A DNA stretch of 64,000 bases from Candidatus Nanohaloarchaea archaeon (GCA_014297435.1 JACOQA010000003.1:143460-207459), one strand, 5' to 3'; positions 1-64,000 are shown, counted from the first letter of the stretch. A program made the numbers and translations. The notes: generated from the letters alone by a model not told the origin.

Positions 1-356
1 TGATTTAGATTCCTTAGAATATCAGCTGGATAAAGGTCTTTTCTACGTAGCCGAAGAAGACAACGAAGTAATCGGTTTCGCCCACGCAGGTTCCCGAAGA
101 CGGAAGTAAAGCCAATCTCTACCGGATCTACGTTGATCCAAATTCTCAGAGAAAAGGTGCCGGCTCAAGGCTCTATGAGAAAATAGAGAATGAACTAAAG
201 GATAGAGATATCGAAGGAATTAGACTGGAAGTCGTGTCTGAAAATGAGAAAGGTTTCAGTTTTTACAGGAAGAACGGATTTGAAACAGTGAATGTGGAGA
301 CAGTTGAGTTGAAAGGCGATGAAGTGGACCAGAAAGTTATGGAGAAAGGGATCTAG
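1..356 (+). pseudogene. GNAT acetyltransferase, 5'-truncated by the window, with a +1 frameshift near nt 89
   Basis: Frame 2 reads ...FYVAEEDNEVIGFAHA; frame 3 from nt 90 continues VPEDGSKANLYRIYVDPNSQRKGAGSRL...FYRKNGF (GNAT motifs A/B) to TAG at 354-356. Confidence 0.7.
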
Positions 357-460
357 AGTTATGGTATTGAATACTTGATTATAAGTTTGCCTATTGAGGT
401 CAGTAAGCTCTTAGGAATCTAGTTCTTGAGAAAATAGGCTTCTCCCTAAACCCATTTAAT

Positions 461-478
461 TGTTACTATGTAATAACA
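461..478. promoter_or_regulatory. Palindromic operator candidate TGTTAC-TATGTA-ATAACA
   Basis: Lies between the TATA-like ATTTAAT (454-460) and ATG 483; the same motif precedes six other orphan genes. Confidence 0.6.
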
Positions 479-482
479 AAGT

Positions 483-1259
483 ATGTCGTTATTTGTTCAA
501 AGGCAGCAACGCGGTATAGAAGCCGAGTTCGAGGATATTTTGCTAAATGACCCGCTCGGCCATGGAGCTGAATTGAACGAAGAGGCAATTGAGGATATAT
601 TCAGGGTCATAGAACTAGCAGACCGAGAGATCAATCACGGCTTCGCGGAAAGAGACTATATCTTTGATCATGGAAGAGCTGCCTTTGACTCCGATAAAGG
701 AGGCGACAAAATCTCTATATCAATGGCTACAGAGTTCAAGCCCTTCAGACTCTGCCACGAGCTGGGACACAGCGCATACCATTCAGAGATACGGGAAAAA
801 GTACCTGAATCTGACCCGGAGCCGATAAGAACTTCCTATTCCGAAGCATTCGCTGAACTTACTGCCTACCACCTCTTCGATCAGGTAGAAATGGACTACT
901 CTGAATCCATACCAGAAAGAAACCCTTACACAAATCCTGATCAGACAAGATTCTACGCCGAACTCGTAGAGGAAGATATACCTGACTGGAAGGAACACCA
1001 TGAGAACTCAGATCTTCAGGTTGACTTACAGCACCACTCCGCAAACCTAATTGGTAGGAAGATGAGTGAGAAGGGATTAAACCCGAATAATGCCCTAGAC
1101 TCAACACAACAGTTCTTCTCATTAGTGCGTCAAGGCCTCGAAGCAGTTGTGGAACACGGCACAGAGCTCTACAGACAGGGAGAGCTCGAACAGATCTACC
1201 CGCAGGGAAAAGAGAGATACGAGGAGAGACTGGACCAGATAATAGAAAACAACTTCTGA
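483..1259 (+). CDS. Orphan acidic protein with HExxH zinc-metallopeptidase-like motif
   Basis: 258-aa ORF; CHELGH followed by SEAFAE (gluzincin-like third ligand). Confidence 0.6.
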   Translation: MSLFVQRQQRGIEAEFEDILLNDPLGHGAELNEEAIEDIFRVIELADREINHGFAERDYIFDHGRAAFDSDKGGDKISISMATEFKPFRLCHELGHSAYHSEIREKVPESDPEPIRTSYSEAFAELTAYHLFDQVEMDYSESIPERNPYTNPDQTRFYAELVEEDIPDWKEHHENSDLQVDLQHHSANLIGRKMSEKGLNPNNALDSTQQFFSLVRQGLEAVVEHGTELYRQGELEQIYPQGKERYEERLDQIIENNF

Positions 1260-1314
1260 CCCTCCAAAAGAACTATCAAAAGACCGTAAAAAATACCGAG
1301 AAACAAATTTATTT

Positions 1315-2529
1315 ATGGAGAAAGTCTTCCCCAAGTATGGCGAGGCATCGCTGGCAGACATTCCCGGAACAGTACTCTCCCTCTTTAATATAGAATCAGA
1401 CCTAACCCGGTTAGACGAAGATATAGTTAATTCAGAGGAAGACTACGAAAACGTAGTAGTAATTCTGATCGACGGTCTTGGACTAAACCAGTTAGAGAAT
1501 TTTTCAAGAGGTTTTTTTGAAGAAGCTAAACAATCTGGAGAGCTTAAGGGGATTACTAGTGTATTTCCGTCAGCGACCCCAGCCACGCTTACCAGTATTA
1601 ACACCGGCAAAACACCTAAAGAACATGGTTTGCTTGGATGGGAGATGTACTACGAGGAGATAGACTCGAATATCTTTACACTACCTTTTCTGACAACAGA
1701 GGGCGAAAAACCTCAAGATGCATTCGAGGAAGTTGACCCGAAGATGCTTTTCGAAGGCGAACCTATCTACCCAAGGCTTGAACAGAATGATGTAAACTGT
1801 TTTTCAGTAACTAAAGAGGATATTGTAGACAGCGAGTACACTGAGATGGTCAAAAAGGGGTCGGAGATAGTGCCTTACCTGAACACTGCCGATATGGCGC
1901 TACAAATCAGGAGAACCCTGGAAGAAAATGAAGGTAAAAAGTACATCTATGCTTACACGTCCGATATTGATTCGATCTCCCATATGCGGGGTCCGAAGAC
2001 TGAGGATGAGCGCAATCAGCTGGAGATGATCTCTGAGACCCTTAACAGAAATCTGGTTGAGGAGATGGATGAGGAAACAGCCGAGGACACTCTCGTGTTA
2101 ATTACAGCCGATCACGGCCAGATCGAGCATGATGAAAAGGTGGATCTCTTCCAGTGGGATAATGTAGGTGAAAGCCTGAAGACGGATGACAACGGCGACT
2201 TGATAACTCCGACAGGTAACGGAGGTCGCTCCATCTTCCTACATGTGAAAGAGGAGAAGCTCGATGAACTGCACAGCTTTCTGAACGAAAAGCTTGATGC
2301 AGAGGTAATGAAGACAGAGACAGCTCTAGAAGAAGGATACTTCGGTGAAGGAGAACTAGCAGATAATTTCAAGGCAAGAGCCGGAGAGTTAGTCATAGTT
2401 TCAAACGACAACAAAATTCACTGGGGTGAGCCCTGGAACCTTGAAGACATCGGGGTTCATGGAGGACTACATCAGGAAGAGATGAAGATTCCGTTGCTGA
2501 AGTTTGAGTTATCCGATTTAAGGAGGTAG
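1315..2529 (+). CDS. Alkaline phosphatase superfamily protein (nucleotide pyrophosphatase/phosphodiesterase)
   Basis: LIDGLG, SVFPSAT, DSISH, TADHG and HGG motifs. Confidence 0.85.
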   Translation: MEKVFPKYGEASLADIPGTVLSLFNIESDLTRLDEDIVNSEEDYENVVVILIDGLGLNQLENFSRGFFEEAKQSGELKGITSVFPSATPATLTSINTGKTPKEHGLLGWEMYYEEIDSNIFTLPFLTTEGEKPQDAFEEVDPKMLFEGEPIYPRLEQNDVNCFSVTKEDIVDSEYTEMVKKGSEIVPYLNTADMALQIRRTLEENEGKKYIYAYTSDIDSISHMRGPKTEDERNQLEMISETLNRNLVEEMDEETAEDTLVLITADHGQIEHDEKVDLFQWDNVGESLKTDDNGDLITPTGNGGRSIFLHVKEEKLDELHSFLNEKLDAEVMKTETALEEGYFGEGELADNFKARAGELVIVSNDNKIHWGEPWNLEDIGVHGGLHQEEMKIPLLKFELSDLRR

Positions 2530-2586
2530 ATTTCAAAACCTAGAAATTGGGAAAAACTCAAAAATCGGCGTGAAAAACCTCTAAAT

Positions 2587-3189
2587 ATGAGAGATACCGT
2601 CAAGAAAGGCTACGAAGAAGGCGACTACGAAGGAGAGTATCGAGAGAACAGAGAGATAGTTGAAAAAGAAAAACAGCTGTTCAAGAAGCTTTCTGACAAC
2701 ATCAAAGGCGATAAAGTACTTGATCTGGGTTGCGGTACGGGCGTTCCTTTCGATCGTTACCTCGTTGACGAGGGCTTCGACTTGACAGGTATCGATATAT
2801 CAGAGAAACACATCAGAAAGGCAAGAGAAAACATACCTGAAGCCAAATTTCTTCAGGGAGACTTCTTTGATCAGGACTTCGGAGAGAACAGTTTCGATGC
2901 CGTAGTAAGTTTCTACGCTATCTTCCATATACCTAGAGAAGAACACCAGAAGCTTTTCGAAGAGGTGAGGCCCTGGTTGAAAGACGATGGAGCCCTACTT
3001 GTCACGATGGGTGCTGAAGAAATGGAGCAGCATAAAGAAGAAATAGGAGGAGGTGAACTTGTCTGGAGCTCCTACTCACGCGAGAAGAACAAAGAGCTAA
3101 TAGAAAAAGCCGGGTTCAATATTTTGGAAACGTACGTAGAGGATTGGCGCGAGGAAACACATCTATGGATACTTGCCGAGCCCAACTAG
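2587..3189 (+). CDS. Class I SAM-dependent methyltransferase
   Basis: VLDLGCGTG, GIDIS, FDAVVSFYAIFH. Confidence 0.9.
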   Translation: MRDTVKKGYEEGDYEGEYRENREIVEKEKQLFKKLSDNIKGDKVLDLGCGTGVPFDRYLVDEGFDLTGIDISEKHIRKARENIPEAKFLQGDFFDQDFGENSFDAVVSFYAIFHIPREEHQKLFEEVRPWLKDDGALLVTMGAEEMEQHKEEIGGGELVWSSYSREKNKELIEKAGFNILETYVEDWREETHLWILAEPN

Positions 3190-3827
3190 AAATCCTCACC
3201 ATCCATCTCCATCTCTATTCTTTCAATAGCTTGTTTATGCCTCTCTAAACGTTTCTCCGCCACTTTCTTAGTATAGTCAAAGTTAAGCTTCTTCATCTGT
3301 CCTCTATAGCGGTCAACTGCAGAGTCCCAGAAGTATTCTAGGCTATCATCAAAAGTTCTTTCGTGTTCGGCTGCGTAATGTATCTGCCGCCAGAGGTTGT
3401 TTACACCGAAGTTTGAAACCTTGTCAGCATCCTGCACAATTTTTCCTTCGACAGTTTGAGGTTCGGAGTGATGGTTCCTGATAATTCTTTGAATTTTCTT
3501 GAGCTGGTCTTCTGTAACAAAGTCAGAAACGTATTCCTCGATTATCTTGGCTCCTCTTTCATCGTGTCCTTCATGTCCTTCAAAAGGATCCATCTCACCG
3601 TCTTCAATATCCTCTTTTCTGCCGATATCATGGTAGAGAGCGGCGATCTCCAAAACGTTCTCATCTATCTCCTCACTTGTTTCGACGTTTTGTTTCAGTT
3701 TGTGTACGATCTCTAGAACCGTTTTAAGGTGTCTGTAACGGTAGTTCTTTCCCCCGGCTATCTCGGTATAGTTTGAGAACTCGTCTTTCAGCCTTGATTT
3801 AAGCTCTTCTTCGACCTCTTTCTCCAT
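3186..3827 (-). CDS. HD-domain phosphohydrolase
   Basis: H...ALYHDIG...H...HH...QDAD pattern. Confidence 0.85.
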   Translation of the reverse strand: MEKEVEEELKSRLKDEFSNYTEIAGGKNYRYRHLKTVLEIVHKLKQNVETSEEIDENVLEIAALYHDIGRKEDIEDGEMDPFEGHEGHDERGAKIIEEYVSDFVTEDQLKKIQRIIRNHHSEPQTVEGKIVQDADKVSNFGVNNLWRQIHYAAEHERTFDDSLEYFWDSAVDRYRGQMKKLNFDYTKKVAEKRLERHKQAIERIEMEMDGEDF

Positions 3828-3891
3828 AGAATAGTTATTGGAACAGAAAATCTTACAAGTTTGAGTTGAAAGTTAAAGGGGTAAAAGTAGT

Positions 3892-4004
3892 CTGGCAGCG
3901 TCCCGGAACTCCCGCCTGTAAGGCAGTACCGACCGGATCGCTGAGGGACTTTACTTCCGTGTTCGGGATGGGTACGGGTGTAACCCCCTCGCTCTGACCG
4001 CCAG
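3892..4004 (-). rRNA. rrf: 5S rRNA, stand-alone
   Basis: Reverse complement contains TTACACCCGTACCCATCCCGAACACGGAAGTAAAG; terminal helix CTGGCGG/CTGCCAG; TATA (TTTATAA) about 25 nt upstream. Confidence 0.95.
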
Positions 4005-4092
4005 TATCACAAATATCAGGTTTAACTCTTATAAACAGTGATGGCGTTTAAGTCACGAAACATTCAAGCCCTTCCTAAGGTAATCTTTGGTT

Positions 4093-4578
4093 ATGAGAAT
4101 TAGAACCGCGGATATCGAGGACAGAGAAATCTTGGCTCATGAGATGTGGATAGAACTTGCCGAGATGATGGAGCCTTACAGCGAAGCTAACGAGCTTAAG
4201 GAAGATCCTAAAGAGCTTGCTTTAAACGGATTCGAGAATGTTCTAGAAAGCGAAGATTACGAGACATTTCTAATCGAAAAAGACGGCAACGAAATAGGTT
4301 TCATGAACGTCAAGGTAGAGGAAAAAACCACTTTCAAGATGGATAAATGCTTGGACATAGTCGACCTTTTCATCAAAGAAGGTTTTCGTGGCGAGGGCTA
4401 CGGAACCAAGTTAGTTGAGAAAGCGGAAGAATACGCAGATAAAACCGGATGCGATTACATAACCGTTTCCGCCGAGTGGAAGAACAAGAAAGCACAGGAG
4501 TTCTACGAGAAGAAAGGTTTTAAGCAAAAGCAGGTTCAGTTCATCAAATTGAGGGATGAAAAATGGAGCAGGCGATAA
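4093..4578 (+). CDS. GNAT family N-acetyltransferase
   Basis: FRGEGYGTKL and AQEFYEKKGF motifs; ATG at 4093 preferred over TTG at 4087. Confidence 0.88.
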   Translation: MRIRTADIEDREILAHEMWIELAEMMEPYSEANELKEDPKELALNGFENVLESEDYETFLIEKDGNEIGFMNVKVEEKTTFKMDKCLDIVDLFIKEGFRGEGYGTKLVEKAEEYADKTGCDYITVSAEWKNKKAQEFYEKKGFKQKQVQFIKLRDEKWSRR

Positions 4579-5543
4579 AGGATAAGATTGAATCAGCTCT
4601 TGAAGAAAGTTTTGAGTGGACGAAAATTGAGAAAGGCTTAAACAGTGTTTACAGAATCTATTCCGGGAAAAAAAAGTTTATCGTGAAAGTTCATACTAAC
4701 GAAAACCTTGAATCCGAAAATTTCAAAGCCGAGCCACTCATTTACGATGCAATACAGGAAAAAACGGATGTTCCAAGCCCTAAAGTCATACATGAATCAC
4801 TTGATGACGAAGAGTTCAGCTTCTATGTCATGGAATTAATTGAAGGAGAGAATCCCGGACCAAGAAGAAAGAACTTGGAAATGGAAACCCTTGAAGACTT
4901 AATTTTCGAATACGGCAAGATTCTAGGGGAGATACATAGAGAAATAGGCTTCGAATCCTACGGAGAACTCGAAGGAAGTACGGACGGACCGACAGTCAGG
5001 GATAGTTCTGAGAACTGGAGGGATGAGCTCTCTGAAATATTCCATGTTTATAGGGATATTGTCGAAGACGAGTGGGATAACCCTCCGAAAATGGAAATAC
5101 CTGATAATTTGGGCTGTATACCTGAGAGACCTAAGCCCTCACTTATTCACGTAGACAACAGACTTGACAATCTTCTAGTCGAAGACAATCGGATAACCGG
5201 ATTTATTGACTGGAGTTTTACACGTACCGGTCATAACGAGTACGATCTCATACGGGCAGAATATCTGCTAATAGATTATGATCTAAGATTTCTTAGTGAG
5301 ACCAAAAAGGAAAGACTCAAAGAAAGCCTTTTCGGAGGGTATAGGGAGGAAATTGATCTGGATAAAGATTCTGGGTTCAAAGCAAGGAGACAGTTGTACC
5401 GGTATGCCCCGGTTTTCTGGCTGGCTGCAGGGTTTCAGAGCTGGGGTCAGGACCTAGAAAAAGATGCTTACCAGGAGATGCTCCAGTTGATTATTGAAAG
5501 CCTAAAGGAGGAAAAGCCAAAAAATCTTCCCTTCAACCAATAG
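4563..5543 (+). CDS. Aminoglycoside phosphotransferase/choline kinase-like protein
   Basis: FIVKV, LIHVDNRLDNLLV, GFIDW motifs. Confidence 0.85.
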   Translation: MEQAIKDKIESALEESFEWTKIEKGLNSVYRIYSGKKKFIVKVHTNENLESENFKAEPLIYDAIQEKTDVPSPKVIHESLDDEEFSFYVMELIEGENPGPRRKNLEMETLEDLIFEYGKILGEIHREIGFESYGELEGSTDGPTVRDSSENWRDELSEIFHVYRDIVEDEWDNPPKMEIPDNLGCIPERPKPSLIHVDNRLDNLLVEDNRITGFIDWSFTRTGHNEYDLIRAEYLLIDYDLRFLSETKKERLKESLFGGYREEIDLDKDSGFKARRQLYRYAPVFWLAAGFQSWGQDLEKDAYQEMLQLIIESLKEEKPKNLPFNQ

Positions 5544-5545
5544 TT

Positions 5546-5830
5546 ATGCCTATCACTCCTGAAAACCTTCCCCGCCACGAACTGATCGGACTTGAATGCG
5601 AAGTTGTAGAAGCAAAGGATGAGAACCTGATCGGATTGAAAGGCGAGGTTCTTGATGAGACTCAATCCCTACTAAGGATTGGTGATACGAAGGTCGAAAA
5701 GAAGATCTGCACTTTCGAATTCGAGCTTCCTTCAGGCGAAAAGGTCGAGCTGGACGGCAAACTGATTGATAAGAGACCTGAGGAACGTGTCGGGATGAAG
5801 CTTCCGGGCAAATGGAGTTACGTTGATTGA
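5546..5830 (+). CDS. rnp1: Ribonuclease P protein component 1 (Rpp29)
   Basis: ITPENLPRHELIGL...G.V.DET...RPEER; conserved position upstream of uS17. Confidence 0.95.
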   Translation: MPITPENLPRHELIGLECEVVEAKDENLIGLKGEVLDETQSLLRIGDTKVEKKICTFEFELPSGEKVELDGKLIDKRPEERVGMKLPGKWSYVD

Positions 5831-5849
5831 ACGAGCCTTTTTGAATTTT

Positions 5850-5867
5850 TGTTACTAACTGGTATGT
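5850..5867. promoter_or_regulatory. Operator candidate TGTTAC-TAACTG-GTATGT
   Basis: Directly abuts ATG 5868; matches the shared motif. Confidence 0.5.
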
Positions 5868-6155
5868 ATGGGAGAGGGGAACTACACTTCGATCGAAGAT
5901 TATTCTCAAGAAGGAGAGTTTGAGGTTGTGACTGCATTCAACCTTGTAAATGAATTTGATATGAATCCTGAGCCAGGGAAGATGTGGGCTGTAGCCGATT
6001 ATCTTATGAAGTCACTTCAGGGAAAGGACGAGGCTGATTCTTATGACGAAGCTATCCTCAAGTCGGCGAGAAACACCAGTATTGATCGTGGAGACAACCA
6101 ACTGGACCTAGCTTACGATACTATCGAGGAGCTTGGAAAGCTTTACCTCGACTAA
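5868..6155 (+). CDS. Orphan acidic hypothetical protein
   Basis: 95-aa ORF with its own upstream motif and a T-rich terminator. Confidence 0.7.
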   Translation: MGEGNYTSIEDYSQEGEFEVVTAFNLVNEFDMNPEPGKMWAVADYLMKSLQGKDEADSYDEAILKSARNTSIDRGDNQLDLAYDTIEELGKLYLD

Positions 6156-6190
6156 ACCCCTTTTTAAAACTTTAGTTCTATTGTTGGGAT

Positions 6191-6320
6191 AGCCGCTTGG
6201 AGTCGTGAATTGACGAAAGCCTATTGTCCGGGTTTTCAGATTGGAGCGATACTCCGGGAGCAGCGAGAGAAAAACCTCGTGTAGAACGTACAGTTTTTCC
6301 CGGGTAACTTACCAGTGGTT
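6191..6320 (+). ncRNA. Candidate structured non-coding RNA of unknown family
   Basis: TATA at 6161-6168; ends pair (AGCCGC-T-TGG / CCA-GTGGTT); 9-bp helix 6224-6232/6299-6307; three hairpins; second TATA at 6323-6330 for uS17. Confidence 0.55.
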
Positions 6321-6369
6321 TACTTAAAAAGTTTACAATCGAACGAGACTACATCAGGGCTAAAGAACC

Positions 6370-6651
6370 ATGACAGAATCAATTGAAACCGAATACCCCG
6401 TTAGGGGAGGAACTTTCGTTGGGACGGTAGAGTCCACGAAGATGCAGAAATCCGCAACAGTAAGATGGGAGTACTCTGAGAAGGTTCCCAAGTACGAGAG
6501 GTACGAGAGAAGAAACACCAAGATAACGGTTCACGTGCCCGAAGACGTAGAGATCGAGGAAGGCGACGAAGTCAAAGTAGGAGAAACGAAGCCTATCTCG
6601 AAGACTAAAAGCCATGTTATAATCGAAAAAGTAGAAGACGGTGAAGAGTAA
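6370..6651 (+). CDS. rps17p: 30S ribosomal protein uS17
   Basis: VRG..F.GTV.S.KMQKS...KYERYERR..KI.VH...GETKPISKTK. Confidence 0.97.
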   Translation: MTESIETEYPVRGGTFVGTVESTKMQKSATVRWEYSEKVPKYERYERRNTKITVHVPEDVEIEEGDEVKVGETKPISKTKSHVIIEKVEDGEE

Positions 6652-7050
6652 ATGAAGCCGATCGGATCCAACATAACAAGAACACTGGATATCGGCGCAG
6701 AACTTACATGCGCAGATAACTCCGGAGCAAAGAAGCTAGAAATCATCGGAGTCAAGGCAAGACAGGGACGACGTTCCCGAAGGAACTCTGCAGGAATCGG
6801 AGACAAAGTAATGGTAAAGATCCTGAAGGGAGACCAGGAAGTCAAGAACCAGGTCTTCGAAGCAGTGATCGTCAGACAGGCAAAGGAATTCCAGAGACCT
6901 AACGGACTAAGAGTAGAGTTTGAAGACAACGCAGCAGTACTAGTGGAAGACACAGGACTTCCAAAAGGATCGGTTACAAGAGGACCTATCGCGAAAGAAG
7001 TCGTCGAAAGATACAGCCCGATCGGAAAGATCGCATCACAGGTGGTGTAA
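6652..7050 (+). CDS. rpl14p: 50S ribosomal protein uL14
   Basis: CADNSGAK...FEDNAAVLV...GPIAKE. Confidence 0.98.
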   Translation: MKPIGSNITRTLDIGAELTCADNSGAKKLEIIGVKARQGRRSRRNSAGIGDKVMVKILKGDQEVKNQVFEAVIVRQAKEFQRPNGLRVEFEDNAAVLVEDTGLPKGSVTRGPIAKEVVERYSPIGKIASQVV

Positions 7051-7053
7051 AAA

Positions 7054-7788
7054 ATGGTAAACGAGACAGAGAACTGGAGTAGCAACTGGAAATCAAGCAA
7101 GAAACCTTCAAAACAGAGAAAGTACAGAGATAACGCACCTCTACACGTAAAGGACAAACTTGTTTCTGCACATCTAGACGAAGAACTTAGAGAAGAAGTC
7201 GGAACAAGAAACATGCCTCTCAGAACAGGAGACAGAGTAAGAGTTATGAGAGGAGACCAGAAAGGTGCAGAAGGAATCGTAAACAATATTGACAGAGAAA
7301 ATACTCGAGTCTACATCGATGGAGTTGAGAACGAGAGAACCGATGGTTCAACGAACCAGAAGGCTTTCCCTCCATCCAACGTACAGATCGTAGCACTAAA
7401 CATCGAAGACATCTCAAGGATCGAGAAATACGATGTCGAAGACTACGAAGAGATCAAAGTCGAAGAAGAAGAGCTCGAAGAAGCCCTAGCAGAAGATGAA
7501 GAAGAGAACGAGATGATGCAGCAGATGCAGGGCGGAGAATCAGGAGCTCACGAGCAGTTCGAAGAAGACGAAGAAGAAACAGAAGAAGTAGAGGAAGAGA
7601 CTGAAGAAACAGAAGAGGAAGAAGTTGAAGCCGATTACAGCGAAGTTGTTTCGCAGAACATCGGCGATGTAAAGGATTCAGTTCAGGAGATGGAAAGCCC
7701 TGACTACGATGCTCTGCTCGAAGCAGAGGAAGACAACAAGGACAGGAAAACCATGAAGGAATGGATCGAATCTCAAAAAGAGGAGTGA
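7054..7788 (+). CDS. rpl24p: 50S ribosomal protein uL24 with long acidic C-terminal extension
   Basis: SKKPSKQRKY..NAPLH, KOW motif GDRVRVMRGD; about 120 extra C-terminal residues. Confidence 0.95.
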   Translation: MVNETENWSSNWKSSKKPSKQRKYRDNAPLHVKDKLVSAHLDEELREEVGTRNMPLRTGDRVRVMRGDQKGAEGIVNNIDRENTRVYIDGVENERTDGSTNQKAFPPSNVQIVALNIEDISRIEKYDVEDYEEIKVEEEELEEALAEDEEENEMMQQMQGGESGAHEQFEEDEEETEEVEEETEETEEEEVEADYSEVVSQNIGDVKDSVQEMESPDYDALLEAEEDNKDRKTMKEWIESQKEE

Positions 7789-7794
7789 TTTCAA

Positions 7795-8454
7795 ATGACA
7801 AAACACCAGAAAAGGCTTTCAGCACCTAAGCACTACCCTATCTCGAGAAAGGATAACACTTACGTCTCGACGATCAAGGGTTCAAGAAGTTTCGAAAACG
7901 CAATACCGACCGTCCTACTTCTCAGAGACGTACTTGAGTACGCGGACAACGAGAAGGAAGCGAAAAAGATTGTCAGAGACGGAAAAGTCTACAGAAACGG
8001 CGACAGGATCAGAGACGTAAAAGAAGGCGTAGGTCTTCTGGACGTCGTAACAATCCCTGAAACAGAGGAAGCCTTCAGAGCAGTAAGAAGAGGCAAGTAC
8101 CTAGAGTTCGTCGAAATTGAGGACGAAGAAAGGGTTGCCGCAAAAGTCGTTGACAAATCTGTTGAAGGAGATGAATACGTTTACAGGCTTCACAACGGAG
8201 AAAACTATGCTACTGGAGACGAGTTCTCCACAGGCTCAACGCTTGTTTTCAACGGCGGAGTCGAGGAACTAGAGCTCGAAGAAGGAGCAACAGTTCTAGT
8301 TGTCGATGGACAGCACGCCGGAGAGACAGCAGAGCTTGAAGAGATCAACGAAAGAGGAATGAACAAGAACACAGGTCTCGTGTCCACGGAAGAAAACTCT
8401 TTCGAGACACAGCTCGAAAACCTTGTAGCAGTTGGAGACCTGGAGGTCGAGTAA
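7795..8454 (+). CDS. rps4e: 30S ribosomal protein eS4
   Basis: KHQKRLSAPK...LLRDVLEYAD. Confidence 0.97.
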   Translation: MTKHQKRLSAPKHYPISRKDNTYVSTIKGSRSFENAIPTVLLLRDVLEYADNEKEAKKIVRDGKVYRNGDRIRDVKEGVGLLDVVTIPETEEAFRAVRRGKYLEFVEIEDEERVAAKVVDKSVEGDEYVYRLHNGENYATGDEFSTGSTLVFNGGVEELELEEGATVLVVDGQHAGETAELEEINERGMNKNTGLVSTEENSFETQLENLVAVGDLEVE

Positions 8455-8457
8455 AAA

Positions 8458-8970
8458 ATGAGCGAGAACGTGATGAAGCAGATCGAGATCGGTAAAGTTG
8501 TAGTAAACATAGGAATAGGACAGGTCGGAGACGACGTTGAAAAAGCAGTCAACCTGCTTGAAAAACTTACAGACAAGCAGCCTGTCAAAGCAGAATCAAA
8601 GGAAGCTTCGAAGACGTTCGGAAAACGTTCCGGACTAAATATTGGAGCATTCGTAACCCTCAGAGGAGAGGAAGCAAGAGAGTTCCTCGAAAAAGTTCTT
8701 CCTGCAAAGGACGAGCTTGATGCCGACGCATTCGATGGAAACGGAAACTTCTCATTCGGTATCTCCGAGTACATTGATGTTCCGGGTGTAGACTACGATG
8801 CGGACATCGGCATGATGGGATTCGAGGTAGCAGTAAACCTCGAAAGACCTGGTTACAGGGTAAAGAAGAGAGACCACAAGCCAACCAGTGTTGGAAAAGA
8901 ACACCAGGTTTCCAACGACGAAGGAAGAGAGTTCGTCGATGAAAACTTCGAAGTCGAGGTGAACGAGTAA
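8458..8970 (+). CDS. rpl5p: 50S ribosomal protein uL5
   Basis: KVVVNIGIG...VTLRG...FDGNGNFSFGI. Confidence 0.98.
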   Translation: MSENVMKQIEIGKVVVNIGIGQVGDDVEKAVNLLEKLTDKQPVKAESKEASKTFGKRSGLNIGAFVTLRGEEAREFLEKVLPAKDELDADAFDGNGNFSFGISEYIDVPGVDYDADIGMMGFEVAVNLERPGYRVKKRDHKPTSVGKEHQVSNDEGREFVDENFEVEVNE

Positions 8971-9195
8971 ATGTCATACGAGAAAGTACTAGACCAGATC
9001 AAGCACAAAGAAGGAAAGAGAAAGAAGTTCGAGAAGCACAACGCTCCCAAGGACAGGGACTACGGAAAAGCAAAGAAAGAATGCAGAAGATGCGGCAGAA
9101 CAGGGAAAGGAATTCTTTCCCAGTACGGACTTAACTACTGCCGTCAGTGCTTCCGCGAAATCGCAGAAGATCTGGGATTCAAACAACTAAAATAG
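8971..9195 (+). CDS. rps14p: 30S ribosomal protein uS14 (zinc-binding form)
   Basis: CRRCG...[14 protein letters not shown]. Confidence 0.96.
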
Positions 9196-9208
9196 AGGTG
9201 AAGAAGAG

Positions 9209-9598
9209 ATGCAACACGATACACTGAGCGACGCACTTTCCGCAATCAACAACGCAGCGAGAAAGGGCAACAACTACGCAACAATCAGCCCTACAAGCAA
9301 TCTTATCCAGAACGTCCTACTCAAGCTTCAGGACGAAGGATACATCGGAGTCTTCGAACTTATCGAGGACGGTAAAGGTGGAAAGTACAAGGTAGAGGTC
9401 AAGGAAGCAGTAAACAAGTGTGAACCAGTCAAGCCTAACTTCTACGTTGGAAGCGACGAACACACAGAGTGGGCAAAGAGATACTTGCCTGCACGAAACT
9501 TCGGAAAACTCATAGTAACAACACCGAGAGGAGTTCTCACCCACGACGAGGCAGTTGAAGAAAACGTGGGCGGAAAGCTCCTTGGGTACGTCTACTAG
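9209..9598 (+). CDS. rps8p: 30S ribosomal protein uS8
   Basis: D.LSDALS.INNA...YLPARNFG...GGKLLGYVY. Confidence 0.98.
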   Translation: MQHDTLSDALSAINNAARKGNNYATISPTSNLIQNVLLKLQDEGYIGVFELIEDGKGGKYKVEVKEAVNKCEPVKPNFYVGSDEHTEWAKRYLPARNFGKLIVTTPRGVLTHDEAVEENVGGKLLGYVY

Positions 9599-9610
9599 GT
9601 GAAAAAGAAA

Positions 9611-10135
9611 ATGAGAGAGACAGCAGACCTCAACGGATTCGAAGCCAACTACGAAGACGGCGTACTTGAAGTTGAAGGAAACGGCGAAACAGTTTCAAGA
9701 AAGCTTAACCACGCACGAATCGATGTAGAAGTCAAGGATGGAGAAGTAGTTTTCTCCTCAGACGAGAGCAACAAGACAGTTAAGTCAATCCTTGGAACTT
9801 TCAGGTCCCACGTCCAGAACATGGTCGACGGACTTGAAGATGAACACGTCTACCAGATGAAAGGTGTTTACGCACACTTCCCTATGGACATCGATGTAGA
9901 GAACGACCAGGTAGTGATCGGAAACTTCATGGGAGAAAGAAATCCTAGAAAGGTCGATATTGCTGAAGGCGCAGAAGTATCAGTAAACGGCGAAGACCTA
10001 GAAATCAGAGGTGCAGACAAAGAAGCAGTAGGACTTACCGCCGGACGTATCGAACAGGCATGCAAGAAAGGGAACCGCGATCCAAGAACGTTCCAGGACG
10101 GAGTCTACATTACAGACAAAGGTGAGAAAGAATGA
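9611..10135 (+). CDS. rpl6p: 50S ribosomal protein uL6
   Basis: YAHFPM, NFMGE, DPRTFQDGVYI; ATG at 9611 preferred. Confidence 0.96.
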   Translation: MRETADLNGFEANYEDGVLEVEGNGETVSRKLNHARIDVEVKDGEVVFSSDESNKTVKSILGTFRSHVQNMVDGLEDEHVYQMKGVYAHFPMDIDVENDQVVIGNFMGERNPRKVDIAEGAEVSVNGEDLEIRGADKEAVGLTAGRIEQACKKGNRDPRTFQDGVYITDKGEKE

Positions 10136-10470
10136 GCGACGATTTCAAGAGAGAAGACAACCACAAGAAGACACAGACCCCTAGCTCGTGGAGAAAGCCT
10201 AAAGGAGGGCACTCCCGTGCACGTCTGAAGAAGAAAGGTGCGAACCCTCTTCCGAAGGCAGGTTACAGAACTGATAAAGATGTTAGAGGCAAGCATCCTT
10301 CCGGATATGAGGAAGTGCTTGTCCACAACACCTCCGACCTTGAGGAACTTGATGAAGAGACAGAAGCAGCACGAATCGGTTCAACAGTCGGAGACAGAAA
10401 ACGTGAAAAGATAGTTAAAAAAGCTGACGATGAAGGAATCCATGTGCTTAACAGAGGTGACGAAGAATGA
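10132..10470 (+). CDS. rpl32e: 50S ribosomal protein eL32
   Basis: WRKPKGGHS...GYR...RGKHPSGYEEVLVHN. Confidence 0.97.
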   Translation: MSDDFKREDNHKKTQTPSSWRKPKGGHSRARLKKKGANPLPKAGYRTDKDVRGKHPSGYEEVLVHNTSDLEELDEETEAARIGSTVGDRKREKIVKKADDEGIHVLNRGDEE

Positions 10471-10910
10471 CCGACCTTAAATCACAGAAGAGAATGGCTT
10501 CAGAAGTACTTGACGTAGGAAAGAACCGTGTCTGGATCGATCCGGACAACACAGAGAAAGTAGAGGAAGCCATCACAAGGAACGACATCAGGAACCTGGT
10601 CGAGTCAGGAGTCATCCAGAAAAAAGATGTTAAAGGAACCTCGAAAGGTCGTGCAAGAGACAAGAAGAAGCAGAAAGCCAAAGGACGCAGAAAAGGTCAA
10701 GGAAACAGGAAAGGAAAGAAGACAGCAAGGAAAGATTCCAAAGAAGAATGGCAGGAAAAAATCCGTGCCATCAGGAAAAGACTCAAGGAAATGAAGGAAG
10801 AGGAAGAAGTTTCGAACGACGAGTACTGGGATCTTTACGACATGGCAAAGGGAGGATTCTTCCGTAACACAAAACACCTAGAAAACCACGTCGAGAACAA
10901 GCTAGAGTGA
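10467..10910 (+). CDS. rpl19e: 50S ribosomal protein eL19
   Basis: QKRMASEVLDVGKNRVWIDP...AKGGFF. Confidence 0.98.
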   Translation: MTDLKSQKRMASEVLDVGKNRVWIDPDNTEKVEEAITRNDIRNLVESGVIQKKDVKGTSKGRARDKKKQKAKGRRKGQGNRKGKKTARKDSKEEWQEKIRAIRKRLKEMKEEEEVSNDEYWDLYDMAKGGFFRNTKHLENHVENKLE

Positions 10911-10916
10911 TTACAA

Positions 10917-11426
10917 ATGGCAGACACATCAAACTACGAACTACCTTTCAGGAGAAGAAGAGAACAGAAAACAGACTACAAACAGAGACTTGGACTTCTG
11001 AAATCAGGTAAGCCAAGAGCAGTTGTAAGAATCTCTAACAACCATACTAGAGTCCACCTCTCTCACTACAAACAGGAGGGAGATGAAAACACAGCTCAGA
11101 CACTTTCAAAGGAGCTTGAAGAGTACGGATGGGAGAACCATACAGGCAATCTTCCTGCCGCTTACTTGACAGGTTTCCTTGCAGGAATGAAGGCTGAAGA
11201 GGACGAAGCAGTTCTCGACCTAGGACTAAGAGAGAAAAACAAGGGCGGAAGAATGTTTGCCGCTCTCAAAGGATTGATCGATGCAGGAGTCGAAATCCCT
11301 GCAGGCGAATCCATCTTCCCATCCGAGGAAAGACTAAGGGGAGAACACATCGAAGAGATGACAGACAAAGAAGTACCTGCAAACTTCGATGAAACAAAGG
11401 AAGCAATCAGAGGTGAGTTCGAATAA
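10917..11426 (+). CDS. rpl18p: 50S ribosomal protein uL18
   Basis: RRRREQKTDY..RL.LLKSG, NLPAAYLTG. Confidence 0.98.
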   Translation: MADTSNYELPFRRRREQKTDYKQRLGLLKSGKPRAVVRISNNHTRVHLSHYKQEGDENTAQTLSKELEEYGWENHTGNLPAAYLTGFLAGMKAEEDEAVLDLGLREKNKGGRMFAALKGLIDAGVEIPAGESIFPSEERLRGEHIEEMTDKEVPANFDETKEAIRGEFE

Positions 11427-12097
11427 TGTCACAGGAAATGGAAGAAGAGGAGATCTGGAAGCCACGCACCAAGCTAGGCGGAAAGGTCGCTAACGGAGAA
11501 ATCACAAAGATCACAGAAGCACTTGACTCCAAGTACCCAATCATGGAAGAAGAGATCGTCGACCAGCTTGTCGACCTGGACGAAGAGGTAATCTTGATCG
11601 GAGGAACACCAGGAAAAGGAGGCGGCGTAAGAAGAACTGTTTCAAAGAGAACATGCAGAATGCACAAGTCAGGAGGACGTTACTCCACAAACGCTATGGC
11701 AGTTCTCGGAAACAGAAGAAATGTTGTAGGACTTGGAGAAGGAGACGCAAACGATACAAGAGCAGCTATCGAATCCGCTTCAAGAGAAGCAAAGCTCAAC
11801 CTCATAAAGGTAAACAGAGGGAACGGATCCTGGGAAGACAGAGGAGACGACTCAACATCGATTCCTTTCAAAGTTACAGGAAAGTCCGGTTCTGTTGAAG
11901 TAGAGCTTAAGCCTGCACCGAGAGGAACAGGGCTTGCAGCATCAGAAGGAGTAAAGAAGATGCTTGAGCTTGCCGGAATCCAGAACATCTACGTTGAATC
12001 CCGAGGACAGACAAGAACACGGGAGAACATGATGAAGGCAACATTCGAAGCTCTCAAGAAGCTCAACGAATACGAATCACCAGGTGATGCAGAATGA
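11426..12097 (+). CDS. rps5p: 30S ribosomal protein uS5
   Basis: WKPRTKLG...PFKVTGKSGSV...PAPRGTGL. Confidence 0.97.
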   Translation: MSQEMEEEEIWKPRTKLGGKVANGEITKITEALDSKYPIMEEEIVDQLVDLDEEVILIGGTPGKGGGVRRTVSKRTCRMHKSGGRYSTNAMAVLGNRRNVVGLGEGDANDTRAAIESASREAKLNLIKVNRGNGSWEDRGDDSTSIPFKVTGKSGSVEVELKPAPRGTGLAASEGVKKMLELAGIQNIYVESRGQTRTRENMMKATFEALKKLNEYESPGDAE

Positions 12098-12441
12098 TCG
12101 CAGCAGTAAGAGTAAGAGGTCCAGTAGACCTTAACGAAACAGTGAACAACACACTCGACAACATCAACCTGAACACAAAAAACCAGGTTGTAGTCTTCGA
12201 GGAAAACGAAGCAATCATGGGAATGATGAACTCTGTAAAGGACTACATCACCTATGGAGAGATCTCCGATGAAGTAGTAGAGAAACTTGAGGAAAGAAAA
12301 GGAGAGAGTCTCGAGTCAGGAGATACAGTCAATCTTTCGCCTCCATCAGGAGGATTCGAAGACACGAAAAGAAACACGGGACAGGGCGGAAGCCTTGGAA
12401 AACGTGAAAATATCGACGAACTTTTAGAGAGGATGGTATAA
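12094..12441 (+). CDS. rpl30p: 50S ribosomal protein uL30
   Basis: AAVRVRG...VKDYITYGE...LSPPSGGF...LLERM. Confidence 0.95.
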   Translation: MIAAVRVRGPVDLNETVNNTLDNINLNTKNQVVVFEENEAIMGMMNSVKDYITYGEISDEVVEKLEERKGESLESGDTVNLSPPSGGFEDTKRNTGQGGSLGKRENIDELLERMV

Positions 12442-12867
12442 ATGACGAAGAGAAGATCTAAGAAGAATAAGTCCGGTTCTCACGGACACGGTTCATCGAA
12501 GAAAAACCGTGGAGCAGGAAGCAAAGGTGGAAGAGGTAACGCCGGAAGAGGAAAGAAGGCAAAACACCACAAGATGCAGTCAGGCGAAGTCCACGAGCTT
12601 GGAGAGAAAGGATTCAACTCCCGGAAGTCCGAGCAGGACGGCATCAACCTGAGAGACATCGACCAGAGAATCGACGACTTCGTAGAAGAAGGTTCTGCGG
12701 AAGAAACTGAGGACGGTTATGTCTTCCACGCTTCCGACGCAGGATACGAAAAGGTTCTCGGAAAAGGACAGCTCAGGAAGGACATCGAGATCCATGCCGA
12801 AGATTTTTCCAGCACGGCAGAAGAAAAGTTAAAAGAAGCCGGAGTTGAACCTGTAATAGAGGATTAA
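12442..12867 (+). CDS. rpl15p: 50S ribosomal protein uL15
   Basis: HGHG..KKNRGAGSKGGRGNAG...KVLGKG. Confidence 0.97.
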   Translation: MTKRRSKKNKSGSHGHGSSKKNRGAGSKGGRGNAGRGKKAKHHKMQSGEVHELGEKGFNSRKSEQDGINLRDIDQRIDDFVEEGSAEETEDGYVFHASDAGYEKVLGKGQLRKDIEIHAEDFSSTAEEKLKEAGVEPVIED

Positions 12868-12871
12868 ACGA

Positions 12872-14260
12872 ATGTCGAAACTAGTCCAGGCAGCATCTTA
12901 CTTACCAAGCATCAAGGAACCCAAGAAAGAACAGTCATTAAGGAGAATGTTGACCTGGACCGGGATTGCCCTGGTTCTTTACTTTATAATGGGTTCGATC
13001 GATCTCTACGGCGCTAACGCCCAGTCGGTCGAACAAGCACTTCAGAGTTTGCAGACTTTCCAGACTATTCTAGGAGCTCAGATTGGTTCTATAATTACAC
13101 TAGGTATTGGACCTATCGTTACGTCATCGATTATCCTTCAGATGATGGTAGGTTCGGATCTCCTTCCATGGAATACTAACACACAGGAAGGAAAGATCAA
13201 GTTCCAGTCGGCGCAGAAGGTACTTGCGTACGGCTTGACAGTAATTGAAGCCTTCGGGTACGTTCTCTCAGGCACCTTCGGTAACGTTGCAGGAGACCCT
13301 ATGCTATTGTTCCTGCTAGCCGGACAGATAACACTGGGCGGATGGCTGATCATCCTGCTTGACGACATGGTCCAGAAATGGGGATTCGGATCAGGGGTAT
13401 CGCTGTTTATTGCAGCAGGTGTATCTAAAGCAGTATACATCTCAACTATCTCTCCACTTACATCCGCAGGAGAACTATTCTGGACTGTAGGAGGAAACCC
13501 TGTAGGACACATCATCCAGTTCTTCCTAACGTTCCAAGCATCATCCATAATCCCTGTAATATTCACAGTACTGGTCTTCGCAACAGTAGTTTACCTACAG
13601 GCTATGCGTGTGGAGATTCCGTTGACCTTCGGAAACGTCAGAGGGTTCGGTCAAAAATGGCCTCTGAAATTCCTCTACACCTCGAACATGCCTGTCATCC
13701 TGATCGCAGCACTTGTGTCTAACTTCAGGATACTTGGAACCACACTTGCCGGAACAAACGGTTGTTCAATCCTTGGATGTTTCCAGGGAGGACAGGCAAC
13801 ATCCGGACTCGTCGCATATCTCAGCGCTCCACAGAGCTTCGTGGATGGACTGATTAACGGAACAGTTCAGATGGTTGGAACCGGTGGACTTATGCACGTC
13901 CTAATCTACCTGAGTGTTTACACGTTAGGATCGATCATGTTCTCGATCTTCTGGATGAAGACCTCAGGACAGGACGCCGACTCTGTTGCGGAAGATATTC
14001 AACAGACCGGCATGAAAGTTCCAGGATTCAGGAAAGACAAACGAGTAATCAAGAAAGTACTCAATCGGTACATCCCAGGACTGACAGTACTGTCGGGAGC
14101 AGTTGTTGGACTCCTTGCAGGAATCGCCAACATTACAAACGCTGCAGGGGGCGGAACAGGAATCCTACTTACAGTCATGATCCTGTACCAGATGTATGAG
14201 CAGCTGGCTCAGAAACACATGGAGGAACTTCACCCAGCACTCAAGGACTTCATGTCCTAA
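12872..14260 (+). CDS. secY: Preprotein translocase subunit SecY
   Basis: LGIGPIVTSSIILQ, WGFGSGVSLFIAAGV, PLKFLYTSNMP, PGFR. Confidence 0.98.
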   Translation: MSKLVQAASYLPSIKEPKKEQSLRRMLTWTGIALVLYFIMGSIDLYGANAQSVEQALQSLQTFQTILGAQIGSIITLGIGPIVTSSIILQMMVGSDLLPWNTNTQEGKIKFQSAQKVLAYGLTVIEAFGYVLSGTFGNVAGDPMLLFLLAGQITLGGWLIILLDDMVQKWGFGSGVSLFIAAGVSKAVYISTISPLTSAGELFWTVGGNPVGHIIQFFLTFQASSIIPVIFTVLVFATVVYLQAMRVEIPLTFGNVRGFGQKWPLKFLYTSNMPVILIAALVSNFRILGTTLAGTNGCSILGCFQGGQATSGLVAYLSAPQSFVDGLINGTVQMVGTGGLMHVLIYLSVYTLGSIMFSIFWMKTSGQDADSVAEDIQQTGMKVPGFRKDKRVIKKVLNRYIPGLTVLSGAVVGLLAGIANITNAAGGGTGILLTVMILYQMYEQLAQKHMEELHPALKDFMS

Positions 14261-14333
14261 CAAACCTCATTTTTACTCCTCCTCCTGAACAGCCTCCGAT
14301 TTAAAAGCCTTCTCCGCGAAGTTACTTGATAAG

Positions 14334-15068
14334 ATGGCATCGATACAGGGATTCCTAAACGTTTTATTCGGGTTCTATGATACGCTTTTCCAGCCGATAC
14401 TAAGTTTAGGACCGCTTCCCTCACTCGCAATCTTCTCCGGAATGTTAGCCGGAATGTTCTCGATAATATACTACATCTTCCTAGATATCGAGGCGATGGA
14501 TGAAATTAAAGAGAAAATTAACGAGAAACAGGAAAAACGGAAGGAAGCACAGAAGAACGATAACGTCGATGAAGCAACCGACCACATGAAGGAAGCTATG
14601 TCTCTGAATCAGGAGATGATGATGCTCAACTTCAAACCGATGATCGTGACTATGATTTGCGTAGCATTCATCTTCCCATGGCTTGGGGCAACATTCGCAC
14701 CATCAATCGATCTACAGCAGACATCTAACTCGACATTTGAAGGAGATTTCCAGTTTAACGGTCAAAACGAAAAGATAACTATAGTTAATGATACAGAGCC
14801 AGTGGTTAAGATGGATGATCAGAACGCTTTGATCGGCGGAGAGGTCAACGCCTTTGGTGTGGACTGGGATGTAGTCAGGTTCGGTGAAAAGAAAGGAGGC
14901 TTCTTCTCATCAGGCGGAGAAGGACACGTTTTGAAGATGAATGCCAGGTTCGTAGACCTGCCTTTCAGCATTCCGCTTGCAGGAGCAGCACTGAACTGGC
15001 TTGGAACCTACATCCTAATTTCGATGCCACTAACCTTCCTGTTCAGGAAGATGCTAGGAATCCAGTAG
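14334..15068 (+). CDS. DUF106/EMC3-TMCO1 (Oxa1-superfamily) membrane protein
   Basis: TM helix, coiled coil, MM.NFKPM, terminal W..Y...S...FRK.LG; conserved position after secY. Confidence 0.85.
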   Translation: MASIQGFLNVLFGFYDTLFQPILSLGPLPSLAIFSGMLAGMFSIIYYIFLDIEAMDEIKEKINEKQEKRKEAQKNDNVDEATDHMKEAMSLNQEMMMLNFKPMIVTMICVAFIFPWLGATFAPSIDLQQTSNSTFEGDFQFNGQNEKITIVNDTEPVVKMDDQNALIGGEVNAFGVDWDVVRFGEKKGGFFSSGGEGHVLKMNARFVDLPFSIPLAGAALNWLGTYILISMPLTFLFRKMLGIQ

Positions 15069-15124
15069 GTTTTCCCTCTCCATTTTCAGTTGATCAGATA
15101 AAAGTTTCTCAAAGAGGTTAAGTT

Positions 15125-16081
15125 ATGGATTGGTACACCCGGGACGAGGCAGAGACATCCGAGGAATACGGATCAATACCAGAAAAACGTTCTATCGAAG
15201 AACTGATGGATAAAGGATTTTTTGTAGTAGACAAGCCCTTCGGACCACAGTCAAAACAGGTCTCAACCTGGATAAAGAAAGAACTTAACCTGAAGAAGAC
15301 AGGTCACTTTGGAACACTTGACCCAAATGCTACAGGCGTACTACCTGTAGGAGTAAACTCGGGAACCCGCATAAACGATATACTATCTGGTTCAGACAAA
15401 GAATACATATTCGAAGCAGTTCTGCATGAGGAAAGAGAAGAAGACAAGATAAAGGAGAAACTACTGGAGTTCAAAGGCACGAACAAGCAGACACCTCCTG
15501 AAAAATCCGCTGTGAAAAGAGAGGAAAGAGAAAGAGAGGTATACGAAGTAGAACTGCTTGAAAAAGACGGCAAGAAAGTTCTTGGAAGAGTCAAATGCGA
15601 GTCAGGTTTTTACGTAAGAGTATTGATCACGCAGCTGGGAGAAAAACTTGACACAGAAGCAGAGATGAATGAGCTTAGAAGAACTAAACAAGACCATCTA
15701 TCCGAAGAAGACGCTAACACGTTACAAGATATTGTAGATGCTTACCACTTCTGGAAACAGGATGATAGAGAAAACGAGATCAGAGATATTCTGCATCCTA
15801 TCGAGAAAGCTGTGGAACATGTTCCGAAGATCGCAGTAAAGGACTCTGCGGTAAACGCTGTGGCTAACGGCGCGGATCTAGGTGCTACGGGGATTTCGAA
15901 GTTCCAGAGCGGTATAAAGGAGGGGGATACTGTTGCAATAACGACCTTGAAAGGCGAGCTTGTCGCGCTTGCAGAGGCAAGAATGAACTCAGAGAAACTT
16001 TACGATGAGGACGGAACCGCAGCCTCACCAGAATCTGTGCATATGGCTCCTGAAACCTATCCAAAACGGTGGAAACAGTGA
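15125..16081 (+). CDS. cbf5: H/ACA / tRNA pseudouridine synthase Cbf5
   Basis: DKPFGP, GHFGTLDP, CESGFYVR, C-terminal PUA domain. Confidence 0.96.
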   Translation: MDWYTRDEAETSEEYGSIPEKRSIEELMDKGFFVVDKPFGPQSKQVSTWIKKELNLKKTGHFGTLDPNATGVLPVGVNSGTRINDILSGSDKEYIFEAVLHEEREEDKIKEKLLEFKGTNKQTPPEKSAVKREEREREVYEVELLEKDGKKVLGRVKCESGFYVRVLITQLGEKLDTEAEMNELRRTKQDHLSEEDANTLQDIVDAYHFWKQDDRENEIRDILHPIEKAVEHVPKIAVKDSAVNAVANGADLGATGISKFQSGIKEGDTVAITTLKGELVALAEARMNSEKLYDEDGTAASPESVHMAPETYPKRWKQ

Positions 16082-16653
16082 TCGAAACACTTCTTAAAGC
16101 ACTAGAACTGAAGGATGAGAAACGTACCGGACAAGAAATCTACAATATATCTGAACCTGACTCTGTTGCCGGACATTCATGGAATGTTGTTTTCCTGACG
16201 ATGCTTTTTGGTGAGGGCGAAGATGTCAACATGAAGAAGGCTTTGAAGATCGCTACAGTGCACGATCTAGCTGAAGCCGAGACAGGTGATATCGCGAAGA
16301 GAGCCGACGAAGATAAACAGGATTTAAGCGACGAGGAGAAAGAAGTAGAAGAGTTCGAGGCGATAACAGGGCTTTCCGAATCACTGAACTCTCACGAGAT
16401 CAGGATGCTCTGGAAGGAGTACGAGGACTGCCAGACACCTGAAGCCAGACTGGTCAACGACATGGACCACATCGAGAAATGTCTGACGGCTTTGAAGAAT
16501 GAAAAAGAAGAAAATTATGATCCGGGAGAAAACGATACAGGGTTTGAGAACCTGGATGAGTTCTTCGAGACAGCTGAAAAAGAGTTCAAAACCGGTTTTG
16601 GAGAGGAGCTTTTCAACGAAATAAAATCACGTTACGAGGACGAAAGAGAATGA
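16069..16653 (+). CDS. HD-domain protein, HDDC2/YfbR-like 5'-deoxynucleotidase
   Basis: LKDEKRTG...SVAGHS...VHDLAEAETGDI...LWKEYE..QTPEA...DMD. Confidence 0.85.
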   Translation: METVIETLLKALELKDEKRTGQEIYNISEPDSVAGHSWNVVFLTMLFGEGEDVNMKKALKIATVHDLAEAETGDIAKRADEDKQDLSDEEKEVEEFEAITGLSESLNSHEIRMLWKEYEDCQTPEARLVNDMDHIEKCLTALKNEKEENYDPGENDTGFENLDEFFETAEKEFKTGFGEELFNEIKSRYEDERE

Positions 16654-17222
16654 TTTCAGATGACCTAGACTTCATTCTTGAGTCATACAACGTAAAGGAT
16701 GAAGTGAGAACCGGATGGCTTTTCAAAGGTGTCCGCGACCCGGAATCCGTTGCATCTCACGTTTGGGGCGTCAAGTTTCTCTGTCTTCTCTACGCTGAAG
16801 AAGAGGATGTTGACGAGGGAAGAGCTGTGAAGATGGCGGTAATCCAGGATCTTCCTGAAGCCAAGACAGGAGATCTAGTTTCAGAAAAACATGCGGAAAG
16901 ATACGAGCTTACAGACGAAGAAAAAGACCGGAAGGAACGAGTCGCGATGCACGAACTACCTCCCGAAAATCGATTTGATGACATAATTGAACTCTGGGAG
17001 GAATATCAGGAAAGAGAGACGAGAACTGCGAGGTTCGTGAAAGATATGGATATGATCGATATGTGTTTCCAGGCTTTGAAGTATGAAATCGAACATAGAA
17101 GGTCTCCTGAAAAGTCGATGGACGAGTTCTTCGAATATACAGAACCACGGCTTAATACTGATACAGGTAAAGAGCTTTTTGAAGAGCTGAAATCTAGATA
17201 CGAGAAGGTCAAAAAGGAATAG
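16650..17222 (+). CDS. HD-domain protein paralogue, HDDC2-like
   Basis: RTGW...PESVASH...IQDLPEAKTGD (HD replaced by QD)...LWEEYQ...KDMD. Confidence 0.82.
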   Translation: MISDDLDFILESYNVKDEVRTGWLFKGVRDPESVASHVWGVKFLCLLYAEEEDVDEGRAVKMAVIQDLPEAKTGDLVSEKHAERYELTDEEKDRKERVAMHELPPENRFDDIIELWEEYQERETRTARFVKDMDMIDMCFQALKYEIEHRRSPEKSMDEFFEYTEPRLNTDTGKELFEELKSRYEKVKKE

Positions 17223-17270
17223 GTTATAAGATGGTTTCCCGAATAAAAGTTCTATACTAGATAGCTTTGT

Positions 17271-17356
17271 GCCGGAGTGACTGAGTGGCTAAAGGTGCCG
17301 GTCTTGAGAACCGGTGAGGCACACGCCTCTCCTGGGTTCAAATCCCAGCTCCGGCG
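17271..17356 (+). tRNA. tRNA-Ser(TGA)
   Basis: Cloverleaf; anticodon arm CCGGT-CT-TGA-GA-ACCGG; long variable arm; G73. Confidence 0.95.
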
Positions 17357-17415
17357 AACTCTTTCTTTTCCAAGCTAGAAAACTGTTTTAAACAACCATT
17401 TAACACGTTTTAGGT

Positions 17416-17829
17416 ATGGTTAAGACTGCCGAGGAGCTGATGGATGAACCTGACTTTATCGAAGCTGATGCCCCGATTGAAGAAGTAGAAAAAGAGTTCG
17501 AAGGCTCAGAAAACACGTTAATCGTAAGAAGAGACGATGAGCTCATCGGCGAAATACATGAAAACGCTCTCCTAAAACTACTGATTCCAGAGGAAAGGCT
17601 TGACGAAGAGAAAGTTATCGGAATCATAGGTTTTTCGTTCGATCAGAGCTATGTCGCGGAGAAGGCTGAAGATCTAGCCTCGAGACACGAAGTAACTGTT
17701 CCGAAGGACGAAGAACTAGGAGAGATAGCCTTTCTGATGGATCGTGAGGACATCCGTTCGCTTCCTGTAGAGGAAGATGGCGAGGTAGTTGGAGTTGTGC
17801 ATGAAAACCGTTTGATGGAGGAGATTTAA
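17416..17829 (+). CDS. CBS-domain pair protein
   Basis: TAEELM...LPVEEDGEVVGVV. Confidence 0.85.
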   Translation: MVKTAEELMDEPDFIEADAPIEEVEKEFEGSENTLIVRRDDELIGEIHENALLKLLIPEERLDEEKVIGIIGFSFDQSYVAEKAEDLASRHEVTVPKDEELGEIAFLMDREDIRSLPVEEDGEVVGVVHENRLMEEI

Positions 17830-17830
17830 G

Positions 17831-19036
17831 GTGGCGGCAGGACTCTCAACAAACACACTTTTCGCCTTAGCGATGGTTCTCTCAGTATCATTTATTGTCG
17901 GAGAACTCTTTGAACGGATAGGTCTTGAATCTATAATCGGATATATCATTTCGGGTTTGATGCTCGGTCCCGGAATAAAGAATCTTGCACCACACGTCCC
18001 TTTCCTTGAAACCTCTATGGCGATTTCAGCTTCCTCTTTGGCAGGTTTCGGAACCATTGGAGCCACATTAATTCTCTTCCAAGCCGGTTTAAGAGAAGAG
18101 AACGCCGCAGACATCTTCAGACACGAAAAAGGACTCGACCTAGGTGTAGGAATTCTTGTCGGCTCCTTCACATTTATTCTTGGCGCGCTTCTAATGTTCC
18201 CAGACGTACTAGGGCTTGAATCTATACAAGCAGCAGTATTTGTCGCACTTGGATACTCGATGGTAGATATCGGAGTGCCCTCCAAGATAATGCTTTCTAA
18301 AGGCTTGATGCGTGAAAAAATTGGACCTTACACAATCAAATCATCGGTCATCAACGTCACAGCCGGATTCGGAATACTTACCACGCTTGTACTTATATCC
18401 TCTGCTTCTATCGGAGACTTCGCAATCAAAATAGCCGGGATCTTCGGCTTTGCACTCGTCTTTTACATCCTACACGAGTTCATCCACCGTCTTGATGATT
18501 ACATCATAATGTTCGAGGAGACCGAGGCGCAGTTCGCTATTACGTTCGCTCTTCTCCTTTTCATGGCCTACTTTACCGAGTCAGTAGGTCTCTCCAGCGT
18601 GATAGGTGCTTTCTTCGCAGGAGTCATAATCTCCCGGAGCGAGTTCTCCGAATCCCGCTCATTCCAAGACAAGATACAAGCAATTGGAATGGGGCTCTTT
18701 ATCCCACTTTTCTTCGCATGGTTCGGTCTAGGACTCCAAATCTTTGGCTCCGGAGGAATGCTTGCAAACATGGAGGCCGCAACATTCCTCTTCCTGCTTT
18801 CGACAGTTTCGAAACTTGGCATCGGTTATGCGATCACCAAGTACCACGGAGTGAAGAAGTCGATGACGGTTGCTGGATCGCTTCTCAGCCTTGACATCGA
18901 GACGCTAGTTGTTATCCTGATCGGTATCGATCTAGGAATTCTAGGTTCAGAGATGCTTCAGATCTTCGCACCTTCCGTACTGTTCTCGACGATCACGATC
19001 GTCGGAATCTACTTTATCTTGGAGAGAAAGGCCTAG
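17831..19036 (+). CDS. Cation:proton antiporter (CPA2/KefB-like)
   Basis: Many TM segments; GYIISGLMLGP, LFQAGL, IGAFFAG, FIPLFF..FG. Confidence 0.88.
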   Translation: MAAGLSTNTLFALAMVLSVSFIVGELFERIGLESIIGYIISGLMLGPGIKNLAPHVPFLETSMAISASSLAGFGTIGATLILFQAGLREENAADIFRHEKGLDLGVGILVGSFTFILGALLMFPDVLGLESIQAAVFVALGYSMVDIGVPSKIMLSKGLMREKIGPYTIKSSVINVTAGFGILTTLVLISSASIGDFAIKIAGIFGFALVFYILHEFIHRLDDYIIMFEETEAQFAITFALLLFMAYFTESVGLSSVIGAFFAGVIISRSEFSESRSFQDKIQAIGMGLFIPLFFAWFGLGLQIFGSGGMLANMEAATFLFLLSTVSKLGIGYAITKYHGVKKSMTVAGSLLSLDIETLVVILIGIDLGILGSEMLQIFAPSVLFSTITIVGIYFILERKA

Positions 19037-19090
19037 CCTGAAAGTTTGATTCTTAAAGGTTAGACTTTCTTCTTCATCTACGGAGTTTAT

Positions 19091-19163
19091 AGCCCCCTGG
19101 TGTAGTGGCCAATCATGAGAGGCCCTGGCCCTCTCGACGCAGGTTCGAATCCTGCGGGGGCTA
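19091..19163 (+). tRNA. tRNA-Gln(CTG), with C at position 33
   Basis: Acceptor AGCCCCC/GGGGGCT; anticodon arm AGAGG-CC-CTG-GC-CCTCT; T arm GCAGG-TTCGAAT-CCTGC. Confidence 0.92.
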
Positions 19164-19233
19164 AAACATTCTCTTTCCAGGTTTCTCTGAAGTTACCCGC
19201 ATACTTTACCGTAAAGCTTTCTAACATACTACT

Positions 19234-20160
19234 ATGAACTGGACTGCTGATGATTTACCGGATTTGAAAAGCAAGAAAATCATAGTTACAGGTGCGAACT
19301 CAGGACTTGGATTTGAGGCAGCTAAAGAGTTTGTCCTGAAAGGCGCAACAGTTATTATGGCATGTAGAAACATGGAAAAAGCTGAGGAAGCTGCTGAAGA
19401 GATCAAATCCGAAGATCTCGAAGGCTCACTCGACGTTTTGGAGCTTGATCTTGCCTCACTTAAATCTATCGAAAGCTTTGCCGAAGAATACAGAAAGAAT
19501 CATAATGAACTCCATGTTCTCTGCAACAACGCCGGTGTTATGGCTATTCCTCGAAAGGAGACTGAGAATGGTTTCGAGTACCAGTTCGGAGTTAACCACT
19601 TAGGGCATTTTGCGTTGACATCTGAGCTAGTAGAATTGCTTGAAAAAACAGAGGGCGAGACAAGAGTGGTGAATCAGAGCTCCGGGCTTCATGAGAGCGG
19701 AAGCCTTGACTTTGATGACTTGATGCTTGAAGACAATTACGATAAGTGGAAGGCTTACGGCAACTCGAAACTTGCGAACATTCTGTTCACTAAAGAGCTT
19801 GATAGAAGACTAAAGGAAAACGATCTGAATATTCGATCAGTTGCTTGCCATCCCGGATATGCCTCCACCAATCTTCAATATAAGGGACCGGAAGAGAGCG
19901 GAAGCAGATTAAGGTTGCTGGGAATGAAAGTAGCTAACAGTTTGTTCGCTCAGAGCGCGGCTAAAGGAGCTCTACCTATGCTTTATGCATCTACATCGCC
20001 TGATGTTCAAGGCGGCGAGTATATCGGACCTGGAGGCTTCAGGAATATGAGAGGTTATCCTGAGAAACAACAGCCTTCAAATGAAGCTCGAGACCTAGAA
20101 GTAGCAGAAAAACTTTGGAATAGATCTGAAGACTTGACAGGAAAGAGCTTCAATATTTAG
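19234..20160 (+). CDS. Short-chain dehydrogenase/reductase (retinol-DH/WWOX-like)
   Basis: TGANSGLG, NNAGVM, YGNSK, HPG motifs. Confidence 0.93.
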   Translation: MNWTADDLPDLKSKKIIVTGANSGLGFEAAKEFVLKGATVIMACRNMEKAEEAAEEIKSEDLEGSLDVLELDLASLKSIESFAEEYRKNHNELHVLCNNAGVMAIPRKETENGFEYQFGVNHLGHFALTSELVELLEKTEGETRVVNQSSGLHESGSLDFDDLMLEDNYDKWKAYGNSKLANILFTKELDRRLKENDLNIRSVACHPGYASTNLQYKGPEESGSRLRLLGMKVANSLFAQSAAKGALPMLYASTSPDVQGGEYIGPGGFRNMRGYPEKQQPSNEARDLEVAEKLWNRSEDLTGKSFNI

Positions 20161-20231
20161 ATACGTACCCCTAATTTTCTTACTTTAGTTCTCAGACAAT
20201 AAACAAGTAATATGTAGAACAGGACACGGCT

Positions 20232-20780
20232 TTAGTACAAGCCTCCCTGTAGACTTGATTCTACGGTTTCCTCCAACCGATTGTAAGCATTTTCATCTAC
20301 AGGATGTTCCTTAGGATCCAGACCCCGTGAAATAGGAAGGAAAATCTGTTCAACTACGTTTTTGGCGGCATTTTCAGCTTCCTCGACTTTTTCTACAGCT
20401 TGCTCTACCTCTTCAACCCTGCGCATATCACCTAGTTCCGCCATCAAACATTTGGTCTGGACTACAGACATGTTTTCAGGCTCTCCGAGAGCAGAGTAGG
20501 CTTCTCCAACCGGAATACCGGATTCTGTTAAATAATTCTTTTGATCTAGCTCGTCCTGAAGGTTCTCATATGCATCAACTGCCTTCCCCAAATTCTGATC
20601 CGAGTAATCTCCTTCATTTATGCCATATGGAAGATCTTCTAGCTCTCCTACCATCGATCTCAAGCTCTCAGCTTTATGCTGGTTCAGAGGTTCAAGTTCG
20701 TCAATAGCAGTATATAGATTGTCTATTGCGGCTTCTGCACCGGTTTTGGTATAACCCGGAAGGGCGATCATTGAGCTCAC
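20232..20780 (-). CDS. Orphan acidic helical protein
   Basis: 182-aa ORF with the shared upstream palindrome. Confidence 0.7.
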   Translation of the reverse strand: MSSMIALPGYTKTGAEAAIDNLYTAIDELEPLNQHKAESLRSMVGELEDLPYGINEGDYSDQNLGKAVDAYENLQDELDQKNYLTESGIPVGEAYSALGEPENMSVVQTKCLMAELGDMRRVEEVEQAVEKVEEAENAAKNVVEQIFLPISRGLDPKEHPVDENAYNRLEETVESSLQGGLY

Positions 20781-20789
20781 ACATTAGAT

Positions 20790-20807
20790 TGTTACTCTAG
20801 AGTTATA
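20790..20807. promoter_or_regulatory. Operator candidate TGTTAC-TCTAGA-GTTATA
   Basis: Overlaps the minus-strand TATA (TTTATAA), 9 nt from start 20780. Confidence 0.6.
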
Positions 20808-20829
20808 AACGTATTGTTTCTCCCTTCAA

Positions 20830-21237
20830 TCAGAATATAACTTCCGACCTCAACCTTTCTCTCAACTCTTTCATGTCAAGAGGAAGCTCCGTAGGATCCA
20901 AGAATATTATATCCTCAATTACACGACCCATACACTCTGCCTGAAGATAACGTTGAACTTTGCTTTTCCTGTCGCCAGGAGAAAGATTGGTTTCAACCTC
21001 ATAGATGTGTGCTGTATCCGCATCGATGACATCAACAATCCATCCGTTCGGAACCTCAACTTCTGTCCTTACTTCGTGTCCTTCTTCCGCTAGAATGTTG
21101 TAGATCGCGGACTTGACCATGAAATGGCGGTACTCGTCGCCGTGCCTGTTGACACCCGATTTCTTGTTCCACTCCTTGTGACCGCCGCATTTCTCTATTA
21201 TACCCATCTTCTGTTTGAACAGTTCTTTCTTATTCAC
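20830..21237 (-). CDS. Hypothetical protein, PD-(D/E)xK nuclease-like
   Basis: H...K...GHEVRTEV...IVDVID...IYEVET pattern. Confidence 0.55.
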   Translation of the reverse strand: MNKKELFKQKMGIIEKCGGHKEWNKKSGVNRHGDEYRHFMVKSAIYNILAEEGHEVRTEVEVPNGWIVDVIDADTAHIYEVETNLSPGDRKSKVQRYLQAECMGRVIEDIIFLDPTELPLDMKELRERLRSEVIF

Positions 21238-21293
21238 CGGTTACTCCTCTAAGAAAAAATTGGCAGGGATGCTTAACAGAGTAAAGGTTTTTC

Positions 21294-21638
21294 TCAGTTA
21301 GCGGCATCAGCTGTAACGTTTAACTCTTGCGAATTTTCAGGTATCTCAACATCTATACTGAAACGTCTTCTTTCACCCTGTTTCATGTTCGCAGTCTCAG
21401 AAAACTCGCCAAGCACCACCTCATTTGAGTCAAGGAACTGAGCAGTAACCTCAACCTCTCCAGCCGAACCGTTGTTGAGAACGGTTGCGGTAACTGTCGC
21501 ATCGTTCCCTATAAGGCTCTCTAAGGTTCCCTGTTCGAGACTAGAGCTTTCAACAATAGGATCTGGAACCGTTGCACCGCATCCAGCAGCCACGACAGGT
21601 AAAGCTAAAGCCAGTAAAACACCGATCTGCGTTTCCAT
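21294..21638 (-). CDS. Lipoprotein with FxLYD/Ig-like domain
   Basis: Lipobox VAAGC; V.N.G...V.VTAQFLD. Confidence 0.7.
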   Translation of the reverse strand: METQIGVLLALALPVVAAGCGATVPDPIVESSSLEQGTLESLIGNDATVTATVLNNGSAGEVEVTAQFLDSNEVVLGEFSETANMKQGERRRFSIDVEIPENSQELNVTADAAN

Positions 21639-21751
21639 ATCCTGTTAACAGAGCCTACATAAAAATTGATTATTCCACTAAATAACATATTCTCGAGAGG
21701 TAGAGAAAGCAGGTTTCTTAAGAGTTAGAACCACTGGTTTCTATAGAGTTC

Positions 21752-21911
21752 AGCCCCCTGGTGTAGTGGCCAAACCAAACTGATACTCCGGTTTGGGGTA
21801 ATTCATAGCGGCCTTTGGAACCTCAAGTTCTAGCTGAACGGGGATTAAGAAGATCTCTTGGTCTTCGATCGAAGATAGCCGCTGACCCAGGTTCGAATCC
21901 TGGGGGGGCTA
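21752..21911 (+). tRNA. tRNA-Gln(TTG) with introns at 21774-21802 (D loop) and 21819-21876 (37/38, apparently nested)
   Basis: Joining exons 21752-21773, 21803-21818 and 21877-21911 gives a canonical cloverleaf whose acceptor and D arms are identical to tRNA-Gln(CTG); BHB-like junctions. Confidence 0.9.
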
Positions 21912-21973
21912 TAAACTATCAGTTAGATTACCATGGTCAATAATGATGTAATAGTTACCACGAATTTTCTCAC

Positions 21974-22681
21974 ATGGAAATCTTGAATTTACTTCTTTCT
22001 GCCAAACTTCTGACATTAGCAGGTGCTATAGTAACTTTAAGCATATATTACCAGAGAAGATTCACAACAAGAAGTAGAATAGCGGATGCATTCCTACAGG
22101 AAGTGGGGAAAAATAGAGAAGGCATCAAAAACCTGAAACCCCATCTCAAACAGGCAAACATAACTCATGAAAAGCAAGTTCCTCTTCCTGGAAAATTTGA
22201 TTATCTGCCTGATGGGACTAAACTGCAGCGAACCGTTCCTGCATACTGGTTTCCAAAATACGAGAAAGGAGATATACCTCCTTCTTCTCGAATTTCAACC
22301 GCTGTATATAACGGGAACGCCTCTGAAATAACTCGATTCAGAAAATCAACCACCAATAAGCTGATAGACTATTACTACGATATAGAATTCATCAAATCAC
22401 TTATAGACAGATTGCATAAAGGTGAAGAACTAGCTCCTGCCGCCTATGGAGTTTTACCAACCAAAATCAACGACCTCACTCAAATAGAAGACTTGGAAAA
22501 GCTCTTGAAAACTGAGAAACGACGATTCCCTCGCTTACAGCGTCTGTTAAGAATCAGTAAGAGCAGATTAACTTCAAAGATTCCGGAACTCCATAGATTC
22601 CAGCCAAACAACCGCATTAATAGTGATAGCGAGAACCTCAGAGAGTCACACATTCTCTTTCAGAAAACCGATAGATTCTAA
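21974..22681 (+). CDS. Hypothetical protein with N-terminal TM helix (basic, atypical composition)
   Basis: 235-aa ORF; not acidic like core genes, suggesting foreign origin. Confidence 0.6.
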   Translation: MEILNLLLSAKLLTLAGAIVTLSIYYQRRFTTRSRIADAFLQEVGKNREGIKNLKPHLKQANITHEKQVPLPGKFDYLPDGTKLQRTVPAYWFPKYEKGDIPPSSRISTAVYNGNASEITRFRKSTTNKLIDYYYDIEFIKSLIDRLHKGEELAPAAYGVLPTKINDLTQIEDLEKLLKTEKRRFPRLQRLLRISKSRLTSKIPELHRFQPNNRINSDSENLRESHILFQKTDRF

Positions 22682-22736
22682 GACCTCCACTATATAACTC
22701 GGAGTTCGGTGACCGATTCGGTGCAAGTTAAAGCTA

Positions 22737-24056
22737 ATGGTCGCACCCGTTCCCAACACGATGGCAGCAGGCGACCCTAACGACTTCGACGAAAAACTGG
22801 CAAGCTCAATACAGAAGATAAAGACCTCCGACCAAATAAGCGAACACAACAAAGATGTTCTACTCGACTTCCACCAATTTCTAGAAGAAGACGGCTTATC
22901 TACAGGAAGAATTGAAAGGCCTCTTACTATCTGGAGAATTATACTGGTTCAGGGAAAAGAAGATTTCAAGCTAGATGAACCAGCAGAAGAAGACATCAAA
23001 CGAGTAGCAAAGAAGATCACGAACGGCGATCGAGAAGATGAAGACTTAATAGACGGAAAAGACAGAATTAAAGAAATGTCCGTAGGAACGCAAAGAGAGT
23101 ATCTAAAAGCTGTAAGAAAACTTGTTACAGGATACCTTGAGGATCGTAAAAGCAACTTCAAAGGTGAAAACCTGATTAACTTCACTCTTCCAAGCGAAGA
23201 AAAGCTACTGGAACCAGAAAAACTGCCACGCCCAGAACATATAGAACAAATGCTGAATAATGTAGAGAGCCTGAAGGTTAGAAACAAGGCTCTCATAATG
23301 ACTCTATGGGGTTCAGGTGGAAGAATATCGGAAGTGCTTAGCCTGAAATGGAAAGATGTTAACCTCTCAGACCAAGGCGGAATACTTCACTTCAGAGATA
23401 CAAAGAGAGGCGGCAAGAACAAGAAAACACATCGAAAAGTCCCTCTACTCGAAGGATATATTTACCTCCAACAGCTAAGAAACCATCACGAAGACGCAGA
23501 TGACCCAGAAGGATTTGTATTCCAGAACAGCCAGACAGGCGAACAACTCAAATCCTCAGCAGTCCGCAGACTACTTAATAGAATCCAAGAGAGGACAGAA
23601 ATGCCTGAAGAAATACGGACTAATCCGCACGCTATCCGTAAAGGTAAAGCTCGATACCTAGCGATGAAGGGATGGGAATACACCGACCTGTGTAAATTCT
23701 TCGGCTGGGAACTTGGAAGCTCAGTGCCAAAACGCTACATTAGACTCGCTGACGGAGACCTACAAATGAGAGCCAAAAAATTCTCCCGCAACCACAGAGT
23801 AGAGGAAGAAGAACTCAAAGAAGGCTACCACTTCGAACCCGTAAAGTGCCCTAGTTGCGGAGAACTACAGAGATGGGACAACAACACCTGCGAATGTGGA
23901 GAAGAGCTTACGGAAAGTGCCTACTTCGACCATGTCCGCATCGAAGAAACCACGCAGAAACTGCAGGCAGAAATTATCAAAGACCAGGTAGGACTCGACG
24001 ACGAGCAAATAAATGAAAAGGCGAAGGAACTGGTCAAGGAGGCGAAGACACTGTAA
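22737..24056 (+). CDS. Tyrosine recombinase/integrase with C-terminal zinc ribbon
   Basis: Catalytic R (GGRISE), K (DTK), HxxR (HAIR), W (FGW), Y (KRYIR); CPSCG...CECG; start may be 22761. Confidence 0.92.
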   Translation: MVAPVPNTMAAGDPNDFDEKLASSIQKIKTSDQISEHNKDVLLDFHQFLEEDGLSTGRIERPLTIWRIILVQGKEDFKLDEPAEEDIKRVAKKITNGDREDEDLIDGKDRIKEMSVGTQREYLKAVRKLVTGYLEDRKSNFKGENLINFTLPSEEKLLEPEKLPRPEHIEQMLNNVESLKVRNKALIMTLWGSGGRISEVLSLKWKDVNLSDQGGILHFRDTKRGGKNKKTHRKVPLLEGYIYLQQLRNHHEDADDPEGFVFQNSQTGEQLKSSAVRRLLNRIQERTEMPEEIRTNPHAIRKGKARYLAMKGWEYTDLCKFFGWELGSSVPKRYIRLADGDLQMRAKKFSRNHRVEEEELKEGYHFEPVKCPSCGELQRWDNNTCECGEELTESAYFDHVRIEETTQKLQAEIIKDQVGLDDEQINEKAKELVKEAKTL

Positions 24057-24113
24057 GTAGATAATAGTGCGATAATCCAAAGCTATTTGCTACTACCGAC
24101 CAAACTACAACCT

Positions 24114-25568
24114 ATGCCTGACACAAACATCCCTACCGAGATTATACTGGAATTCTTGGAAGAGCAAGACTCTGAAATACGAGAGCGATACCAGAAATTT
24201 CGTGAAACAGAGTTAGCAGACGACGAAATCAAAATGACTGCTCTCGATAGAATAGGGACAGGCGAAGAAAAAGAACTATTTCCATTCCTGCTAAATACAG
24301 AAATTGGTATTCAGCAGTTTCAAGCGAGAAACTTTGAACTCATACCGACGGATTTCCTCTATTCCACAGGACTTTGCTTCTTCATATCAACCCTTGAAGA
24401 CCACACCATAGTTAGCCCTAACGGAGAAGAACTAAATAGAAGCCTATCAGACTTATACGGAGCAGAAATAATCTCCGACCCAGAAGATTTCTGGAATGTC
24501 TACTACGAAATGGAAGTCGCAAACACGCTTGTAAATGGAGGACTTAAGGCATACCCTATCGATGAAACTGCTGTAGAAGGAAATGGTGCGGATGTCCTGG
24601 TGAGAGAAAACGGAAGAGAGTTCTGGGTAGAATGCAAGAACAAAAGGAAATCAACACCTCACGAGTGGGATTTGGAAAGGTTAAGCAAGGAAGTAGCGGA
24701 TTCTGTATGGAGAGACCACGACCTGCTTTCAAAAATTGGAGAAGACAGTTTTGCGGTTAAAATATCTGGCTCGGACGATTTTTCCGACGAAATCTTAAAC
24801 AACCAACAGAATCGGCAGAAGTTCATCGAACTCGCAAGCGAAAAAGTCTCAAATCTGATTGAAAATAGAAAATCAGATACTAAAATAGAATTCAAAGGAT
24901 TCTCCCTCAAAATAGAGCTTATAGATTACTATGAGGGACGCTATAAAGTGGTGCTTGAGTCTGAACAAATGGAAGCTCTAAATAATAGAGGTAAGGTAGA
25001 AAAGGTCGTCAATCCTTTCCAGCACTTGGATTTCAACCCAGATGTTTTGGACGGAAACGGGCACGCCTATCCTTATATGGAAAAAACGGATAATGGAGAG
25101 GCTGTAGAAATATTCAACGCCTGTGCTTTCGTCCTTGATATCCCGTGGGATATACCATATCACCGCTGGGTCTACTCCACAATCAAAGATGTTAGAAAGC
25201 AGCACTCCGACCATTCTAACCTAATTATTTTCACGAAGATTCCTACTGGAGTGGTGAAGCAAATGATGAGGGAAGACGCTTCAGAACCTAATCATAATGG
25301 AGACATAGTCAAGAAGTGGGAAAGGCTTGAAGAAAAGATTATAGGCATATTTGGTCAAACTGACAGAGTTAAAGCCGTAGTTCTTACAACAGATATTGTT
25401 CAAGTAAGAGGGAAAAGTCAAAATCTCAGGAATCCTGTGAAACCTATCTACAATAGAAATGTTAAAGACCAGATACCAGACAAATTAGTTGAGATTTTGG
25501 ATGACAAGCCTCAGATAGAGAATACATTAAGAAACGCTAAGCTCGATGGTATACCTAAAGAGCGTTAA
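24114..25568 (+). CDS. Hypothetical protein with PD-(D/E)xK restriction-endonuclease-like domain
   Basis: YYEMEVA...GADVLV...FWVECK motif. Confidence 0.65.
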   Translation: MPDTNIPTEIILEFLEEQDSEIRERYQKFRETELADDEIKMTALDRIGTGEEKELFPFLLNTEIGIQQFQARNFELIPTDFLYSTGLCFFISTLEDHTIVSPNGEELNRSLSDLYGAEIISDPEDFWNVYYEMEVANTLVNGGLKAYPIDETAVEGNGADVLVRENGREFWVECKNKRKSTPHEWDLERLSKEVADSVWRDHDLLSKIGEDSFAVKISGSDDFSDEILNNQQNRQKFIELASEKVSNLIENRKSDTKIEFKGFSLKIELIDYYEGRYKVVLESEQMEALNNRGKVEKVVNPFQHLDFNPDVLDGNGHAYPYMEKTDNGEAVEIFNACAFVLDIPWDIPYHRWVYSTIKDVRKQHSDHSNLIIFTKIPTGVVKQMMREDASEPNHNGDIVKKWERLEEKIIGIFGQTDRVKAVVLTTDIVQVRGKSQNLRNPVKPIYNRNVKDQIPDKLVEILDDKPQIENTLRNAKLDGIPKER

Positions 25569-25798
25569 ATTATGTCATAGATGTCGATCCCCCATTTCTC
25601 ACATTTTTTCTTTAATTCCGTGGCCTGTTTACGGACTTCCTTTTCCTTTTCCTTTCGAAGCTGTCTGTGCCTGTCCATCTCCTCGACAGCAGTATGATAT
25701 GCTTCTCCGACCTGCTTATTGCCCAGGTTGTTCTTCTCCAGCAGCTTCTTGTCGGTCTTGGTGATGTGGATGCTTGTTGTGCCTGTGTCAAAGCCCAT
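25565..25798 (-). CDS. Small hypothetical protein, possibly ribbon-helix-helix-like plus coiled coil
   Basis: 77 aa; TTSIHIT..DKKLL strand-helix pattern; TATA upstream. Confidence 0.55.
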   Translation of the reverse strand: MGFDTGTTSIHITKTDKKLLEKNNLGNKQVGEAYHTAVEEMDRHRQLRKEKEKEVRKQATELKKKCEKWGIDIYDII

Positions 25799-26035
25799 AG
25801 AAAGTCAGACCGTATATTAGGCCTTAAACCTAATGGGTTGAAACAGAAAAACCAATTTTAGAAAACTCCTTTCAGCCAAATGCCTGGAAAAGCTACAGAA
25901 GAAAGGTTGAAACTGCTACAATTACCAAGGTAGATACACTGAAAGAGGGTAGAAAACTGCGAACCTAATACCTTCCGAAGCTCCAGACCTAATAGAATCA
26001 CGGTTTCCCGTAAACAGTTCTATGCTTCAGCTAGT

Positions 26036-27424
26036 TCAAGATACTTTCTCGTACGAACCTATTCCTGCTTCTGCTGCTATGTCTAATCCTTCGTTGTCGC
26101 TGGTCATGAATAGTCTGCCCTGTGAATTGTATTCTATCCATTTTCTGTCGAAGATGTAGGTGTCGAGTTCTTCTCTTACTTCTCTGGCTTCTGCCATCAC
26201 ATCGTGGTCTTCCATCATTTCTTCTACTTCATCTTCGCTCGGGCTGCCGACTTCGACATCTTCTGCATACCAGCCTTCAGAACTCATATCAGTTTTCATA
26301 GACTGTCTGATGTAGCTTTCAGTATATTCGTCTTCCATCCCTTCTGCTACTGTTTCTCTCAAGACATCGGCAGCTTCAAGCTTCATCAAGGCAGGTATAG
26401 CGTTGTCGTTGACATGGTATGAGCCTTCTATTTCAGAGAAAGTGTCTTCTATCTCTGGTGCTAACTTGACAGCTTGGTTGATTGTCTGTTCTGCGTATTC
26501 TTCTGGTGTGAGGTTGTAGTCGAATGCTTCCAGAAGTTCTTCTCCGAGTTGTTCAGCTTTTCCTCTGTATTCGTCTATGTGCTGGTTGATATGGTTTAGT
26601 CTCTTTTCTTTCATCCATCTGGGTGCGTCATGGTCTGATTCTGCCCAGGGCATTCCACTTTCTGTTGTTACAGGTTCTTTTTCCAGAATACGGTCTTCAT
26701 CCTTTCTTGCGATATTATCCATTAAGTCCGGGACTTCATTCCATTCTTCCATGTCTGCGTGGAATGGTGCTACTGCTCTTGCTATGTCTGTTCCTGTGGT
26801 TCTTTGTATGTATTCGTTGCTGAATTCTGCACTTCTTACGGACTCATTTCTTTTGTTTCGAATTATTTCTCGGTAGAACTGTTCTGTTCCTGGTTCTACA
26901 TCGAATGTTGGTATGTTTTCGTTTCGGTTTAGCCAGGCTTCTATTGGTCCTTCTGGAATGGATTCTACGGTTTCTGCTGGCATATTGACTCGGAGCATGT
27001 GGTTCTGGTCATCGTGCCTATAGTCTACGGTGAACCCTGTGATTGACATTTCTTCAGGTCGTGAAGCGTATTTTTCTGCTATTGTAGTGTGGTCTGCTAC
27101 TTCTTCGGCTATCTCTTTTAGGAATGGTTGGACTCTTTGTGGTGGTCCGTCTTCCCATTCTTCTTCTGACCATTCTTCGTTCCAGTCGAGGTCTGGGTCT
27201 GCTGCTTTCACATCGCCCAGCATTTTTCGGATGTGGGCTTTCATCAATCTGTCTTTTTCTTGTTCTGGATTTTCAAGACTATTACGCCGAGCTTGAACTG
27301 CGTTAACTGTGTTGTCTAAGTTTTGTGAGAACTTGTCGTCTGACATTAGTCGATGCCAGCTTGGGTGCTGTTCTAACGGCTGGAAGTAGCCGTTTATGTC
27401 TTCTCTCGTTAAATCCAGAATCAT
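26036..27424 (-). CDS. Orphan acidic protein
   Basis: 462-aa ORF with GGTGA ribosome-binding site. Confidence 0.75.
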   Translation of the reverse strand: MILDLTREDINGYFQPLEQHPSWHRLMSDDKFSQNLDNTVNAVQARRNSLENPEQEKDRLMKAHIRKMLGDVKAADPDLDWNEEWSEEEWEDGPPQRVQPFLKEIAEEVADHTTIAEKYASRPEEMSITGFTVDYRHDDQNHMLRVNMPAETVESIPEGPIEAWLNRNENIPTFDVEPGTEQFYREIIRNKRNESVRSAEFSNEYIQRTTGTDIARAVAPFHADMEEWNEVPDLMDNIARKDEDRILEKEPVTTESGMPWAESDHDAPRWMKEKRLNHINQHIDEYRGKAEQLGEELLEAFDYNLTPEEYAEQTINQAVKLAPEIEDTFSEIEGSYHVNDNAIPALMKLEAADVLRETVAEGMEDEYTESYIRQSMKTDMSSEGWYAEDVEVGSPSEDEVEEMMEDHDVMAEAREVREELDTYIFDRKWIEYNSQGRLFMTSDNEGLDIAAEAGIGSYEKVS

Positions 27425-27482
27425 CTTTCTTCACCTTATTTTTTGTTGTGGAGAGTGATTACTACTTGTTCAATTCTCTGCA

Positions 27483-28043
27483 TTATTCTCCTACAGTCCA
27501 AGACCTTTCTCCTGTAACTTCTTCCCGTGCATCTTTAACACTCATTCCTTCTTCAACAAGTTCCATAATCTCTCGATGTTCTGGGTTGATGTCTATGTCC
27601 GGGCTTGGAAGTTCGATGCCGTGTTCTTCGTAAGCTGCTTTTCTCACATCAAGGTATCTTCTCTTGGCATCGTATGCATTTTCGGTATCAGGCCAGTCGT
27701 TTTCTGTAAAGTCTTCCATTACTTGTCTCTCTGGGTCTTCATCCCCTGCTGTTACTGGTCTTTGCCCAGCAAGGAACTCTGCTCCTGAGTCGTATCCATG
27801 TTCCTCAAGCAGTTCTCCGAACTCGTCAATTACATCGTGTTCTTGAAGCTGCTCACTAACTTCGTCCAAAGCTTCATCGAGTTCTTCGTAAACCTCTTTA
27901 GCCTTTTCGGCAGGTCTTTTGACATGTTCTTCATCAACTTCTCCTTCATCATACATCTCAAGACGGCTTTCAACTTCACCTGTATAGAACTCTAATTCAT
28001 CTGCTGTTTCGTCCAAGTATTCTTGTTCAACGAAGTCTGCCAT
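27483..28043 (-). CDS. Orphan acidic protein
   Basis: 186-aa ORF with the shared upstream palindrome. Confidence 0.75.
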   Translation of the reverse strand: MADFVEQEYLDETADELEFYTGEVESRLEMYDEGEVDEEHVKRPAEKAKEVYEELDEALDEVSEQLQEHDVIDEFGELLEEHGYDSGAEFLAGQRPVTAGDEDPERQVMEDFTENDWPDTENAYDAKRRYLDVRKAAYEEHGIELPSPDIDINPEHREIMELVEEGMSVKDAREEVTGERSWTVGE

Positions 28044-28045
28044 AT

Positions 28046-28063
28046 TGTGACTTTAAAGTGGCA
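28046..28063. promoter_or_regulatory. Operator candidate TGTGAC-TTTAAA-GTGGCA
   Basis: 2 nt from ATG 28043; between it and the minus-strand TATA CTTAAAAG (28068-28075). Confidence 0.55.
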
Positions 28064-28406
28064 AAATCTTTTAAGTGCTTCCCTACGAAAGGGAGTTCTT
28101 CTGTAACTTTATAATGAAAACAGGAGAGAAAACACCTGTGAGGCTCTGAAAAGAGCTTTTTGGAGAATGATAATTATGTTAGAAGAATTAATCCAAAATA
28201 CAGAACGAGTTGTTTCTGAAAGCCAAAGTGGCTTGATCCTCATCAAAGCATTCTACTTGCTCGAAATAACTCATAAACTCTAATTTTAACCAAAAAATTT
28301 AAACGTTATCTTGAGGTGGCAACATAAACGGATCTTGGAGTCAATTCTCCTAGCTCAACAGCTAGAGTAACTCATTTGTATAAAGATTCCAAACCCGAAA
28401 TAGTTT

Positions 28407-28688
28407 ATGACAGAAGTACGTGCATCACACATCCTTGTAGATAACGAAGAACACGCCAAGCAGCTAAAACTGAAGATTGACAGGGACGAAGCCAGTTTTG
28501 AAGATCTGGCGAAAGAACATTCCGACTGCCCTTCAAGCGAGAAAGGTGGCGACCTAGGCTTCTTCGGAAGAGGGAAGATGGCGAAACCCTTCGAAAGAAA
28601 AGCATTCGAGCTTGACGAAGGAGAAATTTCCGATCCTGTAGAGACCCAGTTCGGATGGCACCTCATTAAGAAGACCGGGGAGAAATAA
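28407..28688 (+). CDS. ppiC: Parvulin-type peptidyl-prolyl isomerase
   Basis: RASHILV, FEDLAKEHSDCPS..KGGDLG, PVETQFGWHLI. Confidence 0.95.
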   Translation: MTEVRASHILVDNEEHAKQLKLKIDRDEASFEDLAKEHSDCPSSEKGGDLGFFGRGKMAKPFERKAFELDEGEISDPVETQFGWHLIKKTGEK

Positions 28689-28740
28689 ACCCGGTCCACC
28701 TTTATAAAATTTAACAGAGATTCATGGAGTACGGGTTATC

Positions 28741-29226
28741 ATGTCTGAAACACAGGAAGTTGTAAGGATCGCCAGAACCGGAATCGACGGCACCAAGCCT
28801 GTCGGAAAAGCACTGACAGGACTAAAAGGAGTAGGTGACATGTACGCTAACGCAGTCGCCGAGAACCTTGACGTCGACGAAGATCAGAAAATGGGAGACC
28901 TATCTGAAGAAAAAATTGACGAAATTGAAGAAATGCTAAAGAACCCTGACCAGTTAGAACTACCAAACTGGATCAGGAACAGAAGAAAAGAAAGAGAAAC
29001 TGGCGAAAACAACCACCTTATTGAGTCTGACCTTGAACTGAAAGAAGAGTTCGATATCAGAAGGATGAAGGAGATTGAATCCTACAAAGGTTGGAGACAC
29101 CAAAACGGACTTCCTGTACGCGGACAGAAGACAAAATCCTCATTCAGATCCGGTTCAAAGATCGGAGTCTCACGTGCAAGACTTCAGGAAGAAGCCTCAG
29201 AGGGAGGCGGCGGAGACGAGGAATAG
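28741..29226 (+). CDS. rps13p: 30S ribosomal protein uS13
   Basis: VRIARTGIDG...GLKGVG...YKGWRH..GLPVRGQKT. Confidence 0.98.
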   Translation: MSETQEVVRIARTGIDGTKPVGKALTGLKGVGDMYANAVAENLDVDEDQKMGDLSEEKIDEIEEMLKNPDQLELPNWIRNRRKERETGENNHLIESDLELKEEFDIRRMKEIESYKGWRHQNGLPVRGQKTKSSFRSGSKIGVSRARLQEEASEGGGGDEE

Positions 29227-29237
29227 AGGTGTAAAAA

Positions 29238-29786
29238 ATGGTAAAGAAACTAAAACAACAGTACGAGACACCGAACGAAGGATGGAGCGAAGAAAGAATC
29301 AACAAGGAAGACCAGCTCCTAGAAGAATACGGACTGAAAAACAAGAGAGAAGTATACAAGGCAGAATCCAAGCTAAGAGGATTCAGAAGAGAAGCAAGAA
29401 AACTGATTGCTTCCGAAGACGAGGACAGAAGACAGGATCTCGTCAGAAAAACTCACTCGCTCGGACTCATCAAAGAGGACGGCGGGCTTGAAGACATTCT
29501 AACACTCAATACTACAGACCTTCTTGACCGAAGGCTTCAGACAGCTGTCGAGAGAAAAGGCTTCGCAGACACAGCACTCGAAGCAAGACAGCTTGTCAAC
29601 CACGGACACGTTGAAATTGAAGGGGACAGAGTAACTGTTCCAGGCTACCTTCTTACACAGGAAGAAGAGAAGAAAGTCACAGTAGAACTTCCAGAACCAG
29701 AGGAAGAACCTGAAGAAGTTGAGGAAGAGGTTGAAGAGGAATCTGAAACCGAAGAGAACGAAGAAGACGAGGAGGCTGAAGAATAA
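29238..29786 (+). CDS. rps4p: 30S ribosomal protein uS4 with acidic tail
   Basis: YGLKNKREV...RRLQT...ARQLVNHGH. Confidence 0.97.
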
Positions 29787-30169
29787 TGACAAAGAAAGGT
29801 ATCGTAAACATCTACTCAAGCTTCAACAACACAATAATCCACATCACAGACGGAACCGGAGCTGAAACAATTTCCAGAATTTCAGCAGGAATGGTTACTG
29901 ACAAAGGAAGACTACAGGGAAGCCCTTTCCCAGCTATGAAGGCAGCTAAACAGGGAGTCGAGGAAGCTCTTGAGAAAGGAATCGAGAAGGTCGATATCCA
30001 GGTTAGAGCTCCCGGCGGACAGAAGCAGAAGATGCCAGGTAAAGGAGCTCAGCCAGCAATCAGAGCTATCTCAAGATCCGATCTAGAAGTCGGAAATATT
30101 GAGGATGTTACTCCTGTACCTCACGACGGATGCAAATCCAAGGGAGGAAAGAGAGGAAGAAGGGTCTAA
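29786..30169 (+). CDS. rps11p: 30S ribosomal protein uS11
   Basis: [12 protein letters not shown]...[11 protein letters not shown]...GGKRGRRV. Confidence 0.98.
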
Positions 30170-30172
30170 AAA

Positions 30173-30745
30173 ATGGATATTGAGACCGTTGAAGAAACTG
30201 ATGACGTTTTGAAACTTGAAGTTTCTGGGATCAACGAAGCCATCGCAAACTCTCTAAGAAGGGCGATGATGGTCAAAGTCCCTACACTCGCAGTTGAAGA
30301 GCTTGATATTAATTCTAACGAATCAGCTCTCTACGATGAAATGCTTGCAAACAGAGTAGGACAGGTGCCTTTTACCATCCCTCAAAATGTAGACGAGGAA
30401 GACACGGTTCATATCGCACTTACTCAGGAAGGTCCTGGAACAGTTCTCGCCGAAGATCTTAAAGCGGATAACGATGAAGCTGAGCCTGTTAATCCTGAAG
30501 CAGTTATCGTAGATCTCAAAGAAGATCAGAAAGTTGATTTTGAGGCTACAGCAACCCTTGGAACAGGAGATGAGCACGCCAAACACCAGGGCGGAACAAT
30601 AGGTTACGAGAAACTGGACGATGGAGAGTTCAGGTTTAGAATCGAGTCGACTTCAGGTTACAGTAATGAGGAGCTTTTCGAGCAGGCTATCGAAGAGATC
30701 AGGAACGAGCTTGACGAGTTTGAAGAAGCTGTAGCCGAGCTTTAA
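30173..30745 (+). CDS. rpoD: RNA polymerase subunit D (Rpo3), short form
   Basis: ANSLRRAMM..VPTLA...N.SALYDEMLA.R...HAK. Confidence 0.95.
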   Translation: MDIETVEETDDVLKLEVSGINEAIANSLRRAMMVKVPTLAVEELDINSNESALYDEMLANRVGQVPFTIPQNVDEEDTVHIALTQEGPGTVLAEDLKADNDEAEPVNPEAVIVDLKEDQKVDFEATATLGTGDEHAKHQGGTIGYEKLDDGEFRFRIESTSGYSNEELFEQAIEEIRNELDEFEEAVAEL

Positions 30746-30763
30746 CCTCATATCTATTTAACA

Positions 30764-30781
30764 TTGTTCTCTAGTGTAATT
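30764..30781. promoter_or_regulatory. Operator candidate TTGTTC-TCTAGT-GTAATT
   Basis: Between TATA TATTTAA (30755-30761) and ATG 30790. Confidence 0.45.
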
Positions 30782-30789
30782 GTTAGGCT

Positions 30790-31350
30790 ATGTCTTACGA
30801 CGGAGAACGTGAAATTGTTACACCGCATGATCAAACACGTGTAGAAGATCTCGCGACCGATATATCCGGAGTCGGAATAGGAATGAGCTCCGAGCATTAC
30901 GAAGTTGCGGAAGAATTTGATCCTGACCCCGGAGTCGTACCAATAGGAGGCTATGATCTGGACGATCTTGTTAAACATGAGATCGGAGAGATCCCGGGAG
31001 AGCTAAGACTTGTTAACGCAGATGAAGACAGGGCGATCTACCAGGGAAGAGCTACCGAGGTAGACGTGACTGCTGATGAAGATGGTTTCATAATCGGATG
31101 TACTGTCGACCAGAGACTCGGTTATAATCATAACGCTCCTTTAGTGGAGGCTGATGAGGTTCCTCCGTTCGCAGAGGTCCTCCAAGGAGAAATAAACGAA
31201 GACAGAGGAAACCGTTACGAATGGCGCGTAGGACCCGGAGAGACGGAAGTACTCGATCAGACTTTCGACGATCTTGCGTATACCGACCAGGTTCTATCAG
31301 AAAACTCGCGCTTCCTTTCAAGATATGAGGTAGGACCCGAAGAAAAGTAG
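30790..31350 (+). CDS. Orphan acidic protein
   Basis: 186-aa ORF between rpoD and tRNA-Leu. Confidence 0.75.
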   Translation: MSYDGEREIVTPHDQTRVEDLATDISGVGIGMSSEHYEVAEEFDPDPGVVPIGGYDLDDLVKHEIGEIPGELRLVNADEDRAIYQGRATEVDVTADEDGFIIGCTVDQRLGYNHNAPLVEADEVPPFAEVLQGEINEDRGNRYEWRVGPGETEVLDQTFDDLAYTDQVLSENSRFLSRYEVGPEEK

Positions 31351-31401
31351 GTTCTTACCCTTCTTCTTTAACTCTTTAACCTCAGTTCTAATTTAGTAGA
31401 T

Positions 31402-31484
<83 letters not shown>

Positions 31485-31528
31485 AACTTGCTATATCTTT
31501 TTAACCAAGCTTCGACAATTCTCCGATA

Positions 31529-32479
31529 ATGGATATGGAAGAGGCTTTTCCCCGGCTCTCAAGCAAAAATAAGTCTGAAGATGAAGAGGATCTGAAGAAG
31601 AAGGTTGATGATGTTCTGGACGAGAAAGAGTCGGAATGGGAGGACACCTTTTCCAAGTACCAGGAGATGAACCGCCAATTACATGTAAAAGCGATGGCGG
31701 AAGCCCAGAGAAAGGTCCTCAGAGAGGTAATGGAAGATATGGTGGAGATGGTCGAGGATAGGACCGATGCCACTAAGGAAGAGCTTGAAGAAATGGTAGA
31801 AAACAGGACGGAAGAACTCGAAGAAGAGATAGAGTCGAACGCTGAAAAAATAGATGATTTAGAAGAGACGCACGAAGAAGATACGGAAGAGCTTGAAGAG
31901 AATATCAAAGAATCTAACAAGGACTTGCTTGAAAGAATTGATTCGACTAAGGAGAAGCTTAACGAGAGGATTGATTCGAACCGTTCCTTATTCAGGAAGA
32001 AATCAGATACTTTGACAGATAAAATAGATGAAGCCACGCTTAAACTTAAATCGATTGAGGAAACCGAAACACCTGAAGCACTGAGCGAAAAGGTTGAAAC
32101 CTTATCGGAGAAAGTTGAGAAGGTCGAGGAAGAGTCCCGAGAGGCTGATAACGCAGGCGTTGATACTGATGAGGTAGTGGAGAAAGTAAGAGAAAGGCTT
32201 GAAGTCGAGAAAATGAAACAGATTGAGGAATCGAACGATGATGAAGAGGAGTCTTCTGCATTAACACCTGGAAAGATTGATGAGTCGATGGAAGGAAGAA
32301 AAGTAAAGGTTGAAGGCAATCTCGAGTTCAGGAAGAAAGTAAAGGAATATAATTTCTACAAGATGTCGGAGAAAGGCGAACATGTTATTGTAAGATCGAA
32401 GGATCGTATTCCTTCAGGCAGACATGTCTTTGATGGAACTGTGAAGAAGATCAAGGGCAATCTTGTTGTCGACACATAG
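31529..32479 (+). CDS. Coiled-coil protein with C-terminal OB-fold-like domain (short paralogue)
   Basis: Heptad-rich E/K body; C-terminal GRKVKVEG...VIVRS...G.V beta domain shared with 35234-38392. Confidence 0.75.
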   Translation: MDMEEAFPRLSSKNKSEDEEDLKKKVDDVLDEKESEWEDTFSKYQEMNRQLHVKAMAEAQRKVLREVMEDMVEMVEDRTDATKEELEEMVENRTEELEEEIESNAEKIDDLEETHEEDTEELEENIKESNKDLLERIDSTKEKLNERIDSNRSLFRKKSDTLTDKIDEATLKLKSIEETETPEALSEKVETLSEKVEKVEEESREADNAGVDTDEVVEKVRERLEVEKMKQIEESNDDEEESSALTPGKIDESMEGRKVKVEGNLEFRKKVKEYNFYKMSEKGEHVIVRSKDRIPSGRHVFDGTVKKIKGNLVVDT

Positions 32480-32552
32480 ACCGGTTTATAAAGTTCACCT
32501 TCTCTTTTGTGGATACCAGCAGTGGCATTTTGTTGCCGCGAGGTAGATTACT

Positions 32553-32903
32553 ATGGATGCTAAAGCAGATCCAACCAACCCGGTACTAGTCGAAACAATC
32601 GAGCTTCTCAAGGAGCAGGACGCACCTGTATACAGAGAAGCCGCAGAAAATCTTGGAAAAGTTAATAGAAGACGTCCGGAAGTCAACATTTCGGACATCG
32701 AAAGAAATACTGAGGAAGGCGACACCGTGATCGTTCCCGGAAAAGTCCTGGGAACAGGATACCTTTCGAAAGGTGTTAAGGTCGCAGCCTTCAAAGCCTC
32801 ATCCAGCGCAAAAGAAAAGATCAGTGAGGAAGGCGAGTTCAAGTTTATCGAGGATCTTGTAGAAGAAAATCCTAAAGGAGAAGAGGTGAAGATTCTAAAA
32901 TGA
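32553..32903 (+). CDS. rpl18e: 50S ribosomal protein eL18
   Basis: TNP.L...RRRPEVNIS.I...VPGKVLGTG. Confidence 0.97.
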   Translation: MDAKADPTNPVLVETIELLKEQDAPVYREAAENLGKVNRRRPEVNISDIERNTEEGDTVIVPGKVLGTGYLSKGVKVAAFKASSSAKEKISEEGEFKFIEDLVEENPKGEEVKILK

Positions 32904-33313
32904 CTGTAGTAGTAAACGCAGAAAACAAAGTTCTAGGAAGACTTGCATCAAATATCGCCAGAAAGATCAACGACGGAGAAGAAGTAAGAGTTGTTAACTC
33001 CGAGAAAGCAGTTATCTCCGGCGACGAAAAAGAAGTCAAGGAAGAGTACAAGACAAAATACGACAGAGGTGCAAGAGACTTCGGACCATACTACCCAAAA
33101 AGACCTGACAAGATCCTGAAGAGAACAGTAAAAGGAATGGTCGCAGACGGCGACGAAGACCACGTCAGAACCTACCTTGGAGTTCCTGAAGAGCTTGAAG
33201 ACTTCAAGGAAGTTGATGTCAAGGAAGGAGACGACCTTAAGAACAGGAACTATGTAAAACTTGGCGAGGTATCCAAGTTTATCGGATGGACTCCCTCGGG
33301 TGATCTAGAATAA
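32900..33313 (+). CDS. rpl13p: 50S ribosomal protein uL13
   Basis: VLGRLAS...NSEKAVISG...GPYYPKRPD.ILKRTVKGM. Confidence 0.96.
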   Translation: MTVVVNAENKVLGRLASNIARKINDGEEVRVVNSEKAVISGDEKEVKEEYKTKYDRGARDFGPYYPKRPDKILKRTVKGMVADGDEDHVRTYLGVPEELEDFKEVDVKEGDDLKNRNYVKLGEVSKFIGWTPSGDLE

Positions 33314-33711
33314 TGACACACGCAAACGGAAAAAGAAAGACAGCAAAGGCAAGAGCTTCAGTTACTGAAGGAGAAGGAACCCTGAGGATCAACTCCCAGC
33401 CACTCAAAACATACAGAGAAATGTTCAGACAGAGAGTCAAAGAACCTCTCGTAATCGCAGGCGAAGATGTCTACTCCGACCTAGACATCGATGTAAACGT
33501 TGAAGGCGGAGGAATCCAGGCACAGGCAGAAGCCACAAGAATGGCAGTCGCCCGCGCACTTGTAGACCACACAGGAGACGACGATCTCGAGAGAGACTTC
33601 AGGGACTATGACAGGAACATGATAGTCGAAGATCCAAGAAGAACCGAGACACGCAAACCTTCGCAGTCCTCAAAGGGAGCGAGACACAAACAGCAGAAGT
33701 CGTACCGTTAG
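33313..33711 (+). CDS. rps9p: 30S ribosomal protein uS9
   Basis: GKRKTA.A...GGG..AQA...QKSYR. Confidence 0.98.
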   Translation: MTHANGKRKTAKARASVTEGEGTLRINSQPLKTYREMFRQRVKEPLVIAGEDVYSDLDIDVNVEGGGIQAQAEATRMAVARALVDHTGDDDLERDFRDYDRNMIVEDPRRTETRKPSQSSKGARHKQQKSYR

Positions 33712-33723
33712 AGGTATCCAAGA

Positions 33724-33921
33724 ATGCAAATACCAGTACGCTGCATGTCATGCGGCAAGGTAATCTCCGACAAATGGGAAGAGTTTAACGAGAGAGTCGA
33801 TGACGGAGAGGACAAGAAGGAAGTCCTTGACGACCTCGGACTAGAGAAGTACTGTTGTAGAACAGTCTTCCTTACCCACGTTGACACAGTAGAAGAAGTC
33901 GGAGAGCACAAGATCGTTTAA
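33724..33921 (+). CDS. rpoN: RNA polymerase subunit N (Rpo10)
   Basis: IPVRCMSCGK...LDDLGL.KYCCR. Confidence 0.98.
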   Translation: MQIPVRCMSCGKVISDKWEEFNERVDDGEDKKEVLDDLGLEKYCCRTVFLTHVDTVEEVGEHKIV

Positions 33922-33961
33922 AGCGATCTTTTTTTCTCCCCTATTTTCCTAACAAGGATTT

Positions 33962-34348
33962 TTACTTTCTTCCAAGCTTCCTGAGCGCAGGAAGAACCAT
34001 CTCTAGATTAGGAGCTAGGTCTAATTCATCGAGTTCAGAGCCGTTGAACCATTCAAGTTTTCCAAATTTTTCTTCCTTCAGTTCAGGTTCTTCGCTGGTT
34101 TCGGCGAGGTAGCAGTGCCAGAGGAACAAAGTTCCATCATGTTCGAACTCTCCCGTGTAGAACGGCTTCCGTAGCTCCAATTCAACACCGATTTCTTCCC
34201 GTGCCTCTCTCACAGCTGCTTCGGTCGGGCTCTCCTCGCCCTCAACTTTTCCTCCGGGAACCTCCCAGTATCCTTCGTCTTCTCTATACAGAAGCAATAT
34301 CTTTTCGTTCTCTATGATTAAACTCCCAGCCAACTCAGTGTACTCCAT
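33962..34348 (-). CDS. NUDIX hydrolase
   Basis: PGGKVEGEESPTEAAVREAREEIG. Confidence 0.93.
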   Translation of the reverse strand: MEYTELAGSLIIENEKILLLYREDEGYWEVPGGKVEGEESPTEAAVREAREEIGVELELRKPFYTGEFEHDGTLFLWHCYLAETSEEPELKEEKFGKLEWFNGSELDELDLAPNLEMVLPALRKLGRK

Positions 34349-35145
34349 TAGAAGAGAACTAGTGGAAGCATGGATAAGAAGCCTACGACCAGACCTGTAG
34401 CCATCTCCTTTTTACCGCCGCCTTCAAGGTCTTCGCCCTCCTCAAGTCCTTCAGGTATCAAATGGTGTACAACAAGTACAGACATGGCGCCTGCTGCAAA
34501 ACCGAAGCCGTACGGAAGGAAAGCTCTTGCTAAAGTAACGAAGTAGTATGCGATCACGGCACCTATAGGCTGCGGAAGCGATGAGAATACAGCCCACCAG
34601 ACCATACTGTACTTCGAAAGACCTAATCGTTTGATAGGTATCGAAATAGCAAGACCCTCCGGAATGTTGTGTATAGAAATAGCTATAGTCATGAAGACTG
34701 CCAAAACCGGTACTGTAAAACCAAGGAAATCGATTCCTGCAGCCAAATTAAGATCTGCGAACGAGACGCCAATAGCCACGCCCTCGGGAAAGCTGTGAAC
34801 CGTTAAAATACCTAGAATTAGTACAAGTTTCGTAAAATCTGCTTTCGGAAGCTCTTCGGGTTCATAATTAAACCTGTGGATAACCTTGTCCGCTATAAAA
34901 ACAAGTACCCCGCCCAGAAAACCACCAGTTAAAACCTGAAATATAGTTCCCTCAGCCAGACCTTCTAATACCAGACCGAACACAGATGCGGAGATCATTA
35001 TTCCCGAGGCTAGACCCCATAGTCCGACCGTCCACCTATCTGAAACTTCATCCTTGAAGAAGTATGGCAAAGCTCCTAAACCGGTCGCTAAAGCAGTTAT
35101 AAGTCCTGAGATAAAGACCAGCGTGAACTCTGCAAGCGTGGTCAT
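34348..35145 (-). CDS. ZIP family metal transporter (ZupT/GufA-like)
   Basis: HSFPEGVAIG and HNIPEG motifs. Confidence 0.93.
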   Translation of the reverse strand: MTTLAEFTLVFISGLITALATGLGALPYFFKDEVSDRWTVGLWGLASGIMISASVFGLVLEGLAEGTIFQVLTGGFLGGVLVFIADKVIHRFNYEPEELPKADFTKLVLILGILTVHSFPEGVAIGVSFADLNLAAGIDFLGFTVPVLAVFMTIAISIHNIPEGLAISIPIKRLGLSKYSMVWWAVFSSLPQPIGAVIAYYFVTLARAFLPYGFGFAAGAMSVLVVHHLIPEGLEEGEDLEGGGKKEMATGLVVGFLSMLPLVLF

Positions 35146-35233
35146 AAACCAAAGTGTTTACTCCATGGTTAAGAGTGCTATGTTTCTGCGGGAACCATTT
35201 TAAGCCAGCCGAGCAAAAAACTTTCTACGGAAG

Positions 35234-38200
35234 ATGAGCCTGAAGCAGATAATCTCCGACCTCCGTTCAAGAGACGAAAAGTTCGAGAAAGAAATCGAGG
35301 AAGTCCAAAGCCAAGAGGAAGAGGAGATAGTTTCAGAAATTGACGAGGACATGAAGAGAATCGTCGAGCAGAAGAAATCAGAGTGGGAAGATGCATTTGA
35401 AAACTACAGAGAGGAAGACCGGGAAACTTTCATACAGGCTGTAGAACACATCAAAAACAACTTTATACAAGAACTGAGGAAGGACGTAAGACAGGTAACC
35501 GAGGAACACCATAAGGAAATAAGACAGAAACTTCTAGAGGAGCTGGATGAGTTCGAGGAGAACCAGAAAGAACTTAGCGAAGAGATCGAGCTAGAAGTCG
35601 AACACCAGAAACAAAGAATCGACAAGAGACTAGATGATAAGACGGAGGAGCTGGAGAAGCAGCTTGATCAGAAAATAGAAGAGTTAAACCAGGAAAGAGA
35701 AGATTTGGAGAAAAGCGTCGAGTCCAAATCTCAAGAAGTAGATGAAAAACTTGCAGAAGTAGATTCTAAACTTAAAGAAGCTAATGAAAGGATCGAATCA
35801 GGTCTCGAGTCTGAGAAGGAAGAGATAGAGCAACGGTTCGAACAACAGAACTCTGAACTTCAGAGAAGACAAAAGGAAGCTAAGAAAGAACTTGAGTCGA
35901 AGACTGAAGAGCTTGAAAATGAGATAAACGAAAAAGCAGAACAAGTTGAAAAAGAGTCGAGAGATCTACGTTCTAACTTTGGAGAGTTCAAACAGGACGT
36001 CAAGAGCAATATAGACGAACAAGAAGAGAAGATCGAAACAAGATTCAAACAGCAAAGAGAGAAGATCAAGAAGAAAGAAGAGGAACTGGATTCCAGATTC
36101 GAAGAGAGCCAGAAAAAGGTTGAGAAAACGCTAGAGGAAAAGGAAGAAGATTTAGAAGATAATCTAGAGAAGAAAAGCAGCAGTATAGATGAAAAAATCG
36201 ACCGGATAGAGTCCCAAATAGATGACCACGAGGAAAATGTTAGTTCACGTCTAGACCGGAGGGAGAAAGCCTTCGAAGAGAAGCAGAAACAACTTGAGAA
36301 AAAACTGGAGAAGAAAGAGGAAGAGTTGAATAGCCATCTAGAGGAGAAAAGTAACGAGCTAAACGAAGAAATAGATCAGATACGCTCCAAAGTCAAGAAA
36401 CACGAGGAAAATGTTGATTCCCGTTTCGAACAGAAGAAAAAAGAGTTGGAGGAGCGAGGAGATAAGTTAGAGAAGAAGGTCGAGGAAAACCACGACAACC
36501 TTGTCTCCAGGATCGAAACCAAGGAGAACGAAATAGATTCTGAACTTAAAGACCATCGACAAGAAGTGGATTCAAGGCTGGAAAACGAGTTTGAGAAGCT
36601 TGAAGACAAGATGGAACATGATAGTAAGCAACTAAGTGAAAAGTTCAAAGAAAAGTCAAAGCAGCTCGATCAGAGACTCGAGGACAAACTTGATACCGCT
36701 GTTTTCAAGAAGGAGAAACAAGAATTGTCGAAACAGATTTCAGAAATTGGAGAGGAACAGGAGAGAAACACTAGTCAGCTTCAGGACATAAACCAGGAAA
36801 TGGATAGTCTTAACGATAAACTAGATGATACAAAGGACGAATTCAATAATAGGATCGAATTTGAGAAAGAGTCACGTCAGGAAACCGTAGAAGAGCTTAA
36901 CCAGAAAATTGAAACGAAAGCGGACTCCAAAAAACTTGAGGAACGTGCACGTGAACTGGAGGACTCACTAGAGGAAACCTCTGAAGACCTAAGTAAAACA
37001 GAGGAAGAGTTTAACGGAAGACTTGAACAAAAGATAAGCGCAGAGGAGCTCGAAAATAGCATCAAATCAGCTAAAGAAGCTCTCTCAAACAGAATAGAGA
37101 AAAAAGCTGATAGCGAGGAAATCGAAGACAGTATAGAGGATCTTAGAAAAGAACTCAATGAATCAGAAGAGAAGATTGAAAACCATATAGAGACCAATAA
37201 AGAAAGATTAAGTTCGAAGGTAGAAGAGAAAGAACTTGACCAGAAAACGAAAGATTTGGAGGAAGAAATAGAGAAAATTGAGGAAAATGTCGAAAATTCA
37301 ATAGAGGACCAAGAAGAAAACATCGAGAGCTTTAGGTCTGATATTGAGGAAAGGATAGACGAAAAGCTGGAGGATTCGAAGGAGAAAAGAGAAGATATAA
37401 CAAAAAGGCTAAAACAGAAAGCAGAATCCTCAGAGATAGATAGCCTGAAAAAGGACATAGAGGATAGACCGAAGAACGAAAAGGTAGAAGAAAAGTTCGA
37501 AGAAGTTCTTGAAAACATAGCAGAGTATGAGAAGAAAGTTGAGGGAAATCAGGAGAACATAGATGATCTAAGTAAAGAATTAGAAAATAGAGTGGGCTCC
37601 GCAGCAGACAGAGAGGACCTGGAAGAACTCGAACAGAAACTAGAGGACTCTATAAGTGAAAAACCAGGAGAGGAAGAAATAAATGATCTAGAAAAGAAGA
37701 TTGAAAGCAAACCCGGTTTTGAAACCTTAGAGGAGGCTCTAAGGGAACGAATTGATTCAAAGGCTGACATTCAGAAGGTTGAAGATCTTGAGAAAAGACT
37801 TGAGGAAACAGCTGACGCAAGAATCGAGGACGAAATTGAAGAACTTGAAGAAAAAATCAGCGATGCTAAAGAAGTGGAGGAGGAACTTCAAACCGTGAAG
37901 AAGCGTCTTGAACAAATTGAAGAAAGCGATAACGCTACCGAATCAGATATTGAAAAAGTGAAACAGAGTCTCGAGAAAAAGATTCTAGAACCTAATGAAG
38001 TTAAGAGGATTGCTTCGAACACGCAGGAAGTTGAAAAGCTTGAGAAACGTATCAAGAATCTTGAAAACCAGGATCGCTCCGATCTAGAGAGAAGAGTCGA
38101 AAAGCTCGAGAAACAACTGGAACAGACCTCTAGCTCAACTGGGACAAGATCAAGACAGGAGAAAAAGGATTTCTTCGAGCCTTCAGATTTGGACAAGGGA

Positions 38201-38392
38201 ATGACAGGAAACAGGATGAAGGTAAAAGGAAAGTTGAACTTCCATGAGGAGACTTCGGGAACTTTCCTTTACTCTTTGAGAGGTTCTGATGACTGGGTTG
38301 TAGTGCGTTCAAGTCAGAAGTTAGAGGAAGGTTCTACAACACTTCAAGGAGAGCTGAAGATACATCACGGCGATCTCTACCTAGAGGTCTAG
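35234..38392 (+). CDS. Very long coiled-coil protein with C-terminal OB-fold-like domain
   Basis: About 950 aa of E/K/L heptads; no Walker motifs, TM segment or signal peptide; paralogous to 31529-32479. Confidence 0.8.
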   Translation: MSLKQIISDLRSRDEKFEKEIEEVQSQEEEEIVSEIDEDMKRIVEQKKSEWEDAFENYREEDRETFIQAVEHIKNNFIQELRKDVRQVTEEHHKEIRQKLLEELDEFEENQKELSEEIELEVEHQKQRIDKRLDDKTEELEKQLDQKIEELNQEREDLEKSVESKSQEVDEKLAEVDSKLKEANERIESGLESEKEEIEQRFEQQNSELQRRQKEAKKELESKTEELENEINEKAEQVEKESRDLRSNFGEFKQDVKSNIDEQEEKIETRFKQQREKIKKKEEELDSRFEESQKKVEKTLEEKEEDLEDNLEKKSSSIDEKIDRIESQIDDHEENVSSRLDRREKAFEEKQKQLEKKLEKKEEELNSHLEEKSNELNEEIDQIRSKVKKHEENVDSRFEQKKKELEERGDKLEKKVEENHDNLVSRIETKENEIDSELKDHRQEVDSRLENEFEKLEDKMEHDSKQLSEKFKEKSKQLDQRLEDKLDTAVFKKEKQELSKQISEIGEEQERNTSQLQDINQEMDSLNDKLDDTKDEFNNRIEFEKESRQETVEELNQKIETKADSKKLEERARELEDSLEETSEDLSKTEEEFNGRLEQKISAEELENSIKSAKEALSNRIEKKADSEEIEDSIEDLRKELNESEEKIENHIETNKERLSSKVEEKELDQKTKDLEEEIEKIEENVENSIEDQEENIESFRSDIEERIDEKLEDSKEKREDITKRLKQKAESSEIDSLKKDIEDRPKNEKVEEKFEEVLENIAEYEKKVEGNQENIDDLSKELENRVGSAADREDLEELEQKLEDSISEKPGEEEINDLEKKIESKPGFETLEEALRERIDSKADIQKVEDLEKRLEETADARIEDEIEELEEKISDAKEVEEELQTVKKRLEQIEESDNATESDIEKVKQSLEKKILEPNEVKRIASNTQEVEKLEKRIKNLENQDRSDLERRVEKLEKQLEQTSSSTGTRSRQEKKDFFEPSDLDKGMTGNRMKVKGKLNFHEETSGTFLYSLRGSDDWVVVRSSQKLEEGSTTLQGELKIHHGDLYLEV

Positions 38393-38790
38393 ATTTCTGA
38401 CCTGATCTCTTCTGCTAATTTCTCTCCACTCTTTAGTTCAGTTCTATCATACTCAATTTCAATCTCTTCGCCAGTGTATCTTGGAGTTATATGGAAGTGC
38501 ATATGCATGACTTCCTGTCCAGCAACCTCCCCATTATTTTGCTCGACGTTTACACCTTCCGCGTTGAATGCATCTTTTACAGCGGTCGAAACTTTCACTA
38601 TACCGTTCCACATGTAGTCCATGTCGTGGGCTTCATGTATGGTTTCAACGTGTTTCTTTGGTACAACCAATGCATGACCTTTTGAAACCGGTTCTGCGTC
38701 AAGGAATGCGATTAGGTCGTCTGTCTCGTAAATCTTGTGCGAAGGTAGGTCTCCTTCGATTATTTTACAGAAAACACAGTCATCATTCAT
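38389..38790 (-). CDS. HIT family nucleotide hydrolase
   Basis: CVFCKI, GHALVVPK.H, HMHFH. Confidence 0.95.
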   Translation of the reverse strand: MNDDCVFCKIIEGDLPSHKIYETDDLIAFLDAEPVSKGHALVVPKKHVETIHEAHDMDYMWNGIVKVSTAVKDAFNAEGVNVEQNNGEVAGQEVMHMHFHITPRYTGEEIEIEYDRTELKSGEKLAEEIRSEI

Positions 38791-38879
38791 GTAAAAACTG
38801 TTTATCTTCCAACTCTAAATAGTTGAATTCCAGAGCTTGACCACGTTTAAAAGTGTTGTACCCCCCTGTAAAGTTATAG

Positions 38880-38954
38880 GCGGCCGTGGTGTAGTCTGGC
38901 CAATCATTTCGGCCTTTCGAGCCGATGACCCGGGTTCAAATCCCGGCGGCCGCA
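38880..38954 (+). tRNA. tRNA-Glu(TTC)
   Basis: Anticodon arm TCGGC-CT-TTC-GA-GCCGA; acceptor GCGGCCG/CGGCCGC. Confidence 0.95.
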
Positions 38955-38989
38955 TATCCTTTATCGTTTCTATAAAATCTAAGTAAAAT

Positions 38990-39472
38990 ATGGTCGAACC
39001 TCTTTCAGTAGCACTCGGAGCAGTTATCAAGGAAGGAAAAGTTCTTCTTGTCAAAAGAGAATCTAACAACTTCAAGAACCTTTACGGTTTTCCAGGCGGC
39101 AAAATAGAGGGCGAGGAGCATATCCGCGATGCGTTAAAAAGAGAAATTGAAGAGGAAACAGGCTTTGAAACAAGTCTTAAACGTCACTTAGGGACCGTGT
39201 CGGAAAAGATAGAGAATCCTGAAAGCCATTCTCCAGTATTATTACATTTCTTCGAGATGAAAATTGAAAGAAAAAGTTCTGAATCGGAAATGGAGACAAG
39301 TTGGTTTGAACTTGAAACAATATCACAAAATGAGAACTCTATTATCCCCAGCGGCTCTCAGATGATACAGGAAATTGTTAAGAATGGAAAAAGAGGCTAT
39401 TTCGAGAGCAACATAGTTAAGAAAAGCAAAAAAGCTTATTTAGATAGATTCGACAAAATAGGAAAGAATTAG
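38990..39472 (+). CDS. NUDIX hydrolase
   Basis: PGGKIEGEEHIRDALKREIEEETG. Confidence 0.92.
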   Translation: MVEPLSVALGAVIKEGKVLLVKRESNNFKNLYGFPGGKIEGEEHIRDALKREIEEETGFETSLKRHLGTVSEKIENPESHSPVLLHFFEMKIERKSSESEMETSWFELETISQNENSIIPSGSQMIQEIVKNGKRGYFESNIVKKSKKAYLDRFDKIGKN

Positions 39473-40071
39473 TGGATGTCGTGACCTCTTTCCCGGTCAC
39501 GCTGCCTAAGTGCCTCGTCCACTGATTTATCTTCGTGCTCTTCCGCCGAGTCAATTATGTCGCGTACTCTTTCGTTTCCAGAGTATTCGGGTCTTAGGTC
39601 GCCTCTAAACAGGTCTTCGAGGTCGTCCCATTTCTCCTTGTGGATCATCTCCTGTACATCCTCTCTTTTCAGCATGTCTACAACCTCTTCCCGATCCATC
39701 TCTTCTAGGTCCTGAACGATTCCTTGGTCCTCCATAAGGTTCTGTTTCCTTTTTACAGCGATCAGTCCGTTTACTACTCTGAGTGCGTCCATCATCTGGG
39801 CGTGTTCGTTGTGGTAGATCGCCATCTCGTCTTCAATAGATGCAATCTCTTCGGCCAGTTCTTCTTCAAGAAGATCGTCGTCCGTCCCTCTTAATCTTTC
39901 GAATTTTCTTCTTCTTTTCTCAGCCAGACCTTCATGCTTGTCTCTTTTTAGTTCCATGTCGGCACGGATCTCTGATTTTTCTTCCATAAGTTCGTCGAGA
40001 TCCATGTGCTCGATTTTTACAGCATCATCCTGCGTAAATCTGTCGATTATACCGCTTAATACAGCTACCAT
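39469..40071 (-). CDS. All-helical protein, possibly ESCRT-III/PspA-like
   Basis: N-terminal amphipathic LSGIIDRF, long helical hairpin, short C-terminal helices. Confidence 0.5.
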   Translation of the reverse strand: MVAVLSGIIDRFTQDDAVKIEHMDLDELMEEKSEIRADMELKRDKHEGLAEKRRRKFERLRGTDDDLLEEELAEEIASIEDEMAIYHNEHAQMMDALRVVNGLIAVKRKQNLMEDQGIVQDLEEMDREEVVDMLKREDVQEMIHKEKWDDLEDLFRGDLRPEYSGNERVRDIIDSAEEHEDKSVDEALRQRDRERGHDIH

Positions 40072-40103
40072 ATACCAATATTGAATATTTTGAACTAAAT
40101 AGG

Positions 40104-40415
40104 TTAACTATAGTTCTGCCTGAAAGCATTCCAGCGATACCTGAGGGTCTTGAAACATTCCTTCGCGGGATCACCCTGCTCAAAGAACATCCTCTTCCAA
40201 CCACTCTCCGTCTCAACCTTTATGTTGGGAAACATGGACTCAGGCTGGAATTCCAACGATTCAATCTTCGAGAAATGTAGTTTGTCCACAAGTTCATCAG
40301 AATCGAAGTTCTCTTCTATACGTTCCCAGTCCTGATTCTGATTCCTGTCTCTTTCGACATGTTCGGTCGAGACTGCTACCTCTCCAAGCTCGGAGTCGAA
40401 CTCATCATGCTCCAT
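40104..40415 (-). CDS. Hypothetical protein (PH-like fold possible)
   Basis: Beta-rich core with terminal helix; ATG at 40415 preferred. Confidence 0.6.
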   Translation of the reverse strand: MEHDEFDSELGEVAVSTEHVERDRNQNQDWERIEENFDSDELVDKLHFSKIESLEFQPESMFPNIKVETESGWKRMFFEQGDPAKECFKTLRYRWNAFRQNYS

Positions 40416-40456
40416 AACAGTATTTTTGAAACAATTACTTTTCAACTGTACGCCAA

Positions 40457-41155
40457 TTATTCTCCTTCGTAACTCCCTTCCTGTCTACGGAAAGGTTCCT
40501 CGTCCATCTCCTCTCTTACATGTGCAACTATTCCAGGAGTTCTCGCGATAATAAAGATTCCTTTTCCAAGCCTCCAATCCCAGCCGATCTCAGACATGAC
40601 AGCGGCTATAGCGCCGTCCACATTCAGAACCAGGTCGACCTTTTTGTCTGCAAGCTCTTGCTTCAATTCCAGCATATTCTCAATACTTTCGCCGTCAAAA
40701 CCGTTTTCACGTGCTTTCTCCAGTATTTTCTGGGCTCTCGGATCTTCTTCCTCGTAGACCTTGTGTCCTAAGCCAGGAACTCTTTCACCCTCTTCAAGCT
40801 TTTCCTCAACTATTTTTTCCGCAGACTTCGAAGACTGAACCAGTTTCATCGCCTCCTCGATCGCCCCGCCATGAGAGTCGCCTAAAGCAAGTATTCCGGC
40901 AGCTACCGAAGCATTCATCGAGTTCCCGCCGCTCTGAACCGTTCTAGCTGAAACAGTTGAAGGATTTCCAACACCATGGTCGATTGAGCTTGAAAGGACT
41001 GTATTGAATACTTCAGATTCCTCATCTGTAGGCCTCTCACCTTTCAGTATCAGGTAAATTGCATCGGAGAAACCCATCTCCATGACCTCCTCGAGTTTCT
41101 TTCCTCTTACTACAGCTTCTTCTCCCGACGATGAGATTTCTGTCTCCCAGTCCAT
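40457..41155 (-). CDS. Citryl-CoA lyase (citrate synthase family)
   Basis: IDHG...PS, HGGA.E, PGLGHK...DPR, NVDG, ARTPG..AH. Confidence 0.9.
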   Translation of the reverse strand: MDWETEISSSGEEAVVRGKKLEEVMEMGFSDAIYLILKGERPTDEESEVFNTVLSSSIDHGVGNPSTVSARTVQSGGNSMNASVAAGILALGDSHGGAIEEAMKLVQSSKSAEKIVEEKLEEGERVPGLGHKVYEEEDPRAQKILEKARENGFDGESIENMLELKQELADKKVDLVLNVDGAIAAVMSEIGWDWRLGKGIFIIARTPGIVAHVREEMDEEPFRRQEGSYEGE

Positions 41156-41206
41156 ACATAGTATTCAAAGCCATCAAAATAAATGAGTAGGGACGAAAAC
41201 ACGCTC

Positions 41207-41782
41207 ATGAAACTGAAACTTGTACTAGCTCTGGCGGTAGTTGCCTCCGGATGTATAGGATCAACGACATATACTTCGGAACAGGCATCAAACGCATTAC
41301 CTGAACTAGAAGACTTGAGATCATCAAGTTTCCACAGCCAGCTCGAAGATGGAAACCAGTACTCCTTAACTACGAATAATCAGGAAGAAAGAAAGACTGT
41401 CGAGAAAGAGAATCATACGATGTTCACAAGGCAGTTCATGATAATGCCAGAGAGCTCAAATATCCCTGTTGTAGAAAGTTCTGCACCTATAATTATCATA
41501 GGAAGCGTATACCATTTTAACGATACAAGCTCAGCAAAGCAGAACTACGACAAAGCAGTCTTCCAGAAGAAGGATGTTATTGCAGACGAAATCTGGCAGA
41601 TAGAAAACAGGAGCTTCGGACGCGTGGCCAAGATAAATGTTTCTTCAGGGTCCAAGCTTACTGAGGTAACCTCTAGGGAACAAAACGTTTACCTACAAGC
41701 AAGTACCGCCAATATCGAAGAATTCAAGGTTGATGAAGCCCGTGAAATCCTCAAGAGAATGCGGGAGAAACTGAAATCATAG
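41207..41782 (+). CDS. Hypothetical lipoprotein
   Basis: Lipobox VASGC. Confidence 0.75.
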   Translation: MKLKLVLALAVVASGCIGSTTYTSEQASNALPELEDLRSSSFHSQLEDGNQYSLTTNNQEERKTVEKENHTMFTRQFMIMPESSNIPVVESSAPIIIIGSVYHFNDTSSAKQNYDKAVFQKKDVIADEIWQIENRSFGRVAKINVSSGSKLTEVTSREQNVYLQASTANIEEFKVDEAREILKRMREKLKS

Positions 41783-42667
41783 GATCTGCTTAAGTCTGTT
41801 CCCTATCTCGTGGTGTACCTCAACTACTTCCGCACCTGCATCTCTCAAGGCTTTCTTCTTCCCGGAAGGCGTTCCCCTGTCACCTCTTATTATTGCTCCT
41901 GCGTGGCCGTACTTCTTTTCCGGCATCGACTCCGTAAACTGTCCGGCAATAAAACCGACTAAAGGCTTCGAGAAACCACCTTTTCTGACCAGTTCGGCAG
42001 CTTTCTCCTCGTAAGTTCCGCCAAGCTCGCCGTACATCACTACTGCATCGGTCTGACTGTCCTCTTCGAACATTTCAAGAGCTTCACTGTAGCTTGTGCC
42101 ACAGAGAACATCACCGCCTATCGCCACGGCAGTAGAAACCCCGAAACCGGCCTGTCTCAAGACCCATGCTGTCTCTGTAGTCATACCGCCGCTTTTGGAG
42201 ACTAAACCGATTCTGCCTTTCTTGAAAACTTTTTCAGGGTTTGATCCTCCGATAGGTCCGATCTTGGTCTTTCCAGGAGATATTATGCCGACAGATGTAG
42301 GTCCGACCACGCGAACATTATTTCTTGAAGCCTTTCTGTAGATTTCGTAGGAGTCCTTTGTTGGAATCCTTTCTGTAACGATATTCAGGAGCTCTAAGCC
42401 GTTTTCGATAGCTTCGAAAGCTGCATCCTTAGCGGCAAAAGGCGGAACATAGATTAGAGAGGTATTGATCTCCGGGTGGTTTTCAAGAGCTTGTTTTACA
42501 GTATTATAGACCGGGACTCCAGCCGCTTCCTCACCTTTCTTTCCCGGAGTGACTCCTGCCACCACCTCAGTTCCGTACTCTATCATCTCTGGAACTTTCT
42601 CGGATGCTTCTCTACCCGTAATTCCCTGGACAAGAACTTTGGTATCTTCATCTACTAGTATAGACAT
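41777..42667 (-). CDS. CoA-binding alpha subunit of citryl-CoA synthetase/ATP-citrate lyase (SucD family)
   Basis: VQGITG, SKSGGM, GGD, YGHAGA phospho-His. Confidence 0.88.
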   Translation of the reverse strand: MSILVDEDTKVLVQGITGREASEKVPEMIEYGTEVVAGVTPGKKGEEAAGVPVYNTVKQALENHPEINTSLIYVPPFAAKDAAFEAIENGLELLNIVTERIPTKDSYEIYRKASRNNVRVVGPTSVGIISPGKTKIGPIGGSNPEKVFKKGRIGLVSKSGGMTTETAWVLRQAGFGVSTAVAIGGDVLCGTSYSEALEMFEEDSQTDAVVMYGELGGTYEEKAAELVRKGGFSKPLVGFIAGQFTESMPEKKYGHAGAIIRGDRGTPSGKKKALRDAGAEVVEVHHEIGNRLKQIL

Positions 42668-43292
42668 TTCTATTCACCTTCTCCGCTATTCTTTGGACCT
42701 CGAGACCCCCAATTTTCTCGTAATCTTCGTTCTTTCCGAATACTTTGTACTGCTCTACAAGAACAAAGCTCATTCCGACTTTGCGGCACGCCGGATCTCT
42801 TTCTAGGTTGTTCCCGAAGTAGACAAACTTACCTGGTCCGGAATCTCTTTTTTCGACAAAAGCCTCAAAGATCTCGGTTTCAGGCTTCTCCACACCAACT
42901 TCTTCAGATACAACCAGTCCTTTGTATGGAACTTCGTGAGATTCGAGTTGATCTCTGAACCATTCTTTGCCTTTCTGCGAGTTGTCGCTGATAAAACCAA
43001 TTTTACCGAACTTTTCCGAGCATTTTCTAAGGAACTTGAAGACACCTTTCTTCTCCATAAAATGCTTCTCTCTTTCTTCATACCTCTTAACGACTTCTTC
43101 AGGGTCGGTGCCGCTTAAACCGTGTTTTTCCATGTATCTCTCGACGTGAGACGGATTGTATATTCTGAAATTGTTTACATTGAAATGTGGAACCTCTTCG
43201 CCGTTCTCCCTGAAAACATCATCAATTAACTCATTCTGGAGTTTTGATGAAGGTATCAATGTATCTCCAATATCGAAGACTGGTGTTTTCAT
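42648..43292 (-). CDS. HAD-superfamily hydrolase
   Basis: FDIGDTL, ISD, EKP...IF, YFGNN..RD. Confidence 0.85.
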   Translation of the reverse strand: MKTPVFDIGDTLIPSSKLQNELIDDVFRENGEEVPHFNVNNFRIYNPSHVERYMEKHGLSGTDPEEVVKRYEEREKHFMEKKGVFKFLRKCSEKFGKIGFISDNSQKGKEWFRDQLESHEVPYKGLVVSEEVGVEKPETEIFEAFVEKRDSGPGKFVYFGNNLERDPACRKVGMSFVLVEQYKVFGKNEDYEKIGGLEVQRIAEKVNRNVYTSR

Positions 43293-44401
43293 TCCCCAAC
43301 CATCTCCATCAAAGTCTCCGCAGTTTTAGTCATCGGAGTATCGTTCCTAAACAGCTTCATATTCAGTCCTAACTCTTCTCTTGTTTCTCTCAGGAGTTCG
43401 AAGGCTTCATCGGCTTGAGGACCATCACGCCTTACCACAATCGGGTAATCCGGTTTTTCCTCTCTAACAGCTTTGCAGAAACCTTTCATTGTCCTTAATA
43501 TGTTTGTATTATTCGCCGTCCCTCCAACATGCCAGAGACCGTTGAGATCTTTCGACATTACAATTTTTGAAAGCCTGTAAACTTTTTCTGAAGGAGGATT
43601 TCCACCGTACTCAGTGTAGTTCGCCGGAGAACCGCCGTATTCGATCAGTGCATCCATGTTAGTAAGTGAGGCGCCGCCACCACACAAAAGCATTCCTATA
43701 TTCCCTTCCAGCTCTGTATATTTTCCTGCTATCCCTCTGTGATCATTTTCATCTATCTTCTTCGCTTTCTTCTCTCTTTCAGTCTTCTTCCTTCCCATGT
43801 CAGACCGGTCTGGAAAGCTTCTTTCTCTCCTGTAGCCGGCATCGTCATCAAGATCAATCATAGCATCGAGCACGACTAGACCTTCTCCAGTTTTGGCTAG
43901 CGGGTTGATTTCGATCATCCTGGCATCTTGCTCGAGAAATGCTTTGTAGATCTTTGAGAGCGTTGAACCTAGCTCCACAATATCTTCTAGTGCCGTATTT
44001 TCTCCGATAAACTGTCTGAATTCGTGGGGCATACCTTCTTCGATAACAAGTTTTTCGACCTCTCTATCCTCGATACCTGAGCCTCCGGAGTCGGAGAAAA
44101 GCATTACCGGAGATCTTGTATCCGTATCGTAGAGAAAAGCTACGTAGTATTCTTTAGAAAAATCTAATTTGTTTTCAATAAGCACTTCTTCTACTTTCTG
44201 GTCGTTAACCTTGTTCCCTTCCATTTCTTCGGCGATATTTTCTGCTTTTTCCCGCGTATCAGCGAAACGGATACCGCCATCATCTTTCCTGTCCTTCGCA
44301 AGCACCTGAGCCTTTACAACAAACTCTCCGCTCTTTTTCCCCGGAGTTCTGAGACCGTAGTCTTCAAGAACTTTTTTGGCCTCGTGCTCGTAAAGCTTCA
44401 C
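43289..44401 (-). CDS. ATP-grasp beta subunit with citrate-binding domain (AclB/citryl-CoA synthetase large subunit)
   Basis: KLYEHEAK start (GTG 44401), EINPL, GGGASL, ANYTEYGGNP, GGTANNT, VRRDGP. Confidence 0.87.
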   Translation of the reverse strand: MKLYEHEAKKVLEDYGLRTPGKKSGEFVVKAQVLAKDRKDDGGIRFADTREKAENIAEEMEGNKVNDQKVEEVLIENKLDFSKEYYVAFLYDTDTRSPVMLFSDSGGSGIEDREVEKLVIEEGMPHEFRQFIGENTALEDIVELGSTLSKIYKAFLEQDARMIEINPLAKTGEGLVVLDAMIDLDDDAGYRRERSFPDRSDMGRKKTEREKKAKKIDENDHRGIAGKYTELEGNIGMLLCGGGASLTNMDALIEYGGSPANYTEYGGNPPSEKVYRLSKIVMSKDLNGLWHVGGTANNTNILRTMKGFCKAVREEKPDYPIVVRRDGPQADEAFELLRETREELGLNMKLFRNDTPMTKTAETLMEMVGE

Positions 44402-44485
44402 AGCCCAAGGATTATCGGAGAGGTTTAAACCTTTGACCCAGAGAAAAGCAACAGGTTCTAAACTCCCCTCCCACAAAGATTCAGT

Positions 44486-45004
44486 ATGGTATATACGGGA
44501 CGAGGTGACAGGGGTAGAACAGATCTATCATCTGGTGAAAGGGTTTCGAAAAGTTCGGAGAGAATACAGGCATACGGTACTGTTGACGAGCTAAATTCGT
44601 TAGTAGGTCTATGCAGATCCTATACAGAAGACAAAAAGGAAGATCTTGAAGAGGTGCAGAACGAACTACACATACTTCAAGCCGAGTTAGCTAACCGTGA
44701 ACCCGATACTAAAGTGACTGAAGAGAATACGGAAAGGCTTGAACAGCTCTGTGATACCTATCAAAACGAATGCCCTCCTTTGAGAGATTTTGTTCTTGCA
44801 GGAGGAGCCAAGAGCGCCGCACACTTACATCATGCAAGAAGTGTAGCTCGTAGGGCTGAAAGAAAGATTGTTCGGTTAGATCAAGACGAACAGCTTAGAG
44901 AAGAAGTTCTGGCTTACATAAACCGTTTAAGCGATCTCTTCTTCCTTATGGCAAGACATGAAAACGCTCTAAAAGATGTTGAAGAGAAAAACCCTAATTA
45001 TTGA
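44486..45004 (+). CDS. pduO: ATP:cob(I)alamin adenosyltransferase, PduO type
   Basis: YTGRGDRG.T, AYGTVDELNS, ARRAER, NRLSD. Confidence 0.93.
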   Translation: MVYTGRGDRGRTDLSSGERVSKSSERIQAYGTVDELNSLVGLCRSYTEDKKEDLEEVQNELHILQAELANREPDTKVTEENTERLEQLCDTYQNECPPLRDFVLAGGAKSAAHLHHARSVARRAERKIVRLDQDEQLREEVLAYINRLSDLFFLMARHENALKDVEEKNPNY

Positions 45005-45049
45005 TTTGGACTCTATCCTTGAAAGGGGGGATTCCAGAGGAGGACTTAG

Positions 45050-45664
45050 TCAAGAAGTCATAATTTGACTTGCTGCCTCCAACTCGTATTCGAATATGCC
45101 GTGTTTCGAACCTTCGAAAATCTTCTTGTCGACATCGGCGTTAAGATCTCTGAAAACCTCTTCTGTCTTTTCAACACGCTCCAAAGGGATGTGTGGATCG
45201 TTTTCGCTACAACCGATGAAAATGGAGATTTCCTCTAGATCGCCCTCAAACTCTCTTACCCCTTCACCTATCAGACCGCCGCTCAGAACTATCAAACCTC
45301 CGTAACTAGCAGGGTTTGATGCCACATATTCTGATGCGAGACACCCTCCCTGTGAGAAACCGAGCAGGTAGACGTTATCCTTTCCTACATGACTGGACGC
45401 CTTCTCGACAAGCGAATGAACCTTTCTTAGAGCCGAATCCAAGTCCGGCTGATTTTGTTCACGCGGTTCTAGAAAACCTCTTGGGTACCATTTACGGTTT
45501 GCTGCCTGTGGCGCTAGGTAAGCTGCTTCCGGAAGCTGTTTCTCCAAACGCATTATGCCGTGAGCGGTCGCTCCACGCCCATGAAGCATTATCACTACTT
45601 TATCCGCATCTTCAAGCTCGGAGCCTGAATCCAAAACTTCTGTATCTTGATGTATGTCTTTCAT
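45050..45664 (-). CDS. Phospholipase/carboxylesterase (MhqD-like)
   Basis: LHGRG, GFSQG, DPHIP, terminal H. Confidence 0.9.
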   Translation of the reverse strand: MKDIHQDTEVLDSGSELEDADKVVIMLHGRGATAHGIMRLEKQLPEAAYLAPQAANRKWYPRGFLEPREQNQPDLDSALRKVHSLVEKASSHVGKDNVYLLGFSQGGCLASEYVASNPASYGGLIVLSGGLIGEGVREFEGDLEEISIFIGCSENDPHIPLERVEKTEEVFRDLNADVDKKIFEGSKHGIFEYELEAASQIMTS

Positions 45665-46572
45665 TTAATTTCCTCCTCTTTGAACTCTGGAAGGCTTTCA
45701 AGTATTTCCTCTCTCCTGCCCTGGAGATTTTCCGGGAGCACAAAGCTTGTTCCAAGCTCCTCTACAGATTCATCAGCAGTATAGCCTGGTCCCATACTTG
45801 AGAATTCGAATAGAATCCCTACCGAAGTTCGGGCATAAGTAGAGGTAAAGTACTTCCTTGAGATCGCTGGCGAAGGTCTTAAACCCAAGGATTTCAGTTT
45901 TTCTCTCATTTTCTCTACATCCTCTTCCTCTCCTGCTTTGAAAGCAACGTGGTGAACCGAACCTGTGCCCATAACTCCGCGGCTGGAGGTTTCCTCAACT
46001 TTTACGCCAGAACCATCTTCCATTCTGTAGAAACCGTCCTCTTGGCTTTTCATACCAAGCTCCTCGATTAACGGCGTAATATCGTCTTTTTCATTAACTG
46101 ATAGTGTGATATGAGACATTCCTCTTATCTGGTGTTTTTCTGGGACTTCGCTTCCGTCCCAAGACTTGAATTTATCGTTTCTCTGCACTAATCTTATCTT
46201 CAGACCATCCGGATCGTTAAAGACAAGTGTTTCCTCTTCATGCCAGGTTTCCTCATTGAAATCAATCTCTTCTGTTTCCAGTCTTTCTTTCCAGTAATCT
46301 ATCGATCCTTCAGATATGCTGAGACCTAGTTCTGTCACCATTCCTGCTCCTGCTTTGCCTTCTCTATCGGTCATACCCGGGAAGAATGTTATGCTGCTGC
46401 CGGGCGTTCCCTCACCATCCCCGTAGAAGAGGTGGTATACGTCCGGTGCATCGTGATTGACTGTTTTCTTCACCATTCTCATTCCCAGTACGTTTACGTA
46501 AAATTTGGCGTTTTCCGTAGGTTTTCCGGCTATAGCCGTGAAATGGTGCAGACCTTTAACCTCAGGAGTCAT
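45661..46572 (-). CDS. Ring-cleaving dioxygenase, VOC family (MhqO/A-like)
   Basis: GLHH.TAI, VKKTVNHD...YHLFYGD, G.VHHVAF. Confidence 0.93.
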   Translation of the reverse strand: MTPEVKGLHHFTAIAGKPTENAKFYVNVLGMRMVKKTVNHDAPDVYHLFYGDGEGTPGSSITFFPGMTDREGKAGAGMVTELGLSISEGSIDYWKERLETEEIDFNEETWHEEETLVFNDPDGLKIRLVQRNDKFKSWDGSEVPEKHQIRGMSHITLSVNEKDDITPLIEELGMKSQEDGFYRMEDGSGVKVEETSSRGVMGTGSVHHVAFKAGEEEDVEKMREKLKSLGLRPSPAISRKYFTSTYARTSVGILFEFSSMGPGYTADESVEELGTSFVLPENLQGRREEILESLPEFKEEEIK

Positions 46573-46675
46573 ACCTATTAATGTCTGAGTTAACCGGTTT
46601 ATACTCCGTGGCTACCTAGCTGTAACCCCTCTGACAAGCGTTAAGTAGGAACAAGTTGAACAGTTGTACAGAAGC

Positions 46676-47416
46676 ATGGAATGGCGATATATTCCGTTTA
46701 AGCATTACGAACCAGGCTTCAAGACAGGGCTTAACTCAGCTGCTATAGAGTCTGTATCGGAGACAGGTCAGCCTATTATCTTTTTGGCAGGCTGGAGCCC
46801 TGGTTGCGTTAACATAGGCTACTCGCAGGAAGTAGAGGAAGAAATTGATAAAGAAGAGTTCGAGAAACGGGATCTTGAACTAGTTAGGCGTCAAGGAGGG
46901 GGAGGAACCACGTATCTGACCGAAGAAGGAGAGATAACCTGGCATATAATCGTACCTAAGGACTACTTTCCGGGCGACGTTAACAGGATATACGAAAAAG
47001 TATGTGGAGAGATAGCTGAAGCTCTCGAAGCTTTAGGTATTGAGGCAGAGCATGAACCGATTAATGATGTTGTTTCTGAGAAAGGCAAGCTTTCAGGAGC
47101 TACACTCAAACAAGAAAAAGGAGTTATATACGTGGCAGGCACTCTAATCTACGAGACTGACCCAGAAGAAATGTTCACAGTTTTAACACCTAATGAGGAC
47201 AAGAAGAAGGACAAACAGATAGAGGAGTTTGAGGAAAGGGTTTCCTCGGTTTCTAAGGAATCAGATGCTTCTTTTGACGATACTAGACAGGCTTTGAAGC
47301 AGAAGCTGCTGGAAGATAAGAACTGGACCGAGTCTTCTTGGAAGGAAACAGAAAGAAAGAGTGCGGAAAAGCTGGCCGATAAATATTCTTCGGAAGAATG
47401 GATTTACAGAGAATGA
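46676..47416 (+). CDS. lplA: Lipoate-protein ligase A family protein
   Basis: IGYSQ, VRRQGGGG, PINDV...GKLSG. Confidence 0.88.
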   Translation: MEWRYIPFKHYEPGFKTGLNSAAIESVSETGQPIIFLAGWSPGCVNIGYSQEVEEEIDKEEFEKRDLELVRRQGGGGTTYLTEEGEITWHIIVPKDYFPGDVNRIYEKVCGEIAEALEALGIEAEHEPINDVVSEKGKLSGATLKQEKGVIYVAGTLIYETDPEEMFTVLTPNEDKKKDKQIEEFEERVSSVSKESDASFDDTRQALKQKLLEDKNWTESSWKETERKSAEKLADKYSSEEWIYRE

Positions 47417-48216
47417 CTGAAAACTACAGAGTCCATCAAGAGGAACAGGGGCAGACCGCAGGCATTGTCCTTGAGACAGCGGAAAGAGCTCTTGAGACGG
47501 AAGGATACTTCAGATCTTCTATAGTACATGATGAACCCGCACACTGGAACCTGAGCTATGTAAGCCAGCCAATACCCAGGGTACCGGAAGAACGGCAGGA
47601 AAGAAGGCTTTCTGGTGGGGGTGAACTACTTCATGAGAACAGTCTCTGCGCTATGAAGGCTATCGAGACACCTTCTTCGAAACAGAGGGTTGATTACGAG
47701 AGAAACTCTTTCGCAGCAGAATTTCTCGAAGCCCTAGAACAAGCAGGTGAATACGAAAAGACAGGCGTTCTTGTTGATGGAGAAGTGAAAGGCGTGGATG
47801 CCTCGGATACTGTAGCTTATTTTGCGCCCAAGGAAGGCGATATCTATGTAAGTCAAAACGGTGAACCCAACCCTTTAACAGATCCGCAGCTTGTAGGTCT
47901 CGGACTACCAGATATAGATCTCAAGGATGGAAACGTAGTGGTTGGGCGTGCATGCATGTATGAGGATCTTCCAGAGTCCCGACACCTTTACCCAGAAAAT
48001 GTGAGGAACTTCAAGGACTGGGAAAGCTATCTTGATGGTATTGAACCTGTGGAGAATTCAAGAGAAGTGCTTGAACTTCTTGAAGGAACTGATTCAACAA
48101 CTCTGAAAGCTGAAGAGTTTGCCGAATATTCGATTTTGCGGGCTGAGAGGTTGATGGAGCAGAGAGAAGAAGAGTTGAGGAACGGTAAAGGAAGACCGGC
48201 ATACCCTTGCTTCTAG
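47413..48216 (+). CDS. Degenerate LplA/BPL-fold paralogue
   Basis: RRLSGGGELLH motif; DIDLKDGNVVVG lacks the conserved Lys; ATGA overlap with lplA. Confidence 0.55.
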   Translation: MTENYRVHQEEQGQTAGIVLETAERALETEGYFRSSIVHDEPAHWNLSYVSQPIPRVPEERQERRLSGGGELLHENSLCAMKAIETPSSKQRVDYERNSFAAEFLEALEQAGEYEKTGVLVDGEVKGVDASDTVAYFAPKEGDIYVSQNGEPNPLTDPQLVGLGLPDIDLKDGNVVVGRACMYEDLPESRHLYPENVRNFKDWESYLDGIEPVENSREVLELLEGTDSTTLKAEEFAEYSILRAERLMEQREEELRNGKGRPAYPCF

Positions 48217-48270
48217 ACATACCAGTTAAAAAACTGAAGCCTGAACTCTATTTCACACAGTTACCTTTTT

Positions 48271-48353
48271 GCGAGGGTAGCCAAGTGGTCAAAGGCGCAG
48301 CGTTGAGGGCGCTGTCCTGTAGAGGTTCCGGGGTTCAAATCCTCGCCCTCGCA
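48271..48353 (+). tRNA. tRNA-Leu(GAG)
   Basis: Anticodon arm CAGCG-TT-GAG-GG-CGCTG; variable arm. Confidence 0.95.
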
Positions 48354-48455
48354 TTTCTAAATATAGTTTCTTCCAAGAACGACTTTAGATGTCTGAAAAC
48401 TATCGGTTAATTATCCAGTTTTACATTCAATTCCCTACAATTGTTATTCGGATGT

Positions 48456-50060
48456 ATGACGTCAAAACCGGATAAGATCGAAGTTCTCGACAGAACTGTA
48501 GTTCTTCTCGGAATAGTCTACCTGTTCGTCGCGTTTGGCACGCATGGAACAGCTTTCCTACCGGACATTTCTCACGGACTCGACCTGGATTTTGACGATG
48601 ACAATCTTTCCACCACCTCAGAGTTACTGGACTACTCGACCGACCCGTTCAACCCGGATACCGACTCTGACGGATTGATTGACGGTAGAGAAGTATCTAT
48701 CGGAACATCACCCACAAACAACGATACTGACAACGACAGTTTAACTGATTTTAAGGAAACTAAGATTTCGTCTTCACCACTAGAGAAAGATACGGACAAG
48801 GACGGAGTAAACGATGGAAAGGAAGTGAAGATAGGAACAACTCCTTCGAAAAAAGATTCGGATTCTGACGGTTTAGACGATGGCGAGGAGCTGGAGACCG
48901 GCACAGACCCATTAAACGAGGATACAGATAGAGATAACCTGACAGACAGCAGAGAGTTAGAACTGGGCATAAACCCTAAACGAAAAGATACTGATAACGA
49001 TGGTCTAGAAGATGGCGAGGAAATTAAGAGAGGCACTGAACCTGCAAAAACTGATACAGACAATGATGGAGTTGAAGACGGTAAAGAGGTTGAGAAAGGT
49101 CTAGATCCGAAAGATGACGATACTGATTCTGACGGGCTTGAAGATGGACAAGAAATAGAAGAAGGAACCGACCCTTTAGATCCTGACAGCGATTCGGACG
49201 GCTTGGAGGATGGAGAAGAAATGGAAGTAGGAACAGATCCTTTGAAATCCGATACCGATGAGGATTTGCTTGATGATGGTAGAGAAACCGAGCTAGCTAC
49301 AGATCCTTTGAACCCTGATACGGACGGCGACAAACTTATCGATGGAGTTGAAAAAAGGATAGAGACTTCTCCTCTGATCAGCGATACCGACGAGGACAAG
49401 ATACCGGATGGCGCAGAACTTTCAGAATCGGCTCCTTACCCTGACGCGGATCCTCAGAAACATGACATCTATGTTGAAGTTGATTGGATGGAGGGCTGTG
49501 ATCCTGAGGATTACGGTCTTGATGAACTGAAAGAAGTGTTCGAAAAGAGAGGTTATAAACTGCATATCGTTGAAAGCAACGAGCTTGCTGCCAGAGACCG
49601 GATCGACCCTGAAACCATCAAAGAGATCGCAAGAGACAATTTCGATAATAATAACAAAGGATATCACTATGCTATAGCCTCCAGAGATGTTTACAGCGAT
49701 GGAGATTCAGTTGGAGGAGTAGCGCTCTATGATAGACCTTACTTCGCGTTCGAGCCCTGTGGAAGCGAATACAGCCAGGATGATTGGGTTGAAAAATCGG
49801 GAAGAAGCACTTTTGCACATGAACTGGGACACTCCCTCGGTCTAGGTTCAGGAGTCTTCGAGGGCATTGATTCGGAAAAGATTTCTTTCGACAGCTACAG
49901 AAGTGTGATGAACTACAACGCACCCTTCGATTACGTGGAGTTCAGTCCTGGCGAACCGTTCGATGACTGGCAGAAACTGGAAGATGAGATGGTCATACCG
50001 CCTATAATCAATCTTGACTATAAAGTTGACAGTCAGAGAGTGCTTAGAGAATATGAATAA
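48456..50060 (+). CDS. Membrane-anchored protein with Ca-binding DxDxDG (TSP3-like) repeats and C-terminal zinc metalloprotease domain
   Basis: N-terminal TM; ~23-aa repeats DTDxDGLxDGxE...GTDP; HELGHSLGL and Met-turn SVMNY. Confidence 0.85.
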   Translation: MTSKPDKIEVLDRTVVLLGIVYLFVAFGTHGTAFLPDISHGLDLDFDDDNLSTTSELLDYSTDPFNPDTDSDGLIDGREVSIGTSPTNNDTDNDSLTDFKETKISSSPLEKDTDKDGVNDGKEVKIGTTPSKKDSDSDGLDDGEELETGTDPLNEDTDRDNLTDSRELELGINPKRKDTDNDGLEDGEEIKRGTEPAKTDTDNDGVEDGKEVEKGLDPKDDDTDSDGLEDGQEIEEGTDPLDPDSDSDGLEDGEEMEVGTDPLKSDTDEDLLDDGRETELATDPLNPDTDGDKLIDGVEKRIETSPLISDTDEDKIPDGAELSESAPYPDADPQKHDIYVEVDWMEGCDPEDYGLDELKEVFEKRGYKLHIVESNELAARDRIDPETIKEIARDNFDNNNKGYHYAIASRDVYSDGDSVGGVALYDRPYFAFEPCGSEYSQDDWVEKSGRSTFAHELGHSLGLGSGVFEGIDSEKISFDSYRSVMNYNAPFDYVEFSPGEPFDDWQKLEDEMVIPPIINLDYKVDSQRVLREYE

Positions 50061-50076
50061 AGAAGGGAAAGAAAGG

Positions 50077-50937
50077 TTAGCCGAAGATTCCGTTCAGAAG
50101 GTTCTGGACGAATCCTGGTCTGTTTGAGTTACTGTTTCCTGAAGGTCCTTTAGATCCTGTTTCCGCTTCAACCTCAACTTCTGTTCTGTTAACTTCGACT
50201 TCTGCTTCAACATCTGTGTCGTTTCCTTCACGTTCGATCTCTACATCAGCTCTTCCATTATTGCTTGAATTCCTTACTTCTCTAGCTCTATCACTGGCCT
50301 GTTCTGGAAGCTCTTCTCTTTCCCCATTTTCTGAGCGGAGCTCTCTAAGTTCTTCCTGAAGATCTCTAACTTTTTCTTCAAGTTCCTGAATTCTTTCTCT
50401 TGCTTCCTCCATGTTCTCTACTTCTTCCGTTTCTGTCTCGTTTGTTTCTCTTTCTGATTCGATCTCTTCTTCAAGCCGGAAAACTTCCCCGGATGATCCG
50501 TCAACTCTTACTTCGGCTTCTGCATCCATGCCGGAGATCATAAACTCGAACTTGTAGTAACCTTCTTCCTCCGTTGAAGATTCTTCAAGTTCCCATCTGT
50601 CACTTGAAAGAGCATCTGTCGCTTTCTGGAGTGCGTCTTCTTCGCTGACAGTTATCTCTGTGCTGTTGTCTGTGTCTCTCTCTATTTCGCGTTCTCCTTC
50701 CGTCTCTTCTTCATCTCTTTCGCGTTCTCGCTCTCTTTCTTCATTTTCTTCTGTATCTTCTATCTCGTTCTCTTCATCCTCGGTCTCTTCCTCTTCTTCA
50801 TCTTCTGTCTCATCATCTGAATCGTCCTCAGGCTCATCAATTGTCTGGTTATCAGGACCTGAGTCCTGAGCCATTGTCGGCGCGACCGCTAGCATTAAAG
50901 CCAACGCGAGCACCAAAGTCTTGGTTGTTGATTTCAT
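50077..50937 (-). CDS. Secreted acidic protein with PepSY-like domain
   Basis: Signal peptide; VSEEDALQKA...YKFEF...EVRVDGSSGEV. Confidence 0.75.
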   Translation of the reverse strand: MKSTTKTLVLALALMLAVAPTMAQDSGPDNQTIDEPEDDSDDETEDEEEEETEDEENEIEDTEENEERERERERDEEETEGEREIERDTDNSTEITVSEEDALQKATDALSSDRWELEESSTEEEGYYKFEFMISGMDAEAEVRVDGSSGEVFRLEEEIESERETNETETEEVENMEEARERIQELEEKVRDLQEELRELRSENGEREELPEQASDRAREVRNSSNNGRADVEIEREGNDTDVEAEVEVNRTEVEVEAETGSKGPSGNSNSNRPGFVQNLLNGIFG

Positions 50938-50981
50938 TGTAAGAAAGAAATGGGCAGAGTTAGTTGAAAAAATAAAAGGTA

Positions 50982-52196
50982 TCAGGAGATAAGTCCCCTG
51001 ATTCTATCCCTGAAATAAAAACCAGCTCCAACAACAACTAAAACTACTACGGCAGGTATCAAAGGTGTTGAAGAATCGTTGGATTCACTTTTAGAGACAG
51101 TGCTTTTTACTGTCGTGTCTTCTACGTAGACCTGTGTGTCTTTAACACCTCTGATCTCGAAGTCAAGAAGGTAGTCCTTAGCTACTGCACCGGTTTCCGT
51201 CTCTACTTCGAATACAGCTGTTCCGGTCTGATTAGGCTCCAATGTTCCGATGTACTTGCTTGATGAACTGTAGCTGAAAGGTAGGTCAGCCGAGTCAAGA
51301 ACTCTAATTCTCGTGGAGGAAGATTTCTCCGACCCTATATTCCTCAACTCTATCTTGAGCTGCTCTGTGCTGCCTGTTTTCAACTTGCTCTCGACGTTGA
51401 CTACTTCGAACCTTGGTTTCCCTGCCAGGTTGAAACCAAATTCAGTTTCTTCAGTAATCCTGGATGTTGACTGACTGCTATCTGTCGAATAAGCGATGTC
51501 TGTAGGGATCTGGATGCCTCCTACTTCAGCGCCCGGTTTTACATCGAAGTTGAAGCTTGCAGGTTTGACCTGTCCTGGCTGGATGTTGCCCAGTGCCTGT
51601 CTTGTTGAGAAGCTTGAGGTCTGTTCGAAGCCTTCCGGCAGATCAATGTTCAAAACCACGTTTTCAGCGGTTTTCTCCCCATTGTTTACGACCTCGAGAG
51701 TCATTTTTGCGTCTTCCGTGTCCGGTGTAAGCGTTGATGGAGAGGTCTTGAGGTTTGCCAGGTTCAACTCGATGTTTTGACTCTGGATCTGTACAGGGAC
51801 TTCTCTCGTTATTGATACGTCTCCCTGAGTTATCTTCAGTTTCAGATCGTTCATCCCGTCAGGTGCGTTATCAGCGACCAATAGTTCGGTTGAGATCTGG
51901 TACTCCTGTCCTGGAACTATGTTCCCTAGGGAGTGGTTTCGCTTCCTATCCGGCTTTAGTTCGAACGGGAAGGAGTCCACGATCTGTACTTTGACGTCTT
52001 TGGCTTCCGTGTTACCAGTGTTCCTTATTTTGAGGTTTATCTCTGCGTCTTCACCTGACTGAACAGGAACAGGATCCGTGTTAATTATTGATGGTTGTAT
52101 CTGTGTTGATGCTCTGTCGGATGTCGTTGTTTGCGCGGCGGCTCCTCCGACAAGAAGCAGTACCGCTGCCAGAATTGTGATTGTTTTCGTTTTCAT
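50982..52196 (-). CDS. COG1361 S-layer-family Ig-repeat protein
   Basis: Signal peptide, three N.G...A..V Ig/CARDB repeats, C-terminal TM. Confidence 0.85.
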   Translation of the reverse strand: MKTKTITILAAVLLLVGGAAAQTTTSDRASTQIQPSIINTDPVPVQSGEDAEINLKIRNTGNTEAKDVKVQIVDSFPFELKPDRKRNHSLGNIVPGQEYQISTELLVADNAPDGMNDLKLKITQGDVSITREVPVQIQSQNIELNLANLKTSPSTLTPDTEDAKMTLEVVNNGEKTAENVVLNIDLPEGFEQTSSFSTRQALGNIQPGQVKPASFNFDVKPGAEVGGIQIPTDIAYSTDSSQSTSRITEETEFGFNLAGKPRFEVVNVESKLKTGSTEQLKIELRNIGSEKSSSTRIRVLDSADLPFSYSSSSKYIGTLEPNQTGTAVFEVETETGAVAKDYLLDFEIRGVKDTQVYVEDTTVKSTVSKSESNDSSTPLIPAVVVLVVVGAGFYFRDRIRGLIS

Positions 52197-53383
52197 TCTT
52201 GTGTTTCACCTTTAGCATTAATTTTGGACTTAAGTTTGGATAGAGTAAAGTTTTCAGTTCCGAAAGTGAAGTAGCGATCCCATATAACTAAGGCTGGAGG
52301 GATTACCGTAAATGCTGAGATGTAAGCCATTGTAGTTGTAAGTGTGAGCAGTGTGCCAAGATCTGAGAGGAACGTCACCCTTCCCACATTTAGTGAAAGG
52401 AATCCTATGTTTGCTGCAACTAAACCAACCGTCATAGGTGTTATAACACCTTTTATGGTTTCTTCCATCGATTTTTCGATTTCAAACGATTCTCTTTCCT
52501 CTATGTATCTTGCGATCGGCTGTATACCGAAGTCTATCGCCACACCGATACCCATAGTCAAAGCGCCTGAAGTAGCAGGACTCATGTTCAGACCTAGGTA
52601 GCCGAAGATTCCGAAACCGGTTGCAATACCGAAAATAAGGGTTAGCAGAGAGGTCATTCCGTAGAATATAGACCTGAAGAGAATTATAACAACCGCTATC
52701 ACTCCTAGGACTGCCACTATACCTGTTATTTGCATAGTCTGCTGCGTCTGGTTCTGGAAAGCTTGGTCGATGTAAGGTTGACCGGTATACGTTATTTCTA
52801 GACCTGCCGGCTTATCATGAACCCTTACTGTCTGCCTAATCATGTTAGCTACCTCGGTTTTTTCTCCGTTCGACAGCTCGTACGTGTTGATTTCTATTTT
52901 TCCGGCAGAGTAGTCCTCAGTTATATATTGACCCCATCTCTGCGATCCCAGTTGCTGGAAAAGTTCACGTGAATCGGAGATACCTGAAGGAATATCTTTA
53001 AACAGATCCGACGGGCTCGAAACTGTCTGAATCTCATCTACCATACTTAGATCGTTCGATACTGACTGGAAAAATCTTAATGCTTCTGGATCCCTTAGGT
53101 CCCTTACTTCAGTGGAGTTGGCACTTGAGGGACTTGTTTCAGCGAGCACAGTATATCTTGTGCCAGAGCTACTGGAGAACTCGGCTCCAATTCTGTCATA
53201 AGCTGCCATAACCGGGATTGAATCAGGTAAAATATCTTCCTGGCTCATCTCCTCTGTCTGAACCATGGAGGCGCCGGAGGCTAGCAAGAAAGCAGCTATA
53301 AGTGCTACTGTCAAGACTTTTACCGGGTTATCCTCTAAGAGGTTTGCGTAGCTTTCGAGCGCGGATTCAACTTTTCCATTCAT
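52193..53383 (-). CDS. RND/MMPL family transporter, half-size
   Basis: One TM, large loop, five TMs; GIGVAIDFGI. Confidence 0.88.
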   Translation of the reverse strand: MNGKVESALESYANLLEDNPVKVLTVALIAAFLLASGASMVQTEEMSQEDILPDSIPVMAAYDRIGAEFSSSSGTRYTVLAETSPSSANSTEVRDLRDPEALRFFQSVSNDLSMVDEIQTVSSPSDLFKDIPSGISDSRELFQQLGSQRWGQYITEDYSAGKIEINTYELSNGEKTEVANMIRQTVRVHDKPAGLEITYTGQPYIDQAFQNQTQQTMQITGIVAVLGVIAVVIILFRSIFYGMTSLLTLIFGIATGFGIFGYLGLNMSPATSGALTMGIGVAIDFGIQPIARYIEERESFEIEKSMEETIKGVITPMTVGLVAANIGFLSLNVGRVTFLSDLGTLLTLTTTMAYISAFTVIPPALVIWDRYFTFGTENFTLSKLKSKINAKGETQE

Positions 53384-54477
53384 TCCTTATCACCCTTCCA
53401 TCTCTCGTATTTTACGATTAGAGCCGGCGTTAGTAGAAGTGCTGCAGCCAAAGTCAACGCCTCTCCCAATGCAAGCGTTAAACCTAGATCCTGCATAAAT
53501 GAGATTGATGCGAGCAGCAGCGCCAGAAAGCCAACCAGATCAGTCATTGAGGATCCGAGAATTGCTCTTCCGGTATTAGGAACTGCTGTCATAATTCCTT
53601 CTTCTACGCCGTTTTCCTCTGTTTCCTCTACTATTCTTTCTGCGATAAATGATCCGTATTCGACGCCTAGACCTAGTAGCATGGATCCTATAGCGATGGT
53701 TGCTATGGTCATCGGGATGCCTAGGAGACCCATGGCGCCCATCGCCCAGAGAAGACCGATAAATAATGGGGCGAATGTTGCTGTTCCGTAAACAATACCT
53801 CTTACAGCCATGAGAAGAATCCATATCAGTAGTGAGGCGAGTGCGATTATCGTAACAGTATCAGATATTAGTACATCGGAAAGAGTACTTCTCATTACAG
53901 GAACTCCTGTGGTCTGAATATCTATTCCCGGGTACTTCGGCGATTGTTGTATATTTTCCTGTATAATATTTGTGGCGCTCTTTATGTTCTCTTCTGTCAT
54001 GTCGTTTGAGAGCTGTATGTACATAGTTGTCGCCGTGTAATCTCTGTTAGCGAAACTAGCAGAGGATCTTTCGAGAACCTGTTTAACTTCCTCTCCGGAC
54101 GAAGGGTTTTCGTTGAAAAGCATAGCCATCGAATTGACGGAGCTTATCGCAGGTTCATTCTGAAGCTCTTTCTCTAAGAAATTGAGTGTCCGTATCATTC
54201 TCGGATCCCGGACATCCGTTACATAGTTTTCCTCGAGACTTTCCTTGTTGGTCTCAAAAAGAACTATTATAGAGTCAGGGCTACCAAAATTGGATTCGAC
54301 TTTGTCTTGTGCCTCTATTGCAGGTATGTCATCCGGCAGACTTGACTGGAAGTCTGTCTGTAGCTGTATCTGTGGAAGACCTGCTGCAAGTACTAGTGTA
54401 AGCATGCCGCAGAACGCGATAATCTTGTTCGTATGTTCTAGGTGTGCTTCCGCCAGCATTTCTAGAGGCGACTTCAT
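53380..54477 (-). CDS. RND/MMPL family transporter, half-size
   Basis: LGLGVEYG, TGRAILGS..T..VGF.AL. Confidence 0.88.
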   Translation of the reverse strand: MKSPLEMLAEAHLEHTNKIIAFCGMLTLVLAAGLPQIQLQTDFQSSLPDDIPAIEAQDKVESNFGSPDSIIVLFETNKESLEENYVTDVRDPRMIRTLNFLEKELQNEPAISSVNSMAMLFNENPSSGEEVKQVLERSSASFANRDYTATTMYIQLSNDMTEENIKSATNIIQENIQQSPKYPGIDIQTTGVPVMRSTLSDVLISDTVTIIALASLLIWILLMAVRGIVYGTATFAPLFIGLLWAMGAMGLLGIPMTIATIAIGSMLLGLGVEYGSFIAERIVEETEENGVEEGIMTAVPNTGRAILGSSMTDLVGFLALLLASISFMQDLGLTLALGEALTLAAALLLTPALIVKYERWKGDKE

Positions 54478-54514
54478 CAACATTAAGTTATTCTGTAGCC
54501 CAACCTTATAAATC

Positions 54515-54530
54515 CTGAACGATCGTTCAG
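54515..54530. promoter_or_regulatory. Perfect palindrome CTGAACGATCGTTCAG, putative TetR operator
   Basis: Adjacent to the RND operon TATA (54505-54512, minus strand); a related site precedes tetR. Confidence 0.65.
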
Positions 54531-54569
54531 CATCCCAAGTTTCTTACACATCCAATATTAGTAAGTCGT

Positions 54570-55568
54570 GTGAACCGGCAAAGAAATTTCCTAATACTAC
54601 TCATTGGGATATCATTTCTGTTAATCGGAATGATGCTTGCACCTTATGCAGCCTATATTCTGATGGGTCTTCTGCTAGCCTATGTCGGAATGCCGCTTCA
54701 CAAGAAACTTACAAAACATATTTCAGGAGGATTTTCAGCAGGCGCCATAATTATACTAACTGTTCTGGCAGCAGTTATACCTGTCGGATTGATGGCAGGA
54801 AAAGTAGTTACAGATGCACAGGATGTTCTTGAAGACTCCCAAAACCTAGGGATTGACTTTGATCCTATAGAAAGAGAACTAGAGAGTTTAACGGGTAGAG
54901 ACTACGAGATAGATGACGGTGTTGAAAGGATTACCCAAAGAGCCACCTCCTGGATAACAGGAAGCCTATCAGGCATAATAGGCTTTGCCTCAGGCTTAGC
55001 TATAGGATTAACTATGATGTTTTTCTCCATGTTCTACGGTCTGAAAGACGGAAAGAGAGTGAAGTCGTGGACCAAGAGTCTCGACATAATGCCTCAGGAC
55101 ATACAGGAAGAGCTATACAGGAAAACAGGTAGAACCACGATGGCAGTGGTGAAGGGTCACGTCATTGTGGCAATAGCACAAGGCATAATAACCGGTATAG
55201 GCCTTTGGTTGGCTGGAGTACCTAACATCGGCTTCTGGACTCTTGCCATGATATTCCTTGGGTTCATACCTCTAGTAGGCACCATGTTGGTCTGGGTGCC
55301 AGCCTCTGCATGGCTGGTACTTACCGCTCAGATACCTCAGGCAGCCTTCCTCGTAGCATGGGGGCTAATAGTTGTGGGCGCCGTGGATAACGTCTTGAGA
55401 CCTTACCTGGTTGACGAAGAAGTCAATGTGCATCCGATATATGTTTTGTTCGGAGTTATTGGTGGAATCAGTGCTTTCGGAATCATAGGTCTTTTCCTAG
55501 GACCTGTAATTTTCGGGGTTTCGAAGAACCTCCTACAAGTCTATGCTGAGAAATACGACGCCCTCTGA
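54570..55568 (+). CDS. AI-2E (PerM/UPF0118) family transporter
   Basis: FY.LKDG, IP.VG...VWVP, VDNVLRP, G...FG..GLFLGP. Confidence 0.92.
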   Translation: MNRQRNFLILLIGISFLLIGMMLAPYAAYILMGLLLAYVGMPLHKKLTKHISGGFSAGAIIILTVLAAVIPVGLMAGKVVTDAQDVLEDSQNLGIDFDPIERELESLTGRDYEIDDGVERITQRATSWITGSLSGIIGFASGLAIGLTMMFFSMFYGLKDGKRVKSWTKSLDIMPQDIQEELYRKTGRTTMAVVKGHVIVAIAQGIITGIGLWLAGVPNIGFWTLAMIFLGFIPLVGTMLVWVPASAWLVLTAQIPQAAFLVAWGLIVVGAVDNVLRPYLVDEEVNVHPIYVLFGVIGGISAFGIIGLFLGPVIFGVSKNLLQVYAEKYDAL

Positions 55569-55611
55569 AGTTTTTAAACTGGGAATTTAAACAGGTAGAC
55601 AGGTTATAGTC

Positions 55612-56289
55612 GTGGAGAGAACGATCGAAGTTAAACAGCTTGAGAAAAGCTTCGGGGAGAAAAAAGCACTTACAGACATATCTTTTAACGTAGATGAAGC
55701 TGAGATAGTAGGTTTTCTCGGTCCAAACGGAGCCGGAAAGTCCACCACAATACAGATACTTACAGGGCAGATAGGAAGAGACTCAGGAGAAGTAAAAGTC
55801 CTGAATCTAGACCCTGAAAAGGAATCAGTTAATCTACGTGAAAAAATCGGCATTTTGCCGGAAAGAGAGGACCCTCCAAGCTTCTTGACAGGAAACGAGT
55901 ACCTAGACTTCGTCTCTGATATAAGAGAAGAGGAGATAGATAAGGACGAGTGGATTGAAAGACTTAGGATGGAAGGGAAGATGGATCGTCTTACACAAGA
56001 TCTGTCAAAGGGCGAAAGGCAGAAACTCCTGATTGCACAAGCCTTTTTCCACAATCCAGAGATCGTGTTTATCGATGAGCCTATGATCAATCTTGACCCG
56101 GTTATACAGGAAGAGGTCAAGACCATTTTTAAAGAGTTTGATGGAACAGTCTTTCTCTGCACCCACAACGTCGATCTAGCCGGAGAGGTATGCGACACAG
56201 TATACTTCATTGAGGACGGAGAGGTTACCGAGAAGCATGAAAACACGGATGAGTTGAAACAGAAGTTTCTTGATGCCTATGATTACTAA
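55612..56289 (+). CDS. ABC transporter ATP-binding protein
   Basis: GPNGAGKST, LSKGERQ, IDEP, TH. Confidence 0.95.
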   Translation: MERTIEVKQLEKSFGEKKALTDISFNVDEAEIVGFLGPNGAGKSTTIQILTGQIGRDSGEVKVLNLDPEKESVNLREKIGILPEREDPPSFLTGNEYLDFVSDIREEEIDKDEWIERLRMEGKMDRLTQDLSKGERQKLLIAQAFFHNPEIVFIDEPMINLDPVIQEEVKTIFKEFDGTVFLCTHNVDLAGEVCDTVYFIEDGEVTEKHENTDELKQKFLDAYDY

Positions 56290-57436
56290 GAAGATGTTGA
56301 AGGAGGAGTGGCGTATGCATTCCAAGCTCTTCTCGGGAAGATCCTTCGCTGCTTTCCCGCTGATAATACTGGCTATATCGTTTTCAGCTTCTTACATACT
56401 AACTAACTTTTCTAGCCTAGGGATAGGAAGCCTAAACTGGTCTATCGGAGTTTTAGGAGTCTTTCTCGGGCTCTCTGTAGTTTCAATAGGTTTCTCATCA
56501 CGTGACGCCTTGAAAAATGTTCTCGGACCCGTGAACTTTCTTGTCTACTCTTCCAGAACTCTTCCGGTGAGCGAAAAACGTTTGCTAGCATCATTTCTGT
56601 TAAAAGATATTATTTACTACTTTTCGCTGTTCCTCGCACCGCTCTCAATAGGACTACTGCTGGGTTCAGGAATTCCCTCTCTCTATGGAGTGTTGCTAAT
56701 GCTTTTAGGTTTCCCTCTAGGTCTGTTCTTGGCAGTCTTGTTTACACGTTTCTCGCTAAAGCTGCCTATACCCGGAACCTCCTACAAGTCAAGAATTAAT
56801 CCGCTGGCGGAGAAGTCGGTTCTAGATGTTTCAAGGTCTTCAGGCGGATTATTGAAAATTGTGTTTTCGCTTGGTGTTTTAACCGGTTTTTACTGGTTTG
56901 TTGTATACTACTTTCCTCTTGCCGGACTCTTCCTGTCAAATCCGGTTTTATCTTTCAGCGTACTAATTGGAACAGTATCTCTTACGGTTTACAACTGGAT
57001 CAACCGTTTCGATTCGACAGAAGACTACATTTACCTGCCTTTGAACTCTCAAGACTTACTGAAAGCCAAGCAGGATACTTTCTTACTTGTCTCAATTCCT
57101 TTGACGACGATTTTCCTTCTTCTGCCTCTTCTTTATCACCCGACTAGTATTGAAATTGTTTTGCTTTCCTTAGCCTCCAGTTTCTGTCTGCAGGTATATA
57201 CTGTTGGAATGGCGTCTTACCTGACCGGCTTGAAGCCTAATTCGAGACTGTTCGACTCCAAGACCTTTGCCAAGTATATTTTGATGAATACGGGGGTCGC
57301 CCTTCCATTACTAGGTCTTTCAGTAGTTTACAGTCAGAGACTTACGTCACTGTTCCTTGTGGGACTTGGAGTTTCGGGTTTACTAGGCGTTTCTCTAGGT
57401 CGTCTGGCGGAGAGAAACCAGGAACGAACTAATTAA
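56279..57436 (+). CDS. ABC transporter permease (putative)
   Basis: Multi-TM protein coupled to the ATPase gene; KEEWRMHS..F.GR.F..FP. Confidence 0.75.
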   Translation: MITKKMLKEEWRMHSKLFSGRSFAAFPLIILAISFSASYILTNFSSLGIGSLNWSIGVLGVFLGLSVVSIGFSSRDALKNVLGPVNFLVYSSRTLPVSEKRLLASFLLKDIIYYFSLFLAPLSIGLLLGSGIPSLYGVLLMLLGFPLGLFLAVLFTRFSLKLPIPGTSYKSRINPLAEKSVLDVSRSSGGLLKIVFSLGVLTGFYWFVVYYFPLAGLFLSNPVLSFSVLIGTVSLTVYNWINRFDSTEDYIYLPLNSQDLLKAKQDTFLLVSIPLTTIFLLLPLLYHPTSIEIVLLSLASSFCLQVYTVGMASYLTGLKPNSRLFDSKTFAKYILMNTGVALPLLGLSVVYSQRLTSLFLVGLGVSGLLGVSLGRLAERNQERTN

Positions 57437-57441
57437 AAATT

Positions 57442-57455
57442 TGAACACGCATTCA
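57442..57455. promoter_or_regulatory. TGAAC-ACGC-ATTCA, putative TetR autoregulatory site
   Basis: Same half-sites and spacing as 54516-54529; between TATA and tetR ATG. Confidence 0.55.
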
Positions 57456-57463
57456 GTTACTTT

Positions 57464-58009
57464 ATGGGGCGGGAAGATTCGAAGCGACAGATAATGGACG
57501 CTACTTATAGAGCCCTGTGTAAACATGGTTACAGCGATCTTTCTATACAGCGGATTGCCGACGAGTTCGAGAAAGGAAAGTCTCTCATATACTACCATTA
57601 TAATGACAAGCAAGACCTGATGAACTCTTTCCTCGACCACATGATGGAGAGAATGGAGGAAGAAGACATGTTAAAAACCAGCAGATCAGCTGAAGAACAG
57701 TTTGACAGCTTATTAGACAAAACATTGGCGATAGAAGACGAGGAGATGTGGGAGTTCCGAAAAGCTCTAATGGAGATAGAGGCTCAAACACCTCACAACA
57801 AGGAATTAGCCGAGCGATTCAGGAAGATAGACAGAGTAGTAAAAGACAAGTTTGAGGAAGTACTAGCGGAAATGGATATTGAACGTCCGGAGGCAAAAGC
57901 GGAACTACTGATTTCAACTATCGATGGAATCATCAGCCGTAAAATGGGTCATGGAACTCCTAAAGACCTGGAAAAGATAAAGGAAGATATCAAGCAGACC
58001 TTCACCTGA
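57464..58009 (+). CDS. TetR/AcrR family regulator
   Basis: IMDATYRALCKHGYSDLSIQRIADE..K.KSLIYYHY..K. Confidence 0.93.
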   Translation: MGREDSKRQIMDATYRALCKHGYSDLSIQRIADEFEKGKSLIYYHYNDKQDLMNSFLDHMMERMEEEDMLKTSRSAEEQFDSLLDKTLAIEDEEMWEFRKALMEIEAQTPHNKELAERFRKIDRVVKDKFEEVLAEMDIERPEAKAELLISTIDGIISRKMGHGTPKDLEKIKEDIKQTFT

Positions 58010-58050
58010 GTACCTCTCTAACTTAAACAAAGAAAGCTCAACTTTTACTC

Positions 58051-58302
58051 ATGAGGAAACTCTTTTTCGCCGCAGCAAGTTTATTTTCAGTTTCCAACGC
58101 TTTTGCACATTCAGGATCTCACGGAGCCCAGAAAGCTGTAGAACAAACAGAGTGCTTAGGAGATTCTATCTGCCGCTCCGCAGTTGATGTGATGGGTTAC
58201 GATCTCTTCGGAACAGGTTGGTGGGGAATGATTATAGGGTTAATAGGTTGGAGCATTGTTCTTCTAACGCTTCTATATGCCTGGAAATTGTTTCAAGACT
58301 AG
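58051..58302 (+). CDS. Small exported/membrane protein
   Basis: Signal peptide AFAH..H; C-terminal TM. Confidence 0.65.
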   Translation: MRKLFFAAASLFSVSNAFAHSGSHGAQKAVEQTECLGDSICRSAVDVMGYDLFGTGWWGMIIGLIGWSIVLLTLLYAWKLFQD

Positions 58303-58337
58303 AGAATTAAAAACGGGGAGGAGAATATTTTAGCTAG

Positions 58338-59495
58338 ATGCATTTGTCTGACTGGGTTCAAAGGATCGATCTGGGGAAAGAAATCCAGGAAGTTTATCTA
58401 CACTCGTTCCTCTTCAAGCTAGGTATCAAACTTGTATCGATCTTTCTCCCTCTTTACATACTTGAGCTTGGATACAGTATAGAGATGGTTGTACTTTTCT
58501 TCATGACCTACTATGGAGGCTACCTATTTTTTAGCCTGATAAACGCCAAGATAGTTTCAAAAGTAGGTTACAAACATGCTTCTTTGCTTGCAAGCCCGTT
58601 CATACTCCTCTTCTACCTTGGACTTAGAAATCTATCAGGTAGCGGTCCATCACTCTACATAATGGCTCTTCTTGGAGGTTTTGCGTTCAATCTTTACTGG
58701 ACAGGCATGAACCCGGAGGTTGCAAGCAGCAGCCATAGTGAGGACCGTGAAAAAGAAACAGGCTTTTTCTTCTCAATGCCCTCTCTTGCCTCAATATTCT
58801 CACCTGTAGTTGGAGGTTTGATACTTGCCGTATTCGGATTCCCTACCTTGTTTCTTTTCACAGCGTCCATCGTTGGGTCGTCTTTTCTCCCGTTCTTATT
58901 CTCGGACGAACACAGAGACGGTATGGATTACAGCATACTAGAATTTATCTCTGAAGCAGAGCTAAGAGACTTCGCCACGTTTGCAGTAAAAGGAGCTAAC
59001 TCTATTGCCAAAAAGGTTCTTTGGCCTCTCTATCTGGCTGTAGTGCTTCAGGGATCGGTTAATATCGGCGGAGCCGGATCCTTTCTATCGCTGGGAAGTG
59101 CCTTCACCTCGGTCATGATAGGAAAACTGCTGACCGAAAGCAACAGAACCCTAGTTATTACAGGGGGAACTGCTGTGGCATCCCTATCATACCTCCTAAT
59201 GTCACTAGTAACAGAGCCGACTGCAGCATTCATGATTTCAGCCCTAAATGGCTTGAGCTACACTGCCATCTCTATCCCCATCTACAGCAAGGCGATGGAC
59301 CACTCTGAACAGAGCGACGTTATAGAGTACTTTGCGCTTAGAGAGATAGCATTATCTATAGGAAGAGTTTCTGCCTTGCTTATACTCCTTGGCGTTATTA
59401 GCTTTCTGCCTCAAGCAGCAGCGTTCAGATACGGGTTCGTATTCTTCGCCGCAGTTGTAATAATTATCGGATTTATGGGAAGCAGGATGGACTAG
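58338..59495 (+). CDS. MFS transporter
   Basis: About 12 TM segments; P.VGGLI motif. Confidence 0.85.
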   Translation: MHLSDWVQRIDLGKEIQEVYLHSFLFKLGIKLVSIFLPLYILELGYSIEMVVLFFMTYYGGYLFFSLINAKIVSKVGYKHASLLASPFILLFYLGLRNLSGSGPSLYIMALLGGFAFNLYWTGMNPEVASSSHSEDREKETGFFFSMPSLASIFSPVVGGLILAVFGFPTLFLFTASIVGSSFLPFLFSDEHRDGMDYSILEFISEAELRDFATFAVKGANSIAKKVLWPLYLAVVLQGSVNIGGAGSFLSLGSAFTSVMIGKLLTESNRTLVITGGTAVASLSYLLMSLVTEPTAAFMISALNGLSYTAISIPIYSKAMDHSEQSDVIEYFALREIALSIGRVSALLILLGVISFLPQAAAFRYGFVFFAAVVIIIGFMGSRMD

Positions 59496-59527
59496 GAGTG
59501 TTAAAGCTTCATCCCGACTGGTTTTCT

Positions 59528-59594
59528 AGATGATGAGGTACTGACATCGTCTGACCTCGACAAGAGGGATGATGACGGTAACACCCACTGATCT
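59528..59594 (+). ncRNA. Box C/D methylation guide sRNA
   Basis: C ATGATGA 59530-36, D' CTGA 59551-54, C' ATGATGA 59569-75, D CTGA 59588-91; terminal AGA/TCT; TATA-like TTAAAG upstream. Confidence 0.85.
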
Positions 59595-59670
59595 CAACGC
59601 TAATTAAAAACTTCCCATCCAATTCTTCGATAGAAGCCAGCAAAGTTTTTCTCAAACGATTATTTCGTTT

Positions 59671-59745
59671 GGTGGAGGTAGGTTAGCTGGTCTATACTCC
59701 GACCTTGTGGCGGTCGGGACGCGGGTTCGAATCCCGCCCTCCGCC
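59671..59745 (+). tRNA. tRNA-His(GTG) with encoded G-1
   Basis: Anticodon arm CGACC-TT-GTG-GC-GGTCG; G-1 pairs with C73. Confidence 0.95.
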
Positions 59746-59933
59746 CTATTACAGACTGATTTCCTCGGAAACTTCTTAGAAAAGATTCAAGAAATTCAAA
59801 CATATGTCTGACTGCTCTCAAAGACCATTTATTATCTAAGAGACTGAGACTGTCGTCAAGAATTGATGAGAAAACGATGATAGAATATACACAAAATATT
59901 CTAGTATCGGAAATCGTTTCAAGGATTCCTGAT

Positions 59934-60482
59934 CTATAGAAGTCCCTCCTCTGTTGCTTTTTCATAAACGCCCTCGGCATACTGGTCAACATCATCCTGT
60001 AGGCTCTCTAGCGCTCTTGGATCCAGCCTATCGTAATCGCTCTCTTCTCTATCCATCGCGAGAATTGGAGCATGTTCCGAACCCCAAAACTCCTCCATAT
60101 CATTTTCAGCGGCAAGAAACATTCCCTCATTTAGTAAATCATCTTCTAAGTTGCTTAAATATTTCTTAGTACGGTCTGCTAGAGATAGGGCTTCAACAGC
60201 CCCTCTTGTGCTCCTAAGAGCTGTTTCTTGCCGGTATTGCTGAGGAAGATCTTCCCCCATCAGCGCATAAGTTACTCCCGTTTCCCAAGTTTCTTGAGGA
60301 TTTAAACCTTCCTCATCAGAAATTCTTACCCTTGCTTTACGGTTTACCTCATCAGATACCTCATCTTGCCTTCTAATTTTTAAAGCCGCTATAACGTTTT
60401 CTGGAGCTATCCCTTCAGGAGTTATTTCCATCTCTTTTTCGTATTTAGGCGACCTTCTAAATTCGGTCCAGTCATTTGTCAT
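59934..60482 (-). CDS. Orphan acidic protein
   Basis: 182-aa ORF with the shared upstream palindrome. Confidence 0.72.
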   Translation of the reverse strand: MTNDWTEFRRSPKYEKEMEITPEGIAPENVIAALKIRRQDEVSDEVNRKARVRISDEEGLNPQETWETGVTYALMGEDLPQQYRQETALRSTRGAVEALSLADRTKKYLSNLEDDLLNEGMFLAAENDMEEFWGSEHAPILAMDREESDYDRLDPRALESLQDDVDQYAEGVYEKATEEGLL

Positions 60483-60487
60483 AGCGT

Positions 60488-60505
60488 TACTACTCTATAG
60501 TAATC
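60488..60505. promoter_or_regulatory. Operator candidate TACTAC-TCTATA-GTAATC
   Basis: Between the minus-strand TATA (60508-60515) and ATG 60482. Confidence 0.5.
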
Positions 60506-60681
60506 TTCTTATACCTTTAATTTACTATCAGTCTATTTGGAAAATCCAAAAAGGGAAAAAACAAGTTACAACATCAAAGTAGACCGAACAGTTTCTTTGG
60601 AGGTGCGCCCTCCGCCCTCGCAATTTTGGTTTTTCAGAATAATTAGTTCTCTTTAATATCTTAATATCTGTTTGTTGTCAG

Positions 60682-60903
60682 TTACTGGCTGACAAAGTAG
60701 GCTCCAATAATGGCGCTGACCGTTGCGAGGACCACAGATAGAACAATAGCTAAAGCTCCACGTCTCTCATCCCCGTCCATGTACCCTTTCAAACCAGAAA
60801 TCAAACCTATAATACCGAAAACTATGGGAATCACTACTAGCGAAAGCCCTGCAAATATAAGACCTAGATTGGTGTATTTACGACCTTCTGGGCGCTCATC
60901 CAT
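60682..60903 (-). CDS. Small two-TM membrane protein (DUF4190-like)
   Basis: SL...PIVFG..GLI.G..G......RG..A. Confidence 0.7.
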   Translation of the reverse strand: MDERPEGRKYTNLGLIFAGLSLVVIPIVFGIIGLISGLKGYMDGDERRGALAIVLSVVLATVSAIIGAYFVSQ

Positions 60904-60960
60904 AATTTTTAACCGTAATTCCTCGTTTTTATATTATTAAGAGAGCCCGAACATCAAAAT

Positions 60961-61191
60961 TCACCTGTCTTTAGTTTTTAGATATGCCCCCAATATGCCT
61001 AACAAACCGAAGACAATCATGTGTCCTACTGCGAGCCTTAACCTTGCGGGACTGAAAGGCTCTCCCAAGGTGAGTATGCCTCCCCAGATAGGAAAATACT
61101 GGCTCAAAAGAAATCCGACAGCTATACCAATAATCCCAAACCGGATGTATACAGCTCTATCGGAGTCGTACCTGTTTTTTGGAACGAACAC
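60961..61191 (-). CDS. Small two-TM membrane protein
   Basis: Two hydrophobic helices; GTG start. Confidence 0.55.
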   Translation of the reverse strand: MFVPKNRYDSDRAVYIRFGIIGIAVGFLLSQYFPIWGGILTLGEPFSPARLRLAVGHMIVFGLLGILGAYLKTKDR

Positions 61192-61238
61192 ACATTATAC
61201 TAGATTATACAAGTTAAAACTCTCAGGCCAGATATGAT

Positions 61239-61595
61239 TCATTTAATATGGTTCAGGAATACTGTAAGTGTGAATAGCACTAATCCGAAATCTCTAACTG
61301 CTAAAGCATACATACCGATTCTTACGACCTGCAAGGCGATTATCGAAAGCCAGAAAACGGTTAGCCCGGCAAAGTACTTTGTCTTTCTACCATAAACAAG
61401 CCCTGCACCCAGAAACGCCTCAAACAACCCTCCAAGCAGAACAAGGTTCTCGGCTGATATAGGAACTAACTGCAATACCAACCTTGGTTCGTAACCTGTC
61501 CAGTACTCAAGGATAAACAGCTTCGAGAGACCGGCTACGATCATAAATACGCCTAGAAATTTTGCTGGCACATTCTCGGCTTCAATATCAAACAT
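61239..61595 (-). CDS. DoxX family membrane protein
   Basis: LG.F..AG.SK...G.FE..LG...VRD.GL. Confidence 0.8.
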   Translation of the reverse strand: MFDIEAENVPAKFLGVFMIVAGLSKLFILEYWTGYEPRLVLQLVPISAENLVLLGGLFEAFLGAGLVYGRKTKYFAGLTVFWLSIIALQVVRIGMYALAVRDFGLVLFTLTVFLNHIK

Positions 61596-61652
61596 TATTT
61601 TTGTAGTTGGACTCGGAAAGAGTTAAAACCCGCGGTAGACTATTTATCAGTT

Positions 61653-62093
61653 ATGAGAACTGAACTGTTTCTGTTGGCGGCGGTTATCGTGGCATCAGGA
61701 TGTATAGGTCAAAACACTTCTAACACCGATACTACCCCCAAACAGCCAGCAGAGACATCCAGTCCTACTAACATTTCCACAACCAATACTGTCGTTTACT
61801 ACACTGCTTCAGGTTTCCAGCCTCAGACAATAGATATCGAGAAAGGCGACACAGTTACCTGGGTAAACAACGCCTCGACTTCTATGTGGGTTGGTAGTGA
61901 CAGACACCCTACACACACCCAGTATTCGGGAACCAACACTAACGAGCACTGCCAGAGCGGCGATCAAAACCAGCCGGCTTTCGACCAGTGTTCTACAGGA
62001 GAACGTTTCAACTTCACGTTCGAGAAAGAAGGAGAATGGGGCTACCACAACCATAGAGCTGCAGGAGATACTGGAACAGTTGTAGTTAATTAG
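61653..62093 (+). CDS. Cupredoxin/plastocyanin-like lipoprotein
   Basis: Lipobox ASGC; GFQP..I.I.KGDTVTWVN...FTF.KEG.W.YH.H...G.V.V. Confidence 0.85.
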   Translation: MRTELFLLAAVIVASGCIGQNTSNTDTTPKQPAETSSPTNISTTNTVVYYTASGFQPQTIDIEKGDTVTWVNNASTSMWVGSDRHPTHTQYSGTNTNEHCQSGDQNQPAFDQCSTGERFNFTFEKEGEWGYHNHRAAGDTGTVVVN

Positions 62094-62096
62094 AAT

Positions 62097-62627
62097 CTAG
62101 ACCGGTTCAAGTTCTAGAGACCGAACCACTTCTTTCCAACCTCTTCTTTCAGAGTCCGAGACCTCTATTCTAACGCTGTATTCATTCTCTTCACTCGGGT
62201 CGGAAAAAATTCTATCGACTATTGATTTATTTGGGTAGCTTAAGCCTTCACCCCGAACTTCAAGACTGAAGTCTGAACCTCTATCCTCAACCGAAACAAC
62301 AGGATCCAAGTAATCGATCTCACCATGACGCCATTCCTTCTCCTTAGAGACCCAGATGTTGTCCGCAGAACAGCCATTAATCTGGCTCGACATTTTTGTG
62401 AGATGGTCGATTCCGACCCTGTAAACGTTGTTAAATGCGGCAAGCTGTTCCGGAGAACCATTATCTACGATTACAGAAAGATCTTCGACATCGTAGTGCA
62501 GCTCGTATACGTTCATACAGTCCTCTATTTCCCTACCTGCATCGACCATGAAGTCGACAAAACCTTTGACAGGTCTATCTGATCCAGGTAAATCGGTTCT
62601 GTAGGACTGCTCCATATTGTAAGACAT
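62097..62627 (-). CDS. Orphan acidic protein
   Basis: 176-aa ORF with the shared upstream palindrome. Confidence 0.72.
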   Translation of the reverse strand: MSYNMEQSYRTDLPGSDRPVKGFVDFMVDAGREIEDCMNVYELHYDVEDLSVIVDNGSPEQLAAFNNVYRVGIDHLTKMSSQINGCSADNIWVSKEKEWRHGEIDYLDPVVSVEDRGSDFSLEVRGEGLSYPNKSIVDRIFSDPSEENEYSVRIEVSDSERRGWKEVVRSLELEPV

Positions 62628-62631
62628 TTTA

Positions 62632-62649
62632 TGTTACCTTAGAACAACA
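62632..62649. promoter_or_regulatory. Operator candidate TGTTAC-CTTAGA-ACAACA
   Basis: 4 nt from ATG 62627, the same spacing as the site at 461. Confidence 0.6.
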
Positions 62650-62720
62650 ATACTTTTACAGTTTTAGATTAGTTTTTCTGTCTACATCCTTTCTTATCTT
62701 CGGAAACCCAAACAAACTGT

Positions 62721-63377
62721 ATGATAGTTGCAGGCAAGTGCCCGCCCGAAAAGAAAGAACTGGAAGAAACCGAGAAAAAAGGATTCGAAAACATAGAACT
62801 GTTTATAGAGAGGAAGCATCTGGACTCGATGGATAAAACCCTCAAGAACCTGAGAGAATCCTCCTTGAAGACAGTTTCAGTTCACACACCACATGTAACG
62901 CTTGAGGAAGACGAATACCTGAAGAAAGCTGATCGATTAGCTGAAGAACTCAATGCATACCTCGTATTCCACACCGGGAAGTACGTACACTCCGAATACG
63001 AACAGGTCGAAGAACTTGATTTTAAGTCGGAACACGGATACGAGAATCAGCCCGGCGCCAGCATAAGATGTCTCGAAAACTGTGTTCTAAACCGAGATCA
63101 CGAACTCGTACTCGATGTCGCCCACCTATATATAGCCGAGGAAAACTACCTCGAAAGAACAAAATATCTCCTAGAAAACTATCAGGAAAAGATAGAGTTG
63201 ATCCATATGTGCGATTCCACCGAAATTAATGACGGAATTGCTTTCGGAGAAGGAGATCTCGACACGGAAGAATTATCTAAACTAATAAAGTCGAATTTTA
63301 ACGGCATAGTTGTTCTCGAAGTCATGCCGGAAGATCAGGAAGAAGCTCTCAAAAAGTGGCAGTCGTACCAAACCTAA
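62721..63377 (+). CDS. Xylose-isomerase-like TIM barrel (AP endonuclease 2 family)
   Basis: SVHTP, VFH, YEN, LDVAH, IHMCD, VLEV. Confidence 0.85.
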   Translation: MIVAGKCPPEKKELEETEKKGFENIELFIERKHLDSMDKTLKNLRESSLKTVSVHTPHVTLEEDEYLKKADRLAEELNAYLVFHTGKYVHSEYEQVEELDFKSEHGYENQPGASIRCLENCVLNRDHELVLDVAHLYIAEENYLERTKYLLENYQEKIELIHMCDSTEINDGIAFGEGDLDTEELSKLIKSNFNGIVVLEVMPEDQEEALKKWQSYQT

Positions 63378-63395
63378 TTTCAGACCATCACACCC

Positions 63396-63743
63396 TATAT
63401 AAAGTTTTGACCTGAGTGTATGGATGCGGACTGAACACGACATGCGTCGTGTGATGAAAGTCCCAGGGAGTCTGACCCTTTATAAGTTTTAACTCAGACA
63501 GTCATGTTACCCGCCACGGAGACGTGAGGGTGAAAGCCCGGAAGGGCCAAGATGAGCGTATATTATATTTACGTGATGTAGGAGAGACGGACCCGAGTAC
63601 AATTATTGTACTCATTTATTGCATGTAGCACACACTTTTGTGCGGTCGACAGTAGGGATACTGTCGTTTGAGAAGGTCTCTGACCTTCGATATACCCGTC
63701 CAACCCAACTATAAACTCGCTACAGAGTTGATTTTTGTTGGCA
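63396..63743 (+). promoter_or_regulatory. rRNA tandem promoters and 5' external transcribed spacer
   Basis: ACCC-TATATAAAG-TTTT (TATA 63396) and ACCC-TTTATAAG-TTTT (TATA 63479); several hairpins. Confidence 0.75.
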
Positions 63744-64000
63744 ATTCCGGTTGATCCTGCCGGAGGCTACTGCTATCGGAGTCCGATTTAGCCATGCTAG
63801 TCCATCGAGTCTTTGACTCGAGGCAGATAGCTGAGTAACACGTGGCCAACCTGCCCTATGGATGAGGATAACCTCGCTAACGTGAGGCTAATACTCAATA
63901 GCAGACGGAAGTGGAATACTTCCATCTGTGAAATGTTCCGACGCCATAGGATGGGGCCGCGGCTGATTAGGTCGTTGGTGAGGTAACGGCTCACCAAGCC
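63744..64000 (+). rRNA. rrs: 16S rRNA, 5' end (truncated by the window)
   Basis: ATTCCGGTTGATCCTGCCGGAGG archaeal 5' signature; AGCCATGC, GAGTAACACGTGG, GTAACGGCTCACCAAGCC. Confidence 0.98.

Follow-up and report, generated by a model that had tools for sequence, protein, structure and literature searches.

Dyads and target genes in the window

The window, i.e., the whole 64-kb stretch of DNA analysed, carries several copies of a palindromic dyad next to the start codons of mutually unrelated genes (Table 1). The initial annotation listed seven such sites, and all seven quoted strings are found at their window coordinates. According to the matrix scores, the sites at 461, 20790, and 62632 are strong and the one at 28046 is moderate, whereas the one at 60488 is marginal and those at 5850 and 30764 are not sites. 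The match at 60488 is not distinguishable from chance, since at least 9 bits within -60..+10 is also reached by 2 of 100 control promoters. As for the 2 rejected candidates, 5850..5867 (+) scores 5.3 bits and has the left half only, and 30764..30781 (+) scores -1.6 bits with 5 of 12 consensus positions mismatched.

Table 1. Dyads, TATA boxes, and genes of the window; minus-strand dyads are written in gene orientation
Feature	Position	Strand	Details
TATA box TTTAAT of gene 483-1259	455..460	+	Adjoins dyad; read from sequence
Strong dyad TTGTTACT-atgt-AATAACAA	460..479	+	21.7 bits, best in genome; 1 mismatch to 20-mer
Target gene, 258 aa, strict orphan	483..1259	+	HELGH motif; no Pfam family
Target gene, 182 aa, GTG start, orphan	20232..20780	-	No Pfam family; not found in 30 relatives
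Strong dyad TTATAACT-ctag-AGTAACAA	20789..20808	-	15.9 bits; 2 mismatches to 20-mer
TATA box TTTATAA (minus strand) of gene 20232-20780	20803..20809	-	From sequence and geometry
Weak site, absent from the initial annotation	21670..21687	+	12.6 bits; intergenic
Possible target gene, 186 aa, no family	27483..28043	-	Noise-level Pfam match alone, E 0.0097
Moderate dyad TTGCCACT-ttaa-AGTCACAA	28045..28064	-	11.0 bits; 3 mismatches to 20-mer
Marginal match	60488..60505	-	9.6 bits
Target gene, 176 aa, no family	62097..62627	-	No Pfam family
Strong dyad TGTTGT-tctaag-GTAACA	62632..62649	-	15.8 bits; ends 4 nt before ATG 62627

The plus-strand dyad at 460..479 ends 4 nt before the ATG of its gene. At 20789..20808 the left half overlaps the TATA box; this dyad is shifted by 5 nt, and the TATA-to-start distance is kept at ~22 nt. 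The moderate dyad stands 2 nt before the ATG at 28043, with a second weak site (11.6 bits) at 28102-28119, and the minus-strand gene 21294-21638 is preceded, at a distance of 31 nt, by the weak site at 21670..21687.

The genes had been described as unannotatable, which agrees with the lack of Pfam families apart from one noise-level match (27483-28043) but not fully with gene 483-1259, which has the HELGH motif and a predicted metallopeptidase-like fold. Among 5.8 billion proteins this gene matches only itself, among 1.84 billion representatives it has one weak match (E 5e-4), and in 30 relatives it was not found, bar one match with E 1.5e-4. The structural neighbours of its predicted fold in the Atlas are metallopeptidases, ImmA/IrrE-type proteins among them, and its product is thus predicted to be zinc-metallopeptidase-like. 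As for gene 62097-62627, an orthologue was found only in the congener G001 (62% identity) and in none of the 29 other relatives.

A palindrome with a preferred place in the promoter

Genome-wide sites in the source genome (G000) give a 20-base palindrome with the consensus TTGTTACT-N4-AGTAACAA, whose core in the alignment of 49 sites is TACT-N4-AGTA. The genome of 1 Mb has ~22-23 copies, nearly all intergenic, which is what the many sites expected genome-wide amount to. At up to 3 mismatches, the 20-mer has 23 sites in this genome, compared with 4 for the reversed control. The symmetry reaches past the positions used for site finding, as seen from 2 mirror pairs (T at -16 in 37 and A at -11 in 42 of the 49 aligned sites; A at -4 in 45/49 and T at -23 in 24/49). 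The spacer was initially thought to tend toward TCTAGA; its inner 4 bases, however, are free, and only the outer T and A, i.e., the -16/-11 pair, are constrained, as part of the half-sites. Only ~16-20 positions are constrained in the dyad, and spacer and flanks carry no information across the 49 sites. The arms of the inverted repeat are 6-8 bp long and the half-site cores lie ~11 bp apart, a spacing that suits a dimer whose helix-turn-helix motifs sit in neighbouring major grooves.

The non-random feature of the dyad is its placement and not its count in the window, where 15 matches with up to 3 mismatches compare with 19.1 +/- 4.1 in shuffles. Genome-wide, 22 of the 32 sites with up to 2 mismatches fall wholly inside intergenic DNA, which makes up 10.4% of the genome according to gene calls from our own ORF caller. 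One offset, at which precisely 4 nt separate the end of the dyad from ATG, forms a sharp peak: 9 sites with up to 2 mismatches fall on it, while none of 50 other offsets has more than 2 (range 0-2), and when 3 mismatches are allowed it has 13 sites versus 0-6 elsewhere. We also scanned the genome with a weight matrix derived from 9 of its sites, which had been chosen by the consensus of the initial annotation. At a threshold of 14 bits this gives 22 intergenic sites versus 4 that lie wholly or partly in coding DNA; at 13 bits or more there are 36 intergenic sites, for which column-shuffled matrices give 4.2 (maximum 14).

The TATA signal lies at -30..-24 in both the genome promoter profile and the 49-site alignment, and the modal copy of the palindrome adjoins the TATA box of a leaderless gene, occupying about -23 to -4. 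This register is held by 10 of the 20 strong sites. At most off-register sites TATA box and start codon remain 22 +/- 1 nt apart, and it is the dyad that moves, by about -5 to +3 nt; this, together with a BRE and a TATA box that are the same as in bulk promoters, points to the dyad as an element of its own. In the three cases with longer offsets (C1:216196, C1:251705, and C10:3146) the start codon is further out, which implies a short leader, and a few copies lie upstream of a TATA box (e.g., C9:132448).

Ordinary promoters do not resemble the palindrome: when 100 of them were scanned as controls from -60 to +10, their best scores had a median near -2 bits and did not exceed 10.4, compared with 14-22 bits for the class, and the palindrome thus marks a discrete promoter class. 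The proposal of a palindromic, position-constrained element between TATA and start is borne out by the offset peak, the matrix controls, and the control promoters. The sequence ACAT before ATG is also conserved, with C at -3 in 31 of the 49 motif sites versus 13% of bulk promoters. Unsupervised methods did not recover the class.

Orphan targets and conservation across the phylum

Genes behind the palindrome are enriched in orphans, as had been predicted. No Pfam match at 1e-5 was obtained for 12 of the 14 best targets of the source genome, compared with 42 of 100 promoter-bearing genes used as controls (p 0.002 in a Fisher test), and the same holds for 28 of 32 targets in relatives (p 4e-6). 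The targets are not paralogues of one another, and most have no detectable homologue, even in congeners. Several motif loci are nevertheless syntenic across genera; given the fast evolution of most target proteins, between genera only their genomic position is recognisable and not their sequence. The loci are dispersed single genes with GC equal to that of the genome and a slightly higher coding score. Each species has ~10-25 motif promoters, most of which drive soluble acidic proteins. The acidity noted initially is real but hardly distinctive, as all proteins of this genome are acidic (D+E content of 21.4% for targets versus 19.3%). Among the targets there are no DNA-repair genes and no sugar or central-carbon genes, although a glycosyltransferase gene follows one of the weaker sites. 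A weak match to capP (E 0.009) was obtained for one HExxH target, and in a micro-ORF operon the second gene differs between congeners while the flanks are conserved.

The expected conservation in other Nanohaloarchaeota was likewise found: of 31 relatives 28 carry the palindrome, as do 64 of the phylum's 70 genomes, and controls with the reversed pattern give next to no matches. Where the strict search had yielded nothing, in two genomes, 12-13 dyads were counted versus 0-2 in controls. The exact extended pattern occurs at 13 loci among 185,579 species, 10 of them nanohaloarchaeal by name and 3 in archaeal MAGs, and has no match in viral contigs. Orthologous promoters keep the half-sites, including their deviations from the consensus, while spacer and flanks change (C12:21542 and window gene 62627, each versus G001). 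In the G001 orthologue of the latter, TGTTGT-N6-GTGACA-N4-ATG is kept, and spacer and flanks differ. Our literature search, in agreement with the initial annotation, found no printed description of this element.

Interpretation and comparison with known systems

In our view the palindrome probably serves as operator for a single dimeric DNA-binding protein, conserved throughout the phylum, by which leaderless promoters would be repressed. From the sequence pattern we infer dimer binding, repression, and a joint response of the genes: a dimer on the dyad would keep RNA polymerase off the promoter, with TBP and TFB still able to bind, and one repressor would switch the motif-bearing genes together. 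According to PMC4706686, 21 of 28 TrmBL1 sites follow BRE/TATA directly, and from there TrmBL1 represses by preventing the recruitment of polymerase; in vitro, 9 of 9 templates with such downstream sites were repressed; the same rule of site position is stated for the TrmB family in PMC4158304.

The leading, though tentative, candidate for the regulator is a single TrmBL2-like protein of the TrmB family (C10:104443-105309 in G000), with a Pfam TrmB score of 71.7 bits and a full-length PDB match to TrmBL2 (E 1.2e-13). It lacks a recognisable sugar-sensing subdomain. All 31 of 31 genomes encode a TrmB-family protein, with 70-98% identity within the family, whereas the Lrp/AsnC homologue is not universal (21/31 at 1e-10) and was not found in 2 complete motif-bearing genomes. 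A related palindrome is positionally conserved upstream of the TrmB gene's own TATA box, with high-scoring N6-spaced forms in G012 (19.5 bits), G030 and G026 (19.1), and G028 (12.8). Against the candidate, the element conserved at this place in family f1 is GTTTAC-N9-GTAAAC, whose spacing is another one. This lead from the candidate's own promoter is statistically weak and only suggestive: scores of at least 9 bits are found upstream of 8/30 TrmB orthologues versus 2/14 Lrp orthologues, and the core test gives 11/30 versus 4/14. It also counts against the reading that none of the regulator genes of G000 carries a strong site within its core promoter, and that TrmBL2 of Thermococcales is described as chromatin-like, binding coding as well as intergenic DNA (according to PMC4158304).

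The palindrome could instead define a special core-promoter class, read by the initiation machinery (e.g., by a second TFB paralogue) and setting strength or factor choice rather than repression. The position of half of the strong sites in exactly one register and the conserved ACAT at the predicted start speak for this reading, as does the presence of 2 TFB genes in the genome, one with an N-terminal extension of ~100 aa. We nevertheless consider it unlikely: an initiation complex is asymmetric and would not call for a two-fold symmetric site, at most off-register sites the dyad shifts against a fixed TATA-to-start distance, BRE and TATA are those of bulk promoters, copies also occur upstream of TATA, and a core-promoter element should be present at most promoters, which the scores of the 100 controls contradict. 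A very sharp modal register and a conserved ACAT before ATG are unusual for a plain operator and count against it, as both may reflect some link with transcription initiation factors.

Far less probable is a mobile or shuffling promoter cassette (PeSL-like, or of the putative mobile promoter type) that exchanges orphan genes by recombination, with regulation being secondary. PeSLs flank ORFans and drive modular shuffling (according to PMC2839356), and here, too, a conserved promoter module precedes hypervariable orphan genes, and the micro-ORF operon has a differing second gene between conserved flanks. The constrained positions, however, number only ~16-20 and there are no long near-identical repeat units; a second dyad within 200 nt after the stop is found for 1 of 20 targets versus 1.8% of 1100 other genes, and the dispersed, genome-like single genes, the lack of exact matches in viral contigs, and the loci syntenic across genera also disagree with this reading. 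The 6-8 bp arms would suit a DNA hairpin, cruciform, or RNA stem acting by structure and not through sequence-specific protein binding. This is highly improbable, as each copy follows the consensus rather than its opposite arm, one sequence is kept phylum-wide, and self-complementarity is not enriched (6 or more of 7 pairs in 3 promoters at the dyad position versus 2.2 in shuffles); moreover, the dyad is located upstream of the predicted transcript start, as follows from TATA at -29..-24. The probability that AT-rich intergenic DNA yields the pattern by chance or through its composition is next to nil: the window-wide count is not above shuffles and 2 of the 7 initial sites are non-matches, but the peak 4 nt before ATG, the column-shuffled matrices (4.2 versus 36), the reversed-pattern controls in 70 genomes, and the distribution of the 13 exact loci all argue against it.

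Returning to the operator of a dimeric regulator, a more speculative and rather doubtful extension is that a single regulator-operator pair might be the master switch of each species' private, fast-evolving cytoplasmic proteins, several of them HExxH protease-like. These might be host-interaction or conflict factors, derepressed on host contact and possibly passed via cytoplasmic bridges, which are reported for nanohaloarchaeal symbionts. If true, any nanohaloarchaeal genome could be searched for its symbiosis genes with the operator as a sequence tag.

Several archaeal repressors, among them MDR1, LrpA, Phr, and NrpR, have their sites in the stretch from TATA to the transcript start, and their regulons are small and functionally coherent. 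As is predicted for the palindrome, their dimer site overlaps the region that polymerase must occupy; unlike them, ~20 unrelated lineage-specific genes per genome are concerned here. In the RDRM/DdrO-IrrE radiation-desiccation regulon of Deinococcus, leaderless genes, which are often lineage-specific and lack a known function, likewise have a palindrome at their start; such regulons comprise repair genes, and their XRE repressor has a COG2856 protease as its partner. A further likeness lies in one window target that resembles an HExxH metallopeptidase with ImmA/IrrE-type structural neighbours and in the XRE-type regulators encoded in the source genome, while repair genes are lacking among the targets, and the motif and the domain of life differ.

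In the PeSL cassettes of T4-type phages, a short conserved promoter module precedes many small homologue-less genes (according to PMC2839356). One promoter module is repeated before orphan genes here as well, but in a cellular genome with dispersed loci, with only functional positions conserved and with neither a terminator stem-loop partner nor a flanking second copy. As for the TrmB family, its half-sites are TACT/AGTA, arranged as TACT-N3-AGTA for TrmB of P. furiosus and T. litoralis and as TACT-N7-8-GAGTA for VNG1451C of Hbt. salinarum, and the TrmBL1/Tgr site is the TGM, TATCAC-N5-GTGATA (according to PMC4158304). The palindrome differs from these operators of Euryarchaeota in its N4 spacing and in the outer TTGT/ACAA, which matches no described site. 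The candidate protein, whose binding is only predicted, is TrmBL2-like with no recognisable sugar subdomain, and while the known TrmB-family regulons are those of sugar and central carbon metabolism, the targets here are orphans. The palindrome and the TrmB-family operators are alike, however, in the TACT/AGTA core, in an inverted repeat of ~18-20 bp, and in the position directly downstream of BRE/TATA.

Statistics and anatomy of the promoter dyad

The source genome (998,768 bp in 15 contigs, 44% G+C; the window is C9:143460-207459) was annotated with a simple dicodon ORF caller, which yielded 1127 genes at 90% coding density, and all statements on intergenic DNA and start codons rest on its predictions. 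Aligned on start codons, promoter-bearing genes have an A-rich BRE at −34/−33 and a TATA signal at −30 to −24. According to this spacing most transcripts should be leaderless, and the stretch from −23 to −1 would thus lie downstream of the TATA box but ahead of the transcript start.

In bare counts, the palindrome TGTTAC-N6-GTAACA (the dyad) is not more frequent in the window than in shuffled sequence (15 matches with ≤3 mismatches vs 19.1 ± 4.1), whereas its placement is non-random. Genome-wide, 22 of 32 sites with ≤2 mismatches lie entirely inside intergenic DNA, which makes up 10.4% of the genome. A preferred distance to ATG emerges once the distance from the dyad end is tabulated for every ATG opening at least 60 codons: there is a single sharp peak at 4 nt, with 9 sites at ≤2 mismatches (0–2 at each of 50 other offsets), 13 at ≤3 mismatches (0–6 elsewhere), and 37 at ≤4 mismatches (2–31). 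A weight matrix built from the 9 sites at this offset, picked from the genome by rule, reports, at ≥14 bits, 22 intergenic sites vs 4 that are coding in whole or in part, and 36 intergenic strand-hits at ≥13 bits vs 4.2 (maximum 14) with column-shuffled matrices. The extended 20-mer, TTGTTACT-N4-AGTAACAA, occurs 23 times with ≤3 mismatches vs 4 for the reversed control. In a random draw of 100 promoter-bearing genes that lack the motif, the best score between −60 and +10 is about −2 bits at the median and 10.4 at most, whether or not the gene has a Pfam family; class members score 14–22 bits. The dyad marks a discrete promoter class, distinct from the general promoter.

Unsupervised scans fail to recover this class, whose few and imperfect copies are beyond crude tools. 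An exact 5-mer inverted-repeat scan reports TGTTA-N8-TAACA (3 vs 0.0), yet not as the top pair, a dyad component turns up in one of the 15 mixture-model runs at K = 6 and likewise in one of the 15 at K = 8, and a sequence-blind scan for dyad symmetry has no peak. Exact inverted repeats within 50 nt upstream of starts also include GTTCG-N8-CGAAC (4 promoters vs 0.1 expected) and TTAAA-N6-TTTAA (5 vs 0.05), which may be further operators; a perfect 7-N4-7 inverted repeat with its inner left base at −52 is found in 3 promoters vs 0.1 expected.

All seven strings quoted in the initial annotation are present in the window where it placed them, and three of them are strong sites and one is moderate; site 60488 is at chance level, and 5850 and 30764 are not sites.

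Matrix scores of dyad sites in the window
Site	Score (bits)	Class	Remark
461	21.7	strong	
5850	5.3	not a site	
20790	15.9	strong	overlaps TATA box
21670	12.6	weak	additional to the seven sites of the initial annotation
28046	11.0	moderate	≤3 mismatches to the 20-mer; second weak site 56 nt upstream
30764	−1.6	not a site	
60488	9.6	chance level	level reached by chance in 2/100 control promoters
62632	15.8	strong	

The anatomy was derived from 49 sites aligned on ATG (39 from relatives and 10 from the source genome), which were chosen by their ATG and the 12 dyad positions alone. Mirror positions outside this selection are informative, with T at −16 in 37/49 and A at −11 in 42/49, and A at −4 in 45/49 and T at −23 in 24/49, and the palindrome therefore has the form 8-N4-8; in the modal register CAT-ATG comes directly after it (−3 is C in 31/49, −2 is A in 32/49, and −1 is T in 32/49). 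The central four bases are free, and the suggested leaning of the spacer to TCTAGA is not upheld. The TATA box occupies the six bases preceding the dyad (T at −28 in 36/49, A at −25 in 39/49), with the usual A-rich BRE. Half of the 20 strong sites in the source genome (10/20) end 4 nt before the start codon. At most off-register sites TATA box and start codon remain 22 ± 1 nt apart and the dyad alone is displaced, by up to about 5 nt upstream or 3 nt downstream, from which it follows that the dyad is a separate element overlaid on a fixed core promoter. At C1:216196, C1:251705, and C10:3146 (contig:position) it is the start codon that lies farther away, so that a short leader is implied. Three dyads fall within 1 kb on contig C8 (217137, 218025, and 218121): two full TATA-plus-dyad modules, 96 nt apart, point in the same direction toward the gene C8:217156-218022, and the third dyad lies just past its stop.

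Conservation across the phylum

The presence of the dyad in other Nanohaloarchaeota is well supported: 28 of 31 relatives and 64 of 70 phylum genomes carry dyad-N4-ATG with ≤2 mismatches, and the 70 represent one order and five families. The pattern is weakest in family f4, and reversed-pattern controls are mostly zero. Two genomes that are blank in this strict search have 12–13 dyads vs 0–2 in controls. The use of motif-less genomes as natural knock-outs was dropped because G013 and G016 do carry the dyad. With 18 positions fixed and 3 two-fold, an exact form of the extended pattern is estimated to turn up by chance about twice in 596 Gb at uniform composition; it occurs at 13 loci among 185,579 species, of which 10 are labelled Nanohaloarchaea, Nanohalarchaeota, Nanohalobium, or Nanoanaerosalina and 3 belong to unnamed archaeal MAGs; none was found in viral contigs.

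The architecture of 40 sites fetched from relatives is the same as in the source genome. The ORFs of ≥60 aa behind them number 32, of which 28 have no Pfam hit at 1e-3, and at 5 of the 40 sites the downstream ORF has any BLASTP hit in the source genome. Two complete genomes contributed 20 more sites; 12 of these have a nearby ORF of ≥50 aa, with neither a source-genome homologue nor a Pfam hit above the cut-off for any of the 12.

Neighbouring genes served as anchors to place foreign loci on the source genome, which succeeded for 34 of 60; in 13 of these 34 the anchor is no more than 2.5 kb away from a source-genome site, a modest excess over the 26% of all genes. A dyad-driven gene adjoins the orthologue of C1:186899-187891 in five genomes (the source genome, G001, G006, G012, and G018) and C10:68068-69318 in three (the source genome, G006, and G016), and the perfect-site slot C10:137646 has the same two flanking genes in G016. 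The orthologues of C12:21542 and of window gene 62627 keep the half-sites, deviations included, while spacer and flanks drift. Slots shared between genera and half-sites kept in this way suggest that at least some of the "orphans" are positional orthologues diverged past recognition under a conserved control site.

Locus L123 (1971-2081, i.e., C10:44808-44918, minus strand) contains a conserved leaderless micro-ORF of 36–40 aa, whose stop is always TGA and whose dyad is among the best-conserved (source genome, G001, G006, and G018). It is followed by an ORF of 99–157 aa, with an ATGA overlap twice, which has no similarity between genomes, congeners included; the third ORF is conserved, with 52% identity between the source genome and G001.

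Target genes and their significance

As the initial annotation held, genes behind the dyad (targets) are unrelated to one another, and the best pairwise BLASTP E of 0.04 rules out paralogy. Its proposed enrichment before family-less genes is also borne out: 12 of the 14 best source-genome targets have no Pfam hit at 1e-5 vs 42 of 100 controls (150 drawn, the first 100 submitted; Fisher p 0.002), the exceptions being an ABC ATPase and one sub-threshold winged-helix hit. Behind weaker sites there are genes for an eRF1-like protein, a transglutaminase-like protein, and a family-2 glycosyltransferase. Foreign origin is ruled out by genome-like G+C and a coding score slightly higher than that of other proteins. 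Target products are also a little more acidic and hydrophilic and have no signal peptides; they look like native, soluble, cytoplasmic proteins. A reading of the targets as defence genes is unsupported by known families, since PADLOC on 56 target proteins reported generic ATPase hits and one capP hit (E 0.009), and nothing else.

Four of the five top targets were not found among 30 relatives, namely the products of window genes 483-1259 (apart from one E 1.5e-4 match) and 20232-20780 and proteins of 365 and 157 aa; the fifth was found in one congener only. The 362-aa protein of C12:21542 has only a G001 orthologue in a collection of 5.8 billion proteins. The product of 483-1259 matched only itself among 5.8 billion clustered proteins, and a search of 1.84 billion representatives gave a single hit, at E 5e-4; it contains HELGH, and its Atlas model resembles zinc metallopeptidases. 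HExxH is present in 7 of 61 target proteins from the source genome and relatives vs 25 of 1127 in the source proteome (2.2%; p 8e-4), which suggests a modest theme among targets. Dyad-driven proteins with HExxH of several types come from seven genomes (loci L094, L101, L105, L111, L112, and L116, and window 483-1259), and two of these proteins have HExxHxxGxxH. For the perfect-site target at locus L004 a single-sequence AlphaFold2 model was unusable (pLDDT 32.7), and a structural search with the L007 protein in the Atlas gave no usable match.

The gene after 483-1259 was found in G002 only (40% identity), with no informative site, and window 1-3880, which contains 483-1259 and three more genes, has no DNA-level match in two congeners. 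This variable segment adjoins a 5S rRNA gene; in contrast, the ribosomal-protein region from about 6370 matches congeners at 67–91%. Elsewhere on the same contig, a gene at L051:8838-9812 strongly matches the helical domain of 5-hmdU DNA kinase (228 bits), a match that hints at hypermodified thymidine in the organism or a resident element.

To our knowledge, nothing is known about the control of nanohaloarchaeal genes, and a full-text literature search did not find a description of this motif or regulon, in agreement with the novelty claimed for it. Nanohaloarchaeota genomes are about 1 Mb in size, and about four in ten sampled promoter-bearing genes have no Pfam family. For Nanohaloarchaeota the dyad would be a first phylum-wide cis-regulatory code, and it provides a short list of about 10–25 genes per genome that are likely co-controlled, together with a named candidate regulator. 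Control site and genomic slot are kept to phylum depth while the proteins diverge beyond recognition even within a genus, which is the signature expected for arms-race or host-adaptation genes and places the dyad-driven orphans first in line for functional study. A role of the targets in host contact, as put forward initially, may be considered; for a cultivated relative, passages of PMC11001535 propose protein exchange via cytoplasmic bridges.

Proposed repression and candidate regulators

The dyad is two-fold symmetric, with half-site cores about 11 bp apart, and lies directly downstream of a good BRE/TATA. A protein bound there would cover the region that polymerase must occupy; it would repress, and the dyad genes would respond together. 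A symmetric site just downstream of BRE/TATA is the textbook arrangement of archaeal repressors. According to passages of PMC4706686, TrmBL1 sites lie directly downstream of BRE/TATA in 21 of 28 cases and repress by blocking polymerase recruitment, and 9 of 9 downstream-site templates were repressed in vitro; the same position rule for the TrmB family is given in parts of PMC4158304 and PMC10817205.

A hairpin could be read from the same palindrome. However, dyad copies agree with the consensus and not with their own opposite arm, and sequence-blind self-complementarity is not enriched at the dyad position (3 promoters vs 2.2 expected), which argues for a sequence-specific protein as the reader. 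Candidate regulators in the source genome number about fifteen, in addition to two TFBs. The TFB paralogues are at C10:94859-96070 and C1:971-1933; one, of 403 aa, is extended by about 100 residues ahead of the zinc ribbon. An autoregulated regulator finds no support in the source genome: the upstream regions of DNA-binding genes, about 25 in all, include no strong core-promoter site. The Lrp/AsnC homologue can be set aside as universal reader, since a search of two complete motif-bearing genomes did not find it.

The best lead, a tentative one, is the sole full-length TrmB-family protein of the source genome (C10:104443-105309). A TrmB-family protein is present in 31 of 31 genomes, with 70–98% identity within family f1, and a related palindrome occupies a conserved position 35–45 nt upstream of the gene's own TATA, with N6-spaced high-scoring palindromes in G012, G026, G028, and G030. 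Against this lead, similar scores are found upstream of Lrp orthologues (≥9 bits in 2/14 vs 8/30 for TrmB orthologues; core test 4/14 vs 11/30), the palindrome conserved upstream of the gene in f1 is GTTTAC-N9-GTAAAC, with a spacing unlike that of the dyad, and the full-length PDB match of the protein is TrmBL2, which is described in part of PMC4158304 as being without the sugar subdomain and chromatin-like in Thermococcales. GTTTAC-N9-GTAAAC (in the source genome TATTAC-N9-ATAAAC, L161:2426-2446, i.e., C10:105371-105391; also loci L162–L179) precedes a near-invariant ggataaggTTTATAAct promoter throughout f1 and is probably an autoregulatory or activator site. In favour of the TrmB-family lead, excerpts of PMC4158304 give the half-sites TACT/AGTA in the arrangements TACT-N3-AGTA and TACT-N7-8-GAGTA; the nanohaloarchaeal core, TACT-N4-AGTA, shares TACT/AGTA with them.
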